Source: Chthoniobacteraceae bacterium (lineage in GTDB: Bacteria > Verrucomicrobiota > Verrucomicrobiia > Chthoniobacterales > Chthoniobacteraceae). Taken from it: a stretch of DNA of 64,000 bases. The notes under the pieces are model-generated. The model was not told where the DNA came from and did no database searches. It worked only from the letters and a program-made list of their open reading frames with translations. Shown piece after piece: positions 1 to 64,000 of the stretch (its first letter is position 1; every line of letters starts with the position of its first letter). A program made the translations under genes and the position numbers. Where the stretch lies: the NCBI GenBank assembly GCA_031409655.1, contig JANNXQ010000055.1:1-64000 (forward strand), read 5' to 3'.

Positions 1-147
1 GGGTGGGTGGTGGCCGGCGCGCCGCGCCCCATCCCACCCGCCCGCCCCCGCCAATCTTTACTGATGGGGGCGGCGCCCCACGCGTGTGGGGGGGCGGGGC
101 GCCACGCCATCCACCGAGGCCCCAGCGGGTTTTTCAACAGGCGGCTA
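1..147. repeat. Palindromic REP/MITE-like element end at the window edge
   Basis: GGTGGGTGG (2-10) can pair with CCATCCACC (107-115). The stretch ends in TTTTTCAACAGGCGGCTA, resembling IS5/IS1182-type termini, and abuts the gpmI TAG. The sequence is low-complexity and may be error-rich. Confidence 0.3.
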
Positions 148-1683
148 CGCTTTCAGCAGGCTATGCCCCGTCATCTCCGCGGGCTGCGGCAGTCCGAGCA
201 AGTGGAGCAGCGTCGGCGCGACATCGGCGAGGATGCCGCTCTCGAGCCGATACTTCGCCGCGTCGTCGGCCACGTAGAGAAGGTGGACGAGGTTCGTCGT
301 ATGCGCGGTGTTCGGTGAACCGTCCGCATTGCGCATCTGTTCGCAGTTTCCGTGATCCGCCGTGACGAGCAAACACCCGCCCAGAGCGAGCGTCCGCTCC
401 ACCACCTGCCGCACGCAATCGTCGATCGTCTCCACGGCCTTGATCCCCGCCTCGACCACCCCGGTGTGGCCGACCATGTCGGGATTTGCGAAATTCAGGA
501 TCACCAAGTCGTAGTCCGGCAGCGCCGCGACCACCTTCCCCGTCACCTCCGGCGCGCTCATCTGCGGCTTGAAATCATACGTCGGCACATCCTTCGGCGA
601 TTGCACGATGATGCGATCTTCACCCGCGAAAGGCTGCTCGATCCCGCCATTGAAAAAGAAGGTCACGTGCGGGTACTTTTCCGTCTCCGCGATTCGGAGT
701 TGCCTGCGCCCGGCGGCGCTCACGGCTTCGCCGAGAATGTTGCGGAGCGATTGCGGTCCGAAGACCACGGGCACGCCGTAGGTCTCGTCGTATTCCGTGA
801 GCGTGACGTAGTGGACGCGCGGCAGCACTTCGCGCTCGAAGCCGGGAAAGTCCGAGCGAATGAAAGCGACCGAGAGCTGCCGCGCGCGATCGGCGCGGAA
901 ATTGAAGAAGAGCACGACATCCGCATCCCGCATCCGCTGCTCGTCTGCGTGCGCGAAGATCAGGGGCTGCATGAATTCATCCCCGCGCGGATCGGCGGCA
1001 TACGCCGCGCGCACCGCTTCGCCTGGTGTGAGCGACGATACCTCGCCACGTCCGAGAACGATCGCATCCCACGCCAGCTTCGTGCGTTCGCCGCGCTTGT
1101 CGCGATCCATGGCGTAGTAGCGCCCGACCACCGTCGCGATCACCGCACCGCTCGGGGCGAGGCCCGCGCTCAGCTTCGCGAGATAGTCCGCGCCGCCCGT
1201 CGGCGAAGTATCCCGCCCGTCCGTGATCGCATGAACCATGAGATCCTCGACCCCGGCGGCCTTTGCCGCGTCCGCCAGCGCCACGAGATGGTCCTGATGC
1301 GAATGCACCCCGCCATCCGAGACCAGCCCGATGAAGTGCAGCCGCCGCCCTTTCGCATGCGCAAAAGTTTCCTGAAGCACGCGGTTGGTCGTGAGTTCGC
1401 CATCCACGATCGCCTTATTGATGCGCGTGAGATCCTGATAAACGATCCGCCCCGCGCCGAGATTGAGGTGGCCCACCTCACTGTTTCCCATCTGCCCTTC
1501 CGGCAGGCCCACATCCAGGCCGCTGGCGCTCAGCGTCGCCTGCGGATACTGCGCATAAAGTGCATCGTGAAACGGCGTCCGGGCGAGCAGCGTGGCATCG
1601 CCGTTTTCCACCGCCTTGGCGCGCCCGCCAGGATTGATCCCCCAACCGTCACGAATGATGAGCACTACAGGTTTCTTCGACAT
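145..1683 (-). CDS. gpmI: 2,3-bisphosphoglycerate-independent phosphoglycerate mutase
   Basis: Starts MSKKPVVLIIRDGWG; motifs GNSEVGH, SDGGVHSH, GRYYAMDRD, FNFRADRAR, AETEKYPHVTFFFNGG, NPDMVGHTG, TADHGN. Confidence 0.96.
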   Translation of the reverse strand: MSKKPVVLIIRDGWGINPGGRAKAVENGDATLLARTPFHDALYAQYPQATLSASGLDVGLPEGQMGNSEVGHLNLGAGRIVYQDLTRINKAIVDGELTTNRVLQETFAHAKGRRLHFIGLVSDGGVHSHQDHLVALADAAKAAGVEDLMVHAITDGRDTSPTGGADYLAKLSAGLAPSGAVIATVVGRYYAMDRDKRGERTKLAWDAIVLGRGEVSSLTPGEAVRAAYAADPRGDEFMQPLIFAHADEQRMRDADVVLFFNFRADRARQLSVAFIRSDFPGFEREVLPRVHYVTLTEYDETYGVPVVFGPQSLRNILGEAVSAAGRRQLRIAETEKYPHVTFFFNGGIEQPFAGEDRIIVQSPKDVPTYDFKPQMSAPEVTGKVVAALPDYDLVILNFANPDMVGHTGVVEAGIKAVETIDDCVRQVVERTLALGGCLLVTADHGNCEQMRNADGSPNTAHTTNLVHLLYVADDAAKYRLESGILADVAPTLLHLLGLPQPAEMTGHSLLKA

Positions 1684-1800
1684 GGCCGCGCAATGAAGCA
1701 CCCCGCCGCCCCCGGACCAAGCGCCGAGTTGCCCCGCCCGCGCCGATTCCCGTCCTCCACGTTTGCAATTTTCGCCCCGCGCGGCTTCATCCCCTTTTGC

Positions 1801-3075
1801 ATGCATCGTCTCGTCTCCCCTGCTCTGGCGCTTTGCCTCTTTCTTTTCACCCACGCTGCGCGGGCCGATGTCGAGGTGCCGCCAAATGTGCTCAACCCGG
1901 CCACGCCCACGGAGGCGTGGAATGTCATCCGGCTCGCCACCAGGAATGTCGCGGTGCTGCTCGAAGCCGGCCGCTTCGATGAGATCGCGTTGCAAGTCTC
2001 GCTCTGCAGTCCGTCGATCCGCACCCTGGCGCGCACCGCGGCCTCGGGTGAGGACAAGCTGAAACTCGATGCGCTCTCCGCGCGCGCTTTTTCCTATATC
2101 AATGGGGTCGCAACCGGCGGCATCTCCAAGGATCGCTCGACCGTCGCCGTGTCCTTTGACGGACTGAAGGGCGCGCTCGACGAGATGCGCAAGCTCTTCG
2201 ATCCGAAGGTGACGGACGCCGAGATTTACTTCTGCCCGGCGCATCCCGAGTTCATCTCCGTGAATATGCGGACCACCTGCGGGACTTGCGGCCTGGACCT
2301 CGCCTTGCGGCGCATTCCCTACAGCTTCATCTACGTGACCCCAGGCCCGCTCACCCTCCGCATTTCCGCCACGACGGAAGCTCCACTCGCTGTCGGACGC
2401 GAGGCGCGCGTGATAGTGCGGCTCGCCCATGCCGACGGTCGGCCCGTGCTCCTCCGCGAGCTGCTGGTCATGCACACCCAGCCGATCCACCTGCTGATCA
2501 TCGATCCGAGCCTCGAAGACTTTCACCGCGAACACCCGAAGCCCACCGAAACCCCAGGCGAGTATGCCTTCACCTTCACGCCTTCCAAACCCGGTCCCTA
2601 TCGCCTCTGGGCGGATGTGGTGCCGTCAGCGACGGGACTGAAAGAATATCCCACGGTCGATCTTCCCGCCGAGGGAATCGCCGAGCCGATCGCAAACCGC
2701 GAAGACCTCTCCCGCGTGACCGCCGGAGGGCTGACCTTCACCATGACCTTTGCCGACCAGGCCGGATTGCGCCCGCGAAAAAAGGACACCCGCTTTCTCC
2801 GAATCACGGTGCAAGATGCCGAAGGAAAGCCCGTGAACACGCTCACTCCGGTGATGAACGCCTTTGCGCATCTGGTGGGCTTCTATGATGACCGCGAGAC
2901 CATCGTCCATATCCATCCCACCGGCGGCGACGTCCTGCGTGATGATGTCCGCGGTGGCCCGAGCCTCGGCTTCAGATTCTTTGCACCAAAAAGCGGCCTC
3001 ATGCGGCTCTTCGCGCAGGTGCTGGTGGATGGGAAAACGATCTCCGTGCCCTTCACCCTGAACATCGCCGAGTAG
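1801..3075 (+). CDS. Secreted heavy-metal-binding domain protein
   Basis: Signal peptide; YFCPAHP...CGTCGLDL heavy-metal-binding motif; two His-rich modules (HLLIID..FHREHP and HLVGF..VHIHP). Confidence 0.7.
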   Translation: MHRLVSPALALCLFLFTHAARADVEVPPNVLNPATPTEAWNVIRLATRNVAVLLEAGRFDEIALQVSLCSPSIRTLARTAASGEDKLKLDALSARAFSYINGVATGGISKDRSTVAVSFDGLKGALDEMRKLFDPKVTDAEIYFCPAHPEFISVNMRTTCGTCGLDLALRRIPYSFIYVTPGPLTLRISATTEAPLAVGREARVIVRLAHADGRPVLLRELLVMHTQPIHLLIIDPSLEDFHREHPKPTETPGEYAFTFTPSKPGPYRLWADVVPSATGLKEYPTVDLPAEGIAEPIANREDLSRVTAGGLTFTMTFADQAGLRPRKKDTRFLRITVQDAEGKPVNTLTPVMNAFAHLVGFYDDRETIVHIHPTGGDVLRDDVRGGPSLGFRFFAPKSGLMRLFAQVLVDGKTISVPFTLNIAE

Positions 3076-3084
3076 CCATCCACG

Positions 3085-3831
3085 GTGCGCTCCTTGAATC
3101 CCCCGCCCTTGTCTTTGGAGAACTTCGACGCCGAGCGCGCGGACTTCGCGCGCGTGCTGAGCGGCGTGCGGAGAATTCAAGGGGCTTCGGCCGCCGAGTT
3201 GGCGTCGCTCGAATGGCTCGTCGGCACGATCCGCGAAGTGGGACTGGTCACGATCCCGGACGCGGCGCTGACTTATGAAGCGGAGGAGGATTTCCTGAAT
3301 GCTTCCCAACAAGGCGTGATCCAACTGCCGCGGGAATTTGCCCGCTGGCTGATCCTGGCCGCGACCCACCGCCCAGCGCGCTACCTGGAGATCGGCTGCT
3401 TCAATGGGGCCACGGCCGCCCTCGCGACGGCCTATCTGCAACGGTTCAATCCGGTCTTCGAGGCGGTGACGATCGACATCTGGCCGGCCTTCCTTTTCTA
3501 CCAGGAAGTGCGCGGACTCCTCCCCCTGCGCTACGAAGTCGGGAAGACTTCCTTCGACTTTCGCGGGGAAAAGTTCGATGCCGTTTTCATCGATGGCGAT
3601 CACAGCTTCGACTGGGGCTGGGCGGACTACGACAATGTGGGCCGCCACGCCGCCGTGTGCGGATTTCACGATGTGAACAACGGGCCGTATCGCGAGCTTC
3701 CGCTCGGCGGCATCTGCGGAGTGTGGGAGCGAGTGAAGCGCGACGAAGGCGGAGCGGGCGTGGAGTTCACCGAGATCTTCGAGCACCCTTCGCGCGACAT
3801 CATGGGGATCGGAGTGCGGGTGCAACGGTGA
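3085..3831 (+). CDS. Class I SAM-dependent methyltransferase (Methyltransf_24-like)
   Basis: YLEIGCFNG, FDAVFIDGDHS and GFHD motifs. Confidence 0.8.
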   Translation: MRSLNPPPLSLENFDAERADFARVLSGVRRIQGASAAELASLEWLVGTIREVGLVTIPDAALTYEAEEDFLNASQQGVIQLPREFARWLILAATHRPARYLEIGCFNGATAALATAYLQRFNPVFEAVTIDIWPAFLFYQEVRGLLPLRYEVGKTSFDFRGEKFDAVFIDGDHSFDWGWADYDNVGRHAAVCGFHDVNNGPYRELPLGGICGVWERVKRDEGGAGVEFTEIFEHPSRDIMGIGVRVQR

Positions 3832-4391
3832 TGTCGGCCGCCTGCTCCGCCGCCTCGCGTCTCTGCACGGCCTGCGGCCTGTGCTGCAATGGGGTGCTGT
3901 TTCATACCGTGCGCTTGCAGCCGCGCGATTCGGCGAAGGACCTCACCGCGCTGGGCATGAAACTCAAACGCAAGAAGGGCCAGCGCTACATCCTTCAACC
4001 CTGCCCGGCCTGGCGCGCAGCGGGCTGCACGATCTACGAGAGCCGGCCGGAACGCTGCCGACTTTTCGAGTGCCAGCAATTGCAGCGCGTCGCTCACGGC
4101 AAAATCTCGGAACCCGAAGCACTGGAGAAAATCCGCGAGGCGCAGCGGCTCGTGGAAAAGCTGAACACGCTCATGGACCAGGCCGGAAGGACCGATCCGC
4201 GGCGTCCGCTAACGAAGCGTTTCGAAAAGGTCACCGCCGAGCCGGTCGAGGCCGCGTGGGATGCGGCGGGCGCGGAATTGCGCGCGGAACTCACGGGCAC
4301 GATGCGGCAGTTGGATGAATTGCTGGATCGCGACTTTCGCAATCCAGCCGCACCGAGCAACGACGGGAATCAGCCAGTGCCGAGCCTGTAG
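3831..4391 (+). CDS. YkgJ-family CxxCxxCC zinc/iron-cluster protein
   Basis: LCTACGLCC, PCP, CTIYESRPERCRLFEC; ATG overlaps the upstream TGA. Confidence 0.85.
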   Translation: MSAACSAASRLCTACGLCCNGVLFHTVRLQPRDSAKDLTALGMKLKRKKGQRYILQPCPAWRAAGCTIYESRPERCRLFECQQLQRVAHGKISEPEALEKIREAQRLVEKLNTLMDQAGRTDPRRPLTKRFEKVTAEPVEAAWDAAGAELRAELTGTMRQLDELLDRDFRNPAAPSNDGNQPVPSL

Positions 4392-5422
4392 CCGACCGCG
4401 GTGCGCCGCGCGATCTCGCTCCAGCGGATCGACTCCCGCCAACCCGCAGCGGCAGCGAAACTCGGCCGCGTCGCGAGCGCCCGCGCCAGCGCGAAGGTGA
4501 ACGTTTTTCCAAAGTCAGAGTAGCGCGACACGAAGGGGCTGGGCTCGCCGAGATCGACCGTTTCAAACCGCGTCGGAAACAGGATCGGCACCCCCCACGA
4601 GCGCGCGAGACTCGCGGCGCCGGAGGTGAAGATCGCGCGGTAGTTAAAGAGCACGACATCCACGGCGCTCAGCCAGCAGGCAAGTTCTTCATCTCTCAGC
4701 CGCTCGAGCCGCAAGGTCACATTCCGCACTCCCTCCGCCGCTCGCCGGATCGCCTCGCCATACTCCGGAGTGGAGGGTTTGCCGGTGATGACGAGGTCCA
4801 CCTCCGGCCGCGTCTGCTGCCATTGCGCGAGCACTTCCTCGATGCCCTTGTAAGGCTCAATGGCCCCGAAAATGAGGACCACCGGACCCTCGCCAAGTCC
4901 ACAGCGGGTGCGCGCTTCCGCCCGCGGCACCGGGGGCGGCATGGCCACGGAAAGGTCGCCATGCGGCACGACGCGAATCCGCTCCGGCTCGAGTCCGTAG
5001 GTGGAGACGAGCGTGCCTTTTGCCGGCTCGGAATGCGCGAAGATGACGCGGGCGCGGCGGAGGGCGGCCTGGGCGTTGCGAAAAGCAAAGGGCTCGGTGG
5101 CGCGATTGTGGGCGATCAGATTGTGCGCCGTGATCGCCAGCGGGCAGCGGCGGGTGGCCAGCGCGAGATCGAGCGGAAAGCGGAAGCAGCGAAACCAATC
5201 GCGCCCGTCGCGCAGCGGCGGGTAGTAGGCTTCCGGCCAGTGCAGGTGCAGCAGATCGATGCGGCCCTCGCGCTGCCGATCCGCGATGAGCCGGGTGAGC
5301 GGGAGGATGCGGCGATAATTTTGCAGAAACTCGACCTCCACCCCGTGCAGCGCGAGCGCTTCGGCCAGCAGACCCTGGTAGGGAACGCCGGCCCGCCAGT
5401 CCGGCGCAAAGAGGACCTTCAT
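4370..5422 (-). CDS. GT4 family glycosyltransferase
   Basis: HLHWPE, TAHN, VVPHG, FGAIEPYKGIE, TSGAASLA motifs. Confidence 0.88.
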   Translation of the reverse strand: MKVLFAPDWRAGVPYQGLLAEALALHGVEVEFLQNYRRILPLTRLIADRQREGRIDLLHLHWPEAYYPPLRDGRDWFRCFRFPLDLALATRRCPLAITAHNLIAHNRATEPFAFRNAQAALRRARVIFAHSEPAKGTLVSTYGLEPERIRVVPHGDLSVAMPPPVPRAEARTRCGLGEGPVVLIFGAIEPYKGIEEVLAQWQQTRPEVDLVITGKPSTPEYGEAIRRAAEGVRNVTLRLERLRDEELACWLSAVDVVLFNYRAIFTSGAASLARSWGVPILFPTRFETVDLGEPSPFVSRYSDFGKTFTFALARALATRPSFAAAAGWRESIRWSEIARRTAVGYRLGTG

Positions 5423-6327
5423 TTTGGATCTGCCGCGAGAAGCTGGGGCGAAAGGCGCTTGATGCCTTCCGCGTAAAAGCGATCGCGCACCGCGCCCACA
5501 TAGTGCCGGCAGACCACGTCCTCCGACGCCTGGCGGCCCAACGAAACTTCGTAGCGCTTTGACAAAAGCCCGCCCTTCCCGTGTCGCGCCCCGCAGAGCA
5601 TGTAGAGCGTCTGCTCCACCCGCCAGATGTGCCCGCGCAGGATCGACGTCTGGGCGAGCACGCGATCGAGGAAATCAGGATCGATGGCCGCTTTTTGAAT
5701 CAGGCAGAGGCCACTGTTCACCCGCGACCAGATCTTGACCTCAAGTTCATCACGCGCCTCCGCCGCCGTGAGCAGCGAGGATTCCTGCACGTCTTCGTTG
5801 AACCAGCATTCGTCGTTCTCCGAGCCCGCCCACTCCATGATCTCGTGCGGATACTGGAAGAAAAGCAGATCGCTATCGAACATCAGGTAGCGCGAGCTTT
5901 TACAAAAATGCGGGATGTCGAAAAGCTTCAGCGCGAGCGGATGCAGGCGGCGGTATTCCTCGCAGAAGGGAAACGCCTGGAGCACGCGCTGCATGATCGC
6001 ATCAGCATCGGCCCGCCGGATGATCCGGGCATTGGGGAAAAGCTTTTGCAGCATTGCCACGCCTTCCTCGGGCAGCGTGCCATCGTCGTGAATGGTGATC
6101 GGCCAGGCGTGTTCGCTCGCCTCAAACCAGCTCGCGAGCATCCACGCGGAGAGCCGCCAATCCTTCTCGCCCGTGAGCACATGCACGGGAGTGGTCTGCG
6201 GCACTTCGTTCCAAAATGGCCACGCCCACTCCTCAATCCGCCGCAGCGTCTTGTAGTCGTGGAAGGAGGCTTCCCAGCCGCGCTTGAGATCGCGCCGCAG
6301 GAGCCACCAGAGTTTGCCGGGAGTCAT
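5419..6327 (-). CDS. Putative GT-A fold glycosyltransferase
   Basis: IHDDGTL, KLFD, FDSDLLF (DxD), NSGL, EQT and CRHY motifs; lies between GT genes. Confidence 0.65.
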   Translation of the reverse strand: MTPGKLWWLLRRDLKRGWEASFHDYKTLRRIEEWAWPFWNEVPQTTPVHVLTGEKDWRLSAWMLASWFEASEHAWPITIHDDGTLPEEGVAMLQKLFPNARIIRRADADAIMQRVLQAFPFCEEYRRLHPLALKLFDIPHFCKSSRYLMFDSDLLFFQYPHEIMEWAGSENDECWFNEDVQESSLLTAAEARDELEVKIWSRVNSGLCLIQKAAIDPDFLDRVLAQTSILRGHIWRVEQTLYMLCGARHGKGGLLSKRYEVSLGRQASEDVVCRHYVGAVRDRFYAEGIKRLSPQLLAADPK

Positions 6328-6330
6328 TTT

Positions 6331-6436
6331 GGGAAAGGATGAAGGAGGAAGGATGAGGGATGAAGCAAGCCGGAACCACAACTGCGCCGCCGCCCATCTT
6401 CTTCATCCTTCATCCTTCCGCCTTCATCCTTCTCCC
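6331..6436. repeat. Inverted heptamer array (GGATGAA)x4 ... (TTCATCC)x4
   Basis: Units at 6337-6364 and complementary units at 6402-6429 form a long hairpin that contains the GT2 stop codon. Confidence 0.85.
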
Positions 6437-7300
6437 CATCGCCGCCCGGGCCCGGGCCCGCGCCCACGGGGACAAAAGCCAGTGCGGGTGCCGGAGGAAT
6501 TCGGTGAAGAAGTGGCCGCCACTCGCGGGCGATTTTCCGCCTTGGTAGAGGTCGTAGCAGAGCTGGGCCTCGATGGACCAGCGGCGCAGCGCGGAAGTCC
6601 GCGCCTTCGGCAGATGCCGGCGGACGATGGCGCGGAGTTCATCGGCAGCGCGCTCGGCGGCGGAAGATTTCTGCGCCGCGTGCAGGCGAAAGCGGGAGAG
6701 CACCTCGGGCAAATACGCGATCCGCGCGCCGGCGAGGAAGCAGCGCACCCAGAAGTCGTAGTCGAAGGCAAGGTCGTAGGTGGGGTCGAAGCCGCCCACT
6801 TTTTCCCAGAGCGAACGCCGATAGAAAACCTCCGGTTGCACCCACTGCCGTCCTTTCCACCAGACGCCGTAGATATCGAGCACTTCCTCCGATGAAGCGA
6901 TGCGCCCGGTGTGCCGGCCGGTGACGTGGCCGGCGGCGTCGATCCAGTCCACCGAGCCATACACCAGATCGATGTCCGGATGCGCGGCAAAGAAATCAAG
7001 GACTCGGCGCGCCGCACCTGGAGCGAGCAGATCATCGCCATTCAAGAAGCCAATGATCTCACCGCCCATCTGCTGCATCGCACGATTGAGGGCGTCGGGC
7101 TGCCCTCCGTCCGGCTCGCTCACCACGGTGTCTCCGGGCCGCGCCAGCTGGCGGGCGATCGCCGCCGTGTCGTCGGTCGAAGCGCCATCCTGGAGCCACC
7201 AGCGCACGGCGTCGCCCTGACTATTCAGCGACTCGAGGGTGGCGGGAAGGTATCGGGCGCAGTTAAAGACCGGCACCGCAAGCGTGAGCGGCGCGCTCAT
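6410..7300 (-). CDS. GT2 family glycosyltransferase
   Basis: VPVFN, QDGASTD, SEPDGGQPDALN, FLNGDD, AFDYDFW motifs; alternative start at 7327. Confidence 0.9.
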   Translation of the reverse strand: MSAPLTLAVPVFNCARYLPATLESLNSQGDAVRWWLQDGASTDDTAAIARQLARPGDTVVSEPDGGQPDALNRAMQQMGGEIIGFLNGDDLLAPGAARRVLDFFAAHPDIDLVYGSVDWIDAAGHVTGRHTGRIASSEEVLDIYGVWWKGRQWVQPEVFYRRSLWEKVGGFDPTYDLAFDYDFWVRCFLAGARIAYLPEVLSRFRLHAAQKSSAAERAADELRAIVRRHLPKARTSALRRWSIEAQLCYDLYQGGKSPASGGHFFTEFLRHPHWLLSPWARARARAAMGRRMKAEG

Positions 7301-7328
7301 CTCTGGGGAGCCATCACTATTCCGCACG

Positions 7329-8621
7329 TCATCTCCCCAACTCCTCCACCTTCCATTCCAGCTTCGGACAGACCACGCCGGGCCATGGCTCGGGGAAGGT
7401 CGAGGCCTGATTCCCCGCTCCGGCGATGGTGAAGGTGAGATATTCCGCGGAGGGCAGCAGGTAGCGCTCGCCGGGAATGTCGCACTGGAGATTGACCTGA
7501 TAGTTGCGGCGATTGAGCAGGCCGCCGGGAACGACGCAGCTCGTGCGGTAGCGGCCCGGCAGCTGGGTCTCGCGTTGGAAAAGATGATCGGTGGCGGCGA
7601 AGGCGATCTCCCCTTCCTGGGTCAGCAGCAGCAGGGTGAAGCGCGCCCCGCGCAACCGCTGGAGGACTTCGTAAGTGATCTCGATCGTCACGGGTTTGTC
7701 GGCTTCGAAAGTGGAAGCCGGAGTTCCCTGACCGTCGAGGAGGCGGAGACCGAGGAGCGCGACCTCGTCGCACTTCGGCGCCTGCGCGAGATCGGGCCAC
7801 GCGACCTGGCCGTCGCTCTCTCCGCCCTTTGGCATCGACGCCGAGAGGTAGTGGCTGATGACGTCGCCGGGCGCACCGGTGAGGGTGACACGACCGCCAT
7901 CGATGAGCACCGCGTGCTCACAGAGCGAGCGCACGGCGCCCATATTGTGGCTGACAAAGAAAACCGTGCGGCCTTGTTGCGAAGCCACTTCGCCCATCTT
8001 GCCGAGACACTTTTTCTGAAAGCCCGCATCGCCGACGGCGAGCACTTCATCGATGAGCAGGATCTCGGGATCGAGATGCGCGGCGACGGCAAAAGCGAGC
8101 CGCACGAACATCCCGCTGGAGTAGCGCTTCACCGGGGTGTCGATGAACTTCCCGACCTCCGAGAAGTCCACGATCTCGTCAAACTTCGCGAGGATCTCCG
8201 CGCGGCGCATCCCGAGGATGGCTCCATTCAGGAAGATATTCTCACGCCCGCTCAGCTCGGGATGAAAGCCCGTGCCAACTTCCAACAGCGAGACGACGCG
8301 CCCGCGCAGGATCGCCCGTCCGCTCGTCGGCTCGGTGATGCGCGAGAGGATTTTGAGCAGGGTCGATTTGCCCGCACCGTTGCGACCGACGATGCCCACG
8401 ACCTCGCCCGCGTTCACGGAAAAGGACACATCCTTCAGCGCCCAAAAGGTATTCGGCTCCGGCCCGGCGCGATCGTCGGGAACCGGCATCCGGCCCGTGG
8501 TCTGCGCTGGTGCGGGCTTGCGCGAAAAGATGCCGTTCAGCGACTCGCGCACACTGGTGAGGCCGGTGGCGCCGAGCTTATAGAGCTTCGACAGATTCTG
8601 GACTTCGACGATCGGCTTCAT
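7329..8621 (-). CDS. wzt: Polysaccharide ABC exporter ATPase with C-terminal Wzt carbohydrate-binding domain
   Basis: GRNGAGKST, LLEVGTGFHPELSGRENI, YSSGM, LIDEVLAVGD; ~170-aa C-terminal extension. Confidence 0.93.
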   Translation of the reverse strand: MKPIVEVQNLSKLYKLGATGLTSVRESLNGIFSRKPAPAQTTGRMPVPDDRAGPEPNTFWALKDVSFSVNAGEVVGIVGRNGAGKSTLLKILSRITEPTSGRAILRGRVVSLLEVGTGFHPELSGRENIFLNGAILGMRRAEILAKFDEIVDFSEVGKFIDTPVKRYSSGMFVRLAFAVAAHLDPEILLIDEVLAVGDAGFQKKCLGKMGEVASQQGRTVFFVSHNMGAVRSLCEHAVLIDGGRVTLTGAPGDVISHYLSASMPKGGESDGQVAWPDLAQAPKCDEVALLGLRLLDGQGTPASTFEADKPVTIEITYEVLQRLRGARFTLLLLTQEGEIAFAATDHLFQRETQLPGRYRTSCVVPGGLLNRRNYQVNLQCDIPGERYLLPSAEYLTFTIAGAGNQASTFPEPWPGVVCPKLEWKVEELGR

Positions 8622-9472
8622 GCGGAATCGACGACGGTGCGCTCCACGCGCTGGAAGAGAGCGATGCCGGTGACGAGGAGAAAGAGCGTGATCGCGAGCG
8701 AGATGATGATCTCCCGCAGGCAGAGCGTCCCTCTTCCCAAAAGACAGATGCGGAAAGCCTCGACCGGCGCCGACATCGGATTGGCCCAGACGAGCCACTG
8801 CCACTTCGGTGACACCTTGGAGAGCGGATAAATGACCGGCGTCGCGAACATCCAGATCTGCGTGAGGTAAGTGGTGAGATGCACGAGGTCGCGGTACTTC
8901 GCCGTCGAGGCGGCCATCCACAGACTCACGCCGAGGCTCAGCGCCGCGATCTGGAGCAGCGGCAGCGGCAGGAGGAGCGCGTGCCACGAGAGGACTGCCG
9001 CACCTTCCTGCGCCGAGAGAAAGTAATAGGCCGCGAAGGCCGTGAAGGGGATGAGCTGGAGCGCGAAGGAGACGAGATTCGCGACCACGATGGAGACCGG
9101 CACCATGATGCGCGGGAAGTACACCTTGCCGAAGAGGTGCGCGTTATTGACGAAGGTAGCGCCGCCGGAGGTGATGTTTTGCGAGAAGTAATTCCAGGCC
9201 AGCAATCCGCACAGATAGAAGAGCGGGCCCGGGACGCCGTCCGTGGGGATGCCGGCGATGCGGCCGAAGATGATCGCGAAGACGATGGTCGTGAGCACTG
9301 GCTGGATGAGGAACCAGAGCGGACCGAGGACGGTCTGCTTGTAGCGCGAGATGAAGTCGCGTTGCACGAAGAGCACGAGCAGATCGCGATAGTGCCAGAG
9401 TTCCGCCCAGTTGACCTTCAGCCAGCCGCTCGAACGTTCGACGATGAGTTCGTATCCAGGCTCGGATTTCAC
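8618..9472 (-). CDS. wzm: Polysaccharide ABC exporter permease
   Basis: RDFISRYKQTVLGPLW, KVYFPR, KYRD, TPVIYP motifs; GTGA overlap with the PPTase stop. Confidence 0.93.
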   Translation of the reverse strand: MKSEPGYELIVERSSGWLKVNWAELWHYRDLLVLFVQRDFISRYKQTVLGPLWFLIQPVLTTIVFAIIFGRIAGIPTDGVPGPLFYLCGLLAWNYFSQNITSGGATFVNNAHLFGKVYFPRIMVPVSIVVANLVSFALQLIPFTAFAAYYFLSAQEGAAVLSWHALLLPLPLLQIAALSLGVSLWMAASTAKYRDLVHLTTYLTQIWMFATPVIYPLSKVSPKWQWLVWANPMSAPVEAFRICLLGRGTLCLREIIISLAITLFLLVTGIALFQRVERTVVDSA

Positions 9473-10140
9473 GACGGCCAGGAACAGCACTCGAGCTGGA
9501 AGTCCGCGCCTTCGACAGCGAGCGCCGCGGCGAAGCCCGCCGCCGGCGCAAGCTTGAGCATCGACCAGCGATCGGGATCGAGGACGCGCCCACCTTCGGC
9601 AAATCCAGTGCCGCCCGCTTTCAAGCGTGCCTCCGTGCAAGTCCAGACGTCGTAAAATTTCCACGCCCGCTTCTCCACCGGGAGCTGGCGCAGTTCCCAC
9701 GCTTCCTCGGGATCAAAGTAGTGATCCGCGAGCGTCTCGAAGGGCAGGTTTTGCTGCATCTGCTCGAGATCGATCCCGATCTCGCGGCCGTAGGTGACGG
9801 CGAGCAGCATCAGGTCGTCGGAGTGGCTCACATTAAAGCGCAGCATCGACGCCGGATTCAGGAGCGCGGGTTTCCCGTGCGGGCCGACGTTGAATTCAAT
9901 CTCGTGTGCATCCACGTCCAGATAGCCGGAGAGAATCGTCCGCACCAGCCCGCGTGTGGCCACGTGCCGATCGCGGTCTTGCGCAAAGTGAAAGCGTCCC
10001 GCGCGGATCCACTCTTCGGGCGAGAGAGTCTCGGAGAGCGCTGGCGTGGGCTCGAGGCGCGCGCGCCAGAGATGGACTTCGCCCGGCCGGAGGGGGCGCG
10101 GAGAGTCGGTCGTCTGCCAGGTTTCGATTGCGGTCAGCAT
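9469..10140 (-). CDS. Sfp-type 4'-phosphopantetheinyl transferase
   Basis: GKP, FNVSHS, IGIDLE, WTCTEARLKA motifs. Confidence 0.9.
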   Translation of the reverse strand: MLTAIETWQTTDSPRPLRPGEVHLWRARLEPTPALSETLSPEEWIRAGRFHFAQDRDRHVATRGLVRTILSGYLDVDAHEIEFNVGPHGKPALLNPASMLRFNVSHSDDLMLLAVTYGREIGIDLEQMQQNLPFETLADHYFDPEEAWELRQLPVEKRAWKFYDVWTCTEARLKAGGTGFAEGGRVLDPDRWSMLKLAPAAGFAAALAVEGADFQLECCSWPS

Positions 10141-13100
10141 GGGATGTTGCGGTGGGCCTGCTCGATGAGTTCGCGCAGCTTTGCGGCGGCGGTGCCGGCG
10201 TGTTCTCGGATGTAGGAAAGGTGGTCGCCGGGCAGCAGGTGGATGTCAATGCCGCCGGTCGGTGCGCTCCGCCAGGCAGTCTCGACCATGCTCTCATGGG
10301 CGTCGCGCGGCAGGAGCAGAGTGACGCGACCGGGATACGGCGGGAGGGTGTGCCCCTTGAGCAGGCGCGGGTAGTGCTCCAGGTGTTTGCGTTCTTCGAT
10401 CCGCACCGGAGCGGCCGTGCCAGGGCCGATGCGGAGGATGCGCTGCCAGACGTAGCGCAGCTTTCCGCCGAGCGAGAGGCGCGAAAGTTTCGCCAGGTGC
10501 CCGCGCCAGGGCTGCCGGACGCGCACTTCCCAGAATCTCGCGCGAGCTTCAGCCCGTTCCGCGAGGCAGAACTCTTTGAGCGCCTCCCTGCTCGGACAAT
10601 GGGTGTCGAGCAGCGCCAGGAGCGCGATCTTTTCGCCCTGCGCGGCGAGGATGCGCGCGATCTCGTAGGCGGCCACTCCGCCCACGCATTCGCCGCCGAT
10701 GAGATACGGACCGTGGCGCTGATGGGCCCGGATCTCGGCCACGTATTCCGTCGCCATCTCGGCCACGGTGCGGTGCGGCGGCATCGAGCCATCGAAGCCG
10801 CGCGCCCGGAATCCGTAGATCGGGATGTCGGCGCCGAGTTGCCGGGCAAAAGTGCCATAGACGAGGAACTCGATCTCCCCTCCCCAGCCGCCCGGGACGA
10901 GGAAAAAGGGGCGCTGATCGGGATCCCCGCGCTGGATCGCGATGAGGCTGCGCAACGGGGAAATCGGCGCCGCCGCTTCGCGTCGTGTCTCGATGAAACG
11001 CGCGACTCCTGCGACGGTGGGCGCGGCAAAAAGATTCCGCACGGGCAGATCGACTTCGAATTTTTCCCGCACCCGACCGAGCAACCGAATCGCGAGCAGC
11101 GAGTGCCCGCCGAGATTGAAAAAATCATCATCAACCGCGACGCGCGTGCGCCCGAGCACCTCCTCCCAGAGCGCCGCGACCTCCTCCTCGATCGGGGTGC
11201 GCGGAGCGCGGGAGTCGGATCGAGTGACCTCGGGGATCGGCAGCGCCGCCCGGTCCAGCTTGCCATTGCGCGTGAGCGGGAATGCCGGCACGGACACGAA
11301 GGCCGACGGAATCATCGGACTCGGGAGCGACGGCGCGATGCTCGCGCGAAGCTCGTCCGCCGTGGGGGTGAAGTCGCCAGTCGGGATGTAGTAGGCCGCG
11401 ATGCGCCCGCTCTCATGGACCACGCGGCAATCGGCGACGCCGTCTGCTTTTCGCAAGGCCGCCTCGATCTCCGAGGGCTCGATGCGGAAGCCGCGCAGCT
11501 TGATCTGTCCGTCGGCCCGCCCGAGATAGTCGATCGTGCCGTCAGGGAGCCACCGGGCGAGATCGCGCGTGCGGTAGAGTCGGCCAAAACGCGTGTCCAG
11601 GAAACGCGCGGCGGTGAGTTCCGGCGCATCGTGGTAGCCGAGCGCCACGCCGGGACCGCCAATATAGATTTCGCCGGTGACGCAGATCGGGACGGGCACC
11701 TGCGCCGCATCGAGGAGATAGACGTGCGTGTTCGAGATCGGGCGACCGATGGGCACCGCTGCACCGGCGACGGCTTCGATCGTATGGCAGATGGCGAAGG
11801 TGGTCGTCTCGGTCGGGCCGTAACCATTCACGAGCCGCTGCGGCCGGCCGTGCTCCAGCACCAGACGCACACTCACCGGGTCTGCGGCTTCGCCCCCAAA
11901 CACAAGCTGCCGCAAGCCGGCAAACATTGCCGACGACTCATGGGCGAGCCGGTTGAAGAGCGAGGTCGTGAGGAAAAGGACGGTGACTTTATGCTGCGTG
12001 AGGTGCGCCTCCAGCGCCCGGGGCGAAAGGAGCACGTCGGGCGCAACGGTGACGAGCGTCCCGCCGTGGAGCAGTGCGCCCCAGATTTCAAAGGTCGCCG
12101 CGTCGAAGCAAGGGTTCGCCGCGAAGGCGACGACGTCATCCGCGAGGAAAGGGGCGTAGTCGTTGTTGCAGACCAGGCGATTGATGGCGCGATGCGGCAC
12201 CACGACGCCCTTCGGCACGCCAGTCGAGCCCGACGTGAAAAGCATGCACGCGGCTGCACCCGCACTGGCCTGCCCGGCAGGATTCCCGGGGACCAGCCCG
12301 CGGGGAAGCGCGGCGAAATCGAGCGTCGTCTCGCACTGGGCGATCATGCGCCCGAGCCGCTCAGGAGCCTCCGCCGTATCCAGAGGCACATACGCCCCAC
12401 CCGCTTTCAAGATGCCGAGCACGCCGGCGACAAACCGCGCACTGCGCTCCGCCGGCAGACCGACCAGACTGCCCGACGCGATCCCGCGCTCGCGCAACTC
12501 AGCGGCGATCGCATTCGCGCGCCCGTTCAGCTCCTGGTAGGAAACGCGATCGGTGCCGGCGATGATCGCGACACCGTCGGGCTGGCGCGTGGCGACCTCT
12601 TCGAAAAGCGCCTGCAAGGTGCGATCGTGCGGATACTCGCGGGACGCCCCATTCCAGGTCACGAGCAGTTGCTTTTCATCCGCGGCGGAGAGGATCGCCA
12701 AACGCGAGAGCGGCGTGCGCACGTCGGCCACGATCGCCGCGAGCAGCAACTCGAAACTCGCGAGAAGCCGGTCGATGGTCTGGGACGAAAACACATCGGT
12801 GTTGAATTCCATCGAAGCGCGCATCCCCGATCCGCTTTCCCGGAGAAAGAGCGTGAGATCAAACTTCGCCGTCGTGGCGGGCGCGTCGATCGGCGTGACC
12901 TTCACGCCTTGTAGTGAGAGCGCTGGGCCGTCGCTGGGCTGGAGAACGAAAGCCACCTGAAAGAGCGGATGATGGCTGGTGTCGCGCGGCGGCTGGAGTT
13001 CCTCGACGATCTTTTCAAACGGCGCGTCCTGATGCCGATAGGCGTCGAAGACGGTACTCCGCACCCGACCCAGCAAGGCGCGGAAAGTGGGATCGCCGGA

Positions 13101-14153
13101 CACGTCCGTGCGCAGGGCGAGCATGTTGAGGAAAAAGCCGATGAGCCCTTCGCATTCGACTCGCGAACGCTGCGCGATCGGCGAGCCGACGGTGAGATCG
13201 TATTCGCCCGTATAGCGAGTCAGCAGCGCCTTGAACGCGGCGAGGAGAAAGACAAAGGGCGGCACCCCTTCCTGCCGCGCGAGATTCCGGAACTGGGTGC
13301 AAAGCTTCGCCGGCAACTCGCGATCGCGGGATGCGCCGCGGAAACTCGGCTTTGAGATCCGTGGACGATCGAGCGGAAGCGCGAGCGGCGGACGCTCGCC
13401 GGCGAGTTGTTTGCGCCAATAGTCGAGATGCGCGCTCATCGTCGGACTTTCCGCAGCCGTCCGCTGCTGGGCGGAGAAGTTGGCGTACTGCATTGGCAAA
13501 ACAGGCAGGCTCGGCTCGGCCCCGTCGTGGAGGGCGCGATAGAGTTCGGCGATTTCCCGGGCAAAGACGGAAAGCGACCAGGCGTCGTAGATGATGTGGT
13601 GCCAGGTGATGAGCAACGCGTGATCCTCCGGACCAAAGCAGAGGAGCGTGCGCCGCCACAAGGGACCGGCGGCAAGATCGAAGGGCCGCGCGGCTTCCGC
13701 AGACGCGAGGGCCTCGAGTTCCTCGGCAGCGGCGGGTTGGGCGACGAGATCCCGTCGGACCATCGGCTGCACGATCTGCACCGGCTGTCCATCCTTCGCC
13801 GCCCGAAAGACGGTGCGGAGGATCTCCTGGCGGCGCTCGATCTCGTCGAAGGCGCGGCCCAGCGCCGTAACATCCAAGGGACCACTGAGCCGCCAGCAAA
13901 GAGGGACGTTGTAGTGCGCAAGACCGGGATCGAGTTGATCGACGAGCCAGAGTCGCTCTTGCGCAAAGGAGAGCGGCGCACCTTCGTCCGCTGGCTCCGC
14001 AGCGAGCACGGCGAGGAGTTCCTGTTTGCGTTCCGTCATGGCCACACGGAGTTCGGGAGTGAGCGCGCCAGCGGGTGCGGTGAAGCGGAGCTGATCGCCT
14101 TCGCGCCAGAGCTTCACCTGACGCTCGCGCAGTTCGGAAAAAAGCGCGCTCAA
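10134..14153 (-). CDS. NRPS: TubC-like N-terminal docking domain-C-A-T-TE
   Basis: VKLWREGDQLRF docking segment; HHIIYDA; FTSGSTGVPKG; YGPTE; LGGHSLL; TE motif GECVGG; TTG start overlapping the upstream TGA. Confidence 0.93.
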   Translation of the reverse strand: MSALFSELRERQVKLWREGDQLRFTAPAGALTPELRVAMTERKQELLAVLAAEPADEGAPLSFAQERLWLVDQLDPGLAHYNVPLCWRLSGPLDVTALGRAFDEIERRQEILRTVFRAAKDGQPVQIVQPMVRRDLVAQPAAAEELEALASAEAARPFDLAAGPLWRRTLLCFGPEDHALLITWHHIIYDAWSLSVFAREIAELYRALHDGAEPSLPVLPMQYANFSAQQRTAAESPTMSAHLDYWRKQLAGERPPLALPLDRPRISKPSFRGASRDRELPAKLCTQFRNLARQEGVPPFVFLLAAFKALLTRYTGEYDLTVGSPIAQRSRVECEGLIGFFLNMLALRTDVSGDPTFRALLGRVRSTVFDAYRHQDAPFEKIVEELQPPRDTSHHPLFQVAFVLQPSDGPALSLQGVKVTPIDAPATTAKFDLTLFLRESGSGMRASMEFNTDVFSSQTIDRLLASFELLLAAIVADVRTPLSRLAILSAADEKQLLVTWNGASREYPHDRTLQALFEEVATRQPDGVAIIAGTDRVSYQELNGRANAIAAELRERGIASGSLVGLPAERSARFVAGVLGILKAGGAYVPLDTAEAPERLGRMIAQCETTLDFAALPRGLVPGNPAGQASAGAAACMLFTSGSTGVPKGVVVPHRAINRLVCNNDYAPFLADDVVAFAANPCFDAATFEIWGALLHGGTLVTVAPDVLLSPRALEAHLTQHKVTVLFLTTSLFNRLAHESSAMFAGLRQLVFGGEAADPVSVRLVLEHGRPQRLVNGYGPTETTTFAICHTIEAVAGAAVPIGRPISNTHVYLLDAAQVPVPICVTGEIYIGGPGVALGYHDAPELTAARFLDTRFGRLYRTRDLARWLPDGTIDYLGRADGQIKLRGFRIEPSEIEAALRKADGVADCRVVHESGRIAAYYIPTGDFTPTADELRASIAPSLPSPMIPSAFVSVPAFPLTRNGKLDRAALPIPEVTRSDSRAPRTPIEEEVAALWEEVLGRTRVAVDDDFFNLGGHSLLAIRLLGRVREKFEVDLPVRNLFAAPTVAGVARFIETRREAAAPISPLRSLIAIQRGDPDQRPFFLVPGGWGGEIEFLVYGTFARQLGADIPIYGFRARGFDGSMPPHRTVAEMATEYVAEIRAHQRHGPYLIGGECVGGVAAYEIARILAAQGEKIALLALLDTHCPSREALKEFCLAERAEARARFWEVRVRQPWRGHLAKLSRLSLGGKLRYVWQRILRIGPGTAAPVRIEERKHLEHYPRLLKGHTLPPYPGRVTLLLPRDAHESMVETAWRSAPTGGIDIHLLPGDHLSYIREHAGTAAAKLRELIEQAHRNIPC

Positions 14154-17100
14154 AGCACTCCCTCCTCGACTTCCGCAGCAGGCGCGGAATTTCGGATCAC
14201 CTCCGCGAGTGCCGCGATCGTCGGCCGCTCAAAGACATCGAGGAAACTCACCTCCGTCTCGCCGCTCCCGCGGAGCCGACTCGCGACCTGCATCGCCGCG
14301 AGCGAATGTCCGCCGAGATCGAAGAAATTCTCATGCACACCCACCCGCCCGATCCGCAAGACCTCCTGCCAGATCTCCGCCACCCGCTGCTCCTCCGCAT
14401 CACGCGGGGCGACGAGGTCCGCGTCCGACACCCGGCCGCCATCGCCTGGCTCGGGCAAAGCGCGGCGATCCAGCTTGCCACTGGCCGTCCGAGGCAGAGT
14501 CGCGATCTCGATGAAAGCCGACGGAATCAGGTACTCCGGGAGCGACTGCCGGAGGTGTTCGCGCAGAGATTGCACAGTCGGCATCTCCGCCGCAGGCACG
14601 AGGTAAGCGACCAGCCGCATCTCGCCATCTGCCCTGCCGTGGCCGACGGTGACGGCTTCACGAACGCCCGGATGAGTCCCGAGCGCGGCGTCGATTTCAC
14701 CCGGCTCCACGCGATAGCCGCGCACTTTCACCTGGTGATCGGCCCGCGCGACATACAGGAGCTGACCATCCGCGCGCCGCCGCATCAGATCGCCGGTTTT
14801 GTAGAGCCGCTCGGATTTTCCAAAGGGATTCGGCAGGAAGCGTTCCGCCGTCAATTCGGGCTGCCCCCAATACCCCCGAGCCAACCCGGCTCCGCCGATG
14901 TACACTTCACCGACCACGCCGATCGGGACGGGCTCCAGGTGCGCATCGAGCAGGAACAAATCGGTATTGGCGATGGGGCCCCCGATCGTCGCCGCCGCAC
15001 CCGGCTGGCATTCGCTGAAAGTCGAATACGTCGTCGTCTCCGTCGGGCCATACATATTGACCACGCGGCGAACGGCGCTCCCGCGGAAGACCGCATCGAC
15101 GAGCGCGTCCGGGAGAGATTCGCCGCCCAGATTCACGGTCTGAATGGACGCGGGCAGATTGAAATCGCGCACCAACTCCGCCATCGCGGACGGCACCGTG
15201 CTCAGGAAGGTGAGCAGATCGGCATCCGGGAGCCGCGGTAACTCGAGCACATTCTCGGCGAGCAGGATGGTGCCCCCCGTGGCGAGCGTGACGAAGATTT
15301 CGAAGATCGAGACATCGAAGCAGATCGAGGTGGAGCCAAGAACGCAGGCGAGTTCCTCCCGAGTGTAGGCCTGCTGCGCCCAATGGACGAAGGCGACGGC
15401 ATTCCGGTGCTCCAGCGCGACGCCCTTGGGACGCCCCGTCGAACCCGAGGTGTAGATGAGATACGCGAGGTTCTCGCCCGTCGCGCCACTCGCCATCGGG
15501 GTCCCTTCGCTCCACGGTTGCACCCACTGCGCGCCGCCGAGTTTCGGGGCGTGCGATTGCTCGGTGACGCGGTCGCACAAAACCACCGCGGCGCGGGAAT
15601 CCTCCAGCATCACCGCAAGACGCTCGTCCGGATATGCGGGATCGAGCGGTACGTAAGCACCGCCTGCCTTCAACACGCCGATCATCGCGCCGATCATTTC
15701 GGCGGAGCGCTGCATACAGATCCCGACGAACGCCTCTTTTCCGATCGCCAGGGACTGAAGCTGCGCGGCGACCGCATCCGCTTGCGCCGCGAGTTGGCGA
15801 TAGCTGATGCGACGCCCGTGATCGAGGATCGCGCAAGCGTCGGGATGCGCCTTGGCGCTCGCTTCCAGGAGTTGGTGCAGCGTGGCGTCGCGGGGAAAAT
15901 CGAGCGCGTTGTCGTTCCATTCGACGAGGAGCTGCTGACGTTCGCTGGCGGTGAGCAAAGGCAGGCGCGCGACCTGTAGCGTGGGGTTTGCGGCCACGGC
16001 GGCTAGGAGCGTGCGCAGATGTCCGAGCCAGCGCTGCACCGTCGTGGCGTCGAAGAGATCGCGGTTGTAGTCGCAGCGGAAAGTGAGCGTGCCCGCGTGC
16101 TCCGTCACGTTGAGGTAAACTTCAGCGATGGCCGTCTGACGAAGGCCCAGCCAGGGTTCGCGGTCGTTCACTAACTCGACCTTCAAGCCTTTGACGTCGC
16201 GGCTGAAGCGACCGGACTCGTAGTTGAACACGGCATTGAAAAGCGGTGCCCGACTGGCATCGAAAGGCTGGCCGAGCGCCGCGACGAGATCGCCGAAGAA
16301 GTAATCTTGATGGGCGGTCGCTTCGAGGATCAGAGCGCGGTTGCGCGCGAGAAGTTCGGCAAAGGTCGTGCCCGCCGCCACCTGACTCCGGAGCGGCATG
16401 ACGTTCGTGGAATTCGCGATCAGCCGATCCCCGCCGGGCTGCCCGCGATCCTCACCTTCAAAGGGAACTCCGATGACGAGATCGTCCTGACCCGTGACCC
16501 GATGGAGCAGCGTCTGAAAGGCCGCGAGCAGCGTCATGAAAAGCGACGCTCCCTGCCGGGCGCCCGCGAGGCGTAAAGCCGCGACAAGCTCGGCGTCGAG
16601 GTGGGTGGTTTCGCGCCCGCCCGCATACGTCTTGTGCGCCGGACGAGGACGGTCCAGCGGCAATTCGAGCGGCGGCGCAGCATGGGCAAACTGCATCTTC
16701 CAAAAGGCTTCGGCTGCGGGGGCGCTGGACTTTAGCCGGCGTTTTACGAAATCGCGCAATTGCCGCGCGGCGGGAAGCTCGGCCCGGCGATCGCGGTAGA
16801 GCGTGCAAAGTTCCTCGAAGAACACGCCGAGCGATGGGCCATTGCAGAAAATGTGATGCAAGGTGACGACGAGGACGTGGTGCTCCGGGCCGCAGCGGAG
16901 CAGGCGCGCGTCGATGATCGGCGGACGACTGAGATCGAATTGCAGGGCGGCAACGGCGGCGATTTCCCGGGCGACTTCCGGGGGCGTCGGACAGTCGAGG
17001 ACCGGGAGCGGCAGAGCGGCCCGCGGGTGAATGGTCTGCGTCTCGCCATCAGCCGAGATGGAAGTCCGGAGCGACTCGTGGCGATCGACGAGTGCTTGCA

Positions 17101-20100
17101 ATGCCGAGCGCAGCGCCGGCAAGTCGAGCGGGCCGCGAAGTTCGAGCGCGGACGCTTCGTTGTAAGCGCGCGAGGCATCGGAATTGCGGGCGGCGAGGGC
17201 GAAGAGGCCGCGCTGCGACGGAACCAGCGAGAGCGTCGAAGGCACCTTCGTCGAAACCGTCGGAGGCGCTTCAAAAGCGAGCGCCTTTGACGCGAACCAC
17301 GGAGCGAGTTCCTCGACGCTTTCGCGAAACGCACTGACGAATCGCGCGAGATCCTCCTCGGTATGGGCGGTGGAGAGGAAGAAGAGCCGGTTGTTCCAAA
17401 CGTGGACGCCTTTCTCCCGCAGCAGGAAAAAGAGCACGGCGCTGAAGGCGAAGTCTTCCCCGAACTTCAGGAAAAAGAAGGAGGAGAAGGATTCGACTCG
17501 GATCGGCGCACCGCACCCGGCGATGATTGTGTTCAGCTCCACAACCAACTGCGCGGTGCGGCCATTCAGCTGCTGCTGTAGCGCGCCACCGTCCGCTTGC
17601 AGAAAACGCAGCATGGCCAGCGATGCCGCCATGGCCAGCGGATGGCGCACGAAGGTCCCGGCAAAGAATGTCAGCCCGGTCTCGGGGCGCGAGTCGTCGC
17701 CGAAACCCCAGGCGCCGCCATCGAGCGCGTCCATGAATTTGCAACGACCGCAAAGCGCACCCATCGGCATGCCGCCACCGACGATCTTCCCATACGTGAC
17801 CAAATCCGCGCGGACCTCGAACCACGCCTGCGCCCCACCGGGATGACACCGGAAGCCGGTGATCACTTCATCGAAGACCAGCGCCGCGCCGGCTTCCTGC
17901 GTGATGCGGCGGACTTCCTGAAGAAACTCGCGCGGCTGCAAATCGGGATGCCGACTCTGCACCGGCTCGACCAAGACCGCGGCGATCTCGTGGGCTCGGG
18001 AGCGGAGAATTGCGAGTGACTCGGCGGTGCCATACTCCAGTGCCAGCACTCCGCTGGCGATGTGCTCAGGGATCCCGGGCGCGATTGGCACCGAGCGCCG
18101 CTCGCCGTCGATCGTGCGACTGCGGATCAGGAATTCATCATTGATGCCATGGTAGCCGCTGAAGGTCGCGATGAGGCTGCGTCCGGTGACGGTGCGGGCG
18201 ACGCGGACGGCAGCGAGCACGGCCTCGGAACCGGTATTGGTAAAGGCCGCGCGGTCCTGACCGCTGAACTCGCAGAGCAGCCGCGCGAGCTCCCCGGCGA
18301 CCGGTGATTGCGGACCGATCTCGATGCCGCACGCAAGCTGGGCGGCGATGGCATCGGTGATGAAGGACGGAGAGTGGCCGAGGAGGTTCGTGCCGTAGCC
18401 CATCGTGAAGTCGAGGTACTCGTGGCCGTCCACATCCCAGAGCTTCGACCCGGCAGAGCGCTCGACGACGATGGGATAGGTGAGCTCTTTCCAATATGGC
18501 CGGAAGCCGGATACCGAGCGTGGATCGGCGAAATGCGCACGGGTTTCCTGGGTGCGGCGTTTCGATGTCGCCGTGCGAACGGTGTAGCGAGCGGTGAGCT
18601 CCGCGAGGTGCTGCTGCTGGGCAGTGGTCAGGATCTCCGCGGCATCGCGCTGGATCGGCCGGAAGGGGCCATGCGCCTGAAGTAGCGCTGGCTGGAGTAG
18701 CGCAGGCTGCCAGCCTGTAGGAGTGCCGCAGGCATCCTTGCCTGCTTCGCCCGGCAGGCTGGAAGCCTGCGGCACTCCGACAGGCAGGGATGCCTGCGCT
18801 ACTGCGGGCGGCGCCATCTCGATCTCCGCCGCGAGCGCTCCGATCGTCGCGAACTCTTCGAAGAGCTGACGGAAGGAAACTTCGATGGCGAATTTTTTGC
18901 GGAGCGCAAGCGCGACCTGGGTGAGAAAGAGCGAATCGAAACCGAGTTCGAGCAGGGTGGTCGCGGGCTCCATCTTCTCGACGGCCACACCGGACATGCC
19001 GTGGAGCAATGTACGAAGCTGATCGAGGGCGATCGATGGCGGGCTCGGGACGGGGCGCGCCGTGGCGGCGGATGCAGGCGGCAACGGGGCTTCGAGCACC
19101 GCGCTCGGCACCCGCGCTTCTCCCGGCTCCAGCCAGTAGCGCTCGCGCTCGAAGGGATAGGTGGGCAGGGCCACTTTCAATCGGCGTTCGTCGCCGCGCA
19201 GGAGTTTCCAATCGATGGCCACGCCAGCGATCCAGAGGCGTCCGAGAGCTTCGAGCAGCGAGGCGTGTTCGCGTTCGCCGGAGGCGCTCTGGGAGGCGAC
19301 CACCGGACCGCCACGCGACTGCCGCGCCGGCGCGGCTAGCGTCGAGCCAGGGCCGACCTCGAGAAGCACGCGCTCCGGGGCGATCGACGCGGCAGCAGCC
19401 GCGAAACGCACTGGCTCGCGCATCTGCCGCGGCCAGTATTCCGCTCGCGTGAAGTCCGCATCCGCGTCGCCGGAAAGGGTGGAGATGAGCGGGATGCGCG
19501 GGGCGTCGAATCGCACCGCGGCGGCAAGCGCGGAGAAGACGGCCGCCGCGGGTTCCATCATCGCGGAGTGAAAGGCGTGCGAAGTCCGCAGCGCCACGGT
19601 GGCGATGCTTTGCGCCGCCATTTGCGCGGCAAAATCGGTGATCGCCGCGGTGGAACCCGAGACGACGCAGAGGCGCGGCGCATTGATCGCGGCCACTTCG
19701 ATGCCGACCGGGAGCAGTGGCTGGAGTTCCGCTTCGGAGAGACGGACTGCGAGCATCGCGCCGCCGGGCATCTCCTGCATGAGCTGCGCGCGCTCGGCGA
19801 CTAGCTCGAGGGCGTCTTCCAAAGAGAGCACCCCGGCAAGACAGGCGGCGGAAAATTCCCCAACGCTGTGCCCGAGCAGAGCGGCAGGCTCGATGCCCCA
19901 CGAATGCCAAAGCCGCGCCAGCGCATACTCGACGGCGAAGATCGCGGGTTGGGCGACGCGGGTGTCCGTCAGCGCCGCCGATGTGTCCTCCGGGTAGAGC
20001 GCCGCGATGAGATCCAGGCGGGGTGCGAGGATTTGCGCGCAGCGGAGCATCGCCTCGCGGAAGACGGGCTCGCCGTCGAAGAGCTCGCGCGCCATGCCGG

Positions 20101-23100
20101 GATATTGCGCGCCCTGACCAGGGAACATGAAGACAACCTCCGGCGCGGAAGTCGTGACCTTTCCGGAAACCACGCGGCGCCCGTCCTTCATCTCCAGCAG
20201 CTCGGCCGCCTCTGCCGGATCGCGGGCGACGACGCTGCGCCGATGTTCAAATTCGCGGCGGCCGCTTTGCAAAGTGTGCGCGACATCGGCCAGCACCGCG
20301 TCGGGATTTTCGCGCAGGTAGCGCGCGAGATTGGCGGTCGCCGAGTCGAGCGCGGTCGCGGTGCGGGCGGAAAGGACGAGCAACTGCCATGGCCGAGTCG
20401 CCGGGGTGCCGACGACGAGCGGCGCTTCCTCGAGCACGGCGTGGGCATTCGTCCCACCGATGCCAAAGCTGCTCACCCCCGCGCGCCGCACGCACTCGCC
20501 CCGCGGCCAGGGCGTGAGCGAGGCATTCACGACAAACGGACTGTGCGCAAAATCGATCTGCGGATTTGGCGTTTGAAAGTGGAGGCTTGCCGGAAGGAGT
20601 CCGCGATCAAGAGCCAGCGAGGCTTTGATGAGGCCGGCGGCACCGGCGCCCGCGTCGAGGTGACCGATGTTTGTCTTCAGCGATCCGATGCGGCAGAAGC
20701 CCGTGGCGTCGGTTGTTTTTCGGAAGGCTTTCGTGAGGGCGGTGAGCTCGATGGGATCGCCGAGACTCGTCCCGGTCCCGTGCGCCTCCACGTAGCCGAT
20801 GGTCTCCGCGCTGACTCCCGCAGCGGCGTGGGCGCTGGCGATGGCGGCGGCTTGCCCGGCCACGGACGGCGCGGTGAAGCCCGCCTTGTCGCCGGCGTCG
20901 TTGTTGATCGCGGTGCCGCGGATCACGCTGGAGATGCGATCGCCATCGCGCACGGCATCGGCGAGGCGCTTGAGCACGACGGTCGCGATGCCATTCGCCG
21001 GGACGCAGCCGCGGGCCTCGGCGTCAAAGGCGCGGCAGTGCCCATCGGGAGAAGGGATGCCGCCATCGACATACGGATAGCCCGCGTGGAGCGGCACGCT
21101 GATCCGGCCCCCGCCGACCAGCGCGAGATCACTTTCCCCGCTGCGCAGACTCTGGCAGGCGAGGTGCAGCGCGACGAGCGAGGTGGAGCAGGCGGTCTGC
21201 ACGCCGATCGCGGGTCCACGCAGGCGCAGCTTGTGCGCGACGCGCGTGGCCACGAAGTCCTTCTCATTGCCGAGCGTCAGCGCGTAGGTGCCGAGCAGCG
21301 GCGTCAGTTCGGGCCGGGTGGCGAGGTTGAATTGGAAATAGTCGTTCACCGCGACGCCCGCGAAGACGCCGACCGCGCCGGCAAAGCGCGAGACGTCGCA
21401 GCCCGCATTTTCAAAGGCCTCCCACGCGCACTCGAGGAAGACGCGCTGCTGCGGGTCCATGAGTTCGGCTTCGCGCGGCGTATAGCCAAAGAAGGCGGCG
21501 GCAAATTTGTCGGCATCGTCGATCTGCGCGCCGGCATTCACATAGCCCGGCTCACTGGCCGTCGCGGCGGCGATGCCGGAAGCGCGGAGTTCTTCTGCGG
21601 TAAAGGGCCGGATCGATTCCACGCCCGCGCAAAGGTTTCGCCAGAACTCCTCCACATTCCGCGCCCCGGGAAAGCGGCCGGACATCCCGATGATCGCAAT
21701 CGCGTCGGGCGGCAGTGCGGGTTTCGCCGGCTCCTCGGGCGGCGCGCATTTCGGCGTTCGCTGGGCCACGCCGAGTTCTTCCGCGAGCTGCCAGGTGGGT
21801 GCGGAGAGGAAATCGTCCGCCATCATTCCGCGCCAGCCTTCGGCGATCTCGGGCTTGATGGAGCCGTGCTCGTGGAAGCGCGGATCATCGGGCGTATGCC
21901 GTCCGGCATCGGGCTTCGTGCTTTCGCGATAGGGCTCGAGCATCGCAGGCTCGAAGGGAAACCCGAGGGCCTGGCAGAGCGCCTCCAGGCTGGCGCGCGG
22001 CTGCGTCACGAGATCGGAGAAACGCAAATCGAGGCGGCGCGTCGCCGGAATCTTCGTGAGGAAATCGGTGATGTTCCGATGCGCCGCGAGCCACACCTTT
22101 TCACCCACCTCACCGGGCGAGAGATCGCCGGCGTCCGGGAGGTAGATGCGATCCATCCGCTGCCGCTCAAAGGAGCGGATCATCTCGTAAGGATGCCGCG
22201 CGAGATGGATGTAAAAGGCGTCCTCGAAGATCTCTTCGGCGTGCTGCAGCGCCGCCGGGTCGAGAGCGTAAGACGGCGATTTATCCACGAGCACGCGCGG
22301 GTCGATCCACTGCTGGAGCACGGCGAAAAAATCCGCGGTGTCGAGATGGAGTCGCTCGTAGCCATCGAGCAGTTGCGCGGCTTCCGCGTGGGTGCAGCCT
22401 TTCGCCGCGAGGATGGCGTCGATGCGGCCCTGTCGCCCGACCGCCGCTGCGGCAGCGTCGCCAGAGCTGCGTTCCCCGAGCGTCCGCGGGCCGAGCAGGC
22501 GGAGTTCCGAGGCGGTGAAGAGCGCCGGATGCGCCGCGAGCATCGCGCGGAGCAGGGTGGTGCCCGAACGCGGCGGACCGAGGATGAAGATGGCGCGCCG
22601 ATTTTTCGGACGCACTGAGGAAGGGGAAGGAGAGGCGTGGACGGCGGCGGCTGGGGTGGTCTCGACCGCGCGCTCGACGGCGACGCTACGCTCGGGAGGC
22701 TGCTCCTGAAAGACGCGCGCGACGGCCGCGGGGTAGTGCTGGCGGAGATAGGCCGCGAGCTGGGAAATGGTGGGTGCCTCAAAAAGCGCGACGACGAAGA
22801 TCGGCTCGCCGAGCGTCGCCTGGAGTCGGCTGCACAATGTCGCCGCGAGCAGGGAATCGCCGCCGAGATCGAAGAAGCGATCATGAACCCCAACGGACTC
22901 GAGGCGCAGGACGGCGCGCCATTCCTCCGCGAGATGCCGCTCGGTGGCGGAACGCGGCTCGACGAAGGCGGACTCGAGTTCCGGCCGCTGGCGACTCGGC
23001 GCGGGGAGAGCGGTGCGATCCACTTTGCCATTTGGCATCCGTGGGAAGGCGTCCAGCGCGACGAAGGCGGACGGTTGCATGAAGGCGGGTAATTTTTCCG

Positions 23101-24466
23101 CAAGCGCTGCTCGGAGCGAGGCGACCGCGCAGGTGGCGGGCGTGCAGTAGGCTACGAGGCGCGGCTCCGCACTCTCGTCACTCCGCACGATCGCCACGGC
23201 CGCCTCCACACCGGGACACGCGCCGAGGACGGCTTCGATGGCGCCGAGTTCGATGCGGTAGCCGCGGAGCTTCACCTGACGGTCGGTGCGACCGAGGAAT
23301 TCCAAGTGGTCGTCCGGCGTGAGGCGGGCGAGGTCGCCGGTCTTATAGAGGAGGAAGCCGGACCCGCAGGTGACGAACCGGGCGGCGGTGAGGTCCGGGC
23401 GATGGTGGTAGCCGCGCGCCACTCCTGGCCCGGCGATGTGGATCTCGCCCGTCTCTCCGTCGGCGACGGTGTCGCCATTTTCATCGAGCAAGAGAATGTG
23501 TGCGCCCGGGATCGGCTGACCGATGGTGACGAGCGCCGGTGGCGGCACCAGACGGGCGACGGTGCTCCAGACGGTGGCCTCGGTGGGGCCGTATTCATTG
23601 AAGAGTTCGGCCTCCGGTAGGCGACGGGCGTGCGCGAATGGCAACTCCTGCGGACACGTTTCTCCTGCAACGATGACGGTCCGAAGCGTTCCAAGATCGC
23701 CTCCCAACGCGAGCAAGCGGGCGAGCACGGACGGCAGACAAAGGGTGTGCGTGATTTTTTCCGCAGCAATGATCGCGGCAAGCGCCGCGGGATCGCGCTC
23801 TTCGCCAGAAGGCGTGAGGACGAGCGTCCCGCCGGTGCTGAGCGTCCAGAAGAGACCCGCGACCGAGCTATCGAAGGCAAAGGAGGAAAGCAGGAGGAAC
23901 CGCTCTGGCGCGCGGCGGTAGTAGTCGAGCCGCGCCTGGGTGGAGTGAGCGAGATTGGCGTGCGTGACCAGCACCCCCTTGGGCGGCCCCGTGGAACCTG
24001 AGGTGTAGATGATGGAGGCGAGTTGGTCGCCGTCGATCTCGGCAGGCTGGGCTTCGCCGGCGCCATCCGGGTCCACGTCTTCAAAAAAGACCAGCGTCGC
24101 GGCAGAAACCGGCACTTTGTCCCCCAGCGGGCGGGAGCAAAGGATCACGCTCGCCTCACAGTCTTCGAGCGTGAAGGCGATCAGCTCCGCCGGATATTCA
24201 GGGTCGATCGGAGCATAGGCCCCGCCGGCGTAATGCACGCCGAGGATGCCGACCACAGTCTCGGGCGAACGCGCGGCGAGGATCGCGACCGTCGCTTCAC
24301 TCCCGACGCCGAGCGCCCGGAGCCGCGACGCGACCGCGAGCGCCCGCCGATGCAGGTCGCTGTAGCTCCGGGCTTCGCTGCCGCAACGGATGGCGAGCGC
24401 GTCCGGCGTCCGGGCGGCTTGGGCCGCGATGAGTTGCGGCACCGACGCTGGCACGAGATCGCTCAT
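14150..24466 (-). CDS. Hybrid NRPS/PKS: A-T-sulfotransferase-KS-AT-ACP-aminotransferase-C-A-T
   Basis: A (YTSGSTGPPKG), T (LGGDSL), ST (PRSGTTLLR, DKSP, RHP), KS (TACS, HGTGT, GHL), AT (GHSVG, HAFH), ACP (GFDSL), class III aminotransferase (FDEV, YGK), C (HHIFCNG), A, T (GGHSL). Confidence 0.93.
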   Translation of the reverse strand: MSDLVPASVPQLIAAQAARTPDALAIRCGSEARSYSDLHRRALAVASRLRALGVGSEATVAILAARSPETVVGILGVHYAGGAYAPIDPEYPAELIAFTLEDCEASVILCSRPLGDKVPVSAATLVFFEDVDPDGAGEAQPAEIDGDQLASIIYTSGSTGPPKGVLVTHANLAHSTQARLDYYRRAPERFLLLSSFAFDSSVAGLFWTLSTGGTLVLTPSGEERDPAALAAIIAAEKITHTLCLPSVLARLLALGGDLGTLRTVIVAGETCPQELPFAHARRLPEAELFNEYGPTEATVWSTVARLVPPPALVTIGQPIPGAHILLLDENGDTVADGETGEIHIAGPGVARGYHHRPDLTAARFVTCGSGFLLYKTGDLARLTPDDHLEFLGRTDRQVKLRGYRIELGAIEAVLGACPGVEAAVAIVRSDESAEPRLVAYCTPATCAVASLRAALAEKLPAFMQPSAFVALDAFPRMPNGKVDRTALPAPSRQRPELESAFVEPRSATERHLAEEWRAVLRLESVGVHDRFFDLGGDSLLAATLCSRLQATLGEPIFVVALFEAPTISQLAAYLRQHYPAAVARVFQEQPPERSVAVERAVETTPAAAVHASPSPSSVRPKNRRAIFILGPPRSGTTLLRAMLAAHPALFTASELRLLGPRTLGERSSGDAAAAAVGRQGRIDAILAAKGCTHAEAAQLLDGYERLHLDTADFFAVLQQWIDPRVLVDKSPSYALDPAALQHAEEIFEDAFYIHLARHPYEMIRSFERQRMDRIYLPDAGDLSPGEVGEKVWLAAHRNITDFLTKIPATRRLDLRFSDLVTQPRASLEALCQALGFPFEPAMLEPYRESTKPDAGRHTPDDPRFHEHGSIKPEIAEGWRGMMADDFLSAPTWQLAEELGVAQRTPKCAPPEEPAKPALPPDAIAIIGMSGRFPGARNVEEFWRNLCAGVESIRPFTAEELRASGIAAATASEPGYVNAGAQIDDADKFAAAFFGYTPREAELMDPQQRVFLECAWEAFENAGCDVSRFAGAVGVFAGVAVNDYFQFNLATRPELTPLLGTYALTLGNEKDFVATRVAHKLRLRGPAIGVQTACSTSLVALHLACQSLRSGESDLALVGGGRISVPLHAGYPYVDGGIPSPDGHCRAFDAEARGCVPANGIATVVLKRLADAVRDGDRISSVIRGTAINNDAGDKAGFTAPSVAGQAAAIASAHAAAGVSAETIGYVEAHGTGTSLGDPIELTALTKAFRKTTDATGFCRIGSLKTNIGHLDAGAGAAGLIKASLALDRGLLPASLHFQTPNPQIDFAHSPFVVNASLTPWPRGECVRRAGVSSFGIGGTNAHAVLEEAPLVVGTPATRPWQLLVLSARTATALDSATANLARYLRENPDAVLADVAHTLQSGRREFEHRRSVVARDPAEAAELLEMKDGRRVVSGKVTTSAPEVVFMFPGQGAQYPGMARELFDGEPVFREAMLRCAQILAPRLDLIAALYPEDTSAALTDTRVAQPAIFAVEYALARLWHSWGIEPAALLGHSVGEFSAACLAGVLSLEDALELVAERAQLMQEMPGGAMLAVRLSEAELQPLLPVGIEVAAINAPRLCVVSGSTAAITDFAAQMAAQSIATVALRTSHAFHSAMMEPAAAVFSALAAAVRFDAPRIPLISTLSGDADADFTRAEYWPRQMREPVRFAAAAASIAPERVLLEVGPGSTLAAPARQSRGGPVVASQSASGEREHASLLEALGRLWIAGVAIDWKLLRGDERRLKVALPTYPFERERYWLEPGEARVPSAVLEAPLPPASAATARPVPSPPSIALDQLRTLLHGMSGVAVEKMEPATTLLELGFDSLFLTQVALALRKKFAIEVSFRQLFEEFATIGALAAEIEMAPPAVAQASLPVGVPQASSLPGEAGKDACGTPTGWQPALLQPALLQAHGPFRPIQRDAAEILTTAQQQHLAELTARYTVRTATSKRRTQETRAHFADPRSVSGFRPYWKELTYPIVVERSAGSKLWDVDGHEYLDFTMGYGTNLLGHSPSFITDAIAAQLACGIEIGPQSPVAGELARLLCEFSGQDRAAFTNTGSEAVLAAVRVARTVTGRSLIATFSGYHGINDEFLIRSRTIDGERRSVPIAPGIPEHIASGVLALEYGTAESLAILRSRAHEIAAVLVEPVQSRHPDLQPREFLQEVRRITQEAGAALVFDEVITGFRCHPGGAQAWFEVRADLVTYGKIVGGGMPMGALCGRCKFMDALDGGAWGFGDDSRPETGLTFFAGTFVRHPLAMAASLAMLRFLQADGGALQQQLNGRTAQLVVELNTIIAGCGAPIRVESFSSFFFLKFGEDFAFSAVLFFLLREKGVHVWNNRLFFLSTAHTEEDLARFVSAFRESVEELAPWFASKALAFEAPPTVSTKVPSTLSLVPSQRGLFALAARNSDASRAYNEASALELRGPLDLPALRSALQALVDRHESLRTSISADGETQTIHPRAALPLPVLDCPTPPEVAREIAAVAALQFDLSRPPIIDARLLRCGPEHHVLVVTLHHIFCNGPSLGVFFEELCTLYRDRRAELPAARQLRDFVKRRLKSSAPAAEAFWKMQFAHAAPPLELPLDRPRPAHKTYAGGRETTHLDAELVAALRLAGARQGASLFMTLLAAFQTLLHRVTGQDDLVIGVPFEGEDRGQPGGDRLIANSTNVMPLRSQVAAGTTFAELLARNRALILEATAHQDYFFGDLVAALGQPFDASRAPLFNAVFNYESGRFSRDVKGLKVELVNDREPWLGLRQTAIAEVYLNVTEHAGTLTFRCDYNRDLFDATTVQRWLGHLRTLLAAVAANPTLQVARLPLLTASERQQLLVEWNDNALDFPRDATLHQLLEASAKAHPDACAILDHGRRISYRQLAAQADAVAAQLQSLAIGKEAFVGICMQRSAEMIGAMIGVLKAGGAYVPLDPAYPDERLAVMLEDSRAAVVLCDRVTEQSHAPKLGGAQWVQPWSEGTPMASGATGENLAYLIYTSGSTGRPKGVALEHRNAVAFVHWAQQAYTREELACVLGSTSICFDVSIFEIFVTLATGGTILLAENVLELPRLPDADLLTFLSTVPSAMAELVRDFNLPASIQTVNLGGESLPDALVDAVFRGSAVRRVVNMYGPTETTTYSTFSECQPGAAATIGGPIANTDLFLLDAHLEPVPIGVVGEVYIGGAGLARGYWGQPELTAERFLPNPFGKSERLYKTGDLMRRRADGQLLYVARADHQVKVRGYRVEPGEIDAALGTHPGVREAVTVGHGRADGEMRLVAYLVPAAEMPTVQSLREHLRQSLPEYLIPSAFIEIATLPRTASGKLDRRALPEPGDGGRVSDADLVAPRDAEEQRVAEIWQEVLRIGRVGVHENFFDLGGHSLAAMQVASRLRGSGETEVSFLDVFERPTIAALAEVIRNSAPAAEVEEGVL
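18696..18803. repeat. Nested REP/REPIN-like palindrome inserted in frame in the ACP-aminotransferase linker
   Basis: AGTAGCGCAGGC...GCCTGCGCTACT outer arms and GGAGTGCCGCAGGC...GCCTGCGGCACTCC inner arms; 108 bp. Confidence 0.8.
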
Positions 24467-24755
24467 GCGGCGAAGGCGGCCCCCGCCGGGAACGCAATTC
24501 GCTCACACCACTGGAAATGTACGCTCCTGCCACTCCGACCCAGCCCCCGCTTCTGCCCAGCGATCGCGCCGTTTTCCGGGAGGTTTTTTCTAATGATCAT
24601 GATTTTGTTTGCGCGTCGGACCGCTGGCCGGAATGGTTCCCCAGACGTAAAGGGCACGCTGGGAGATTTTCCGGCATTCGAGTCATGATCCAATTTTCGC
24701 ATCCAAGAATTAGCAATGGGTATGCCAGTGCTGCCCAAGCCAACCGCTCCAACCA

Positions 24756-25343
24756 ATGGAACTGAAAGGCTACACGACGGGCGACTTTGACCGCGGCGCT
24801 CCACGCTGGAAAGAGGCGCTCTGGATGATGGTGAAGTGCGTCTTTTTCCTGAACCCCCTCCCCTGGCCGTCCGCCCTGCGGGTCGCGCTCCTGCGGCTCT
24901 TCGGAGCACGGATCGCCGAGGGCGTCGTCATCCGCTCGAGTGTGAATGTCACCTTTCCCTGGCGCCTCACGATCGGTCGCGATGTGTGGATTGGCGAAAA
25001 CGTCCTCATCCTGAGCCTCGGGCAGGTGACGATCGGGCCCAGCGTCTGCATCTCGCAGCGGGCTTTCCTTTGCACGGGGTCGCATGACTTTCGCTCACCG
25101 GGTTTCGACCTCATCGTCAAGCCGATCACCATCTGCGGGCACTCTTGGATCGCCGCGCAGTCCTTCATCGCGCCGGGCGTCGAGGTCGGCGAGGGCAGTG
25201 TGGTCACAGCCGGGACGGTCGTGATCGCGGATGTCGAGCCCCGCACCGTGGTCCGCGGCAATCCAGGCGTGGCCGTGAAAGAGATCGTGCCAATGCGGTG
25301 GTCGACGCTCGAAATGCGCGAGGCCGTCGCCAGCGCGCGTTGA
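24756..25343 (+). CDS. wcaF: WcaF-like hexapeptide-repeat polysaccharide acetyltransferase
   Basis: LLRLFGARI, FPWRLTIG, CISQRAFLCTGSHD, GNPG motifs. Confidence 0.88.
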   Translation: MELKGYTTGDFDRGAPRWKEALWMMVKCVFFLNPLPWPSALRVALLRLFGARIAEGVVIRSSVNVTFPWRLTIGRDVWIGENVLILSLGQVTIGPSVCISQRAFLCTGSHDFRSPGFDLIVKPITICGHSWIAAQSFIAPGVEVGEGSVVTAGTVVIADVEPRTVVRGNPGVAVKEIVPMRWSTLEMREAVASAR

Positions 25344-25409
25344 TCACCAACTGGACGGTTCGGGATTGAGTCTGGAAACGGGCCGGCGATCCCTGCTGAT
25401 ATTGGGCAA

Positions 25410-26504
25410 ATGCGTTTCCTTTTCCTGAATCAGTACTTCCCGCCCGATCCGGCGCCGACGGGAGTGCTCTTTTGGGAAATCGCCGAGGCTCTGCGGGAGG
25501 CCGGACACGAGGTCGATTTCGTCGCCGCGCGCCAGGACTACCGCGCCGGACAGCGGCAGGGCGGACGCATGATCCGCGAATTCTGCGCGCTCGGCCGGAT
25601 GCTGCTCGATGGCGTGGCGCGACCGCGTCCGGATGTCGTGGTGTCCGGCACTTCGCCACCGTGTCTGCTCGCCGTGGCGACGCTCGTCGCGCTGCGCCAT
25701 CGCGCGCGTTCGGTGCATTGGATCATGGACATGTATCCGGAGATCGCGGTCGGTTTGGGTGAGATTCGCGAAGGCGCATTGGCCGGTGTGATCAGTCGCG
25801 TGATGCGCTGGGGCTATCGGCGTGCGGCGAAAGTCGTGGCGCTCGATGACGACATGGCTGCCCTAGTACGACGGCACGGTGTGGAGCCAGCGATCATTCG
25901 ACCGTGGGTCTTTTCCTCCGTGCTCGAGCGCCTTGCCGAAGCGCGCGCCGAACCGTCCACGGAATGGACTTGGATGTACTCCGGCAATCTCGGCCGCGCG
26001 CACGAATGGGAGACCCTGCTCGCAGCGCAGGCGCTCCTCGAAGCCCGCGGGGCGGATATCCGGCTGCTCATGCAAGGCGGCGGTCCATCATGGCCAGCGG
26101 CGAAGAAGCGGGCGGGCGAGCTGGGCCTGAAGCGCTGCGAATGGCGTGACTACGTTCCGGAAGCCGAACTGCCAGAAACCTTGCGCCGCAGCGCCGTACT
26201 GGCGGTGACGCAGCTCCCAGCCGCGCAGGGCCTGCTCTGGCCGAGCAAGCTGGGCCTCGTGCTCAGCCTGCCCCGCGCAATCTTGTGGGTCGGCCCACCG
26301 GATGGAGCCATCGCGCGGATGCTGCGCGCCCAGCCGCACGCCGGGATCTTTGCGACGGGACAGGCCGCAGAAGTGGCGGACTGGCTGCTCGCCAGACGAC
26401 ATGCACCCGTCGCGACGATCCCCGCACTGGATCCGGCGCAGCATCGGAAAGAGGCGCTCCAGTCCTGGGTGCGACTGCTCACCGCAGAGCCGCATCGTGA
26501 CTGA
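25410..26504 (+). CDS. GT4 glycosyltransferase (WcaI/WbuB-like)
   Basis: NQYFPPDPAPTG, DMYPEIA, YSGNLGRAH, PSK motifs. Confidence 0.85.
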   Translation: MRFLFLNQYFPPDPAPTGVLFWEIAEALREAGHEVDFVAARQDYRAGQRQGGRMIREFCALGRMLLDGVARPRPDVVVSGTSPPCLLAVATLVALRHRARSVHWIMDMYPEIAVGLGEIREGALAGVISRVMRWGYRRAAKVVALDDDMAALVRRHGVEPAIIRPWVFSSVLERLAEARAEPSTEWTWMYSGNLGRAHEWETLLAAQALLEARGADIRLLMQGGGPSWPAAKKRAGELGLKRCEWRDYVPEAELPETLRRSAVLAVTQLPAAQGLLWPSKLGLVLSLPRAILWVGPPDGAIARMLRAQPHAGIFATGQAAEVADWLLARRHAPVATIPALDPAQHRKEALQSWVRLLTAEPHRD

Positions 26505-26513
26505 GTAAGTCTG

Positions 26514-27458
26514 CTACCTCGTCTCTGCCAGTCGCACCGTCTTTCCGTGCTCGACGTCGAAGACCTCCAAGTCCGCGATGAGACTGATCCGATCCCCTCC
26601 CGACACGAAGGAGTACTCGCCATCCAGATTCCGCGACTCCCGCGCCTTTGAAAGCACATAACCTTCCTCTGCGGTGAGCGCCTTGACATCTGCTGCGACA
26701 TCGCCGCGCACAAAGAAAGCATCGTTCCCCGCCAAGGTGCAGCCGACGAAAACGTAACCTTTCTTCGCGGCCAGACGAACAAGGGCGGGCAGCGAAGCAC
26801 CGAAGTACAGATTCGAGGAATGCGCAGACGTGCGGAAGAACTTCGGGTCGTAAGGCACCGTCACCGCGCGCTTCGCGCCAAAGACGCTGTTGAACTCGCA
26901 GATCACAATTCGCGGACTCACCACGTCGATCGCTTCCCAAATCCAATAGTCATTTCCATCCACATCAATGCTCAGCAGACCCACGTCGCCGCGGAAACGT
27001 TTTGCGATCAGTTCGTTGATATTCTCCCGCGTGACAAAGGCGGACATCGCGAGCAAGTCGTGGCGCCAGTAGATCTCCTGCTTCTTGATGGCCTCGATCC
27101 GCCCCTCGCTCCCGTCGATCACCAAGCCCGACCAATTCTGCCGCATCATCAGAAAGCGCGTATTTGCCTCCAGGTAATCCTCCACACCGAACTCGATGAA
27201 GGTCTGATTCTCGATCGGCACCCGCGCGAGCAGATACTGCAAGATGCCGTCCTGTCCGGACTGGGAAAAGACCGCAAACTCCGACTCCCGCAAGGTCATC
27301 GCGGGGTTCGTGCGGATTCGGTCGATAAGTAAATCCGCGACGAGGAATGAATTCCGATGCACCTCCCGCGTGCTCTTTTGAATCTGCTCATACACCGCCG
27401 AGATCCGCGCAAAGAGCGGGCGGTAGGGTCGCAAGAGGAACTCTTTAATTCTCTTCAT
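26514..27458 (-). CDS. FkbM-like methyltransferase-fold protein typical of glycan loci
   Basis: FSQSGQDG, FIEFGVEDYLEANTR, LLSIDVDGNDYWIW, GASL, GNDAFFV motifs. Confidence 0.7.
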   Translation of the reverse strand: MKRIKEFLLRPYRPLFARISAVYEQIQKSTREVHRNSFLVADLLIDRIRTNPAMTLRESEFAVFSQSGQDGILQYLLARVPIENQTFIEFGVEDYLEANTRFLMMRQNWSGLVIDGSEGRIEAIKKQEIYWRHDLLAMSAFVTRENINELIAKRFRGDVGLLSIDVDGNDYWIWEAIDVVSPRIVICEFNSVFGAKRAVTVPYDPKFFRTSAHSSNLYFGASLPALVRLAAKKGYVFVGCTLAGNDAFFVRGDVAADVKALTAEEGYVLSKARESRNLDGEYSFVSGGDRISLIADLEVFDVEHGKTVRLAETR

Positions 27459-27602
27459 CGCTGCACTTGCTCGCAAAGGACTTGGTCACGACGCGAAGTT
27501 ACCTGAGCCACGGGACTGAGGAAAGATCCGAGCATGAACGGCAGCGGGCGAACCACGGGCTGCGGATGCCGCCTGCTTAAATCCACCCTTCAACGCGGCC
27601 AG

Positions 27603-29072
27603 CTACCGGGCAAGCCAGGCGGCCGCGGCGGGCACCGTGGCGAGTTGATGGGGTTGGGCTCCCATTTTCACACGCTGCCCATCCGTGCATTTGGCGACGA
27701 TGGATGCGCTCATGCTTTGCGTCGCGGCCCGCAGGCGCGCGTCTTCCGGAAGGGCTTCCGCAAGCGCGAGCAATTCAGGAAGCGCTTCGACGGTGATGCC
27801 CATGGCGTCGAATTCCGTGAGCAATGCGGTGATCGCGGGTCGGGTGATCTGCTCCACCTCGCCGCGCTCGGCCACACGGTCCGGCGGCAACGCGGCCCGG
27901 AGATCAGCCAGCGCTCGGAGAATGATGACGTGATAAACGGTGCGCGCATTGTGCGGATCGATCCAGCGGCCATTCGGCGCCTGACCAGGAGCGACGCCGA
28001 CCCGAAACTTCCGCAATGCGCCTTCCAGATACTTCGGTTCGCCCGTGCTGCGGAAGGCTTGCGCGAGGAGCGAGACCGAGAAGGCGTTGTAGTTGAAATT
28101 GCTGCAGCAAGGCTGAGTCAGTGCCCAATCTGCGGCGCGCAGACCCGCGCGTTTCCACTCGTCTCTCGAGTGGAGTTTTCCCGCCGCGAGGAGTGCGGCG
28201 CCGCTCAGGCCAGTGTCAAACTGCGATCCGCCGTCGGGATCGGGCGTCACGAGCCAGCCGTCGCGCGCTTCCACTTTTCCCTCCTGAAGCAGCTTCTCCG
28301 TCAGGTCGCCGAAACGAATGTTTTTTCCGCGGAGATCGGGGAATGGGAAATGTCCGGCCGGCTGCTGGAGATCGAGGAGGATGCGGGTCGCGCCGCGCGT
28401 GAGTCGGTCCAGATTCGCGAGCGCCTCGGGCTGATGCTTCGCCGCGAAAGGACGTGCCGAATTCGCCGCATCGAGGACGTAGGCGTAGATGCGCACCATC
28501 TGATCCGGCAGGGGCTTGCCCTCCAGGATCGGACGGATGCGGCGGCTTTCCCCATCGAGGGCGTCGAGGAAAAGCTTGCTGGCGGCGCCTTCGGTGATGG
28601 CCCGCGGCTCGACTTTCTTCCCGGCGCGCCGTCCATCAGGCACCCCGGCCTGATCGCCGAGCACGCGCAACATTTCCACCGTGACGGCACTCACCTGGGC
28701 AGGATCGCCGGACTGCATGGCCGCCCCGAGTTTTGCCCCGAAGGCCTTCGATTTCTCCAGCATCTCGGGGGTGGGCGTGAAGAGGGGCTGTCCGGCCATC
28801 GAGTTCCCACCGCCGTCGAGTCCCACCTGCACTTCGACGGTCCGCAATTGCGCATCGACACCCTCTGGCTTGCCCGCGCGCAAAACCGCCATCACCCGCC
28901 GTCCCGTGGCTTCCACTTCGGCCACGAGTTCTTTGTCATTCTGCTCGCGCGCGATCTGCATCGCCCTACGCAGGCGCCCCTCCGCTTGGGAAGCAGTGAC
29001 ATCGGCGGCATTCGCCAAAGGGGAAAGGAGGAATGTGGAGAGGAGGAGCGGCGCGATCTGGAGATGTTTCAT
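27603..29072 (-). CDS. Secreted hypothetical protein, possible alpha/alpha-barrel fold
   Basis: Signal peptide MKHLQIAPLLL...ANA; QQPAGHF and QAPNGRW resemble QW/prenyltransferase repeats. Confidence 0.55.
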   Translation of the reverse strand: MKHLQIAPLLLSTFLLSPLANAADVTASQAEGRLRRAMQIAREQNDKELVAEVEATGRRVMAVLRAGKPEGVDAQLRTVEVQVGLDGGGNSMAGQPLFTPTPEMLEKSKAFGAKLGAAMQSGDPAQVSAVTVEMLRVLGDQAGVPDGRRAGKKVEPRAITEGAASKLFLDALDGESRRIRPILEGKPLPDQMVRIYAYVLDAANSARPFAAKHQPEALANLDRLTRGATRILLDLQQPAGHFPFPDLRGKNIRFGDLTEKLLQEGKVEARDGWLVTPDPDGGSQFDTGLSGAALLAAGKLHSRDEWKRAGLRAADWALTQPCCSNFNYNAFSVSLLAQAFRSTGEPKYLEGALRKFRVGVAPGQAPNGRWIDPHNARTVYHVIILRALADLRAALPPDRVAERGEVEQITRPAITALLTEFDAMGITVEALPELLALAEALPEDARLRAATQSMSASIVAKCTDGQRVKMGAQPHQLATVPAAAAWLAR

Positions 29073-29210
29073 AAAATGGGACGTCAGCAGAAACGCCGCG
29101 GGCGCGACTCGGGTTACACGGCACAAGATTCGCCAAGCGATCGCCAAGCGGGGCGTAGCGAATGGGCACGGATGGCGGTAACTTCACCCAAGCAAGAAAC
29201 CAAATATCCC

Positions 29211-29741
29211 ATGAACCCCATGACCACGATCACTCCCGAACGTCCCACTGCGCTGGCCACCACCAGCCTCCCAAATCCTCGCCAGTCCGCGCCACCACTG
29301 CACCTCGAGAGCATTCTCGTGCCTCTGGATTTCTCCGAGATGTCCCTCGCCTCGCTCCGCTATGCAGCGCCGCTGGCCCGGCAATTCGGCGCGAAGATCA
29401 CGCTGCTCCACGTCGTCCAGCCACCAAACTACGCACCCGAACTTCCGTATCCCGAGGTCATCGACCAGGAGAATCTCTCCCTGGCTGAGAATACGCTTGC
29501 CGCAATCCGCACCGAGAAAATCGACTCTGATCTGCGGGTCGATACCGTCGTGCAGCACGGCTTCGTCTTCGAAAACATCCTCGAGGTCGCGCGGAAGGTC
29601 CACGCCGACCTCATCATCACCAGCACCCACGGCTACAGCGGACTGAAACATCTCCTGATGGGCAGCACCGCCGAGTGCATCGTGCGAAAGGCTCCCTGCC
29701 CCGTGCTCGTGGTCCGGGATCCCGAGGCAGAACCCGCGTAA
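29211..29741 (+). CDS. Universal stress protein
   Basis: ILVPLDFS, TLLHV, ADLIITSTHG, LMGSTAE, APCPVLVV motifs. Confidence 0.92.
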   Translation: MNPMTTITPERPTALATTSLPNPRQSAPPLHLESILVPLDFSEMSLASLRYAAPLARQFGAKITLLHVVQPPNYAPELPYPEVIDQENLSLAENTLAAIRTEKIDSDLRVDTVVQHGFVFENILEVARKVHADLIITSTHGYSGLKHLLMGSTAECIVRKAPCPVLVVRDPEAEPA

Positions 29742-29743
29742 GC

Positions 29744-29775
29744 AGCGCGGGCGGCTCACCGCCGCCGACCGCGCT
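29744..29775. terminator. GC-rich hairpin between convergent usp and CDGSH genes
   Basis: AGCGCGG-GCGGC / GCCGC-CCGCGCT arms; no U-tract. Confidence 0.35.
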
Positions 29776-30014
29776 CAGAGCTTGGCGTGGCTGCCGTCGC
29801 ACAGCGCACCCTTGCCGCTGTGTTTGCAGCCGCAAAAGTACACCGTGCCATCTTTCTCCGCCATGTAGGCGGTCGGCGCAAAGCTGGTTCCCTTGTGGGT
29901 TCCGTCGCAGAGCGGTTGATTTTTACTCTGACCGCAGGAGCACCAGTAGTAGGTCTTGCCCGCCACGACAGGCGTGGGATAGGGCGCTTTTTGGGCGATG
30001 GAAGGTTCGTTCAT
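29775..30014 (-). CDS. CDGSH iron-sulfur protein with two CDGSH motifs (CISD3-like)
   Basis: WCSCGQSKNQPLCDGTH and FCGCKHSGKGALCDGSH. Confidence 0.92.
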   Translation of the reverse strand: MNEPSIAQKAPYPTPVVAGKTYYWCSCGQSKNQPLCDGTHKGTSFAPTAYMAEKDGTVYFCGCKHSGKGALCDGSHAKL

Positions 30015-30320
30015 GCGCGATTCATAGCGGCAGTGAGGGCGCGCGAGAATCCCTTTCTCCACCGGTGCATTGCCTGGACGTTGCGCTTCCAGATTCCTCA
30101 AATCCGGGCAATTCCGTCGCCGATTTTCCCCTGAGCAACCGTTTTGAAAGCCCAATTCTATCTTTTGCTGTTTGACCTGATTCCTACAGAAAGCGTAACA
30201 ACCCGCCGCTTCCAGTCAGAACGCATGCCTTTACCCGCTTCGATGACAATTCCCATCGCCCCTTTCCTGCTCCTTCGCTTCCGCGAAAATAGGGTCGTCG
30301 CAGGACGTTGTTTTTAGATA

Positions 30321-32477
30321 GTGGATGAAGTCCCCATGCCTCCATCGTCCAAAGATCATTTCGACTATTCCGTGCCCCTCGATCTGAGGGCGCTCGGTTA
30401 CCTTTTCTGGGAAAAGGCCTGGCTCATCGGTGCCCTCACCGCGGCGGTTCTCAGCGCCGGGATCATTTTCCTCCTGCGCAGCGAGCGGATCTATGCGGCC
30501 ACGACGACGATCGAAGTGGAGGAGCAGCAGCAGAGTTTGGTGAAGGCGGATGGGACGAAATTTGAGGGCAGCGGTGGAGAGGCGATCCTCAAGACGATCG
30601 AGCAAAATTTTGAAAGTCCCGCGCTCAAGCTGCGGCTCGGACGCAGCGCAGAGTTGCTGAGCGATCCCGCTTTTCTCCCGGACCTGCCGCGGACGGTCTC
30701 CGATACGCGGCTCGAATCCGCGATCGGCGGGAAGCTTTCCGCGAGCATCCGTTCCGGCACGCGGCTCATCGATGTGAAGGCGGAGGACGCGAGTCCGGAG
30801 GTCGCGCAAAAGCTCTCCCGGTTGGCTGTGGAGGAATTCATCAGCTCGATGTCGGAGAAGCGCGTCAAAGTCTCCCAGAGTGCGCACGGAATGCTCCGCG
30901 GGGAGGCCGAGCGGCTGAAAGGCGCACTCGAGAAATCCGAGACCACGCTCCAGCGGTATAAGGAGCAGAACCGCGCGGTGTCGCTCGAAGAGAAACAAAA
31001 CATCATCGGCGAGCGGCTCAAGGAGCTGAATCAAAAGGTGACTGAGGCGCGCGCCGAGCGCCTGAGGATCGAGTCGGACCGCGCGCAGATCACCGAACTC
31101 GCCGGCCAGCCGCCCGAGCGGCTCCTGCTCCTGCCGCGCATCGCGACCGCCAGCGAGGTCGTTGAGGCCCAGCGTCTCTTGGGCGAAAAGAACGCCGAGC
31201 TCGCCACCTTGAGCCGGCGCTACAAACCCGAGCACCCGAAATTCACCGACGCCACGATCGCTCTGACGCAGTTGGAGCAGCGGCGCGACTCCGCCATCCA
31301 GCACGCTTCCGAACTCGTCGCCACCGCCGTGGATGCCGCCACCGTGACGGAGAAGAAACTTGAGGAGGCGCTGCGCGGCCAGGAATCAATCGCCTTGGAA
31401 CTCAGCCAGATGGCGATCCCCTACAGCGCGCTCGCCCGCGAAGTGGAATCCGATCGGGCGCTCTACGCCTCGCTGCTGGTCCGGCTGAAGGAATCCGACG
31501 TGGGCCAAAGCGTTTCGCCCTATGCCATCCGCATCGTCGCGCCCGCCTCCCGCCCGGAACGCCCTGTCAAACCAAACAAGGCGCTCATCCTCCTGCTCAG
31601 CCTCGGCGGCGGGCTCGCGCTCGGCCTCTCTTCCGCACTCGGGCTGCATGCCTTGGATCGCTCGCTGCGGACCGTGGATCAGGCAGAGCAGGCCCTCGGG
31701 CTGCGTTCGCTCGCGGCGGTCCCCTACTGGTCCGGAGCAAAGCTGGTGACGGCGCGGCGGCTCTTCATTGAAAAGCCGCACTCCGCCGTCGCCGAGGCCT
31801 TCCGCGGGCTGCGCACTACCCTGCTGGTCACTCGCCGGGACGCCGCTTACCGCAGCGTGCTTTTCGCGAGTTCGATCCCAGGTGAGGGGAAAAGTTTCTG
31901 CGCGATCAACTATGCGGCGGCGCTCGCGGGCCAGGGTTTCCGCACGCTGCTGGTCGATGCTGATCTGCGCTTGCCGAGCATCGGGCCCGCCTTTCTGGGG
32001 GAAGGGAGCACTGCCGCCGGCCTGACGGAAGTCCTGGGTGCCAAATGCTCCCTCACCGAGGCCGTCCATCTTACGGACATTGAGAATCTTTACGTTCTGC
32101 CGGCCGGTCGCGTCACGGCAAGTCCCACCGAAATCATCGGCCAAGCGAATCTCACGGCCTTCTTCGAGACTGCGCTCTCGCGTTTCGACCGCATCGTCAT
32201 CGACACCGCCCCCGTCCACGCCGTGAGCGAGACACTCTTCCTCGTGCCGCACGTGGATGCCGTCTGTCTCGTCGTCCGCTCTGGCCGCACGCCGGTCGTG
32301 GCCATTGAGCGTGCGCTCGAAAAACTCCGCGAGAGCGGCGCAAAAATCCCGGGATTCATCCTCAATGGCCTGCCTGTCCGGGGCGGCTACCACTACCACT
32401 ACCACGCACCGGGCTACGGCAAAGACGAGGTCTATGGGGGCAGCGGCAGGGAGCGGCGGGCGGGTTCAAAATCGTGA
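30321..32477 (+). CDS. wzc: Polysaccharide co-polymerase / BY-kinase (Wzc/GumC family)
   Basis: Two TM segments flanking coiled coils; AEAFRGLRT, PGEGKS, DADLR, IDTAP; Tyr-rich C-terminal tail. Confidence 0.9.
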   Translation: MDEVPMPPSSKDHFDYSVPLDLRALGYLFWEKAWLIGALTAAVLSAGIIFLLRSERIYAATTTIEVEEQQQSLVKADGTKFEGSGGEAILKTIEQNFESPALKLRLGRSAELLSDPAFLPDLPRTVSDTRLESAIGGKLSASIRSGTRLIDVKAEDASPEVAQKLSRLAVEEFISSMSEKRVKVSQSAHGMLRGEAERLKGALEKSETTLQRYKEQNRAVSLEEKQNIIGERLKELNQKVTEARAERLRIESDRAQITELAGQPPERLLLLPRIATASEVVEAQRLLGEKNAELATLSRRYKPEHPKFTDATIALTQLEQRRDSAIQHASELVATAVDAATVTEKKLEEALRGQESIALELSQMAIPYSALAREVESDRALYASLLVRLKESDVGQSVSPYAIRIVAPASRPERPVKPNKALILLLSLGGGLALGLSSALGLHALDRSLRTVDQAEQALGLRSLAAVPYWSGAKLVTARRLFIEKPHSAVAEAFRGLRTTLLVTRRDAAYRSVLFASSIPGEGKSFCAINYAAALAGQGFRTLLVDADLRLPSIGPAFLGEGSTAAGLTEVLGAKCSLTEAVHLTDIENLYVLPAGRVTASPTEIIGQANLTAFFETALSRFDRIVIDTAPVHAVSETLFLVPHVDAVCLVVRSGRTPVVAIERALEKLRESGAKIPGFILNGLPVRGGYHYHYHAPGYGKDEVYGGSGRERRAGSKS

Positions 32478-33700
32478 TGGACTCCGACGTCGCGCCCCTT
32501 CGGTTGTTGATGGTCACGGGCATCTTCCCGCCGGATCGCGGCGGCCCCGCCAGCTACGTCCCCCGCATGGCCGCGGCCCTCACGGCTCGCGGGCGCAAGG
32601 TGGAAGTCGTCTGCCTGAGCGATCGGATGGATCACGACGACTCCCATCTGCCCTTCCCCGTCCGCCGCATCCGCCGCAGCATCCTTTTCCCCTTCCGCCT
32701 GCTCGCGACCACCTTCATCGTCTGGCGCGCCGCGGCGCGCCATGACCTCGTTTACATCAATGGCCTCAGCTCCGAAGCCGCCCTCGGGGCGCTGCTCGCG
32801 GGCCGCCGGGCGGTCCACAAAATCGTGGGCGACTACGCTTGGGAGAGGGCGGCCAGCAAGGATTGGTTTGACGGCACCATCGACGATTACCAGGTGGCTG
32901 CGAAAAACCTGTTGCTGCGCTTCTCCGACGCGGTGCGGTCGTGGCCCCACATTTTCGCTCACGAAATTATCGTCCCGAGCCACTATCTCGCGCGCATCGT
33001 GAAGGGCTGGGGGGTGCGCCCGGAAAAGGTCCGCGTGATCTACAACGCCATCGCGGAGGATCGAAACACCCAGCATCCCAAACCCCAACTCCCGCCGTGG
33101 TCTGGCAAGACACTCATCACCGTCTGTCGGCTCGTTCCGTGGAAAGGTGTGGATTTGGTGATCCAGCTATTGCCGAAGCTGCCCACCACTCGTTTCGTCA
33201 TCGCTGGCGACGGCGCCACGCGCGCTGAACTCGAGGAAGTGGCTCGGAGTTGCGGCGTCGCGGATCGGGTCGTTTTTCTCGGCGATGTTCCCCATCAAAA
33301 CGTGGCTGAGTATCTCTCGCAGGCCGACGCTTTTGTCCTGAACTCCAGCTACGAAGGCCTCCCGCACGTCGTCCTCGAAGCGATGTCCGCCTGCATCCCA
33401 GTCATCGCCACCAACGTCGGCGGCACTGGCGAGGCCGTGCTCCACGACCGGACCGGCCTGCTCATCCCGCCGGGCAATCCCGATGCGCTGAAGGAGGCCA
33501 TTGAGCGCCTTTGGAATGAGCCCGAGCTGGGCGCGCGATTGACCGGTGAGGCCGCGGTGGTGCTCGCGGATCGTTTTGTTTTCGATGCGATGCTCGCCGC
33601 GACGGATAGCGTGCTGAATGAGGCCGCCGGAAGACGGAATGCGACCGCGCCGGATGCGCAGCGGAGCAACGGAGAGCGCGCGGAAAAAGTTTCGCGATGA
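32474..33700 (+). CDS. GT4 glycosyltransferase
   Basis: FPPDRGGPA, RLVPWKG, YEGLPHVVLEAM motifs. Confidence 0.9.
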   Translation: MMDSDVAPLRLLMVTGIFPPDRGGPASYVPRMAAALTARGRKVEVVCLSDRMDHDDSHLPFPVRRIRRSILFPFRLLATTFIVWRAAARHDLVYINGLSSEAALGALLAGRRAVHKIVGDYAWERAASKDWFDGTIDDYQVAAKNLLLRFSDAVRSWPHIFAHEIIVPSHYLARIVKGWGVRPEKVRVIYNAIAEDRNTQHPKPQLPPWSGKTLITVCRLVPWKGVDLVIQLLPKLPTTRFVIAGDGATRAELEEVARSCGVADRVVFLGDVPHQNVAEYLSQADAFVLNSSYEGLPHVVLEAMSACIPVIATNVGGTGEAVLHDRTGLLIPPGNPDALKEAIERLWNEPELGARLTGEAAVVLADRFVFDAMLAATDSVLNEAAGRRNATAPDAQRSNGERAEKVSR

Positions 33701-35958
33701 AGCCGCTGTCGGTCCTTTCGTTCGGCTCCACTCGCGGACTTTGGGACGGTGAATCCGCGGAGGATTATCGCCGGCTTCTGGGTTACGGCGCGGAGTTGGA
33801 GCGCTACGTCATCGTCGCCCATTCCTACAAGCGCCACGCCCTCCAGCCGCGGCACTTTGGGAAAAATGTCGAGGCGATCCCGACCGACGCCTTCTGCATC
33901 CTCGACAGCTTTTTCCGGATGCTCTGGATCGGCTGGCGCGTGCTGCGTTCCCGACGCATCGATGTGCTCCAGGCCCAGGACCCATTCGTCTTCGGCCTCG
34001 TCGCGATGCTGCTCGGGAAAGTGCAGCGCCTGCCGGTGAACGTCTGCGTCTATGGCCCGAATGTTTTCGACCCAAACTGGATCGCGAGCAGCCGCGTGAA
34101 CCGCTTGATCGCGCCCCTCGGCCGCTGGGTCTTGCGGCGCTGCCAGGGACTCCAGGTGGATGGAAAAATGACCGCGCGCAGTCTCGCCGCCGCGGGCATC
34201 GAGCCGGCGCGCATCGCTTTGAAACCCGTGGTCCCGGCGAATCTCCCGAGCTTCTACCAGATCGACCGCGCGACGACTCGCAACGCCCTCCCGCGCGTGC
34301 TTTTCGTGGGTCGCCTCGTGGTCCAAAAAAACCTCCCGGTGCTGCTCGAGGCCGCCCGCATTTTGCACACCGGCGGCCACCGTTTCGAACTCGAGATCGT
34401 CGGCGAAGGCCCGCTCGGCGCGGAACTCAAGGCGACGGTCGAGCGCACCGGACTCAAAGACCTCGTGCGCTTTCGCGACCCCGTCTCCCGCGACGAGATC
34501 GCCGCCATCTTTGCCGCCGCCGATCTCTTTGCCCTGACCTCGGATTCCGAAGGTTACGCCCGCGTGCTCATGGAAGCTGCCGCCGCCGCGCTCCCCATCG
34601 TCACCACGGCCGTGAGCGGCTCCGACGACGCCGTGGAGGACGCCGTCACCGGCTTCATCGTGCCCGTGCGGGACGCGGCCGCCGTCGCCGAAAAGCTCGC
34701 GCTTTTGATCGCCGATCCCAGCCTGCGCCAGCGAATGGGCCAGGCCGCACGCGCCCACATCGGCAAACACGCCGACCCCGCTTTGAACACTCCCGCGCAA
34801 GTCGCCATCTGGCACCGCCTCGCCTCCGAGAGCCCCGCCAAGCCATCCGGTCCTTTCCCCCAGCGCCTCCTCCTTTTCAATCTCGCCACCGACACGAAAC
34901 ACCCGATCCTCGGTTTCACCACGCAGTGGATTCGCGAACTCGCCGCCCGCGTCGAGAGCATCCACGTCATCACCATGCTCGCCGGGGAGATCGACGTGCC
35001 GGAGAACGTGCGCGTGTACTCCGCCGGCCTCGAACACGGCTGGTCCGAGCCGCGCCGGCTCGTGCAGTTTTATCGCCACCTTTTCCGCATCCTCCGCGAG
35101 GAACGCATCGACGGCTGCTTCTCGCACATGATCACCATCTTCTCCGTGCTCGCCGGCCCGGTGCTGCGGTGGAAAGGCATCCCGCTCGTCACTTGGTATG
35201 CGCATCCGAAGCCAGGCCGCGTGCTCAAGCTCTCGCACTACGCCTCGCACCGCATGGTCACGAGTCTTCCGCGCGCCTATCCCTATCATCACGATAAGCT
35301 CACGATCATCGGCCAGGGCATCGACACCACACTCTTCGCGCCCGGCGTGCAGGCCACTGTGGATGAAGATCTCATCCTCTGCGTCGGCCGGCTGTCTCGG
35401 GTGAAAAATCATCCCACGCTGCTCCGCGCCTTTGCCCGGCTGCCGCAGCGCTACCGCCTCGCCATCCTCGGCGCCACCGCCGGCGCACCCGATGAAGCGT
35501 ATGTCGCGGAGTTGCACACCTTGATCGCGGAACTCGGGATCGGCGCACGCGTCGCCTTCGAGCCGCCGGTCCCGCCGACGCAATTACCCGAGCAATATGA
35601 GCGCTGCTCCGTGCATGTGAATCTCACCGGCCCAGGCTTTGGCGACAAGGTGGCGTGGGAAGCCATGAGTTGCGGGCGTCCGTGCCTGGTCGCGAATGAT
35701 GACTTCATCGAAACGCTCGGCCAATCCGCGGCGGAGCTGCTCTTCCACACTGAGGACGAATTGACCGCCCGCCTCACCGCGCTCCTCGCGCTGAACCCGG
35801 CGGAACGCGTGGCCATCGGCCTCTACCAGCGCTCGCAAGTCGAGCGGCTGCATTCCCTGCCCCGGCTCGCCGAGCGCATCCTCGGCGTGCTCGCGGAGGT
35901 GCGGCGGGAAATCACGCCCGACGGACCGCCGGAGCTGCTCTCGACGGCGCTGCGCTGA
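33697..35958 (+). CDS. Tandem double GT4 glycosyltransferase
   Basis: First GT4 (VGRLVVQKN, EGYARVLMEA); second GT4 (VGRLSRVKN, GDKVAWEAM) in one 753-aa frame. Confidence 0.85.
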   Translation: MKPLSVLSFGSTRGLWDGESAEDYRRLLGYGAELERYVIVAHSYKRHALQPRHFGKNVEAIPTDAFCILDSFFRMLWIGWRVLRSRRIDVLQAQDPFVFGLVAMLLGKVQRLPVNVCVYGPNVFDPNWIASSRVNRLIAPLGRWVLRRCQGLQVDGKMTARSLAAAGIEPARIALKPVVPANLPSFYQIDRATTRNALPRVLFVGRLVVQKNLPVLLEAARILHTGGHRFELEIVGEGPLGAELKATVERTGLKDLVRFRDPVSRDEIAAIFAAADLFALTSDSEGYARVLMEAAAAALPIVTTAVSGSDDAVEDAVTGFIVPVRDAAAVAEKLALLIADPSLRQRMGQAARAHIGKHADPALNTPAQVAIWHRLASESPAKPSGPFPQRLLLFNLATDTKHPILGFTTQWIRELAARVESIHVITMLAGEIDVPENVRVYSAGLEHGWSEPRRLVQFYRHLFRILREERIDGCFSHMITIFSVLAGPVLRWKGIPLVTWYAHPKPGRVLKLSHYASHRMVTSLPRAYPYHHDKLTIIGQGIDTTLFAPGVQATVDEDLILCVGRLSRVKNHPTLLRAFARLPQRYRLAILGATAGAPDEAYVAELHTLIAELGIGARVAFEPPVPPTQLPEQYERCSVHVNLTGPGFGDKVAWEAMSCGRPCLVANDDFIETLGQSAAELLFHTEDELTARLTALLALNPAERVAIGLYQRSQVERLHSLPRLAERILGVLAEVRREITPDGPPELLSTALR

Positions 35959-37478
35959 TGGCCAGTTCGCAGAAGATCGTCTCCGCGCTGCGCGCGAACT
36001 GGCTGCTCAACATCGTCGGCCTCGTCCTCTCTTTTTGCGCCTCGGTGGTCATGGTCCGGACCATCGCACCCTCGCTCTATGCGGAATACTCCGCCGTGAT
36101 CGCGATGATCGGCCTCGCCACTTTCGTCTTCGAAGTCGGCGCCAATAGCGGACTCACCCGTTACTTTCACGCGGCCTCGGAGGAAGGCGCGCGCGCTACT
36201 TTCTACGGACAAATGCAGCGCCGCCGCGCTCTCGCCGCCGTGCTCTGCGCCGCCGCGCTCATCGCCTTCGGACCGCTCTACGCGCGGAGCACGGAGTTCG
36301 GCACGCTCGCCGCCGATCGCTGGCTCTTCGTGCTCGTCGCCGCCATCGTCGCCAGTATCCTCACGCGGCTGCTCGCGCACTACGGCCTCGTCGCGCTCTT
36401 CGAGACCACCACCGCGCTGCTCCTCCAGCAGGGCTTTCAAATTCTCCGCGCCGTCGCCCTCGCCTCCATCGCCCTGGCCGGCGGCCAACTTCGACACCTC
36501 ATCGGCGCCCTCCTCGTGATCTCCCTCATCGAGGCCACGCTCGTCCACACTCGCCTCTGGCGGCTCATCCGCACCGAGCGCGCTCCGCTACCCGCCGGCT
36601 TCCTCAATCGCGCGCAGAAATTTGGCCTGCTCACCGTCCTCGACAAAGCCGCCGCGATGCTCGGCAGCGGCACCGTCCTCATGCTCGCCCTCGCGCCCCA
36701 TCAGCAAGTCGCCACCATGGCGCTCCTCGGGCTGGCCGTGGATTTGGTGGGGAAACTCGTCAGCGTCACCGTCATGCCCATGGGCAATCTGGTCGCACCC
36801 TACCTGAGCCAGACGAGTGACGACGCGGCGGCGCAGGCGCTGGCCACTGGGCGCGTGGTGAAACTTTCGAGCCTCCTCTATTGCTTCACCGTCGGTCTCG
36901 GCGCCATCGTCCTGCCGTCCTTCGTCGCCCTGGTCTATGGGTCGGACTACCGCCCGGCCGCCGCCTTTGCGCTCCTGCTGCTTTTGCCGACTGCTTACGA
37001 AAATTGGATTCGCGGCACCTGCTCCCCTGCCCTGCTCCGCAATGGCCGCAGCCGCGATCTTATGAAAGTGAACGCGCTCCAGGCTGCGATCACCCTCGGC
37101 ACGCTGGCCCTGGTCCTTCGCCAGCCATTGCCCATCGCCGTCCTCGCGGTCGGTGCTGCCCGCGCGCTCCCGGCTTCGATCAATCTCGTCCTCCTCCGCC
37201 GCATCGTCCCCGGTCGAACATACCTCGTCCCCCTCCAAGGCCTGCTCATCGCCGCACTCGCCGCCTTCGCCGCGCTCGCCGCGAGCCATCGGCTGCCCGC
37301 GCCTGAGACCGCGCGCTCCCTCGTCGAAGCAGTGCTCTTCGCCGTTCTCTTTTACCTCGGCCTGCGCTGGGTCATCTTCCGCGACACCGACACCTTGCGC
37401 CTCGCCCATCGCGTCGCCGGCACGCGGATCAAAGCCCTGAGCCGCCTTCTGCCCGCACTCCCCCTTCCCCAGCCATGA
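35958..37478 (+). CDS. wzx: Oligosaccharide flippase (Wzx-like)
   Basis: ~12-14 hydrophobic segments; sits within the Wzc-GT operon. Confidence 0.7.
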   Translation: MASSQKIVSALRANWLLNIVGLVLSFCASVVMVRTIAPSLYAEYSAVIAMIGLATFVFEVGANSGLTRYFHAASEEGARATFYGQMQRRRALAAVLCAAALIAFGPLYARSTEFGTLAADRWLFVLVAAIVASILTRLLAHYGLVALFETTTALLLQQGFQILRAVALASIALAGGQLRHLIGALLVISLIEATLVHTRLWRLIRTERAPLPAGFLNRAQKFGLLTVLDKAAAMLGSGTVLMLALAPHQQVATMALLGLAVDLVGKLVSVTVMPMGNLVAPYLSQTSDDAAAQALATGRVVKLSSLLYCFTVGLGAIVLPSFVALVYGSDYRPAAAFALLLLLPTAYENWIRGTCSPALLRNGRSRDLMKVNALQAAITLGTLALVLRQPLPIAVLAVGAARALPASINLVLLRRIVPGRTYLVPLQGLLIAALAAFAALAASHRLPAPETARSLVEAVLFAVLFYLGLRWVIFRDTDTLRLAHRVAGTRIKALSRLLPALPLPQP

Positions 37479-38917
37479 GGGCGTTCTTGCTTCTGCTGAT
37501 CGTGCTCAGTGCGTTTGTGCCGGCGTGCTACATCGCCGCCGCTCTGCCGACGCTTTGGATCATCCAGCATCCCTTCCTCGAGATGAACGCCACTCTGCTC
37601 GAAGTGGCCGGGATCGATGTGACGCTCGTCGATGCCGTCATCTTGATCCTCTCCACCAAGCTCGTCCTGAAGATCATCACCACCCGCGAGATCGTCATGG
37701 ATCGCGCGCTCTATTTCTCCATCGCCGCCTTCTTCATCGTGAACGTCCTCGCGATCCTCGCCGCGGGCGTAAAGTTCGGCTCCGGCTCTGTCTTCCATGG
37801 CTTCGTCGCCCTCACCCGACTTACCACCGAGGCGGCCATCGTGCCCTTCCTTGCGACCTTTATCACCACGCTGCATCAGGCCAAGCGCTGCCTGCAAATC
37901 GTCGCCTGGACCTTGATCGCGCTTGGCGTCATTCAGTTCATCAATTTTTTCGGAGCAAGCCACGGCATCACCATCGGTGAAGTCCAGGGGATCGAGCGCG
38001 GCGAACTTCGGTACTTTGGTCCCGTGGGTGATTCGATCGGCTTCGTCCTCCTCCTCGGCTATGTGGGCGCGCTCTGTGCCGCACGGCCGGCCTTCGCGCT
38101 GCTCTTTGCCGGCGGCATCGTGCTCACCGCTGGCATCGGCGCCATCATCGGGACCGCGGTCGCCACCGTGCTGGTCCTGCTTTTCGGGCTCGAGAGCGGC
38201 ACGACCCGCGCCTTTGTGCGTCGCTATCTCTGGGTGGTTCCGGTTTTCATCTTCGCCGGGATCGTCGCTGCCGCGACGATCGGACGTCCGCTGGCCAGCA
38301 CGCTCCTCGATCGCCTGAGCAGCGGCCGATTTCAGGAAAGCGGCGGCCAGCGCCTCTCCACGTTGAAGATGGGCGTGAAAATGGTCATGGACAATCCGCT
38401 CACGGGCGTCGGCTTCATGAGCTACGAGTCATCGCTCGAGCGCTACGGCGGGAAACGCTTTTTCAATCTCTCCAAACTCGACGGAGGCACCGCGAACGCG
38501 AACAACCAAATCCTCCAGTCACTGACCGACAGCGGCGTCTTCGGTCTCCTGGCTTTTCTCGTCTTCATCACCGTCTCGGCGCGCCTCTTCTGGAAAGTCT
38601 CCGCCCGTTGCGAGGACCCTTTCCTGCGCATCGCCCTCCGCGCTGCCTGTCTCTGGCTGCTCACCCAGGTTCTGGGAAATCACGCCGCCGTCTGGCTGAT
38701 TCCCTCCGCCTACGTCGCCCGCTTTCTTTGGGTCCTCCTCGGCATCACCGTCGCCATCGCCCGTCTGCTCCCGGCCCCCGTGCGGCCTTCATCACTGGCC
38801 ATTCGTGAAGCCGAACTTTTCTCGGAAACGGTGACTGCGAAATGCGCGCTGGATGACCGCTCTCCGCTCAAGTTCGAAGAAGCATTGCCTCCGGCGAACG
38901 CTTCGCCCCGAACTTAA
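37475..38917 (+). CDS. O-antigen ligase / Wzy polymerase family protein
   Basis: Multi-TM protein; R...NPLTGVG...NN.ILQ.L.DSGVFGL periplasmic loop pattern. Confidence 0.78.
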   Translation: MRAFLLLLIVLSAFVPACYIAAALPTLWIIQHPFLEMNATLLEVAGIDVTLVDAVILILSTKLVLKIITTREIVMDRALYFSIAAFFIVNVLAILAAGVKFGSGSVFHGFVALTRLTTEAAIVPFLATFITTLHQAKRCLQIVAWTLIALGVIQFINFFGASHGITIGEVQGIERGELRYFGPVGDSIGFVLLLGYVGALCAARPAFALLFAGGIVLTAGIGAIIGTAVATVLVLLFGLESGTTRAFVRRYLWVVPVFIFAGIVAAATIGRPLASTLLDRLSSGRFQESGGQRLSTLKMGVKMVMDNPLTGVGFMSYESSLERYGGKRFFNLSKLDGGTANANNQILQSLTDSGVFGLLAFLVFITVSARLFWKVSARCEDPFLRIALRAACLWLLTQVLGNHAAVWLIPSAYVARFLWVLLGITVAIARLLPAPVRPSSLAIREAELFSETVTAKCALDDRSPLKFEEALPPANASPRT

Positions 38918-41340
38918 ACCGTGCCTGCCCAAAACTTTTGGCCGGCTTCCGCCCAGTCCCGGCCTTGCACGCTGCGGTGGGCTGCCACGCTCATCGCTTG
39001 GCGCATCTTGGGATCGCTGATCAGGCGCTCGGTCGAGTCCGTGAAGTCCGCGACATCGAGCGCGTGGGTCACGAAGCCGGTGACGCAATTCTCGATCAAA
39101 TCCTTCGGGCCACCCTGGTCGGAGACCACACACGGCAGACCGCTGGCCAAGGCTTCGATGATGACGTTTCCGAAAGTATCCGTGGTGCTCGGAAAGAGGA
39201 AAACATCCGCGGAGGCGTAGGCTCGGGCGAGTTCGATGCCGGCGAGGTAACCGGTGAAAATGGCGTCGGGGAGGAGGATGTGGAGTTCCGGGAGGAACGG
39301 TCCATCGCCGACCAACGCCAGTCGGCAATTTTCAATCTTCAATTTCCAATCCGCTATCTCCCTCCCTCGCGACCCCTCCTTTAACCGGCTCCACGCGTTC
39401 ACGATTACATCGAGATCCTTCTCCTTCGAAATACGCCCGACGTAGAGGAGCACAGTGGAACCGGGGACAGCGCCACGTTCCACCCAAAACGCCGGATCGC
39501 GCCGGGACGGATGAAAGAGCGTGGTGTCGAGCCCGCGCGGGAGGATGGCGATCTTCGCGGCGGGGATGCCACGGTCGATCCACGCGCGGCGGTAGCCTTC
39601 GCTGTTCACGTAGAGGAGATCGAGCGAGTCGTAGAACCACTTCATGAAATTCCACGTGAGCGTCTCGAGGAAGCTGTCGTCGGTGAGGATGCGGATGTAC
39701 TGCGGGAAATCCGTGTGATAGATGCCGCTGGTGCGCAGGCCGAGCAGCTTGCCGGCAAGCAGCGCGGTGAGGCCCACGGGGCCTGGCGTGGAGATGATGA
39801 GTTCGGTGAAGCCTTCGCGCTGGATGTAGTCGATCATCTGCAGGATCGGCGGGAAGCTGAGCTTCTGGAGCTCGTACTCGGGCAACTCGAACTCACCGAT
39901 GGGGGGGAAGTTTTTGATCGGGATGCCGGTGATAGTCACCGTCGCCCGCGACGTCACCACGGTGATGTCGCCGCCCGCCGCGACGGTCGCCGCGGTCAGC
40001 TTGCGGATGGTCGTCGCGACGCCGTTGACATCTTCCAGCGTGTCCGTGAACCAGGCGCGTTTGCTGTTTTCCAACGAAGGTGCTGGCGGGCTGCCAAAAC
40101 CGGTGCAGACCTCGCCGAGCCAGCGCCGATCAGGGGCCTGAGTCTTGAAGGTGTAGAGGTAGGGCGAAAGGGTCGCGAGGATCGGAAGCAGCACGCTGAA
40201 TTCACGGACGGCCTCGACGATGTTGCCGCTGGAGAGCTGCTGGACAAAGAGGGTGAAGAAACGGAAGGCCAAACGGTTGGCGAAGAAGTTCGCGATGACA
40301 AAGGCGCGCCGTTCGGGTTCGGCGAGGCCCGCGGTCTCGCGCGCGAGCAGCGTCTTCACATCGCCCTGCTGGAAGGTCGCGGCGAACTGTTTCCACAGTG
40401 AGGCATTGGCGGGCTTCGCCAGCTCGAAGATATTCCCGCTGGCGATGCCTTCCGCGATGAACCCGAGCTTGTCCGCCCAGGAAAACTCCGTGGGATCCTC
40501 TCCCTCCATGAAACGCGAGAAGGCCTTGCTGATCAGCGAGCTTTTCGTATCGCCGAATTTCTGCCCGAGAAAGATGCGGACGTTATTGTACAGGCTGTGC
40601 GAAAGCGCGAGCGGAGTGCCTCCGCAGCCTCCGACCACGCACTCCCCGGCGCGCACAGCAGCGAGGAAAGACTTTGGGTCTGCGACGGCCTCCGAGACTT
40701 CCGTCCACGCGCTCGCGGAATGCAGGCCGCCGTGATCGTCGGAGCCGCCGATGAAGACCTTGCGCCACGGCTCGGGGTGCGTGGGCGCGAAACCGTGCTG
40801 GTCCGCAAACTGCGCGATCTTCTCCGGAGTGAGCTGGCCGAAGGCGTGCCGGGTGACTGCGCTGAGCAGCGCGTCGCGGTGTCCGTTCACCCCTTCGAAG
40901 TGGCGGAAGAGGAGCACGAGCTTTTCGAGATGCGCGAGGGAGAGTCGGTCGTCGAGCCGGTAGAGCGGGTGCGCCACGGCGTGCGCGAGTTCTTCCGTGG
41001 CGAGGTATCTTTGCAGCTCGAAAATATCCTCCCGTCGCGCCTGCAACTCTGCGTGCTGCGCTTCCGCGAGACCCCAGACGAGGACCTGGACCTTGCAGCG
41101 ATCATCCGGAAAACGCGCGCTCACCTGCTCGCTGATGAAGGTGCCGGGCCGATCCGCAATCGCCAGACAGCCCTCGATGCGATTGTGATCAGTGATCGTC
41201 ACGAAATCCATGCCGCGCTGGCGCAACGTTTCGTAAAGCGCCACCGGATCAGTGTAGCTGTCTGGCAGACCGACCCGGCGGAAGAGCCACTCCGGCGCGC
41301 GCTCGCTGAAGCGGGAATGGACGTGCAGGTCGGCCTTCAT
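38914..41340 (-). CDS. PHP-domain / GT4 glycosyltransferase fusion
   Basis: N-terminal DLHVHS, ITDHN, AHP, GGSDDH; C-terminal NGVATT, YHTDFPQY, YVGRISKEK, TDTFGNVIIEA. Confidence 0.85.
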   Translation of the reverse strand: MKADLHVHSRFSERAPEWLFRRVGLPDSYTDPVALYETLRQRGMDFVTITDHNRIEGCLAIADRPGTFISEQVSARFPDDRCKVQVLVWGLAEAQHAELQARREDIFELQRYLATEELAHAVAHPLYRLDDRLSLAHLEKLVLLFRHFEGVNGHRDALLSAVTRHAFGQLTPEKIAQFADQHGFAPTHPEPWRKVFIGGSDDHGGLHSASAWTEVSEAVADPKSFLAAVRAGECVVGGCGGTPLALSHSLYNNVRIFLGQKFGDTKSSLISKAFSRFMEGEDPTEFSWADKLGFIAEGIASGNIFELAKPANASLWKQFAATFQQGDVKTLLARETAGLAEPERRAFVIANFFANRLAFRFFTLFVQQLSSGNIVEAVREFSVLLPILATLSPYLYTFKTQAPDRRWLGEVCTGFGSPPAPSLENSKRAWFTDTLEDVNGVATTIRKLTAATVAAGGDITVVTSRATVTITGIPIKNFPPIGEFELPEYELQKLSFPPILQMIDYIQREGFTELIISTPGPVGLTALLAGKLLGLRTSGIYHTDFPQYIRILTDDSFLETLTWNFMKWFYDSLDLLYVNSEGYRRAWIDRGIPAAKIAILPRGLDTTLFHPSRRDPAFWVERGAVPGSTVLLYVGRISKEKDLDVIVNAWSRLKEGSRGREIADWKLKIENCRLALVGDGPFLPELHILLPDAIFTGYLAGIELARAYASADVFLFPSTTDTFGNVIIEALASGLPCVVSDQGGPKDLIENCVTGFVTHALDVADFTDSTERLISDPKMRQAMSVAAHRSVQGRDWAEAGQKFWAGTV
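39323..39357. repeat. Degenerate (TTTCAAT)-type heptamer array inside the GT4 domain
   Basis: CGGCAAT TTTCAAT CTTCAAT TTCCAAT CCGCTAT; encodes IADWKLKIENC. Confidence 0.65.
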
Positions 41341-42155
41341 GGAGTCGGTTTTGCGGGGACATAGGTCCGTTGTCGCGCAAACCAGCGCTCGTAGGTGAAA
41401 GGCAAACGCGGGATGAGCCCCTGGCTGACGCAGTGCCGGATCTGGCGCCAGATCGCCGGATGGGAAAGATCCCCGGGGTGGATGGCGATGCGCATGAGTG
41501 GATTATCCTTTAAGCGGCGGAAGAGCGCGCGATTCCAGAGCAGGCTCACGGGCCGACGCCACCAACTCCGCGAACTCCAGACGAGCGAGCGCGATTCGAA
41601 GACCCACCCGCTGACCAGGTCGCGCACGTTCCGGAGCCGCGTGGTGTATTGCAGGCCGGCCTCGCGAAGCGCCTTCTCCGCTTCACTGCTCAGCAACCAG
41701 GCGGGGGCGATGAATCCTTCGGGCTTGAGATCGATCTCGGAAAATTCTTCCCGCGCGCGAGTCACCAATTCGTAAGCAGTCGCCCGGTCGATGTCGTGAA
41801 ATTCTCCCTCGTCCGCAGTGTAGAAACGGGTGATGAATTTCTCGCGCAGCGACTCGCCCGCCCGGCGCTCGCGCTGGTGGTGATACCCGTGAATGACGAT
41901 CTCCTGCCCGGCATCCGCGAGCTCGCGCAGCCACGCACAAAAGTCCGGATCATCCAAAAAATGCCCGCGGTGGTGATGGTTCGGAACGACCAGCCAGGTG
42001 CAGATTTTCAGGCCGATCTCAGTCAATTGCGCCCGGATTTCTTCGCACTGCGCACGAGTGTCCGGCGAGACGTCGTGGATGGAAACAACCAGGGCCTGCG
42101 AAGGAGGCAGGAGGCGGGTCGTGAGACGACCGACCTTGGTCATGGCGATGCGCAT
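41337..42155 (-). CDS. DUF2334 / polysaccharide deacetylase family protein
   Basis: SIHDV, HGYHH, GEF, FIAPAW, IAIHP motifs; alternative start at 42143. Confidence 0.82.
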   Translation of the reverse strand: MRIAMTKVGRLTTRLLPPSQALVVSIHDVSPDTRAQCEEIRAQLTEIGLKICTWLVVPNHHHRGHFLDDPDFCAWLRELADAGQEIVIHGYHHQRERRAGESLREKFITRFYTADEGEFHDIDRATAYELVTRAREEFSEIDLKPEGFIAPAWLLSSEAEKALREAGLQYTTRLRNVRDLVSGWVFESRSLVWSSRSWWRRPVSLLWNRALFRRLKDNPLMRIAIHPGDLSHPAIWRQIRHCVSQGLIPRLPFTYERWFARQRTYVPAKPTP

Positions 42156-42192
42156 TCGGAGTGATTGAGTAAGGCCGCGCCGCCGCGTGCTT

Positions 42193-43881
42193 TCAAGCGC
42201 GGAGCGGTGAATTCGCCGCCGCGCGGCGACGGGCAATCCAGCCGCCGACGATGCTCAGCAAAGCGCTGGCGGCCGAGGCCGGCGAAACCAGATCACCGTG
42301 CCGGGTGAAAAATGTGCGCGGCGCATTGACGGGAATCGCCACTTCGCGCACGGCGATTCCCTCTTGAAATTCAGGCACCCAGCGCTCCACAAAGCCCGTC
42401 CGATTCACGAGCCCAGTGACGCCGGTATTTGCGCAGCGGATGAGCGGGCGGCGATTCTCGACGGCGCGGAAGACGGCGTTGGCGAGATGTTGATGGGCAG
42501 CGGCGGATCGCCCGAACCAGCCGTCGTTGGTGATATTGACCAGCGCCTGCGCGCCGGCGGCGACGAAGTGGCGGGAGAGATAACCGAGCGTGTCTTCAAA
42601 GCAGATCAGGGCGGAAAATTTGATCGCCGGCTCCGAAAGCTCAAGCAGCGTGAATTCGCGGCCCCGCGTGAAATCGGCCGCGACGAGCGGACCGACGATG
42701 GGCCCGAAAAGCGGACGCAACGGAAGGTATTCACCAAAAGGCACGAGATGGATCTTGCGGTAGATTTGCAGGCGCCCGGCTTGGTCGGTGAGCAAGGCGG
42801 CGATGTTGAAGTCTTCGTTTCGCTCCAGATCGAAATCGGTGCTGCCGAGCAGGAGCGCGCCTTCGAGACGCCTAGCCTGAGCAAAGACGAAGTCGTGATT
42901 CAACTCGTCGTCGAATAGGCCGCGCGGGGTTGCGGATTCCGGCCAGAGCACGAGTTGCGGCGGCGGTTGCAGGAGTTGAGCGAGACCGGTCAGACGGTCG
43001 AACTGCGCGAAGATTTCGTCCTCCTGCGCGAGATCGAATTTCTCGCGCTGCGGGATATTCGCCTGAATCGCCGCGACCCGCAGCGGGACGGTCGGCGTCG
43101 CATCGCCGCGCAGCATTGTGCGCGTGCCGTAGGCCCAGACGATGACGACAAAGGTGACGGTCGCGCTGAATTCCCAGCGGATGCGCTTGAGGAAAGTGGG
43201 GCCGATCTCCGCAACGAGGCGCCGGACGATGAGCACGGCCAGCAGATTGCAAAATGCGACGAGCCACGAGAGGCCGGCGACGCCGGTATGATCGGCGATC
43301 TGGATCATCGCGAGATCGTCATGCAGCGCCACGCCGAGGTTATTCCAGCCAAAGCCGGTGAAGAGCCAGCCGCGCACCCACTCTTGCGCAACCCACGCCG
43401 ATGCTCCGAGCGCGCCGATCGCGAGATTCCGGCCTGAATGAACGAATTGCTGCGCATCGCGCCGGGGCAACAGCCACGCGAGGAACCACGCCCAAAAGGC
43501 GAAGTAGAGGCCCAGGTAGAGGGCGAGTAACAGGGGCAGAAGGCGGAGCCATGAATTCCCGAAGAGAGGCCCGAGTTCGCCGAGCCAGGAGAAGGTGGTG
43601 GTGAAGAACGCGAGGCCGGAGACGTAGCCGAGGGCGGCGGGGCGGAGGCGTTTTAAGTTTGGGGTTTGGGGTTTGGGGTTTGGCGTTTCTTTTTCCCTCG
43701 AAGGGTTCGGGGAAACGCCAAACTTCAAACGCCAAACTTCAAACGCCAAATGCTCCTGGCCGAACCAGGTCGCGCAGATGAGCGGTATGAGAGCGATCCA
43801 CGCGAGCCAGCCTTGATTGACCGGCGGAAAAGCCATCGCCAGCAGCACTCCGCTCGTCACTGCGGCGAGCCATGGCCACAC
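42193..43881 (-). CDS. lnt: Apolipoprotein N-acyltransferase
   Basis: QANIP, LWPESA, YRKIHLVPFGEY, ICFE, TNDGWFG, RAVENR, ANTG; start uncertain (ORF open to 43956). Confidence 0.93.
   Translation of the reverse strand: MWPWLAAVTSGVLLAMAFPPVNQGWLAWIALIPLICATWFGQEHLAFEVWRLKFGVSPNPSREKETPNPKPQTPNLKRLRPAALGYVSGLAFFTTTFSWLGELGPLFGNSWLRLLPLLLALYLGLYFAFWAWFLAWLLPRRDAQQFVHSGRNLAIGALGASAWVAQEWVRGWLFTGFGWNNLGVALHDDLAMIQIADHTGVAGLSWLVAFCNLLAVLIVRRLVAEIGPTFLKRIRWEFSATVTFVVIVWAYGTRTMLRGDATPTVPLRVAAIQANIPQREKFDLAQEDEIFAQFDRLTGLAQLLQPPPQLVLWPESATPRGLFDDELNHDFVFAQARRLEGALLLGSTDFDLERNEDFNIAALLTDQAGRLQIYRKIHLVPFGEYLPLRPLFGPIVGPLVAADFTRGREFTLLELSEPAIKFSALICFEDTLGYLSRHFVAAGAQALVNITNDGWFGRSAAAHQHLANAVFRAVENRRPLIRCANTGVTGLVNRTGFVERWVPEFQEGIAVREVAIPVNAPRTFFTRHGDLVSPASAASALLSIVGGWIARRRAAANSPLRA
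43655..43753. repeat. Inverted heptamer array (GGGTTTG)n ... (CAAACTT/CAAACGC)n in frame within lnt
   Basis: Five units at 43655-43689 and six complementary units at 43712-43753. Confidence 0.85.
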
Positions 43882-43889
43882 GGAGATGA

Positions 43890-43976
43890 TGAATTTAGAG
43901 TGTTGAATCTTGCCTGAGGACGCCGGGCGCGAAGCTCCTCGAAACTCAGAACTCAAAATTCAGAACCAAAAATTTT
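43890..43976. repeat. Inverted heptamer array (TGAATTT)n ... (AAACTCA/GAACTCA)n at the 5' end of lnt
   Basis: Units at 43890-43910 and 43942-43976. Confidence 0.65.
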
Positions 43977-43980
43977 CACC

Positions 43981-44292
43981 TTACTCGCGCCGCACGCGCC
44001 GGCTCTTTGGTGCCTCAGGTCGGGGATCGAGCGCGTCTTTAATGTCCTTGCTGTAGCCGCTGTTCACCATGAAGTGGATCGGTCCCAGTTCTTCGAGGCT
44101 GTAGAAGGCGTCCTTGTCGGCATCCACGAAGCCTTGGGCGATCAGGCCCTTGAGCGTGTCGATCAGTTCCGCCGGTTCGAGGCCTTGCACGCGTTTTACG
44201 AGGTCTTCGCCAGTGATTCCCCCGCTGCCGAGCCCGAGGGCCTTGAGTACCGAAATTTCCCCGCCGTCGAGATTGAGGTCGTTGCCAGCCAT
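43981..44292 (-). CDS. Small hypothetical protein (possible winged-helix, basic tail)
   Basis: MAGNDLNLDGGEISVLKALG...KSRRVRRE; coding-like composition. Confidence 0.65.
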   Translation of the reverse strand: MAGNDLNLDGGEISVLKALGLGSGGITGEDLVKRVQGLEPAELIDTLKGLIAQGFVDADKDAFYSLEELGPIHFMVNSGYSKDIKDALDPRPEAPKSRRVRRE

Positions 44293-44383
44293 AGAGAGAG
44301 TATGGGCTTCTGAATGTTTAACTGAGGGAGAACGCAGACACGCCCGCATTCACTGCTTCCAACGGTCATTTGTCCATCGCTCT

Positions 44384-46348
44384 TCAAGCCAACCGTGCTT
44401 CCACATCCTTTTGCACCCAGGTCCAGAGGGCTTCGAGGGAGGCGTTGATCTCGGCTTTGATGGCTCCGATCTCGGCGACGGTGCGGGTCTTACCGGGCTC
44501 AGGGGTGCGGCGGGCGAACATGTAGAATTTAATCTTCGGCTCGGTGCCGGAGGGGCGCACGGCGACGCGGCGGCCATCGACCAGTTCAAAGATGAGCATC
44601 TTTTCCTTGGGGATGAGGTCGCCTTCCACGTCTCGGATGTCCTGCGTCCCGAAGTTCCGCATCGACGCGACGGCGACACCATTCACGTCCCGCGGCGGCT
44701 GCTCGGCGTAGCTGGCGGCGAGGCGCCCGATCTTGGCGGCCCCTTCGGCGCCTTCAAAGACGAGGCTGCCGTTCTTTTCCAGATACACTCCGTACTCGGC
44801 GTAGATCTCGTCGAGATACTCAGGCAGCGTGAGGCCGCGCGATTTGGCGTAGGCGGCGACTTCGGCGAAGACGACCACGGAGCCGTTGCCGTCCTTGTCG
44901 CGTACGAAGTCGGACGCGCCGTAGCCGTAACTTTCCTCACCCCCGGCAATGTAGCAGGCGGATTTTTCGAGGCGCAGACGGCGGGATTCGGCTTCGGACA
45001 ATTCGCGATAGGCGCGGACACTGAGGCTGAGAGCGCGCTCATATTTTTCCAGCTTTTCGCCGTTGAACTTGAAACCAGTGAGCGTCTCCACGCAGCGCAG
45101 GCCGTGTTTCGCGGCGATGGCGTTTTGCAGATCGGTGGTCACGAAGGTTTTGATGATCACGGCGCGGCTCGCGTTGGCGGGGGTGATGATCCCCTGCTCG
45201 ATCATCTTGCGCACTCGGTAGGCGGTCATCAGCGAACCGATTTGGTTGCCGGTGAGCAGTTCCAAGTCACCGGCGCGATTGCGCACGGCAACGCCCATGC
45301 GGTCGGCATCGGGATCGGTGGCGACGACCAGATCGGCCTTCTCCCGCTGGGCGACGGCGAGGGCGAGGGTGAGCGCTTCGGCGTTCTCTGGGTTCGGCGA
45401 CTTCACGGTCGGAAAACGTCCATCGAAGGCATCCTGCTCCGGCACGGTGAAGTAGCGGAAGCCGAGGCGGTCGAGCATTTTCCGGGTGATGACGCCACCG
45501 ACGCCGTGGATGGAGGTGAAGACGATTTTCAGACCGGCTTGCGCGGCGGCGGCGACCATCGGGCGATCGAGGACCAGCGTGTCGAGTCGCGCCATGTAGG
45601 CTTCGTCGAGTTCCTTGCCGAGCACGGTGAGCGTGCCGCGCTGGGCTTCGGGCAAAGGCATGTAGGCGTCGCTTTCGACCGCGTTCACTCGGTTGATGAT
45701 CCCGCTGGCGTGCGGCTCCACGACTTGGGCACCATCGGCGAAGTACACTTTGTAGCCATTGTCGTGCGGTGGGTTGTGGCTGGCAGTGACGACGATGCCG
45801 GCGGTGGCGTCGAGTTCACGGACGGCAAAGGAGAGTTGCGGCGTGGAGCGCGGCCCTTCGAAGAGCGCGGCGTCGCAGCCATTTTCCGTGGCGACGCGCG
45901 CGGCCAGTTCGGCGAAGGCACGAGAGAAATGCCGGGTATCGTGGGCGATCGCGATCTTCGGCCGGCCAGGACGACCGCTCTGCGTGAACCATTCCCTGGC
46001 ATAGGCAATCAGCCCTTGGGTCGCGCGGCTGATGTTGTAGAAATTCATCGCGTTCGTGCCGACGCACGGCTGCTCGGGGCGACCGAGTTCCTGCGGGGTC
46101 CCCTGCTCCGCGGCCGTCACGATCTTGCCGATGGTCCGACCGCGCAGCCCGCCAGTGCCAAAGGCGAGGGTCTTGTAGAAACGATCGTTCAGCTCGCCCC
46201 ACGCACCCTTTTCCACCAGCTCCCGGATGCTCTGCTCGAAGAACGGCGAACTCGAGCGAGCGATCAATTGCTCGATATTGCGCGCGCTGCTTTCAAGGAG
46301 AATGCCGTCGCGGACGGCTTGCTGGAGGCGGAGGCTGAAGTCACTCAT
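44384..46348 (-). CDS. pgm: Phosphoglucomutase/phosphomannomutase
   Basis: FGTGGLRG, TASHNP, DPDADR, GEESYG, RPSGTEPKIK motifs. Confidence 0.93.
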   Translation of the reverse strand: MSDFSLRLQQAVRDGILLESSARNIEQLIARSSSPFFEQSIRELVEKGAWGELNDRFYKTLAFGTGGLRGRTIGKIVTAAEQGTPQELGRPEQPCVGTNAMNFYNISRATQGLIAYAREWFTQSGRPGRPKIAIAHDTRHFSRAFAELAARVATENGCDAALFEGPRSTPQLSFAVRELDATAGIVVTASHNPPHDNGYKVYFADGAQVVEPHASGIINRVNAVESDAYMPLPEAQRGTLTVLGKELDEAYMARLDTLVLDRPMVAAAAQAGLKIVFTSIHGVGGVITRKMLDRLGFRYFTVPEQDAFDGRFPTVKSPNPENAEALTLALAVAQREKADLVVATDPDADRMGVAVRNRAGDLELLTGNQIGSLMTAYRVRKMIEQGIITPANASRAVIIKTFVTTDLQNAIAAKHGLRCVETLTGFKFNGEKLEKYERALSLSVRAYRELSEAESRRLRLEKSACYIAGGEESYGYGASDFVRDKDGNGSVVVFAEVAAYAKSRGLTLPEYLDEIYAEYGVYLEKNGSLVFEGAEGAAKIGRLAASYAEQPPRDVNGVAVASMRNFGTQDIRDVEGDLIPKEKMLIFELVDGRRVAVRPSGTEPKIKFYMFARRTPEPGKTRTVAEIGAIKAEINASLEALWTWVQKDVEARLA

Positions 46349-46418
46349 GAGCGCCGAGAATAGCGGCGCTCAGGAGGGAGCGGGAAGTGCGATCTTTGCG
46401 CCAAACCGAAACCCGCCG

Positions 46419-47198
46419 CTATTCCACGATCACTCCGCGATAGACCCGTTGTTGCGTGGGCGGCGGGTTGAAAGGTTTGATCGGCGTGCGACCGGGCAGG
46501 AGGCGGAGTTCGCTGAGCGTAGCGAGGTCGAGGCGGCCAGTGAGTGGGAGTCGCTTGCTCCGCTGGAAGGTGAGCAGGGCCTCCTCGGTGGCGGGGCCGG
46601 CCTGGCCATCGATGTCGTCCCGATAGTGGCCGCGCTGCGCGAGGAGCGACTGCGCGCGCCGGAGCGTCTGCTCCTGCACATCCCGCGGCGCGGTGGCGAA
46701 GGGCGTCTGGGCGAAAAGCATCTCCAGATCCGCGGTTGGCTCGGGGATTGGCCGGGGCGGTGGGACGACGGATTCGTCATCGGGCAATGGACCCTGGCGC
46801 GGCGTTTCGCGGCGCAGGAAGGCGCGGTCACCTTCTTCCACGGATTCGTCGCGGCGGATGTTCACGGGAGGCGCTGGCTCCCTCGTCATCCGTGGTTCGG
46901 GCGCAGGCGCCGGCGGAGTCGGGTCGCGCTCCATCGGCGGTGGGGGCGCAGCGGGTGCTTTCTGCTCCGTGCTCCCGGTGTCGAGCGCGTCCATTGTCGG
47001 GGTGTTCAATTGCCCGGTGACTTCGAGCCCGTTGCGAATTTGAAAGCGCCGGATGGCCGCGGTCATCTCCGCACCGACCTGACCGTCAATTTCCCCGTAG
47101 TAAAAGCCCTGCGTCTTGAGTTCCGTCTGCGCGTCGCGGATGCGGTCGTCGGCGTGAACACTGACGCCAAGGAGGAGGAGGAGAAGGAGTTTTTTCAT
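46419..47198 (-). CDS. Secreted protein with two peptidoglycan-binding (PG_binding_1) domains
   Basis: Signal peptide; GFYYGEIDG..AIRRFQ..GL.VTG and GHYRDDIDG..TFQ..LTGRLD; Pro-rich linker. Confidence 0.85.
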   Translation of the reverse strand: MKKLLLLLLLGVSVHADDRIRDAQTELKTQGFYYGEIDGQVGAEMTAAIRRFQIRNGLEVTGQLNTPTMDALDTGSTEQKAPAAPPPPMERDPTPPAPAPEPRMTREPAPPVNIRRDESVEEGDRAFLRRETPRQGPLPDDESVVPPPRPIPEPTADLEMLFAQTPFATAPRDVQEQTLRRAQSLLAQRGHYRDDIDGQAGPATEEALLTFQRSKRLPLTGRLDLATLSELRLLPGRTPIKPFNPPPTQQRVYRGVIVE

Positions 47199-47238
47199 CG
47201 CGGGGATGGGAGCTTCGACGCGCGCTTCGTCAGCCCAT

Positions 47239-48000
47239 TCACTCCCCCGACTGCACGAGTTCGGGCGGAGCTTTCGGTGGCTGCGGGCGCGACTTTTGGT
47301 AGCGGGCGACGCCCAGCGCGATCGAGCGCGCGAGCAGGTCGCGGTAGCCGGAGTTCGCGATCATCCGCGCCTCCATGGGATTATTGATGAAGCCGCACTC
47401 GACGAGGACGGCAGGATCGCGAGTGTGCCGGGCGACGTAGAACGGTCGCCCGCGGATGCCGCGATTCGTGGCCACGGTCTGCTGCACGAGGGCAGTCTGG
47501 ATGAAACCGGCGAGCGTTTCCCCGCTGTCGCGACCGGTGGCCCGTGCGGGATTAAAGAAGCCGGTCCAGGCCCACTCGGGCTCCTGTTCGAGTTTCTCCG
47601 AGGCGAAAAAGGTCTCGATACCGGAGGAGTCCGAATTGGTGGCGTGATTGAAATGGATGCTGATGAAAAGCGAATTGGCGACCTTGTTGGCCACCGCGGT
47701 GCGCTCGGAAAGGCGCATGTAAATGTCTCCGCGCCGGGTGAGCAAAGTGGGGAAGCCAAATTCCTGGAGGATCTTCTCAAGCCGCAGACCGACATCGAGC
47801 GTCAGATGTTTTTCCGTGAGACCGCTGCCTCGCGCGCCTTCGTCACGACCGCCGTGCCCGGGATCGATGACGACCGTCGGGAGAGTCTCGCTCAGCGCGG
47901 GCGGCGGCTGATCAAGGCGGCGCTCGTCGTCCGGAACGACGACGAAGGTCAGGCTGCCCGCCAAAACGATGAGACCCACGCAGGGCATGGAATTTCTCAT
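47239..48000 (-). CDS. N-acetylmuramoyl-L-alanine amidase (Amidase_3)
   Basis: IDPGHGG.D.GA, EK.LTLD, FISIHFN, VLVECGFINN; start uncertain. Confidence 0.9.
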   Translation of the reverse strand: MRNSMPCVGLIVLAGSLTFVVVPDDERRLDQPPPALSETLPTVVIDPGHGGRDEGARGSGLTEKHLTLDVGLRLEKILQEFGFPTLLTRRGDIYMRLSERTAVANKVANSLFISIHFNHATNSDSSGIETFFASEKLEQEPEWAWTGFFNPARATGRDSGETLAGFIQTALVQQTVATNRGIRGRPFYVARHTRDPAVLVECGFINNPMEARMIANSGYRDLLARSIALGVARYQKSRPQPPKAPPELVQSGE

Positions 48001-48080
48001 GTGTAGAGGTTTGCACGGCATCCAGAGCTTGCCGACAGCAGCTTTCCAGCGAGCCCACCTCTCTATGTGGCCCGAGACGA

Positions 48081-48866
48081 TCAATTCTTCGACTTTAAGA
48101 TGGGTCGAACTTCCGCATCCGGAAGCGACCGCCAAGTGAGCGGGCCGGAGTCCCCTCGCTCCAGGACCGCGGCTTCGATGGCGGCATTGGCCAGTTGTTC
48201 GTCCCGATGCCGAACGATATCGGCATGGGGCGGGAGATCTTTCGGCGCGTCGTCATCAAGGCTCCAGTGCCCGATGGACCACGCGTCCGCGGCAACGAGA
48301 AGAGCATCATCGAGGTTCGCGTGGACGTGCTTTTTCCCGCGGAGATACTCCTCCATCCGGGTGGTCGAGGCGGTCGTGCCCGAGATGACGCCGAATTCCT
48401 CGAAGGCCTGACCGAAGGCGCCTCCGTTCGTGTGCATCGAGCCGTCGTATTCGAGCCGGAGATAGAGATTCGGGGCGCCCTGGCGTCCGAGTTCGGCGAA
48501 GAGCAGGCGGGACAAATAAGGCGGACCGTAGATCTGCTCGAAGGCGGCCTTGAGCGCCGGACTCAGCGAATAGGTGGCAAGCCGCCGCAGGGAAACATCA
48601 TGCGCGGAGCGGGCGAAACCTTCCGTGCTGGCGAGTTCGATGGCGGTCATGCGCAGACGTTCGATGTCGCCCGGATGCCCGATGGCGCCCATCGCGATGC
48701 GGTCGTAGATCTCGAAAATCTTCTGCCGCTCGCGGCTCATGGTGAAGAGCAGGATGCCATCGCGATACGTGAGGGCGGCGATCGGGCTGCCGCCGGAGAG
48801 CTGATTTTCGACATACTCGCGCCGGTTCGCGATGGCTTCGACCCAACGATATGGCTCTTCGATCAT
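48081..48866 (-). CDS. prcA: 20S proteasome alpha subunit
   Basis: KIFEIYDRIAMGAIG, DVSLRRLA..LSPALK.AFE, LLFAELG, YDG; actinobacterial-type alpha pattern. Confidence 0.88.
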   Translation of the reverse strand: MIEEPYRWVEAIANRREYVENQLSGGSPIAALTYRDGILLFTMSRERQKIFEIYDRIAMGAIGHPGDIERLRMTAIELASTEGFARSAHDVSLRRLATYSLSPALKAAFEQIYGPPYLSRLLFAELGRQGAPNLYLRLEYDGSMHTNGGAFGQAFEEFGVISGTTASTTRMEEYLRGKKHVHANLDDALLVAADAWSIGHWSLDDDAPKDLPPHADIVRHRDEQLANAAIEAAVLERGDSGPLTWRSLPDAEVRPILKSKN

Positions 48867-48891
48867 GGAGTGTGGCTGGAGGGGTGGCGCA

Positions 48892-49707
48892 TTATGCGAG
48901 CTTCGCCTTGAAGATCTTCGCCATGCGCGCTTCGGGCAGCGTTTCGATACCGGCGCCGGAGACGATCTTGATGATCGGGAACACATCCGCACGTCGATCG
49001 ACACCGCCGGTAGCCGTGTCACTCGACGCCGCAGTCTCCAGCGCCCGCAAGGCGAGCAGCACGGCCTCCGCCGAGCGGAGCTTGCGCAGCGGTCGCTTGC
49101 CCCAGGTATTTTCGTAATGCAAGACGCTGCGCACGGCGGGGGAACCCGAACCCGTCGCCGCGTAATCCGCCGCTTCGAACTGCGCACCCATCGCGTCGTA
49201 AAAGTACAGTCGCGCCGCTTCCGCTTCATGATCGTAGGTCGCGAAGAGCGGCACGACGACGCCGATGCCTTGCAGCACCGCGCCGAGATTATCGCGGAGC
49301 AGTTTCGAAAGCGCGCGCACCTTGCCATCCATGCTCATCTCCTGGAGCTGGCTGCGGCGGTAAAATTGAAATGAATGCTCGAGCACGCGCGCCATCTCCC
49401 AAGCGGTCGCGGGAACGCCAGCGATGGCCATCAATGAGTGGCGGTCGATCTCGAGCACTTTATCCGCGCGATCATAGACGAGCGTATTTCCCGCGGTGGC
49501 CCGTCGATCGCCAGCGACGAGCACGCCGTCGGCAAACTTGAAAGCCAGGATCGTCGTGCCGTGGGTGGGCACGAAGCCGGGCGCATTCGCGGCATACAGA
49601 GAAGGCGCCGGTGCGGCGGGTGGAATGGCCCCGTGTCTTTTCAGCACTGCCACGAAATCCTCTACCGGAGCCGCTCCCGCGGGCTGCCGGTCACTCTGGC
49701 CGATCAT
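48892..49707 (-). CDS. prcB: 20S proteasome beta subunit with 50-aa propeptide
   Basis: THG/TTILA cleavage site; Thr1, Asp17 (GDRRAT), Lys33; GSGS; DTATGG. Confidence 0.92.
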   Translation of the reverse strand: MIGQSDRQPAGAAPVEDFVAVLKRHGAIPPAAPAPSLYAANAPGFVPTHGTTILAFKFADGVLVAGDRRATAGNTLVYDRADKVLEIDRHSLMAIAGVPATAWEMARVLEHSFQFYRRSQLQEMSMDGKVRALSKLLRDNLGAVLQGIGVVVPLFATYDHEAEAARLYFYDAMGAQFEAADYAATGSGSPAVRSVLHYENTWGKRPLRKLRSAEAVLLALRALETAASSDTATGGVDRRADVFPIIKIVSGAGIETLPEARMAKIFKAKLA

Positions 49708-49880
49708 TCGCCGGTGCGCTGCCGGTAGCGCTTGGACTGATTCGGATCCACCCGGCGCATGCGCTGGAGGAGATCCTTGGTGTCGGGCTTGTTTACGTCG
49801 GGGGCTTTTGGCCCACCGCCGTCACCTTGTTGCGGTCCCCACGGTGCGGGGCTCGGCGGTTTTTGCGTCCGATCAGGCAT
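49704..49880 (-). CDS. ubact: Ubiquitin-like protein UBact
   Basis: 58-aa disordered protein; GDGGGP..P....P....LL.RMRRVDPNQSKRYRQRTGE C-terminus; overlaps the prcB start. Confidence 0.88.
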   Translation of the reverse strand: MPDRTQKPPSPAPWGPQQGDGGGPKAPDVNKPDTKDLLQRMRRVDPNQSKRYRQRTGE

Positions 49881-49886
49881 GCGCAA

Positions 49887-49914
49887 AGTGTACGAACCGC
49901 GCGGAAAAACGCAA
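49887..49914 (-). promoter_or_regulatory. Putative sigma70 promoter for a leaderless ubact transcript
   Basis: TTGCGT-16 nt-TACACT-6 nt-ATG on the minus strand. Confidence 0.45.
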
Positions 49915-49995
49915 CTGAGCAAACGTAATCAGTGCCGAAGAAAATTCCGCGCCTGTGGCTCTTGCCAGCGCGGAAGGAAAATGACAAAGGAGGGA

Positions 49996-50463
49996 ATGAT
50001 TCGAAACCTTGCACTTTTCTCCGTCGGCGCTGCGCTCGTCTGCGCCGTGCCGGGCGCGAAGGCTGACGAAAAGCAGATGATCGAGGAGTTGCGCGAAGTG
50101 CGGGCGCTCGTCGAGCAACAGGCGAAACAAATCGATGCACTGACGACGCAAGTCTCGCGGCTGAATCAATTGATCGCCGAAAAAGTGGTCGCCGCTTCGG
50201 CACCCGAAGTTCCAGTGGCGGCAAAAAGCGCGGACCCTTTTGCCAATGCGCCGAAGGCCGAAGCGGCTCCGGAGGCTCCACGACACATCGTCGTGAAGGG
50301 CGAGACATTGACCTCCATCGCAAAGCACTACAACGTAACGCTGGCCGAGTTGATGAAAGCGAACACGGCGCTCAATCCCGCCAAACTCCAAATCGGCCAG
50401 AGCGTCACGATCCCAAGTCTCAAGGCCCCCGAACAACCCGCGGAAAAAAAAGAAACCCCCTAA
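49996..50463 (+). CDS. LysM domain protein with signal peptide and coiled coil
   Basis: HIVVKGETLTSIAKHYNVTLAELMKAN...LQIGQSVTIP; GGAGG upstream. Confidence 0.88.
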   Translation: MIRNLALFSVGAALVCAVPGAKADEKQMIEELREVRALVEQQAKQIDALTTQVSRLNQLIAEKVVAASAPEVPVAAKSADPFANAPKAEAAPEAPRHIVVKGETLTSIAKHYNVTLAELMKANTALNPAKLQIGQSVTIPSLKAPEQPAEKKETP

Positions 50464-50982
50464 ATGGACGACACCGATAAATGGTTCCTGCTGAAAAACG
50501 ACGACGGCGCGCTCTTTGGCCCGATCACGTTTGAACAATTGCGTGAGTGGGCGATGGACGCCCAGGTCTCACCGCTGGACAAAATCTCCCGGGACGAGCG
50601 GAACTGGGTGAAGGCGCCGATGGTCCCGGAACTCGCGATGGACTATCTCGTCGAGGTCAGCCCGGATCAATTTTACGGCCCGACGACGATCGGCGCGGTG
50701 CGGGAGTTTCTGATGGTCGGCGAGATCAATCAGGACACGCCGGTGACCAATTGCCGGGATGGTGCGGTGATGCGCGTGCGCGACATTCCCGAGCTCGAGA
50801 TCGCCGAGGCGCAGAACGAATCGCGGCCCGTGCGCACGAGCATCCGCGTGAATCTTCAGCAGCGCATTCGCGATCTGGAGGAGGCGCTCATGGAGGAGCG
50901 CCGCGCCCGCGAACAGGCCGAGCATCTTCTCGAAAAGCTGGAAGCCAAGCTCGCGGATATCACTCGCGCGGCTTCGCTTTAA
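50464..50982 (+). CDS. Hypothetical protein with two GYF_2 (DUF4339)-like repeats and a coiled coil
   Basis: W....DG..FGP.TFEQL..W and FYGPTT.GAV.EFL..GEI repeats. Confidence 0.65.
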   Translation: MDDTDKWFLLKNDDGALFGPITFEQLREWAMDAQVSPLDKISRDERNWVKAPMVPELAMDYLVEVSPDQFYGPTTIGAVREFLMVGEINQDTPVTNCRDGAVMRVRDIPELEIAEAQNESRPVRTSIRVNLQQRIRDLEEALMEERRAREQAEHLLEKLEAKLADITRAASL

Positions 50983-52063
50983 GGTCTCGCTCCGCGCCTT
51001 TCAGCACGGCGTCGATCCACCGATACGCCTCCTCGCGGATTTCCTCCGGGAAATCGTGTGGGCAATCTGGATGGACGACGCGCAAGCGATCCGCCGCGTT
51101 GTGCAGCGCGAAGATGGGCGTCGCCGCTTTTGCGATGCGATCGACGCTCTGCCACTTGAAGTTCGCGTCGCCGAGCGGGGCGCTGAGGAAGACGTGACGA
51201 GGTGCGAGTGCGCCGATCATTTCCTGAAAATCGAAGGGAACATCGGCCGCGCGCCCGAGGTAAGCGGTGAGTCGCGGCATGTAGCGATCCTGCGTCCAGC
51301 CTTTGATATTTCCGTCATAGTAATCGACGAAGGAATCGAGCCCGCAGCTTGAGACCACGACTTTGAGGCGCTCGTCGAAGACGGCCGTGAAGACCGAATT
51401 GTGCCCGCCGAGCGAATGACCGATCGCGCCGAAGGCTCCTCCGCGGACAAAGGGCAGCGACTCCAGCAGATCGAGGCCGCGCACGTTATCCCAGATCGCC
51501 TTCATCGTGCCGCTGGCGTAGCCGAGTTCGGCGAGGTCTGGTTGGTAATCGGCGAGGTGCGGGTAGGCCGGGGCGAGCGCCACGTACCCGCGCTGCGCGA
51601 GTTCGTAGGCATAGGCGCGATTCGCGGCCGCGCCGGGTTCGACCACCGTCCGGTTGCCGATCACGTTGTTCGTCCCGTGCAGGCAGAGCACGGCGGGAAA
51701 TTTAGCCGTGCCGTTGAGCGCGGCCTTCGGGATGAGGAGCCAGGCCTGCGCGCGTCCGCCCGGTTCGCTCGCGTAGGTGATTCGGCGGCGAACGTGATCG
51801 CCGGCGTCGATCTCTTCCACGACCTGCATGTCGAGCGGGCAGCGCTTTTCCGCACCGGGCAGCGGCCCCATGATTTCCTGCATCGCCCGCAGCACTTCGG
51901 CGCGCCGCTGGCGCCAGTCTTCGAGCGTCGTCCCGCGCTGCCCCGCTCCGCTGGAATCGCGGAAGAGGAGGAGGTCATCCCGGTCGAGGCGTGGAGCATC
52001 CGCGGCATGAAGGCAGACGGTGAACACACTGCAAACGAATCCGGAGAGGCGCGGAATTTTCAT
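50960..52063 (-). CDS. Secreted alpha/beta hydrolase (dienelactone hydrolase/esterase-like)
   Basis: PAVLCLHG, ELAQRGYV, GHSLGG nucleophile elbow, HDF. Confidence 0.82.
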   Translation of the reverse strand: MKIPRLSGFVCSVFTVCLHAADAPRLDRDDLLLFRDSSGAGQRGTTLEDWRQRRAEVLRAMQEIMGPLPGAEKRCPLDMQVVEEIDAGDHVRRRITYASEPGGRAQAWLLIPKAALNGTAKFPAVLCLHGTNNVIGNRTVVEPGAAANRAYAYELAQRGYVALAPAYPHLADYQPDLAELGYASGTMKAIWDNVRGLDLLESLPFVRGGAFGAIGHSLGGHNSVFTAVFDERLKVVVSSCGLDSFVDYYDGNIKGWTQDRYMPRLTAYLGRAADVPFDFQEMIGALAPRHVFLSAPLGDANFKWQSVDRIAKAATPIFALHNAADRLRVVHPDCPHDFPEEIREEAYRWIDAVLKGAERDLKAKPRE

Positions 52064-52161
52064 GGCAAAAGGGGGAGCCGCGAGACTCGCCAGCGCCAGG
52101 CATACGAACAAGTTCACAGTTCCGCTCGACGCTCACCGCGAGGCAGCGGACGATAGCCGCC

Positions 52162-53970
52162 TTGGCCCTCATCCCACCAGAAACGCTCGAACAAATCGCC
52201 GCCGCGAATGACATCGCGGAGGTGATCGGCGGCTACATTCAGCTCAAGCGCGCGGGTGCGACGTTCAAGGCGCTCTGCCCGTTTCACGTGGAGCGTTCGC
52301 CGTCCTTCACGGTGAATCCGCAGCGGCAGATTTTTAAGTGCTTCGGCTGCGGCGCGGGCGGGAGCGTTTTCAAATTTGTGGAGCTCTACGAGAGCCTCAG
52401 CTTCCCTGATGCGGCGCGGAAACTCGCGGAACGCGCGGGTATCAAAATCGTCGAGGCGGAGATGAGCGCGGAGGACCAGGCGCGCTTCGGTATGAGGCGC
52501 CGACTGCTCGCCCTGCACCTCGATGTCGCGGAGTATTTCCATCGCAATCTGATGAAGCTGCCGTCCGCGCAGATCGGGCGCGATTACCTGAAAAAGCGCG
52601 GCATTTCCGGCGACGTGGCGAAGGAGTGGAAGCTCGGCTACGCGCCGGACGAGTGGGATGCGATGGCCAGCTTTGCGCACGAACGCGGATATACCGAAGC
52701 GGAGTTGATCGAGAGCGGGCTGGTGAAATTGCGTGATGAGGAACAGCCGCACGGGGAATACTACGACCGGTTCCGCGGGCGCGTGATGTTTCCCATCTGC
52801 AACGATTCCGGCGAGGTCATCGGCTTCAGCGGGCGCGTCCTCGAAGCTGACGCGAAGGGCGCGAAGTACATCAACTCGCCCGAGACGATGCTCTTCACGA
52901 AAGGCAAAGTGCTCTTCGGCCTGCACAAATCGAAGCGCGCGCTGATCGACAAAAGCTCGGCGATCGTCTGCGAGGGCCAACTCGATTTGATCACGGCCTA
53001 CGAAGCGGGGATCAAAAATGTGGTCGCCCCACAGGGCACCGCCTTCACCGAGATGCAGGCGCGCAAACTCAAGCAGTACTGCGAAGAAGTCGTGCTCTGC
53101 TTTGACTCCGATGCGGCCGGACAAAAGGCTGCCGAGCGGTCGCTCACCGCGCTGCTCGCGTCGAACCTCGCCGTCCGCGTTGCCACGATGCCACCGGGCG
53201 AAGACCCCGACTCGCTCATCCGCAGCCAGGGAGGCGAGGCCTTTTCCGCGCGGATCACCGCAGCGAAAGACTACTTCGACTTTCAAATCGACGCGATGGC
53301 GGAGCACCCGGACTTTGCGAGTTCCCGCGGGAAGATGCAGGCCGCCCGCAAAATGGCCGCGTCGATCAGCCTCATTGCCGACGCGGTGTTGCGGGAGACG
53401 GTGATGAATAAGGTGACCATGCGGCTGGAGGTCTCGACCGCGGAATTCGTCAAGATGCTCAAGCAACCCACCGTGGCTGCGTCCCACGATTCACCCGACG
53501 AGCAAACGATCACCGAGCCGATCGTCCTTGATCCCACGATGCGCCTGCTCGCCCTCGTCGCCTTGCACAATGAAGATGCCCGCGCCTGGCTGCTCGAGGA
53601 GCACTGGCGTGAGAGCCTCGAGCAGGAACCCGGCGCCGACCTCGTCGCCAAGATTCTCGATTTTCCGCTCCGCGTGGGGGACCCGCCCTCCGCTGGCACC
53701 TTGCTCTCCAGCCTCGATACGGCCGGCGAGGCAGCCGTTGCGGGGCTGCTCAATGACCCGCCGCCAGAGCACGCGATGGCCGTCACCCACGACTGCTGGC
53801 GCGAACTAGAGCGCCGGAAAATCCGCCGCCGGATCGATGCGCTCAAAGCACGGCAACGCGCTCAAAATCTGGACTTTGAGACAGTCGCGAAATTGCACGA
53901 AGAAATCCTTGATTTGCAAAAACGACTCTCCGATATTGCGCGGCCTTTGTCCCCGCCCCTTTCGACGTAG
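52162..53970 (+). CDS. dnaG: DNA primase
   Basis: CPFH..CFGC zinc finger, [32 protein letters not shown]. Confidence 0.96.
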
Positions 53971-54017
53971 CCTATGTTTTGAGAGGCGGGGTTAGTTATC
54001 TTCTCCACTCCTCGGGT

Positions 54018-55907
54018 ATGCCTAAGACCGTCAAAAAAGCCTCATCAAAAATCGTCAAGTCACCCAGCAAGAAAACCCAACCGAGCGCTAAAAAGAGCCC
54101 CCCAAAGGAACATCGAAAGGCAAAACCTGTGGCCATAAAAAAGGCCACCAAGGAGAAGGCACCGACGAAAGCCGAGCAGGTGGTGCAGGCCAAGAACGGC
54201 AAGGCGGCGAAAGGCGGAATCCCGGCAAAGTTGGGCAAAGTAATCGCCCCAGCGGCAACAACCATCAGCGTGATCGATCAGCCTGATGTGCAGGAGAAAT
54301 TGCGCGAACTGATCAAGCTCGCCAAGGAGCAGGGCTACCTCACCTACGACGACCTGAACGAGGCGCTCCCAGATAACGTCAATGATCCCGACGAGATGGA
54401 GACGATCATGAGTCGGCTCCGGACCATGGAGATCGAGATCATCGACGCGTCGGACGTGGATCGTTTTAAGGACGGCAAGAAGGTCGAAGACGCTGAGGAA
54501 GAAGAAGAGAAGCCCGAGGCCAAACTGGACATCCTCGATGACCCGGTGCGGATGTATCTGAAGCAGATGGGCCAGGTGCCTTTGCTGACTCGCGAGCAGG
54601 AAGTGGAAATTTCCAAACGCATCGAGGAGGCGGAACTCAATGTGCAGAAGCATATCAACCGTTTTGGTTTCATTGCCCGCGCTTATCTCGATCTTGCTCA
54701 AAAGCTGACGGAAGGCCGCGAGCGTTTCGACCGCGTGATCCTCGATAAGAAAATCGAAAGCCGCGAGCGCTACATGAAACTCCTGCCGAAGCAAATGAAC
54801 CAGCTTCAGCACGCCTCGGAGAATTGCAGCACTACTTTCCGCAATTACATTGCCCACGGCGGCAAGAATCACGACACGAAGTCGTATCAGGACTTTGAGA
54901 AAGCCCACGCGGCGATCCAGCGGCAGTATCCGAAGTTTTTCTTCAAGCAGAAGGTCACGGAGGAATTCGTACACCTCGCGGACGAAGCCCACCGGCAACT
55001 GGTGCTCTGGCAGAACGAACTGGCCAAGCCCAAGACGAAGCAGACTCGCGTGCATGGCCACCAGCCGATCGACTACGCCGCGAAGATCAAGGATCAGACC
55101 CTGCGGATGTGGATGAGCCCGGAGGAATTCCTCGCCGAGTACCAGGAGCTAAAGCTTTGGCTGAAGAAGGCGCTGAAGGCCAAGACCGAGATGGTCGAGG
55201 CGAATCTGCGCCTCGTCATTTCCATCGCGAAAAAGTACACGAACCGCGGCCTTTCCTTCCTCGATCTCATTCAGGAAGGCAACATGGGCCTGATGAAGGC
55301 GGTCGAGAAATTCGAGTACCGCCGCGGTTACAAATTCTCCACCTACGCCACTTGGTGGATTCGACAGGCGATCACCCGTTCCATTGCCGACCAGGCGCGC
55401 ACGATCCGCATCCCGGTGCATATGATCGAGACGATCAATAAGTTGATGCGCGTGCAGAAGCAGCTCGTGCAGGATTACGGTCGCGAACCCACCCCCGAGG
55501 AAGTCGCCGACGAAATCCAACTCCCCGTGGAGCGGGTGCGGGCGGTGCTCAAGATGGCGCAGCAGCCGATCTCGCTCCAGTCGCCAGTCGGCGAAAGCGA
55601 CGACACCAGCTTCGGCGATTTCATCCCCGACACCACGGCGGAAGACCCGAGCGACGTCACGGCGATCATGTTGCTCAAGGAGAAGATCCGCGATGTGCTC
55701 GACACCCTCACCGAGCGTGAGCGGCAAGTCCTGGAGCAGCGTTTCGGCCTCGTGGATGGCTACAGCCGCACTCTGGAGGAAGTGGGTCGCCAGTTCCGGG
55801 TCACGCGTGAGCGCATCCGGCAGATCGAGGCCAAGGCGCTCCGGAAGATGCGTCACCCGACGAGGATCCGGCAACTCGAAGGATTCCTCGAAGCTCAGCA
55901 GGCATAA
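54018..55907 (+). CDS. rpoD: RNA polymerase primary sigma factor
   Basis: [54 protein letters not shown]. Confidence 0.97.
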
Positions 55908-55940
55908 ATTGCCCGCAGTGGCGTTCAGGTAAAATGGTTC

Positions 55941-55965
55941 GCAACTTCGGTCTCCCACGTGCGTT
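55941..55965 (+). promoter_or_regulatory. Putative ECF-sigma promoter
   Basis: GCAAC-16 nt-CGTT, 12 nt before the ATG at 55978. Confidence 0.4.
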
Positions 55966-55977
55966 CATCTCTGCGCG

Positions 55978-56325
55978 ATGAATCACGACGAAAAAGACGA
56001 CCTCTGGGATCTCCTCGGCAAAGCGAAACCTGTTCAGGCATCCCCGTTTTTTTCGCGGAACGTCCTCCGGGCGATTCGCAGCCAGGAGCCCGAAAGGGCG
56101 GGCGTCGTCGCTTGGTTCCTTTCTCGGTGGAAACTCGTCGCGGCCGGCGCCGTTGCCTTCCTCGTCACCACTCTGGTCTTCCAGCCCCGCCCTGAATCCG
56201 TGGAATCTCTGGAGGTGCTCGCCTTGAGCGTCAGCGCCAGCCCGGACTACCATGTGATCAGCAACCTTGACGAACTGCTCGAATCGCAAGCGAGTTCCGT
56301 ATGGCTCGATACCTCCGTTTACTAG
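55978..56325 (+). CDS. Anti-sigma-like single-TM protein
   Basis: LWDLL...SPFFSRNVLRAI N-terminus, one TM, acidic NLDELL tail. Confidence 0.6.
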   Translation: MNHDEKDDLWDLLGKAKPVQASPFFSRNVLRAIRSQEPERAGVVAWFLSRWKLVAAGAVAFLVTTLVFQPRPESVESLEVLALSVSASPDYHVISNLDELLESQASSVWLDTSVY

Positions 56326-56801
56326 GCGCGCTCTCCCTCGCGCTCCTTTTCTGCCCGTCCGCACTGGTCGCAGGCGAGCCTGGGCGGCCCGAAAAGCCTT
56401 GGCAGAATGGCAACCGTCCGTCTCCGGGCCCATTCGCGGGAGACAAATCTCCGCAGATGGAAAATGTGCGGAAGGCCCTCGAAGCCCTCGGCCCCGAACA
56501 ACGTCGGCGGTTTGCCGAAAATCTCCTTCGCTGGTCCAATCTTTCGCCGGAGGAGAAAAAGGTGCTCCGCGAAGGCGAGGAGTTGCGGAAGAAGTACATG
56601 GAAGCCGAGATCAACGCGGCCATCGCAGAATCCGGCCTCCAGTTGGACGGTGAGCGGCGCGCTCAGTTTATTCGGCGTTTCGAGGAGGAGCGGAAAAAAA
56701 TCGAAGAGCAACTCCGCAAGGAAACGATGGAGAAGCGCAAGCCAATGGTTCGCGAACTCATCGGGCGGATGAAGACGGAGTTTTCAACTCCGAATCCGTA
56801 A
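56301..56801 (+). CDS. Periplasmic helical protein (DUF3106-like)
   Basis: Signal peptide; L.PEQRRR...RW..LSPEEK repeats. Confidence 0.6.
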   Translation: MARYLRLLGALSLALLFCPSALVAGEPGRPEKPWQNGNRPSPGPFAGDKSPQMENVRKALEALGPEQRRRFAENLLRWSNLSPEEKKVLREGEELRKKYMEAEINAAIAESGLQLDGERRAQFIRRFEEERKKIEEQLRKETMEKRKPMVRELIGRMKTEFSTPNP

Positions 56802-56902
56802 GCCAGGCAGCCGCCCCCTCGCTCCGAGTTTCTTTTTTTGGCCAAGGGCGCCCCAACTCCTGGCCTTGGCGCTCCCGTGCTTTCCAGCGACAGTCCTCTC
56901 CA

Positions 56903-58000
56903 ATGCCTGATCTCCGCCGGCCCATCCACTCCCTGACGCTCGCTGAAATCGAGGCGTGGCTCACGACCGCCGACCAGCCTCGCTACCGGGGCGGACAGCT
57001 CACCCAGTGGCTCTATGAAAAGCGCGCGCCATCCTTTGCCGCGATGACGAATCAACTCTCCGCCCTGCGCAAACGCCTGGCGGCCGAGTTCCTTTTCGAT
57101 GAAATCGAACAAGTCCGGGTGCTCGGCTCCGCAGACACCACCCGCAAATATCTCTTCCGCCTCGCCGACGGCGCGCTCATCGAAAGCGTCCTCATCCCGG
57201 CCTCCCCTGCCCTCTATGGCGAGGCCAGCGACCGCCGCACGCTTTGCATCTCGACCCAGGTCGGCTGCGCCTACGGCTGCAAATTTTGCGCCAGCGGCCT
57301 CGACGGCTTCGCACGCAATCTCGGTCCGCAGGAGATCGTCGGGCAGTTCCTGCGCGTGGAAGAGCTGAGTGGCGAAAAGATCAACAACATCGTCTTCATG
57401 GGCATGGGCGAGCCACTCGCGAATTTCGCGAACGTCATGAAGGCCATCAACATCATCAATGCCCCGTGGGGACTCGGACTCGGTGCCCGACACATCACCA
57501 TCTCCACGAGCGGTCTCGCGCCGCAGATCCGCCAACTCGCCGAACAGCCCTTGCAAGTCCGCCTCGCCGTCTCCCTGCACGGCGCGACCGACGAAGTGCG
57601 CCAGCAGATCATGCCCGTGAATCGCAAGTACCCGCTCGCCGAATTGCTCGACGCCTGCGCTGCCTACACCCAGCGCAAAAAGCAGCGCCTCACTTTCGAA
57701 TACATCCTCATCGAGAATGTGAACGATCGCCGCGAAGACGCCGCGGCCCTCGCCCGGCTCGTCCGGGAGGTGAATGCCAAGGTCAACTGCATCCCCTACA
57801 ACGTCGTCGATGGCCTCGACTGGAAACGCCCGAGCGAAGCGCGCCAGGACGACTTCATGGCCGTGCTTAACGCCGCGCGAGTTCCCGCCACGATCCGCCG
57901 GGAAAAAGGCCACGACATCGCCGCCGCCTGCGGCCAACTCCGCCGCCAAACGATGCCCGCGACCCCCGAATCTCTGCCAGATCCAGCCCTGCCATCGTGA
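56903..58000 (+). CDS. rlmN: 23S rRNA m2A2503 / tRNA m2A37 radical SAM methyltransferase
   Basis: CISTQVGCAYGCKFCAS, FMGMGEP, SLH, DIAAACGQL. Confidence 0.95.
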   Translation: MPDLRRPIHSLTLAEIEAWLTTADQPRYRGGQLTQWLYEKRAPSFAAMTNQLSALRKRLAAEFLFDEIEQVRVLGSADTTRKYLFRLADGALIESVLIPASPALYGEASDRRTLCISTQVGCAYGCKFCASGLDGFARNLGPQEIVGQFLRVEELSGEKINNIVFMGMGEPLANFANVMKAINIINAPWGLGLGARHITISTSGLAPQIRQLAEQPLQVRLAVSLHGATDEVRQQIMPVNRKYPLAELLDACAAYTQRKKQRLTFEYILIENVNDRREDAAALARLVREVNAKVNCIPYNVVDGLDWKRPSEARQDDFMAVLNAARVPATIRREKGHDIAAACGQLRRQTMPATPESLPDPALPS

Positions 58001-58074
58001 CCGGCGGCTGACGCCGACTGGATGCAGAGGCGTTGCCGTCACACTCTTTTTCCAAGCACCCAAACCACCAGCCC

Positions 58075-58959
58075 ATGACCCTCCGGATCTTCCTCAGTTT
58101 GCTCGCCTCCACGCTCGTCTCTTTCGGGGCTCACCCATTTCTTTGCTGCGACTACGGGGGAGGGAAAGTTTGCGTGGTCGATGCGGCCGGAGGAATCGAG
58201 TGGCAGTATGACTGCAAAAATCCCCAGGACTGCTGGCGACTGCCAAATGGGAACACGCTCTTCTGCTTTGTGAACGGCGCGCTGGAACTGAAACCGGATA
58301 AGTCCGTGGTCTGGGAATACAAAGCGCCCGCGAAGACCGAGGTCCACGCGTGCCAGCCATTGCCGGATGGCAAAGTGATGTTAGTCGAATGCGGGACCAG
58401 CCGGATCATCGAAGTGGATCGCGCCGGGAAGATCGTCAAAGAGATCAAACTCACGACCAAGCCCGAAGTGAAGTTGCACAATCAATTCCGGGGCACCCGC
58501 AAACTCGCGAACGGGCACTACCTCGTCTGCTTCAAAGGCGAGAATCGCGTGGTGGAACTCGACGGCGACGGCCGGGAACTCCGCAGCATCGCGGTCGCCG
58601 GTGATCCTCATGGTGCCCTCGCGCTGCCTGGCGGAAATATTCTCATCACCTGCGGAGATGGGCACAAAGTCGTGGAGGTCGATCCCGCGGACAAAGTGGT
58701 CTGGGAGCTGAACGAGAACGACCTTCCCGGCAACCCGCTGCGGCTCATGGCCGGCGCCCAGCGACTACCCAATGGCAACACCATCCTCTGTGTGTATCTC
58801 GGCCACGGCCACATCGGCGAGCAACCACAGGTGATCGAAGTCACACCCGACAAAAAGGTCGTCTGGCACTTCGCTGACCACGCGCACTTTAAGACGATCA
58901 ATCAGATCCAGCGGCTCGATGTGCCCGGCGACGTGACCAGAGGAGAGATCCTGCGCTAA
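58075..58959 (+). CDS. Secreted beta-propeller protein (PQQ-like/arylsulfotransferase-like repeats)
   Basis: Repeated RLPNGNTL / V.E...D...VW motifs. Confidence 0.7.
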   Translation: MTLRIFLSLLASTLVSFGAHPFLCCDYGGGKVCVVDAAGGIEWQYDCKNPQDCWRLPNGNTLFCFVNGALELKPDKSVVWEYKAPAKTEVHACQPLPDGKVMLVECGTSRIIEVDRAGKIVKEIKLTTKPEVKLHNQFRGTRKLANGHYLVCFKGENRVVELDGDGRELRSIAVAGDPHGALALPGGNILITCGDGHKVVEVDPADKVVWELNENDLPGNPLRLMAGAQRLPNGNTILCVYLGHGHIGEQPQVIEVTPDKKVVWHFADHAHFKTINQIQRLDVPGDVTRGEILR

Positions 58960-59143
58960 CGCTGAATAACTCGAACGTCTTCGGAGCGACGTGCGACGCC
59001 ATTCAGTTTGAGCCACGTTCCCTCAGCTCCAAGGTGGGACGGAATGTGCTCCCCCACCAAGCAATCATCGCTGATCGAGCGCGTCTCTCGATCGCCGCAA
59101 AGGCGGTTGCAGACGCTCCGATCTGATCTCTAGTCTCGCGCCA

Positions 59144-59743
59144 ATGCTCCGAAAGTTCATCCTCCTCGCCCTCGCCGGTCTGCTCACCGGTTGCGCCACC
59201 AAGGATCGCGTCCATACGATGCGGGTCAGTGTTCCGGAGCAGAAGATGGCCGTTTATAAACGCGGCGTGGAGATCGCCCGCTACGATGTCTCGACTTCCA
59301 AGTTCGGCCTCGGTGATCGGCGCGGGAGCAACTGCACGCCGCTCGGGCGCATGGAGGTCGCCAAAAAAGTCGGCGGCGGCCAGCGCCTCGGGATGAAATT
59401 TAAAAGCCGCCGCCCCACTGGCGAGATCGTGCCGGTCAATGCCCCGGGCCGCGATCCGATCGTCACCCGGATCTTGTGGCTGCGCGGCCTCGAAAGACAG
59501 AACTCCAACGCCTACCGCCGGACCATCTACATCCACGGCACCGCGGAAGAGTGGAAGGTCGGGACGCCGGCGAGCTACGGTTGCATCCGGATGCGCTCGC
59601 GCGATGTCGTCGCGCTCTACGACATCGTCGGCAAAGGAGCCGAAGTGTATGTGACCACCGACCCTCTTCCGATGCCGATGGGGATGCCGATGCCGATGCC
59701 GTTGGTGCAGGCCGCACCGCCGCCCGCTCCGCCCACGCTGTAG
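59144..59743 (+). CDS. L,D-transpeptidase lipoprotein (YkuD family)
   Basis: Lipobox LTGC; TPLG; IYIHGT...ASYGCIRM. Confidence 0.9.
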   Translation: MLRKFILLALAGLLTGCATKDRVHTMRVSVPEQKMAVYKRGVEIARYDVSTSKFGLGDRRGSNCTPLGRMEVAKKVGGGQRLGMKFKSRRPTGEIVPVNAPGRDPIVTRILWLRGLERQNSNAYRRTIYIHGTAEEWKVGTPASYGCIRMRSRDVVALYDIVGKGAEVYVTTDPLPMPMGMPMPMPLVQAAPPPAPPTL

Positions 59744-59744
59744 C

Positions 59745-60530
59745 TCAAGCGGGCCGCCACACCGTCTCGTCGCGGATGTCGGCGAGGAAGGGGAGGTCGC
59801 GGCGATATGCGGCGAGCGCCGGCAGGTCGAGTTCCGCACTGATGAGGCCTGCGCGGTCGGCGGCGTCGGCGACGATTTCGCCGCGGAAATCCACGATGAG
59901 ACTCCGGCCCGAGTAGTGCAGGTGCGGATCACTGCCGACCCGGTTCACACCCGCGACATAACACTGATTCTCGATCGCCCGGGCCTGGAGTAATTTCACC
60001 CACTGCCCGAGCCGCGCATCGGGCCAACTCGCGATGACGGTGATGAGGTCCACTCCTGCTCGGGCGACGGGGCGGAAGATCTCCGGAAAACGCAGATCGT
60101 AGCAGATGAAGGGCGCCACGCGGCACGCGCTCCACGGAAAGATGACGGGAGCATCACCAGGCGAAAACGCCGCCCTCTCGCCGCCAAGCGTGAAGGGCTG
60201 CAGCTTGCCGTAGCGCGCCATCTCGCAACCCTCGGGCGAGAAAATCACAGCTTCATTGCGACCGCGGCCATCCGCCCCAGTATTCACGACTCCGCCCTCG
60301 ATGAAGATCCCGCGCTCCTTTGCGAGGTCCGCCAGGAACCGCTCGGACTCACGCGCCGCGCCTTCGGCGATCACCGCCACGTCGATGCTGAATCCCGTGG
60401 AAAACATTTCCGCAAAAATCAGCAGTGAGCCGGGGGGAATCTCGACATCGGCGAGCAGCGGGCGAATCCGCGCGTGGGTCGCCGCTTTGTTTTCCCAAAC
60501 GATGTCGTGCTGGCAGCAGCAGACCTTCAT
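59745..60530 (-). CDS. Carbon-nitrogen hydrolase (omega-amidase/YafV-like)
   Basis: E-K-C triad: FAEMF, YGK, ICYDLRFPE; ARAIENQ. Confidence 0.88.
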   Translation of the reverse strand: MKVCCCQHDIVWENKAATHARIRPLLADVEIPPGSLLIFAEMFSTGFSIDVAVIAEGAARESERFLADLAKERGIFIEGGVVNTGADGRGRNEAVIFSPEGCEMARYGKLQPFTLGGERAAFSPGDAPVIFPWSACRVAPFICYDLRFPEIFRPVARAGVDLITVIASWPDARLGQWVKLLQARAIENQCYVAGVNRVGSDPHLHYSGRSLIVDFRGEIVADAADRAGLISAELDLPALAAYRRDLPFLADIRDETVWRPA

Positions 60531-61606
60531 GGCAATTCGAGGCTCCAGACTTCGGGGGTGCGCAGGCGCGGGCGCACCTCGCCATTTGGGATCACGTAGC
60601 GCTGCTGCCAGCGCACGGTGGGTACGGTCGCGCGCGAAACCGGAATTTCACCCGCGATCGTCCACTGATCGGTGCGGACATCGTAAGCGAGCGCCGTGCG
60701 GGGAAATCCCGGGTGCTTTTCGACTGGCGCAAAGGTGACATGCGCGCCGTCGTCACCGCTCACAATGAGCAGGCCCGATTCACTGAAAACCGCCGCCGGG
60801 CTGGGCGCGGCGACGGCGGCGCGAGGCAGGTCGGCGAGCCGCGTCCAGCCTTTGTCCGGCGTGAATCGCCAGGCATCCCTGAGATATTCACGCGCCGGCT
60901 TCCCATCGGGCCCCGGTGCCAGCGCCACTCCACTGAAGAGAAAAAACGAACCTTCCAACGCTCCGGCAACGGCGTGCATGCGCGCCGGTCCTGGACAAGG
61001 CTCGAGCTCCCGCCAGCGCGGCTCGGACTCCGCGAGATCGAGCGCCCAAAAAGTCTTCAGCGCAGTCGTGGAGGTCGGCGTTTCAAGACCGCCCGCGACG
61101 TAGATGGTGCTGCCGAGCGCTGCGCCGCAGGCGTTCGCACAGGAGTTCGGCAATGCCGGGAGCACGTCCATCACGAGACGATCGCTCTGCCAGCTCAGTG
61201 CGAAGACCTCACGGTAATGCTGCGTCGCGTCGCTGCCGCCGATACCGATCACCCGGTCACCGACCGTCGCGGACACTCCGTAGCCGAGCGGCCGCGGCAA
61301 CTTGAACGTCGTCGTCCGCCAGCGCCCCTTCGCCGGATCGAAGAGGAAGACCGAGTCGTACCATTTCTTCACAAAGACCTCGGCCCACTTGTCCTCGGGG
61401 ATGTTCGCGCCGCCCGCCACGATCAACGCTCCACCGCTGACGCCCGCAAAAGGCGCAGCGAATCCTTCGGCATCGGGGATCGGCGGCAATTGGCTCCAGC
61501 GCATCGTCGGATGCGCAGCGTGCAGCGAGAGCGCGAGGAACCCAAGCGCCAAGAAAACCACGGGCGCTGCGGGGAAATGGAAAAGTGCGGTGCGGGAGGC
61601 GTCCAT
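60527..61606 (-). CDS. Kelch-repeat protein (NanM/mutarotase-like)
   Basis: LIVAGGAN, LPRPLGYG, IYVAGG, LPRAAVAAP, GEVRPRLRTP; start uncertain. Confidence 0.75.
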   Translation of the reverse strand: MDASRTALFHFPAAPVVFLALGFLALSLHAAHPTMRWSQLPPIPDAEGFAAPFAGVSGGALIVAGGANIPEDKWAEVFVKKWYDSVFLFDPAKGRWRTTTFKLPRPLGYGVSATVGDRVIGIGGSDATQHYREVFALSWQSDRLVMDVLPALPNSCANACGAALGSTIYVAGGLETPTSTTALKTFWALDLAESEPRWRELEPCPGPARMHAVAGALEGSFFLFSGVALAPGPDGKPAREYLRDAWRFTPDKGWTRLADLPRAAVAAPSPAAVFSESGLLIVSGDDGAHVTFAPVEKHPGFPRTALAYDVRTDQWTIAGEIPVSRATVPTVRWQQRYVIPNGEVRPRLRTPEVWSLELP

Positions 61607-61700
61607 CCGTCGCGAGCATGGGCATCTCGATTCCGCCACCCAAGCTCCAAAGAAATACAAGTTCTTGGGGATTCGAGTCTGGCGTTTCATTCTCCAAACC

Positions 61701-64000
61701 ATGTCCCTTTTTCCTCGCATCCTCGTCGCGGCGCTGCTTTTCGTTCCGGACGCCTTTGCCGAGCCGCCGGCGATTTCTCTCCCGGACGGGCTCACCGCCA
61801 CGCTCGTCGCGGCGCCGCCGCTGATCGCCCATCCCGTGATGGCCGCGCCCGGTCCTCCCGGCGTGCTCTTCGTCTGCGACATGGCTGGCCTGAATCTGAA
61901 CAAAGCCGAACTCGAAGCGCAGCGGCCAAACCGCGTCGTGCGCCTCGCGGACACCGATGGCGACGGCATCTACGACACGCAGACTGTCTTCGCCGATCAG
62001 CTCACGTTTCCCAATGGCGGCGTGTGGCTCGGCGATTCGCTCTACGTCTGCTCCGCGCCGGGTCTCTGGCGCTTCACCGATGCCGATGGCGACGGCGTCG
62101 CCGAGACCCGCACCGCGATCGTCACCGGCTTCGACTACACGGGCAACGCCGCCGACTTGCACGGCCCCTTCCTCCACCCGGATGGCCGCCTCTACTGGTG
62201 CCATGGACGCAAGAGCTACAGCGCCACGCAGAGCGATGGCCAGGTCGTCGCGACGGGCGCTTCGTCTGGCATCTGGTCGTGCCGCCCGGATGGTCTCGAC
62301 CTCCGCTGGCACTCCCTCGTCGCCGGCGACAATCCCGTGAAACTCGACTTCACCCCGGAAGGCGACGTCATCGGCTCGATGAACCTTTACTTCAGCCGCC
62401 CGCGCGGCGACGTCATCATGCACTGGTTGCGCGGCGGCGTGTATCCGCGCGAGGATCAAAAGAAGGTGATCGAAGGTCTGCCACGCACGCTGGAGGTGAT
62501 GCCAGTCGTCCATAACTTCGGCCACGTCGCCGTCTCCGGCTGCGCCTTTCATCGCTCCGGCGCGCTCGATCCCGACTGGCGCGGGCACCTCTTCGTCACG
62601 CACTTCAATACCGGCCGCCTCACCCGCATGGAGATGACGCGCGATGGCGCCACTTTCAAAGTCGCCGAGCGCGAGTTTCTGAAAATGCAGAACCCCGACG
62701 CCCATCTCACCGACGTGCTCGAGGACCGCGACGGCTCGCTGCTCGTCGTCGATACTGGCGGCTGGTTTCGTAATGGCTGCCCATCTTCGCTGATCGCCAA
62801 ACCCAACGTGGCCGGCGCGATCTATCGCATCCAGCGCAAAGGGGGCGCGGCGCAGTGCGAGCCGTGGGGTGCGGCGACGGCGGAGGTGTGGACGCTGGCG
62901 CAAAAAGGGGGCGCGGACAGCGTGCAGAAGCTCGCCGAGCTCCTCGACGCTGAGGATTTGAATGTTGCCCGCGCCGCGGCGAATGCACTCGCTTCGCTCG
63001 CCGATCCCTCATCTGCCAAGGCCCTCGCCGCCGCGCTCTATCAGCGCGATCCGGCAGTGCAACTGGCCGCCACCGCCGGCCTCGGAGTCTTGCCGCAGCT
63101 CAGTGAAAAAGCGATCAACACCCTGCTCCGACAACTCGACGGACCGCTCGAGCCCGCGCTCGAACATCAGACCATGGAGACGCTCATCCGCGGCATCGCA
63201 AATCGCAGCGAGACCCTCGTCGCAAAGCTCGGCTCCGGCGGATCGGCGAACGCGCAGCGCTGCATCCTCCGCATCCTCGAGCAAATGCCCGCTTCTCCGC
63301 TCACCGCCGCCCACGTCATCCCGCTGCTCGATGCCAAAGACGCCACCCTCGCGCAAGCCGCCGCCGAAATCCTCGCCCGCCACCCGGCCTGGCTGCCCGC
63401 CTTCGCCGAACACCTCTCCGGACGCGCGAGCGATACCGCGCTCCCACCCGACCAACTCGCCCTCATCGAGACCGCGCTGAAATCCGGTGCCGCCGACGCC
63501 ACCGTCCGCACGCTGCTCACGCATTTCATCACCAGCGAAAACGCCGCCGAGCAGCGCACCGCCTGGCGCATCCTCGCCGCGTCGAGCACCGGCACCCCGG
63601 AGGCGGACTGGATCCCGCCGCTCAAACTCGCCCTCGCCGATGGTGCCCCCGCCGATCAATCGCTCGTCATCTCCGCCATCGCCCGCTTTCACGCGCCGGA
63701 ACTCGACGCCGCGCTCACGGAATTCGCCGGCGACGAAAAGCGCCCCCTCGCCCTGCGTCTCCGCGCCCTCACCGCCGCACCGAAAGCCAAGACCATCCTC
63801 TCCGCCGATTCCTTCCGCTTCCTCGAAGACACCCTCACGCAGAGCCCCTCGCCCGCCGCACGACTCGAAGCCGCCCAGCTCCTCGCCACCGCAAAACTAG
63901 ACAAAGACCTCCTCCTCAAACTCGCAACCTCGCTCCCGAAAATCGGCCCGCTTGAACTGCGCGAACTCCTCGCCACCGTCCGGCGCGCCAAGGAACCCGA
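61701..64000 (+). CDS. PVC-type membrane-bound dehydrogenase / heme-binding family protein, truncated by the window end
   Basis: MSLFPRILVAALL signal; DTDGDG and DADGDG repeats; LHGPFLHPDGRLYW; VVDTGGWF; GAIYRI; HEAT-like repeats; frame appears open to the end, so it is absent from the ORF track. Confidence 0.8.
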   Translation, partial: MSLFPRILVAALLFVPDAFAEPPAISLPDGLTATLVAAPPLIAHPVMAAPGPPGVLFVCDMAGLNLNKAELEAQRPNRVVRLADTDGDGIYDTQTVFADQLTFPNGGVWLGDSLYVCSAPGLWRFTDADGDGVAETRTAIVTGFDYTGNAADLHGPFLHPDGRLYWCHGRKSYSATQSDGQVVATGASSGIWSCRPDGLDLRWHSLVAGDNPVKLDFTPEGDVIGSMNLYFSRPRGDVIMHWLRGGVYPREDQKKVIEGLPRTLEVMPVVHNFGHVAVSGCAFHRSGALDPDWRGHLFVTHFNTGRLTRMEMTRDGATFKVAEREFLKMQNPDAHLTDVLEDRDGSLLVVDTGGWFRNGCPSSLIAKPNVAGAIYRIQRKGGAAQCEPWGAATAEVWTLAQKGGADSVQKLAELLDAEDLNVARAAANALASLADPSSAKALAAALYQRDPAVQLAATAGLGVLPQLSEKAINTLLRQLDGPLEPALEHQTMETLIRGIANRSETLVAKLGSGGSANAQRCILRILEQMPASPLTAAHVIPLLDAKDATLAQAAAEILARHPAWLPAFAEHLSGRASDTALPPDQLALIETALKSGAADATVRTLLTHFITSENAAEQRTAWRILAASSTGTPEADWIPPLKLALADGAPADQSLVISAIARFHAPELDAALTEFAGDEKRPLALRLRALTAAPKAKTILSADSFRFLEDTLTQSPSPAARLEAAQLLATAKLDKDLLLKLATSLPKIGPLELRELLATVRRAKEP

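Follow-up and report, generated by a model that had tools for sequence, protein, structure and literature searches.

The window analyzed here, a stretch of 64,000 nucleotides from a Chthoniobacteraceae bacterium, contains an operon that joins a hybrid NRPS/PKS assembly line to a Wzm/Wzt-type glycan exporter and glycosyltransferases. Judged from gene content and from comparison with relatives, its product is likely a decoration of a cell-surface glycan and not a free antibiotic. With moderate confidence, we propose that the synthase makes an acyl-peptide that decorates an undecaprenyl-linked glycan; the decoration would be optional and vary from strain to strain, and a cysteine thioesterase would probably transfer it.

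The eight genes (4370..24466) are all open and lie on the minus strand, co-oriented as the preliminary description had stated. They encode a hybrid NRPS/PKS of 3438 aa (g1, 14150..24466; Pfam, motifs, and A-domain codes), an NRPS of 1339 aa (g2, 10134..14153; Pfam and motifs), a Sfp/HetI-type PPTase (g3, 9469..10140; Pfam, motifs, and tree, with the NCBIfam HetI model below its cut-off), a Wzm-type ABC-2 permease (g4, 8618..9472, or starting at 9490; Pfam ABC2_membrane), a Wzt ATPase whose C-terminal domain has a predicted carbohydrate-binding fold (g5, 7329..8621; Pfam ABC_tran and structure match), a GT2 glycosyltransferase (g6, 6410..7300; Pfam and NCBIfam), a GT8-like GT-A fold protein with a DxD motif, which is the marker gene of the locus (g7, 5419..6327), and a GT4 glycosyltransferase (g8, 4370..5422; Pfam and NCBIfam). 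The five overlapping junctions reported earlier were borne out, as were the gaps of 28 bp (wzt/GT2) and 82 bp (GT2/GT-A). The overlap measures 7 bp between g2 and the PPTase gene, and 4 bp at g1/g2 (14153-14150; g2 starts with TTG), PPTase/wzm (GTG start at 9472), wzm/wzt (8621), and GT-A/GT4 (5422). A second possible wzm start, GTG at 9490, likewise overlaps the PPTase gene, which is overlapped by the synthase on one side and by wzm on the other. This coupling of the synthase to wzt at the level of translation is counted in support of a decoration.

The synthase is the sole KS-containing NRPS/PKS of the genome, g3 the sole PPTase of its type, and g4 one of five wzm matches; chance adjacency is therefore unlikely. 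Pfam revealed no efflux, resistance, or regulator gene within the operon, in line with the preliminary description, and no MBOAT gene, uptake receptor gene, or amino-sugar aminotransferase or deacetylase as a source of an acceptor amine. Scans of 3000-15000 for sigma-70 promoters and terminators performed no better than shuffles, and Rfam gave no match within 3000-27000. GC and GC3 give no sign of a recent horizontal arrival of the operon as an island.

The unit is larger than these eight genes, and includes a sigma-54-type site and two divergent genes. The -24/-12 promoter-like site (24713..24727, minus strand) lies approximately 250 bp upstream of g1 and points into the synthase operon. It is the sole match in the window, which with 0.69 expected is not above chance by itself. 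A loosened pattern, chosen post hoc, matches 10 of the 16 distinct regions upstream of wcaF (shuffle mean 0.42, maximum 4); the site is found at all nine loci whose slot holds a synthase and at one of the seven whose slot does not, and RpoN is encoded in the genome. The divergent genes encode a WcaF-family sugar acetyltransferase (24756..25343, plus strand; NCBIfam PRK10502 above cut-off), conserved in position in relatives, and a WcaI-like GT4 (25410..26504, plus strand), a conserved partner of the locus. In relatives, WecA-like and WaaL-like genes come after the WcaI-like gene. Here, the WecA-like, WaaL-like, and AsnB-like partners sit on other contigs, the first two on contig C73 (61% and 45% identical to those of a relative).

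Pfam assigns g1 the string A-PCP-sulfotransferase-KS-AT-ACP-class III aminotransferase-C-A-PCP and g2 the string TubC_N docking-C-A-PCP-thioesterase. The carrier, KS, AT, and aminotransferase motifs are intact, and the C domain of g1 carries the variant motif HHIFCNG. Three A domains are present, while KR, DH, and ER domains and a fatty-acyl loading domain were not found in the synthase with Pfam. The second and third A domains presumably select a small and a hydrophobic residue, respectively, the code of the last being of hydrophobic type when read by general specificity rules. Neither code has a match in the available portions of the text or supplement of PMC12283262 and both assignments therefore rest on those rules; the His-type code of the first A domain is supported by a match in the same portions. 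The best PDB match of the sulfotransferase is the CurM ST domain (E 4e-52). The thioesterase has a cysteine nucleophile in the motif GECVG (Glu-Cys-Val), at a position that is occupied by Ser among the PDB matches listed.

Relatives share a conserved frame, in which WaaL-like, WecA, WcaI, and WcaF genes stand opposite a synthase slot followed by PPTase-wzm-wzt-GT2-GT-A-GT4. The order synthase-PPTase-wzm-wzt-GT is kept across many genera, and the operon is therefore inherited as a unit; the synteny that had been anticipated is thus real. In a metagenome survey based on the GT-A gene (80 loci, 24 with at least 8 kb upstream), NRPS, PPTase, and wzm genes were present in 15 of 15 loci with at least 55% GT-A identity and in two of nine below that value, near-duplicates being kept in both counts. 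Aminotransferase-type synthases were found in 19 of 60 relatives searched, linked to wzm in 10 (five of these across a contig break, one loosely) and apart from it in seven; two further records (L093, L094) hold the whole string on one contig, the G009 locus is cut off by contig edges at either end, and G038 was left out. The sugar cassette is also found with nothing in the slot (G005, G007, G010, G027, G034, G046, and L207), and the glycan therefore does not need the peptide. The synthases that fill the slot differ by starter (His, Val, Thr, or Pro-type) and in the presence of an AT, a monooxygenase, a sulfotransferase, or an extra PKS. The compared sequences indicate that the synthase is swapped between sub-clades of Chthoniobacterales while the sugar genes stay, but because these loci share ancestry they represent few independent events. 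Sulfation, envisaged by the preliminary description, varies across the family, several wzm-linked lines of which lack a sulfotransferase. All thioesterases preceding wzm have a cysteine nucleophile, and cysteine thioesterases are found among copies not linked to wzm as well.

The aminotransferase tree places wzm-linked domains at no fewer than five positions within one clade. Glycan labels for its 43 rows were assigned by hand from 10-20 kb flanks: 25 rows belong to polysaccharide loci, which are of various types (one on weak grounds), and for 12 the inspected region shows no glycan genes, including three Saprospiraceae with a nearly identical domain string. Together with the synthases found away from wzm and the cassettes that lack one, these show that calling the system hard-wired was too strong. 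Related synthases are located in GT4 arrays with WcaF, WcaI, WecA, and a ligase in another verrucomicrobial class, in three genomes of which wcaF overlaps the synthase stop, as well as beside exo-like clusters in Rhizobiaceae and in EPS clusters of a sphingomonad (Sphingomonadales) and an acidobacterium. We tentatively suggest, as a possibility short of even, that short aminotransferase-type NRPS/PKS lines of Verrucomicrobiota, Acidobacteriota, and Alphaproteobacteria are interchangeable serotype cassettes for different diamino-acyl peptides, with the cysteine thioesterase as a glycan transacylase acting before Wzm/Wzt or Wzx export. In that case, many orphan NRPS/PKS clusters tallied as antibiotic potential in these bacteria would be cell-surface chemistry.

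The unlinked copies, in seven of 19 relatives and in Saprospiraceae, would also be expected if a mobile, optional synthase cassette is carried within a variable island of envelope genes, borrowing its promoter and PPTase. The product would then be a free small molecule (a signal, a metallophore-like histidine peptide, or a strained-ring product) merely co-regulated with the glycan genes, which we regard as unlikely, though not negligibly so. The histidine starter and the diamine could bind metal, and sulfazecin, a free monobactam, is released by just such a pairing of sulfotransferase and cysteine thioesterase, according to the available part of PMC11298585. In the present line, the Gln-Cys-Asn motif given there for sulfazecin is replaced by Glu-Cys-Val, and the operon has neither a terminal diaminopropionate module nor its biosynthetic genes. 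Against a free product, the last residue is predicted to be hydrophobic, so that a beta-lactam or lactone would lack its beta-nucleophile. An exporter for such a molecule, an uptake receptor, and a resistance gene are absent from the operon. Moreover, the placement is repeated in different polysaccharide loci of several phyla, to the point of the overlap with wcaF.

A glycan decoration could be made as follows. The WecA-like protein would start the glycan on undecaprenyl phosphate, the WcaI-like protein, GT2, GT-A, and GT4 would extend it, and WcaF would acetylate it. The PPTase would prime the synthase carriers, after which module 1 is predicted from its code match to load histidine or beta-hydroxy-histidine, the KS to add one malonate, and the aminotransferase to convert the beta-keto group to an amine, giving a 3,4-diamino acyl unit. 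Of two further modules, the first would add a small residue and the second a hydrophobic one, and the CurM-type domain may add sulfate. In the least certain step, the cysteine thioesterase would hand the acyl chain over to a hydroxyl or amine group on a sugar and not to water; WcaF or a ligase encoded elsewhere might perform the transfer instead. Decoration would precede export, in which Wzm/Wzt would recognize some feature of the sugar and flip the glycan; the WaaL-like ligase would then place it on lipid A-core or surface proteins. The synthase itself would be an optional cassette, swapped like a serotype gene.

The permease and ATPase are of the Wzm/Wzt type according to Pfam, and their nearest NCBIfam models are glycan exporters, with scores below the cut-offs. 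For g7, Pfam and NCBIfam gave no match and sequence searches no name, but its fold, closest to that of the GT8 protein LgtC (Z 18.1, rmsd 3.6, 224 aligned), justifies the GT-A label it had been given. Likewise, sequence searches did not name the Wzt C-terminal domain, whereas four Wzt CBD structures rank first against its model (Z 14.1, 13.1, 12.4, and 10.8).

Three glycosyltransferases and an exporter in one operon with the synthase could also mean that the peptide is an aglycone or anchor, glycosylated after release by GT2, GT-A, and GT4 and exported as a glycopeptide by Wzm/Wzt. Mycobacterial glycopeptidolipids have an NRPS/PKS core as their base. The WcbR/RkpA PKSs, too, are located in capsule export clusters, as the available part of PMC3908369 describes. 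We nevertheless consider this improbable: reductive PKS domains are absent, the lack of a fatty-acyl loading domain weakens an anchor role, the corresponding glycosyltransferases and exporter occur without the synthase, and the presence of WecA-like and ligase-like genes suggests undecaprenyl as the carrier. Still less probable is a cap that ends the chain, is recognized by the Wzt C-terminal domain, and is required for export. The modeled cap-binding fold of this domain and the tight coupling of the synthase to wzm speak for such a cap, but the domain is no less conserved where the synthase is missing (68% identity in G005, 62% in G007) than where different synthases are present; across the 16 loci compared, some of them with lines of different predicted products, identity is 52-83% and 39 columns are invariant. 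Of the cap, decoration, or anchor originally proposed, the decoration is the one favored here, with the conserved order and the polysaccharide loci of other classes and phyla in its support.

The known decorations that carrier-protein chemistry places on surface polymers consist of a single residue or a single lipid each time, and known peptide-capped glycans are built by non-NRPS enzymes. If correct, our proposal would link assembly lines for natural products with diversification of the envelope (phage receptors, predation, adhesion), assign cysteine thioesterases a new role, and explain why orphan clusters of this kind yield no free compound. The idea is directly testable, as cultured rhizobia carry a relative of the synthase adjoining an exo-like cluster; Rhizobium cremeum S302 and Peteryoungia aggregata LMG 23059 are non-pathogenic carriers of the EPS-linked form.

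A search of literature that includes few subscription papers retrieved no account of an NRPS/PKS coupled to Wzm/Wzt, and neither did the available parts of PMC8692599, PMC4062626, PMC7849407, and PMC13721041. The best plasmid match of the g2 thioesterase, on Ruegeria plasmid NZ_CP065364.1, belongs to a hybrid PKS/NRPS line of the Roseobacter group that also lies among glycosyltransferases, a DegT aminotransferase, acyltransferases, and a sugar transferase. In contrast to the present line, its KS-AT-KR-carrier-TE block has a serine nucleophile and no aminotransferase domain, and no wzm/wzt was seen in 37 kb; its arrangement, a KR-containing PKS-TE followed by a GT2 and a monooxygenase NRPS, is not that of our operon. 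MycA, McyE, and PuwE belong to long lines for free lipopeptides, with fatty-acyl loading and a serine thioesterase. Their KS-ACP-aminotransferase-C modules share the beta-amination logic of g1, which holds the arrangement KS-(AT)-ACP-class III aminotransferase-C-A-PCP, and some relatives of the present line add a luciferase-like monooxygenase. However, the present line has an amino-acid starter code, three residues, and a cysteine thioesterase, and its family is set apart on the aminotransferase tree from a clade of long-line and stand-alone cyanobacterial enzymes. The cysteine thioesterases SulM and ObiF cyclize free products, and glycan export genes are not reported alongside SulM, ObiF, or CurM in the available part of PMC11298585. 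The present operon shares the nucleophile of SulM and ObiF and the sulfotransferase type of CurM, but these systems release free beta-lactam, beta-lactone, or alkene products.

Among surface systems, DltABCD uses an adenylation domain and a carrier protein to supply a D-alanyl decoration to teichoic acids, a single residue moved outside the membrane through an MBOAT. In our proposal, too, a surface polymer would receive an aminoacyl group by way of an A domain and carrier, though from a multi-module hybrid line in an operon without an MBOAT. WcbR and RkpA are single reducing PKS modules (KS-AT-DH-ER-KR-ACP) without NRPS modules, and such reducing PKS/FAS modules are thought to yield lipid. These type I PKSs lie within clusters for capsule (wcb, rkp) glycan synthesis and ABC export (PMC3908369, in part). 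The thiotemplate megasynthase described here is likewise housed among genes for glycan synthesis and export, but differs in having three A domains, an aminotransferase, and a sulfotransferase, and no KR, DH, or ER. In Clostridioides difficile, a short sulfonated peptide caps the surface glycan of type B flagellin (PMC5207245, in part), and FemAB-like and ATP-grasp enzymes, with no NRPS, act on an amino sugar to build the peptidylamido-glycan (PMC5207246, in part). Unlike the present operon, the C. difficile system does not include an ABC exporter, but its product is of the kind that we predict here.

The locus is real, conserved and apparently undescribed. All eight genes of the preliminary description were recovered on the minus strand as it had arranged them, with five overlapping junctions and remaining gaps of 28 and 82 bp. 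The first gene (g1, 24466-14150) encodes A-PCP-sulfotransferase-KS-AT-ACP-aminotransferase-C-A-PCP and the second (g2, 14153-10134) docking-C-A-PCP-TE, followed in order by genes for a PPTase, Wzm, Wzt, a GT2, an unnamed product (g7) and a GT4. The 6.85 Mb assembly yielded no second KS-bearing NRPS/PKS line, no PPTase match besides the operon's g3, and five wzm matches in total. Structure comparison gives the g7 product a GT-A fold, with GT8 enzymes nearest (LgtC, Z 18.1), and the Wzt tail the fold of Wzt carbohydrate-binding domains, though under the Pfam cut-off. Directly beyond the operon end lies a Methyltransf_24 gene (3115-3831); in relatives, Methyltransf_24, FkbM or TylF-type methyltransferases are located within the locus.

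The line keeps its carrier serines, KS cysteine and AT motif. In the g2 TE a cysteine replaces the serine, and the first C domain carries Asn where Asp is usual. The sulfotransferase is of the CurM type and retains the PAPS motif; two residues past its conserved glutamate stands Arg in g1 and His in CurM. By general rules for such codes, the second A code presumably corresponds to a small residue and the third to a hydrophobic one. The first is identical to a code given for histidine, for which beta-hydroxylation can be accepted (PMC12283262). In close relatives a luciferase-like monooxygenase sits between the aminotransferase and the C domain, and because the Asn-type C motif accompanies this enzyme among relatives, the window lineage has likely lost it.

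An aminotransferase-type synthase is present in 19 of 60 relatives. It is linked to wzm in ten: on a single contig in four genomes (G019, G022, G028, G031), loosely inside a large glycan region in G042, and across a contig break with TE, PPTase and wzm adjacent in five (G001, G002, G012, G029, G036). Seven copies are not linked (G010, G016, G023, G027, G034, G045, G059), that of G023 having only a GT4 homologue next to it, and two are without a call. The same slot holds other or fragmented lines in G025 and G026. Among 80 metagenome GT-A loci, 24 had 8 kb upstream (near-duplicates kept), and NRPS, PPTase and wzm occur together in 17 of these: 15/15 at >=55% identity to the GT-A gene vs 2/9 below 55%. 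G005, G007, G010, G027, G034, G046 and locus L207 have nothing in the slot. A PPTase gene still stands ahead of wzm in five of these seven, with decayed motifs in G010, G034 and L207, which suggests that the synthase was originally linked and was later lost or moved elsewhere. Such PPTase-like genes, whose CoA-binding motifs have decayed, precede wzm or a second PPTase in loci L270, L271, L207 and L274, where the slot is empty.

The unit had been drawn as these eight genes; they stand, but it is not limited to them, as divergent genes belong to it too. A WcaF-family acetyltransferase gene (model match above cut-off) diverges from g1 together with a WcaI-like GT4 gene, and in relatives WecA-like and WaaL-like genes come after these; in the window genome the latter two are placed on contig C73 and an AsnB-like partner on C154. 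Two genes at 26514-27458 and 27603-29072, downstream of the wcaI-like gene at the position of wecA in relatives, gave no Pfam match at E 1e-7. With 23 PEP-CTERM matches and six exosortases in the genome, the predicted ligase could have either lipid A-core or proteins as its target. A sigma-54-type site at 24727-24713 on the minus strand is directed into the operon, and the genome contains RpoN. With a pattern loosened after inspection and identical regions counted once, such a site occurs in 10 of the 16 distinct regions upstream of wcaF (shuffle mean 0.42, maximum 4), in 9/9 with a synthase in the slot vs 1/7 without. The intergenic region between the divergent genes also contains other short stretches conserved in close relatives (24590-24690), possibly a wcaF promoter or activator sites.

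Two other groups of genes lie nearby. At 30321-38917, starting 4 kb away from the wcaI-like gene, is a separate polysaccharide cluster of Wzx/Wzy type that encodes a Wzc-like protein, two GT4, a flippase and a Wzy_C protein and might represent a second acceptor pathway. Convergent genes at 38914-43848 encode a GT4 fusion, a DUF2334 deacetylase and an Lnt-like protein, and their nearest models, under cut-off, are GlcNAc-phosphatidylglycerol synthase and deacetylase.

Starter codes vary among the lines in the slot, as do AT, monooxygenase, sulfotransferase and extra PKS genes; such differences occur even between members of the genus. In a quick midpoint-rooted tree of 63 aminotransferase domains, the 43 short-line rows group together in a single clade (SH-aLRT 100), separate from 20 long-line or stand-alone rows, the flanks of which lay mostly outside view. 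Rows linked to wzm are scattered to at least five places within the short-line clade, where by labels we assigned the context is a polysaccharide locus in 25 (one weakly), not such a locus in 12, and partial or unknown in six. Across the phylum sample the synthase occurs in 8 of 400 genomes. Four carriers, one genus of another class, have it within GT4 arrays with a ligase, and in three of them WcaF overlaps the synthase stop with WcaI, WecA and PPTase nearby and without wzm; one further synthase lies opposite Wza-Wzc-Wzx, and around three no glycan genes were seen in the region examined. Elsewhere, Rhizobiaceae copies adjoin exo-like clusters, EPS loci contain one copy in a sphingomonad and one in an acidobacterium (a DegT aminotransferase adjoining two of these), and Saprospiraceae copies showed no glycan neighbours.

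Several accompanying genes were observed. In all four rhizobial clusters (L116, L120, L123, L128) a conserved 540 aa GINT1_N-domain protein, a candidate transfer or tailoring enzyme, follows the C-PCP-TE gene. Loci of G025 and G008 (L055, L085-L086) carry, ahead of KR-containing PKS genes, a DH-FkbM-carrier protein, 3HCDH, ACP, acyl-CoA dehydrogenase and serine-type A domain, resembling an unusual extender-unit cassette. In G042, three synthase lines share an 80 kb glycan region (L062-L065) with a carbamoyltransferase, acyltransferases and a polysaccharide deacetylase. A second PKS family, with open frames of about 2,500-2,630 aa and about 40% identity, is found in several relatives (contigs G002:C23, G005:C58, G008:C19, G019:C129, G022:C16 and C19, G042:C2).

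Most likely, the sugar genes build a glycan to which the line adds an optional acyl-tripeptide. Gene order, domains, folds and conservation are direct observations; substrates, transfer and final acceptor are our inferences from them. The glycan would be assembled on undecaprenyl, exported by Wzm/Wzt and then ligated; the line would provide a histidine-derived diamino acyl unit with two residues, perhaps sulfated, which the cysteine TE would pass to a sugar. This cysteine is found in 55 of 64 TE rows, including every TE ahead of wzm and also unlinked copies; the nine serine rows comprise six with no glycan genes in view, one with flanks unseen and two beside glycan genes, a pattern confounded by kinship. 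That the line instead yields a free metabolite seems to us unlikely, though unlinked synthase copies exist and sulfazecin offers a precedent for pairing a sulfotransferase with a cysteine TE (PMC11298585). The Wzt C-domain is equally conserved in synthase-free loci, which weakens the reading of the peptide as a cap recognized by Wzt. An anchor role finds no lipid-loading domain in the line.

The literature search, as far as the accessible parts of its sources go (including PMC8692599, PMC4062626, PMC7849407, PMC13721041), found no published account of an NRPS/PKS-Wzm/Wzt arrangement. The nearest precedents are the PKSs of capsule export clusters (PMC3908369) and a sulfonated peptide cap produced without an NRPS (PMC5207245, PMC5207246). 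A Ruegeria plasmid carries a polysaccharide locus with a hybrid line, but a different one from that of the window. Dlt and MycA-type modules are further systems for comparison.
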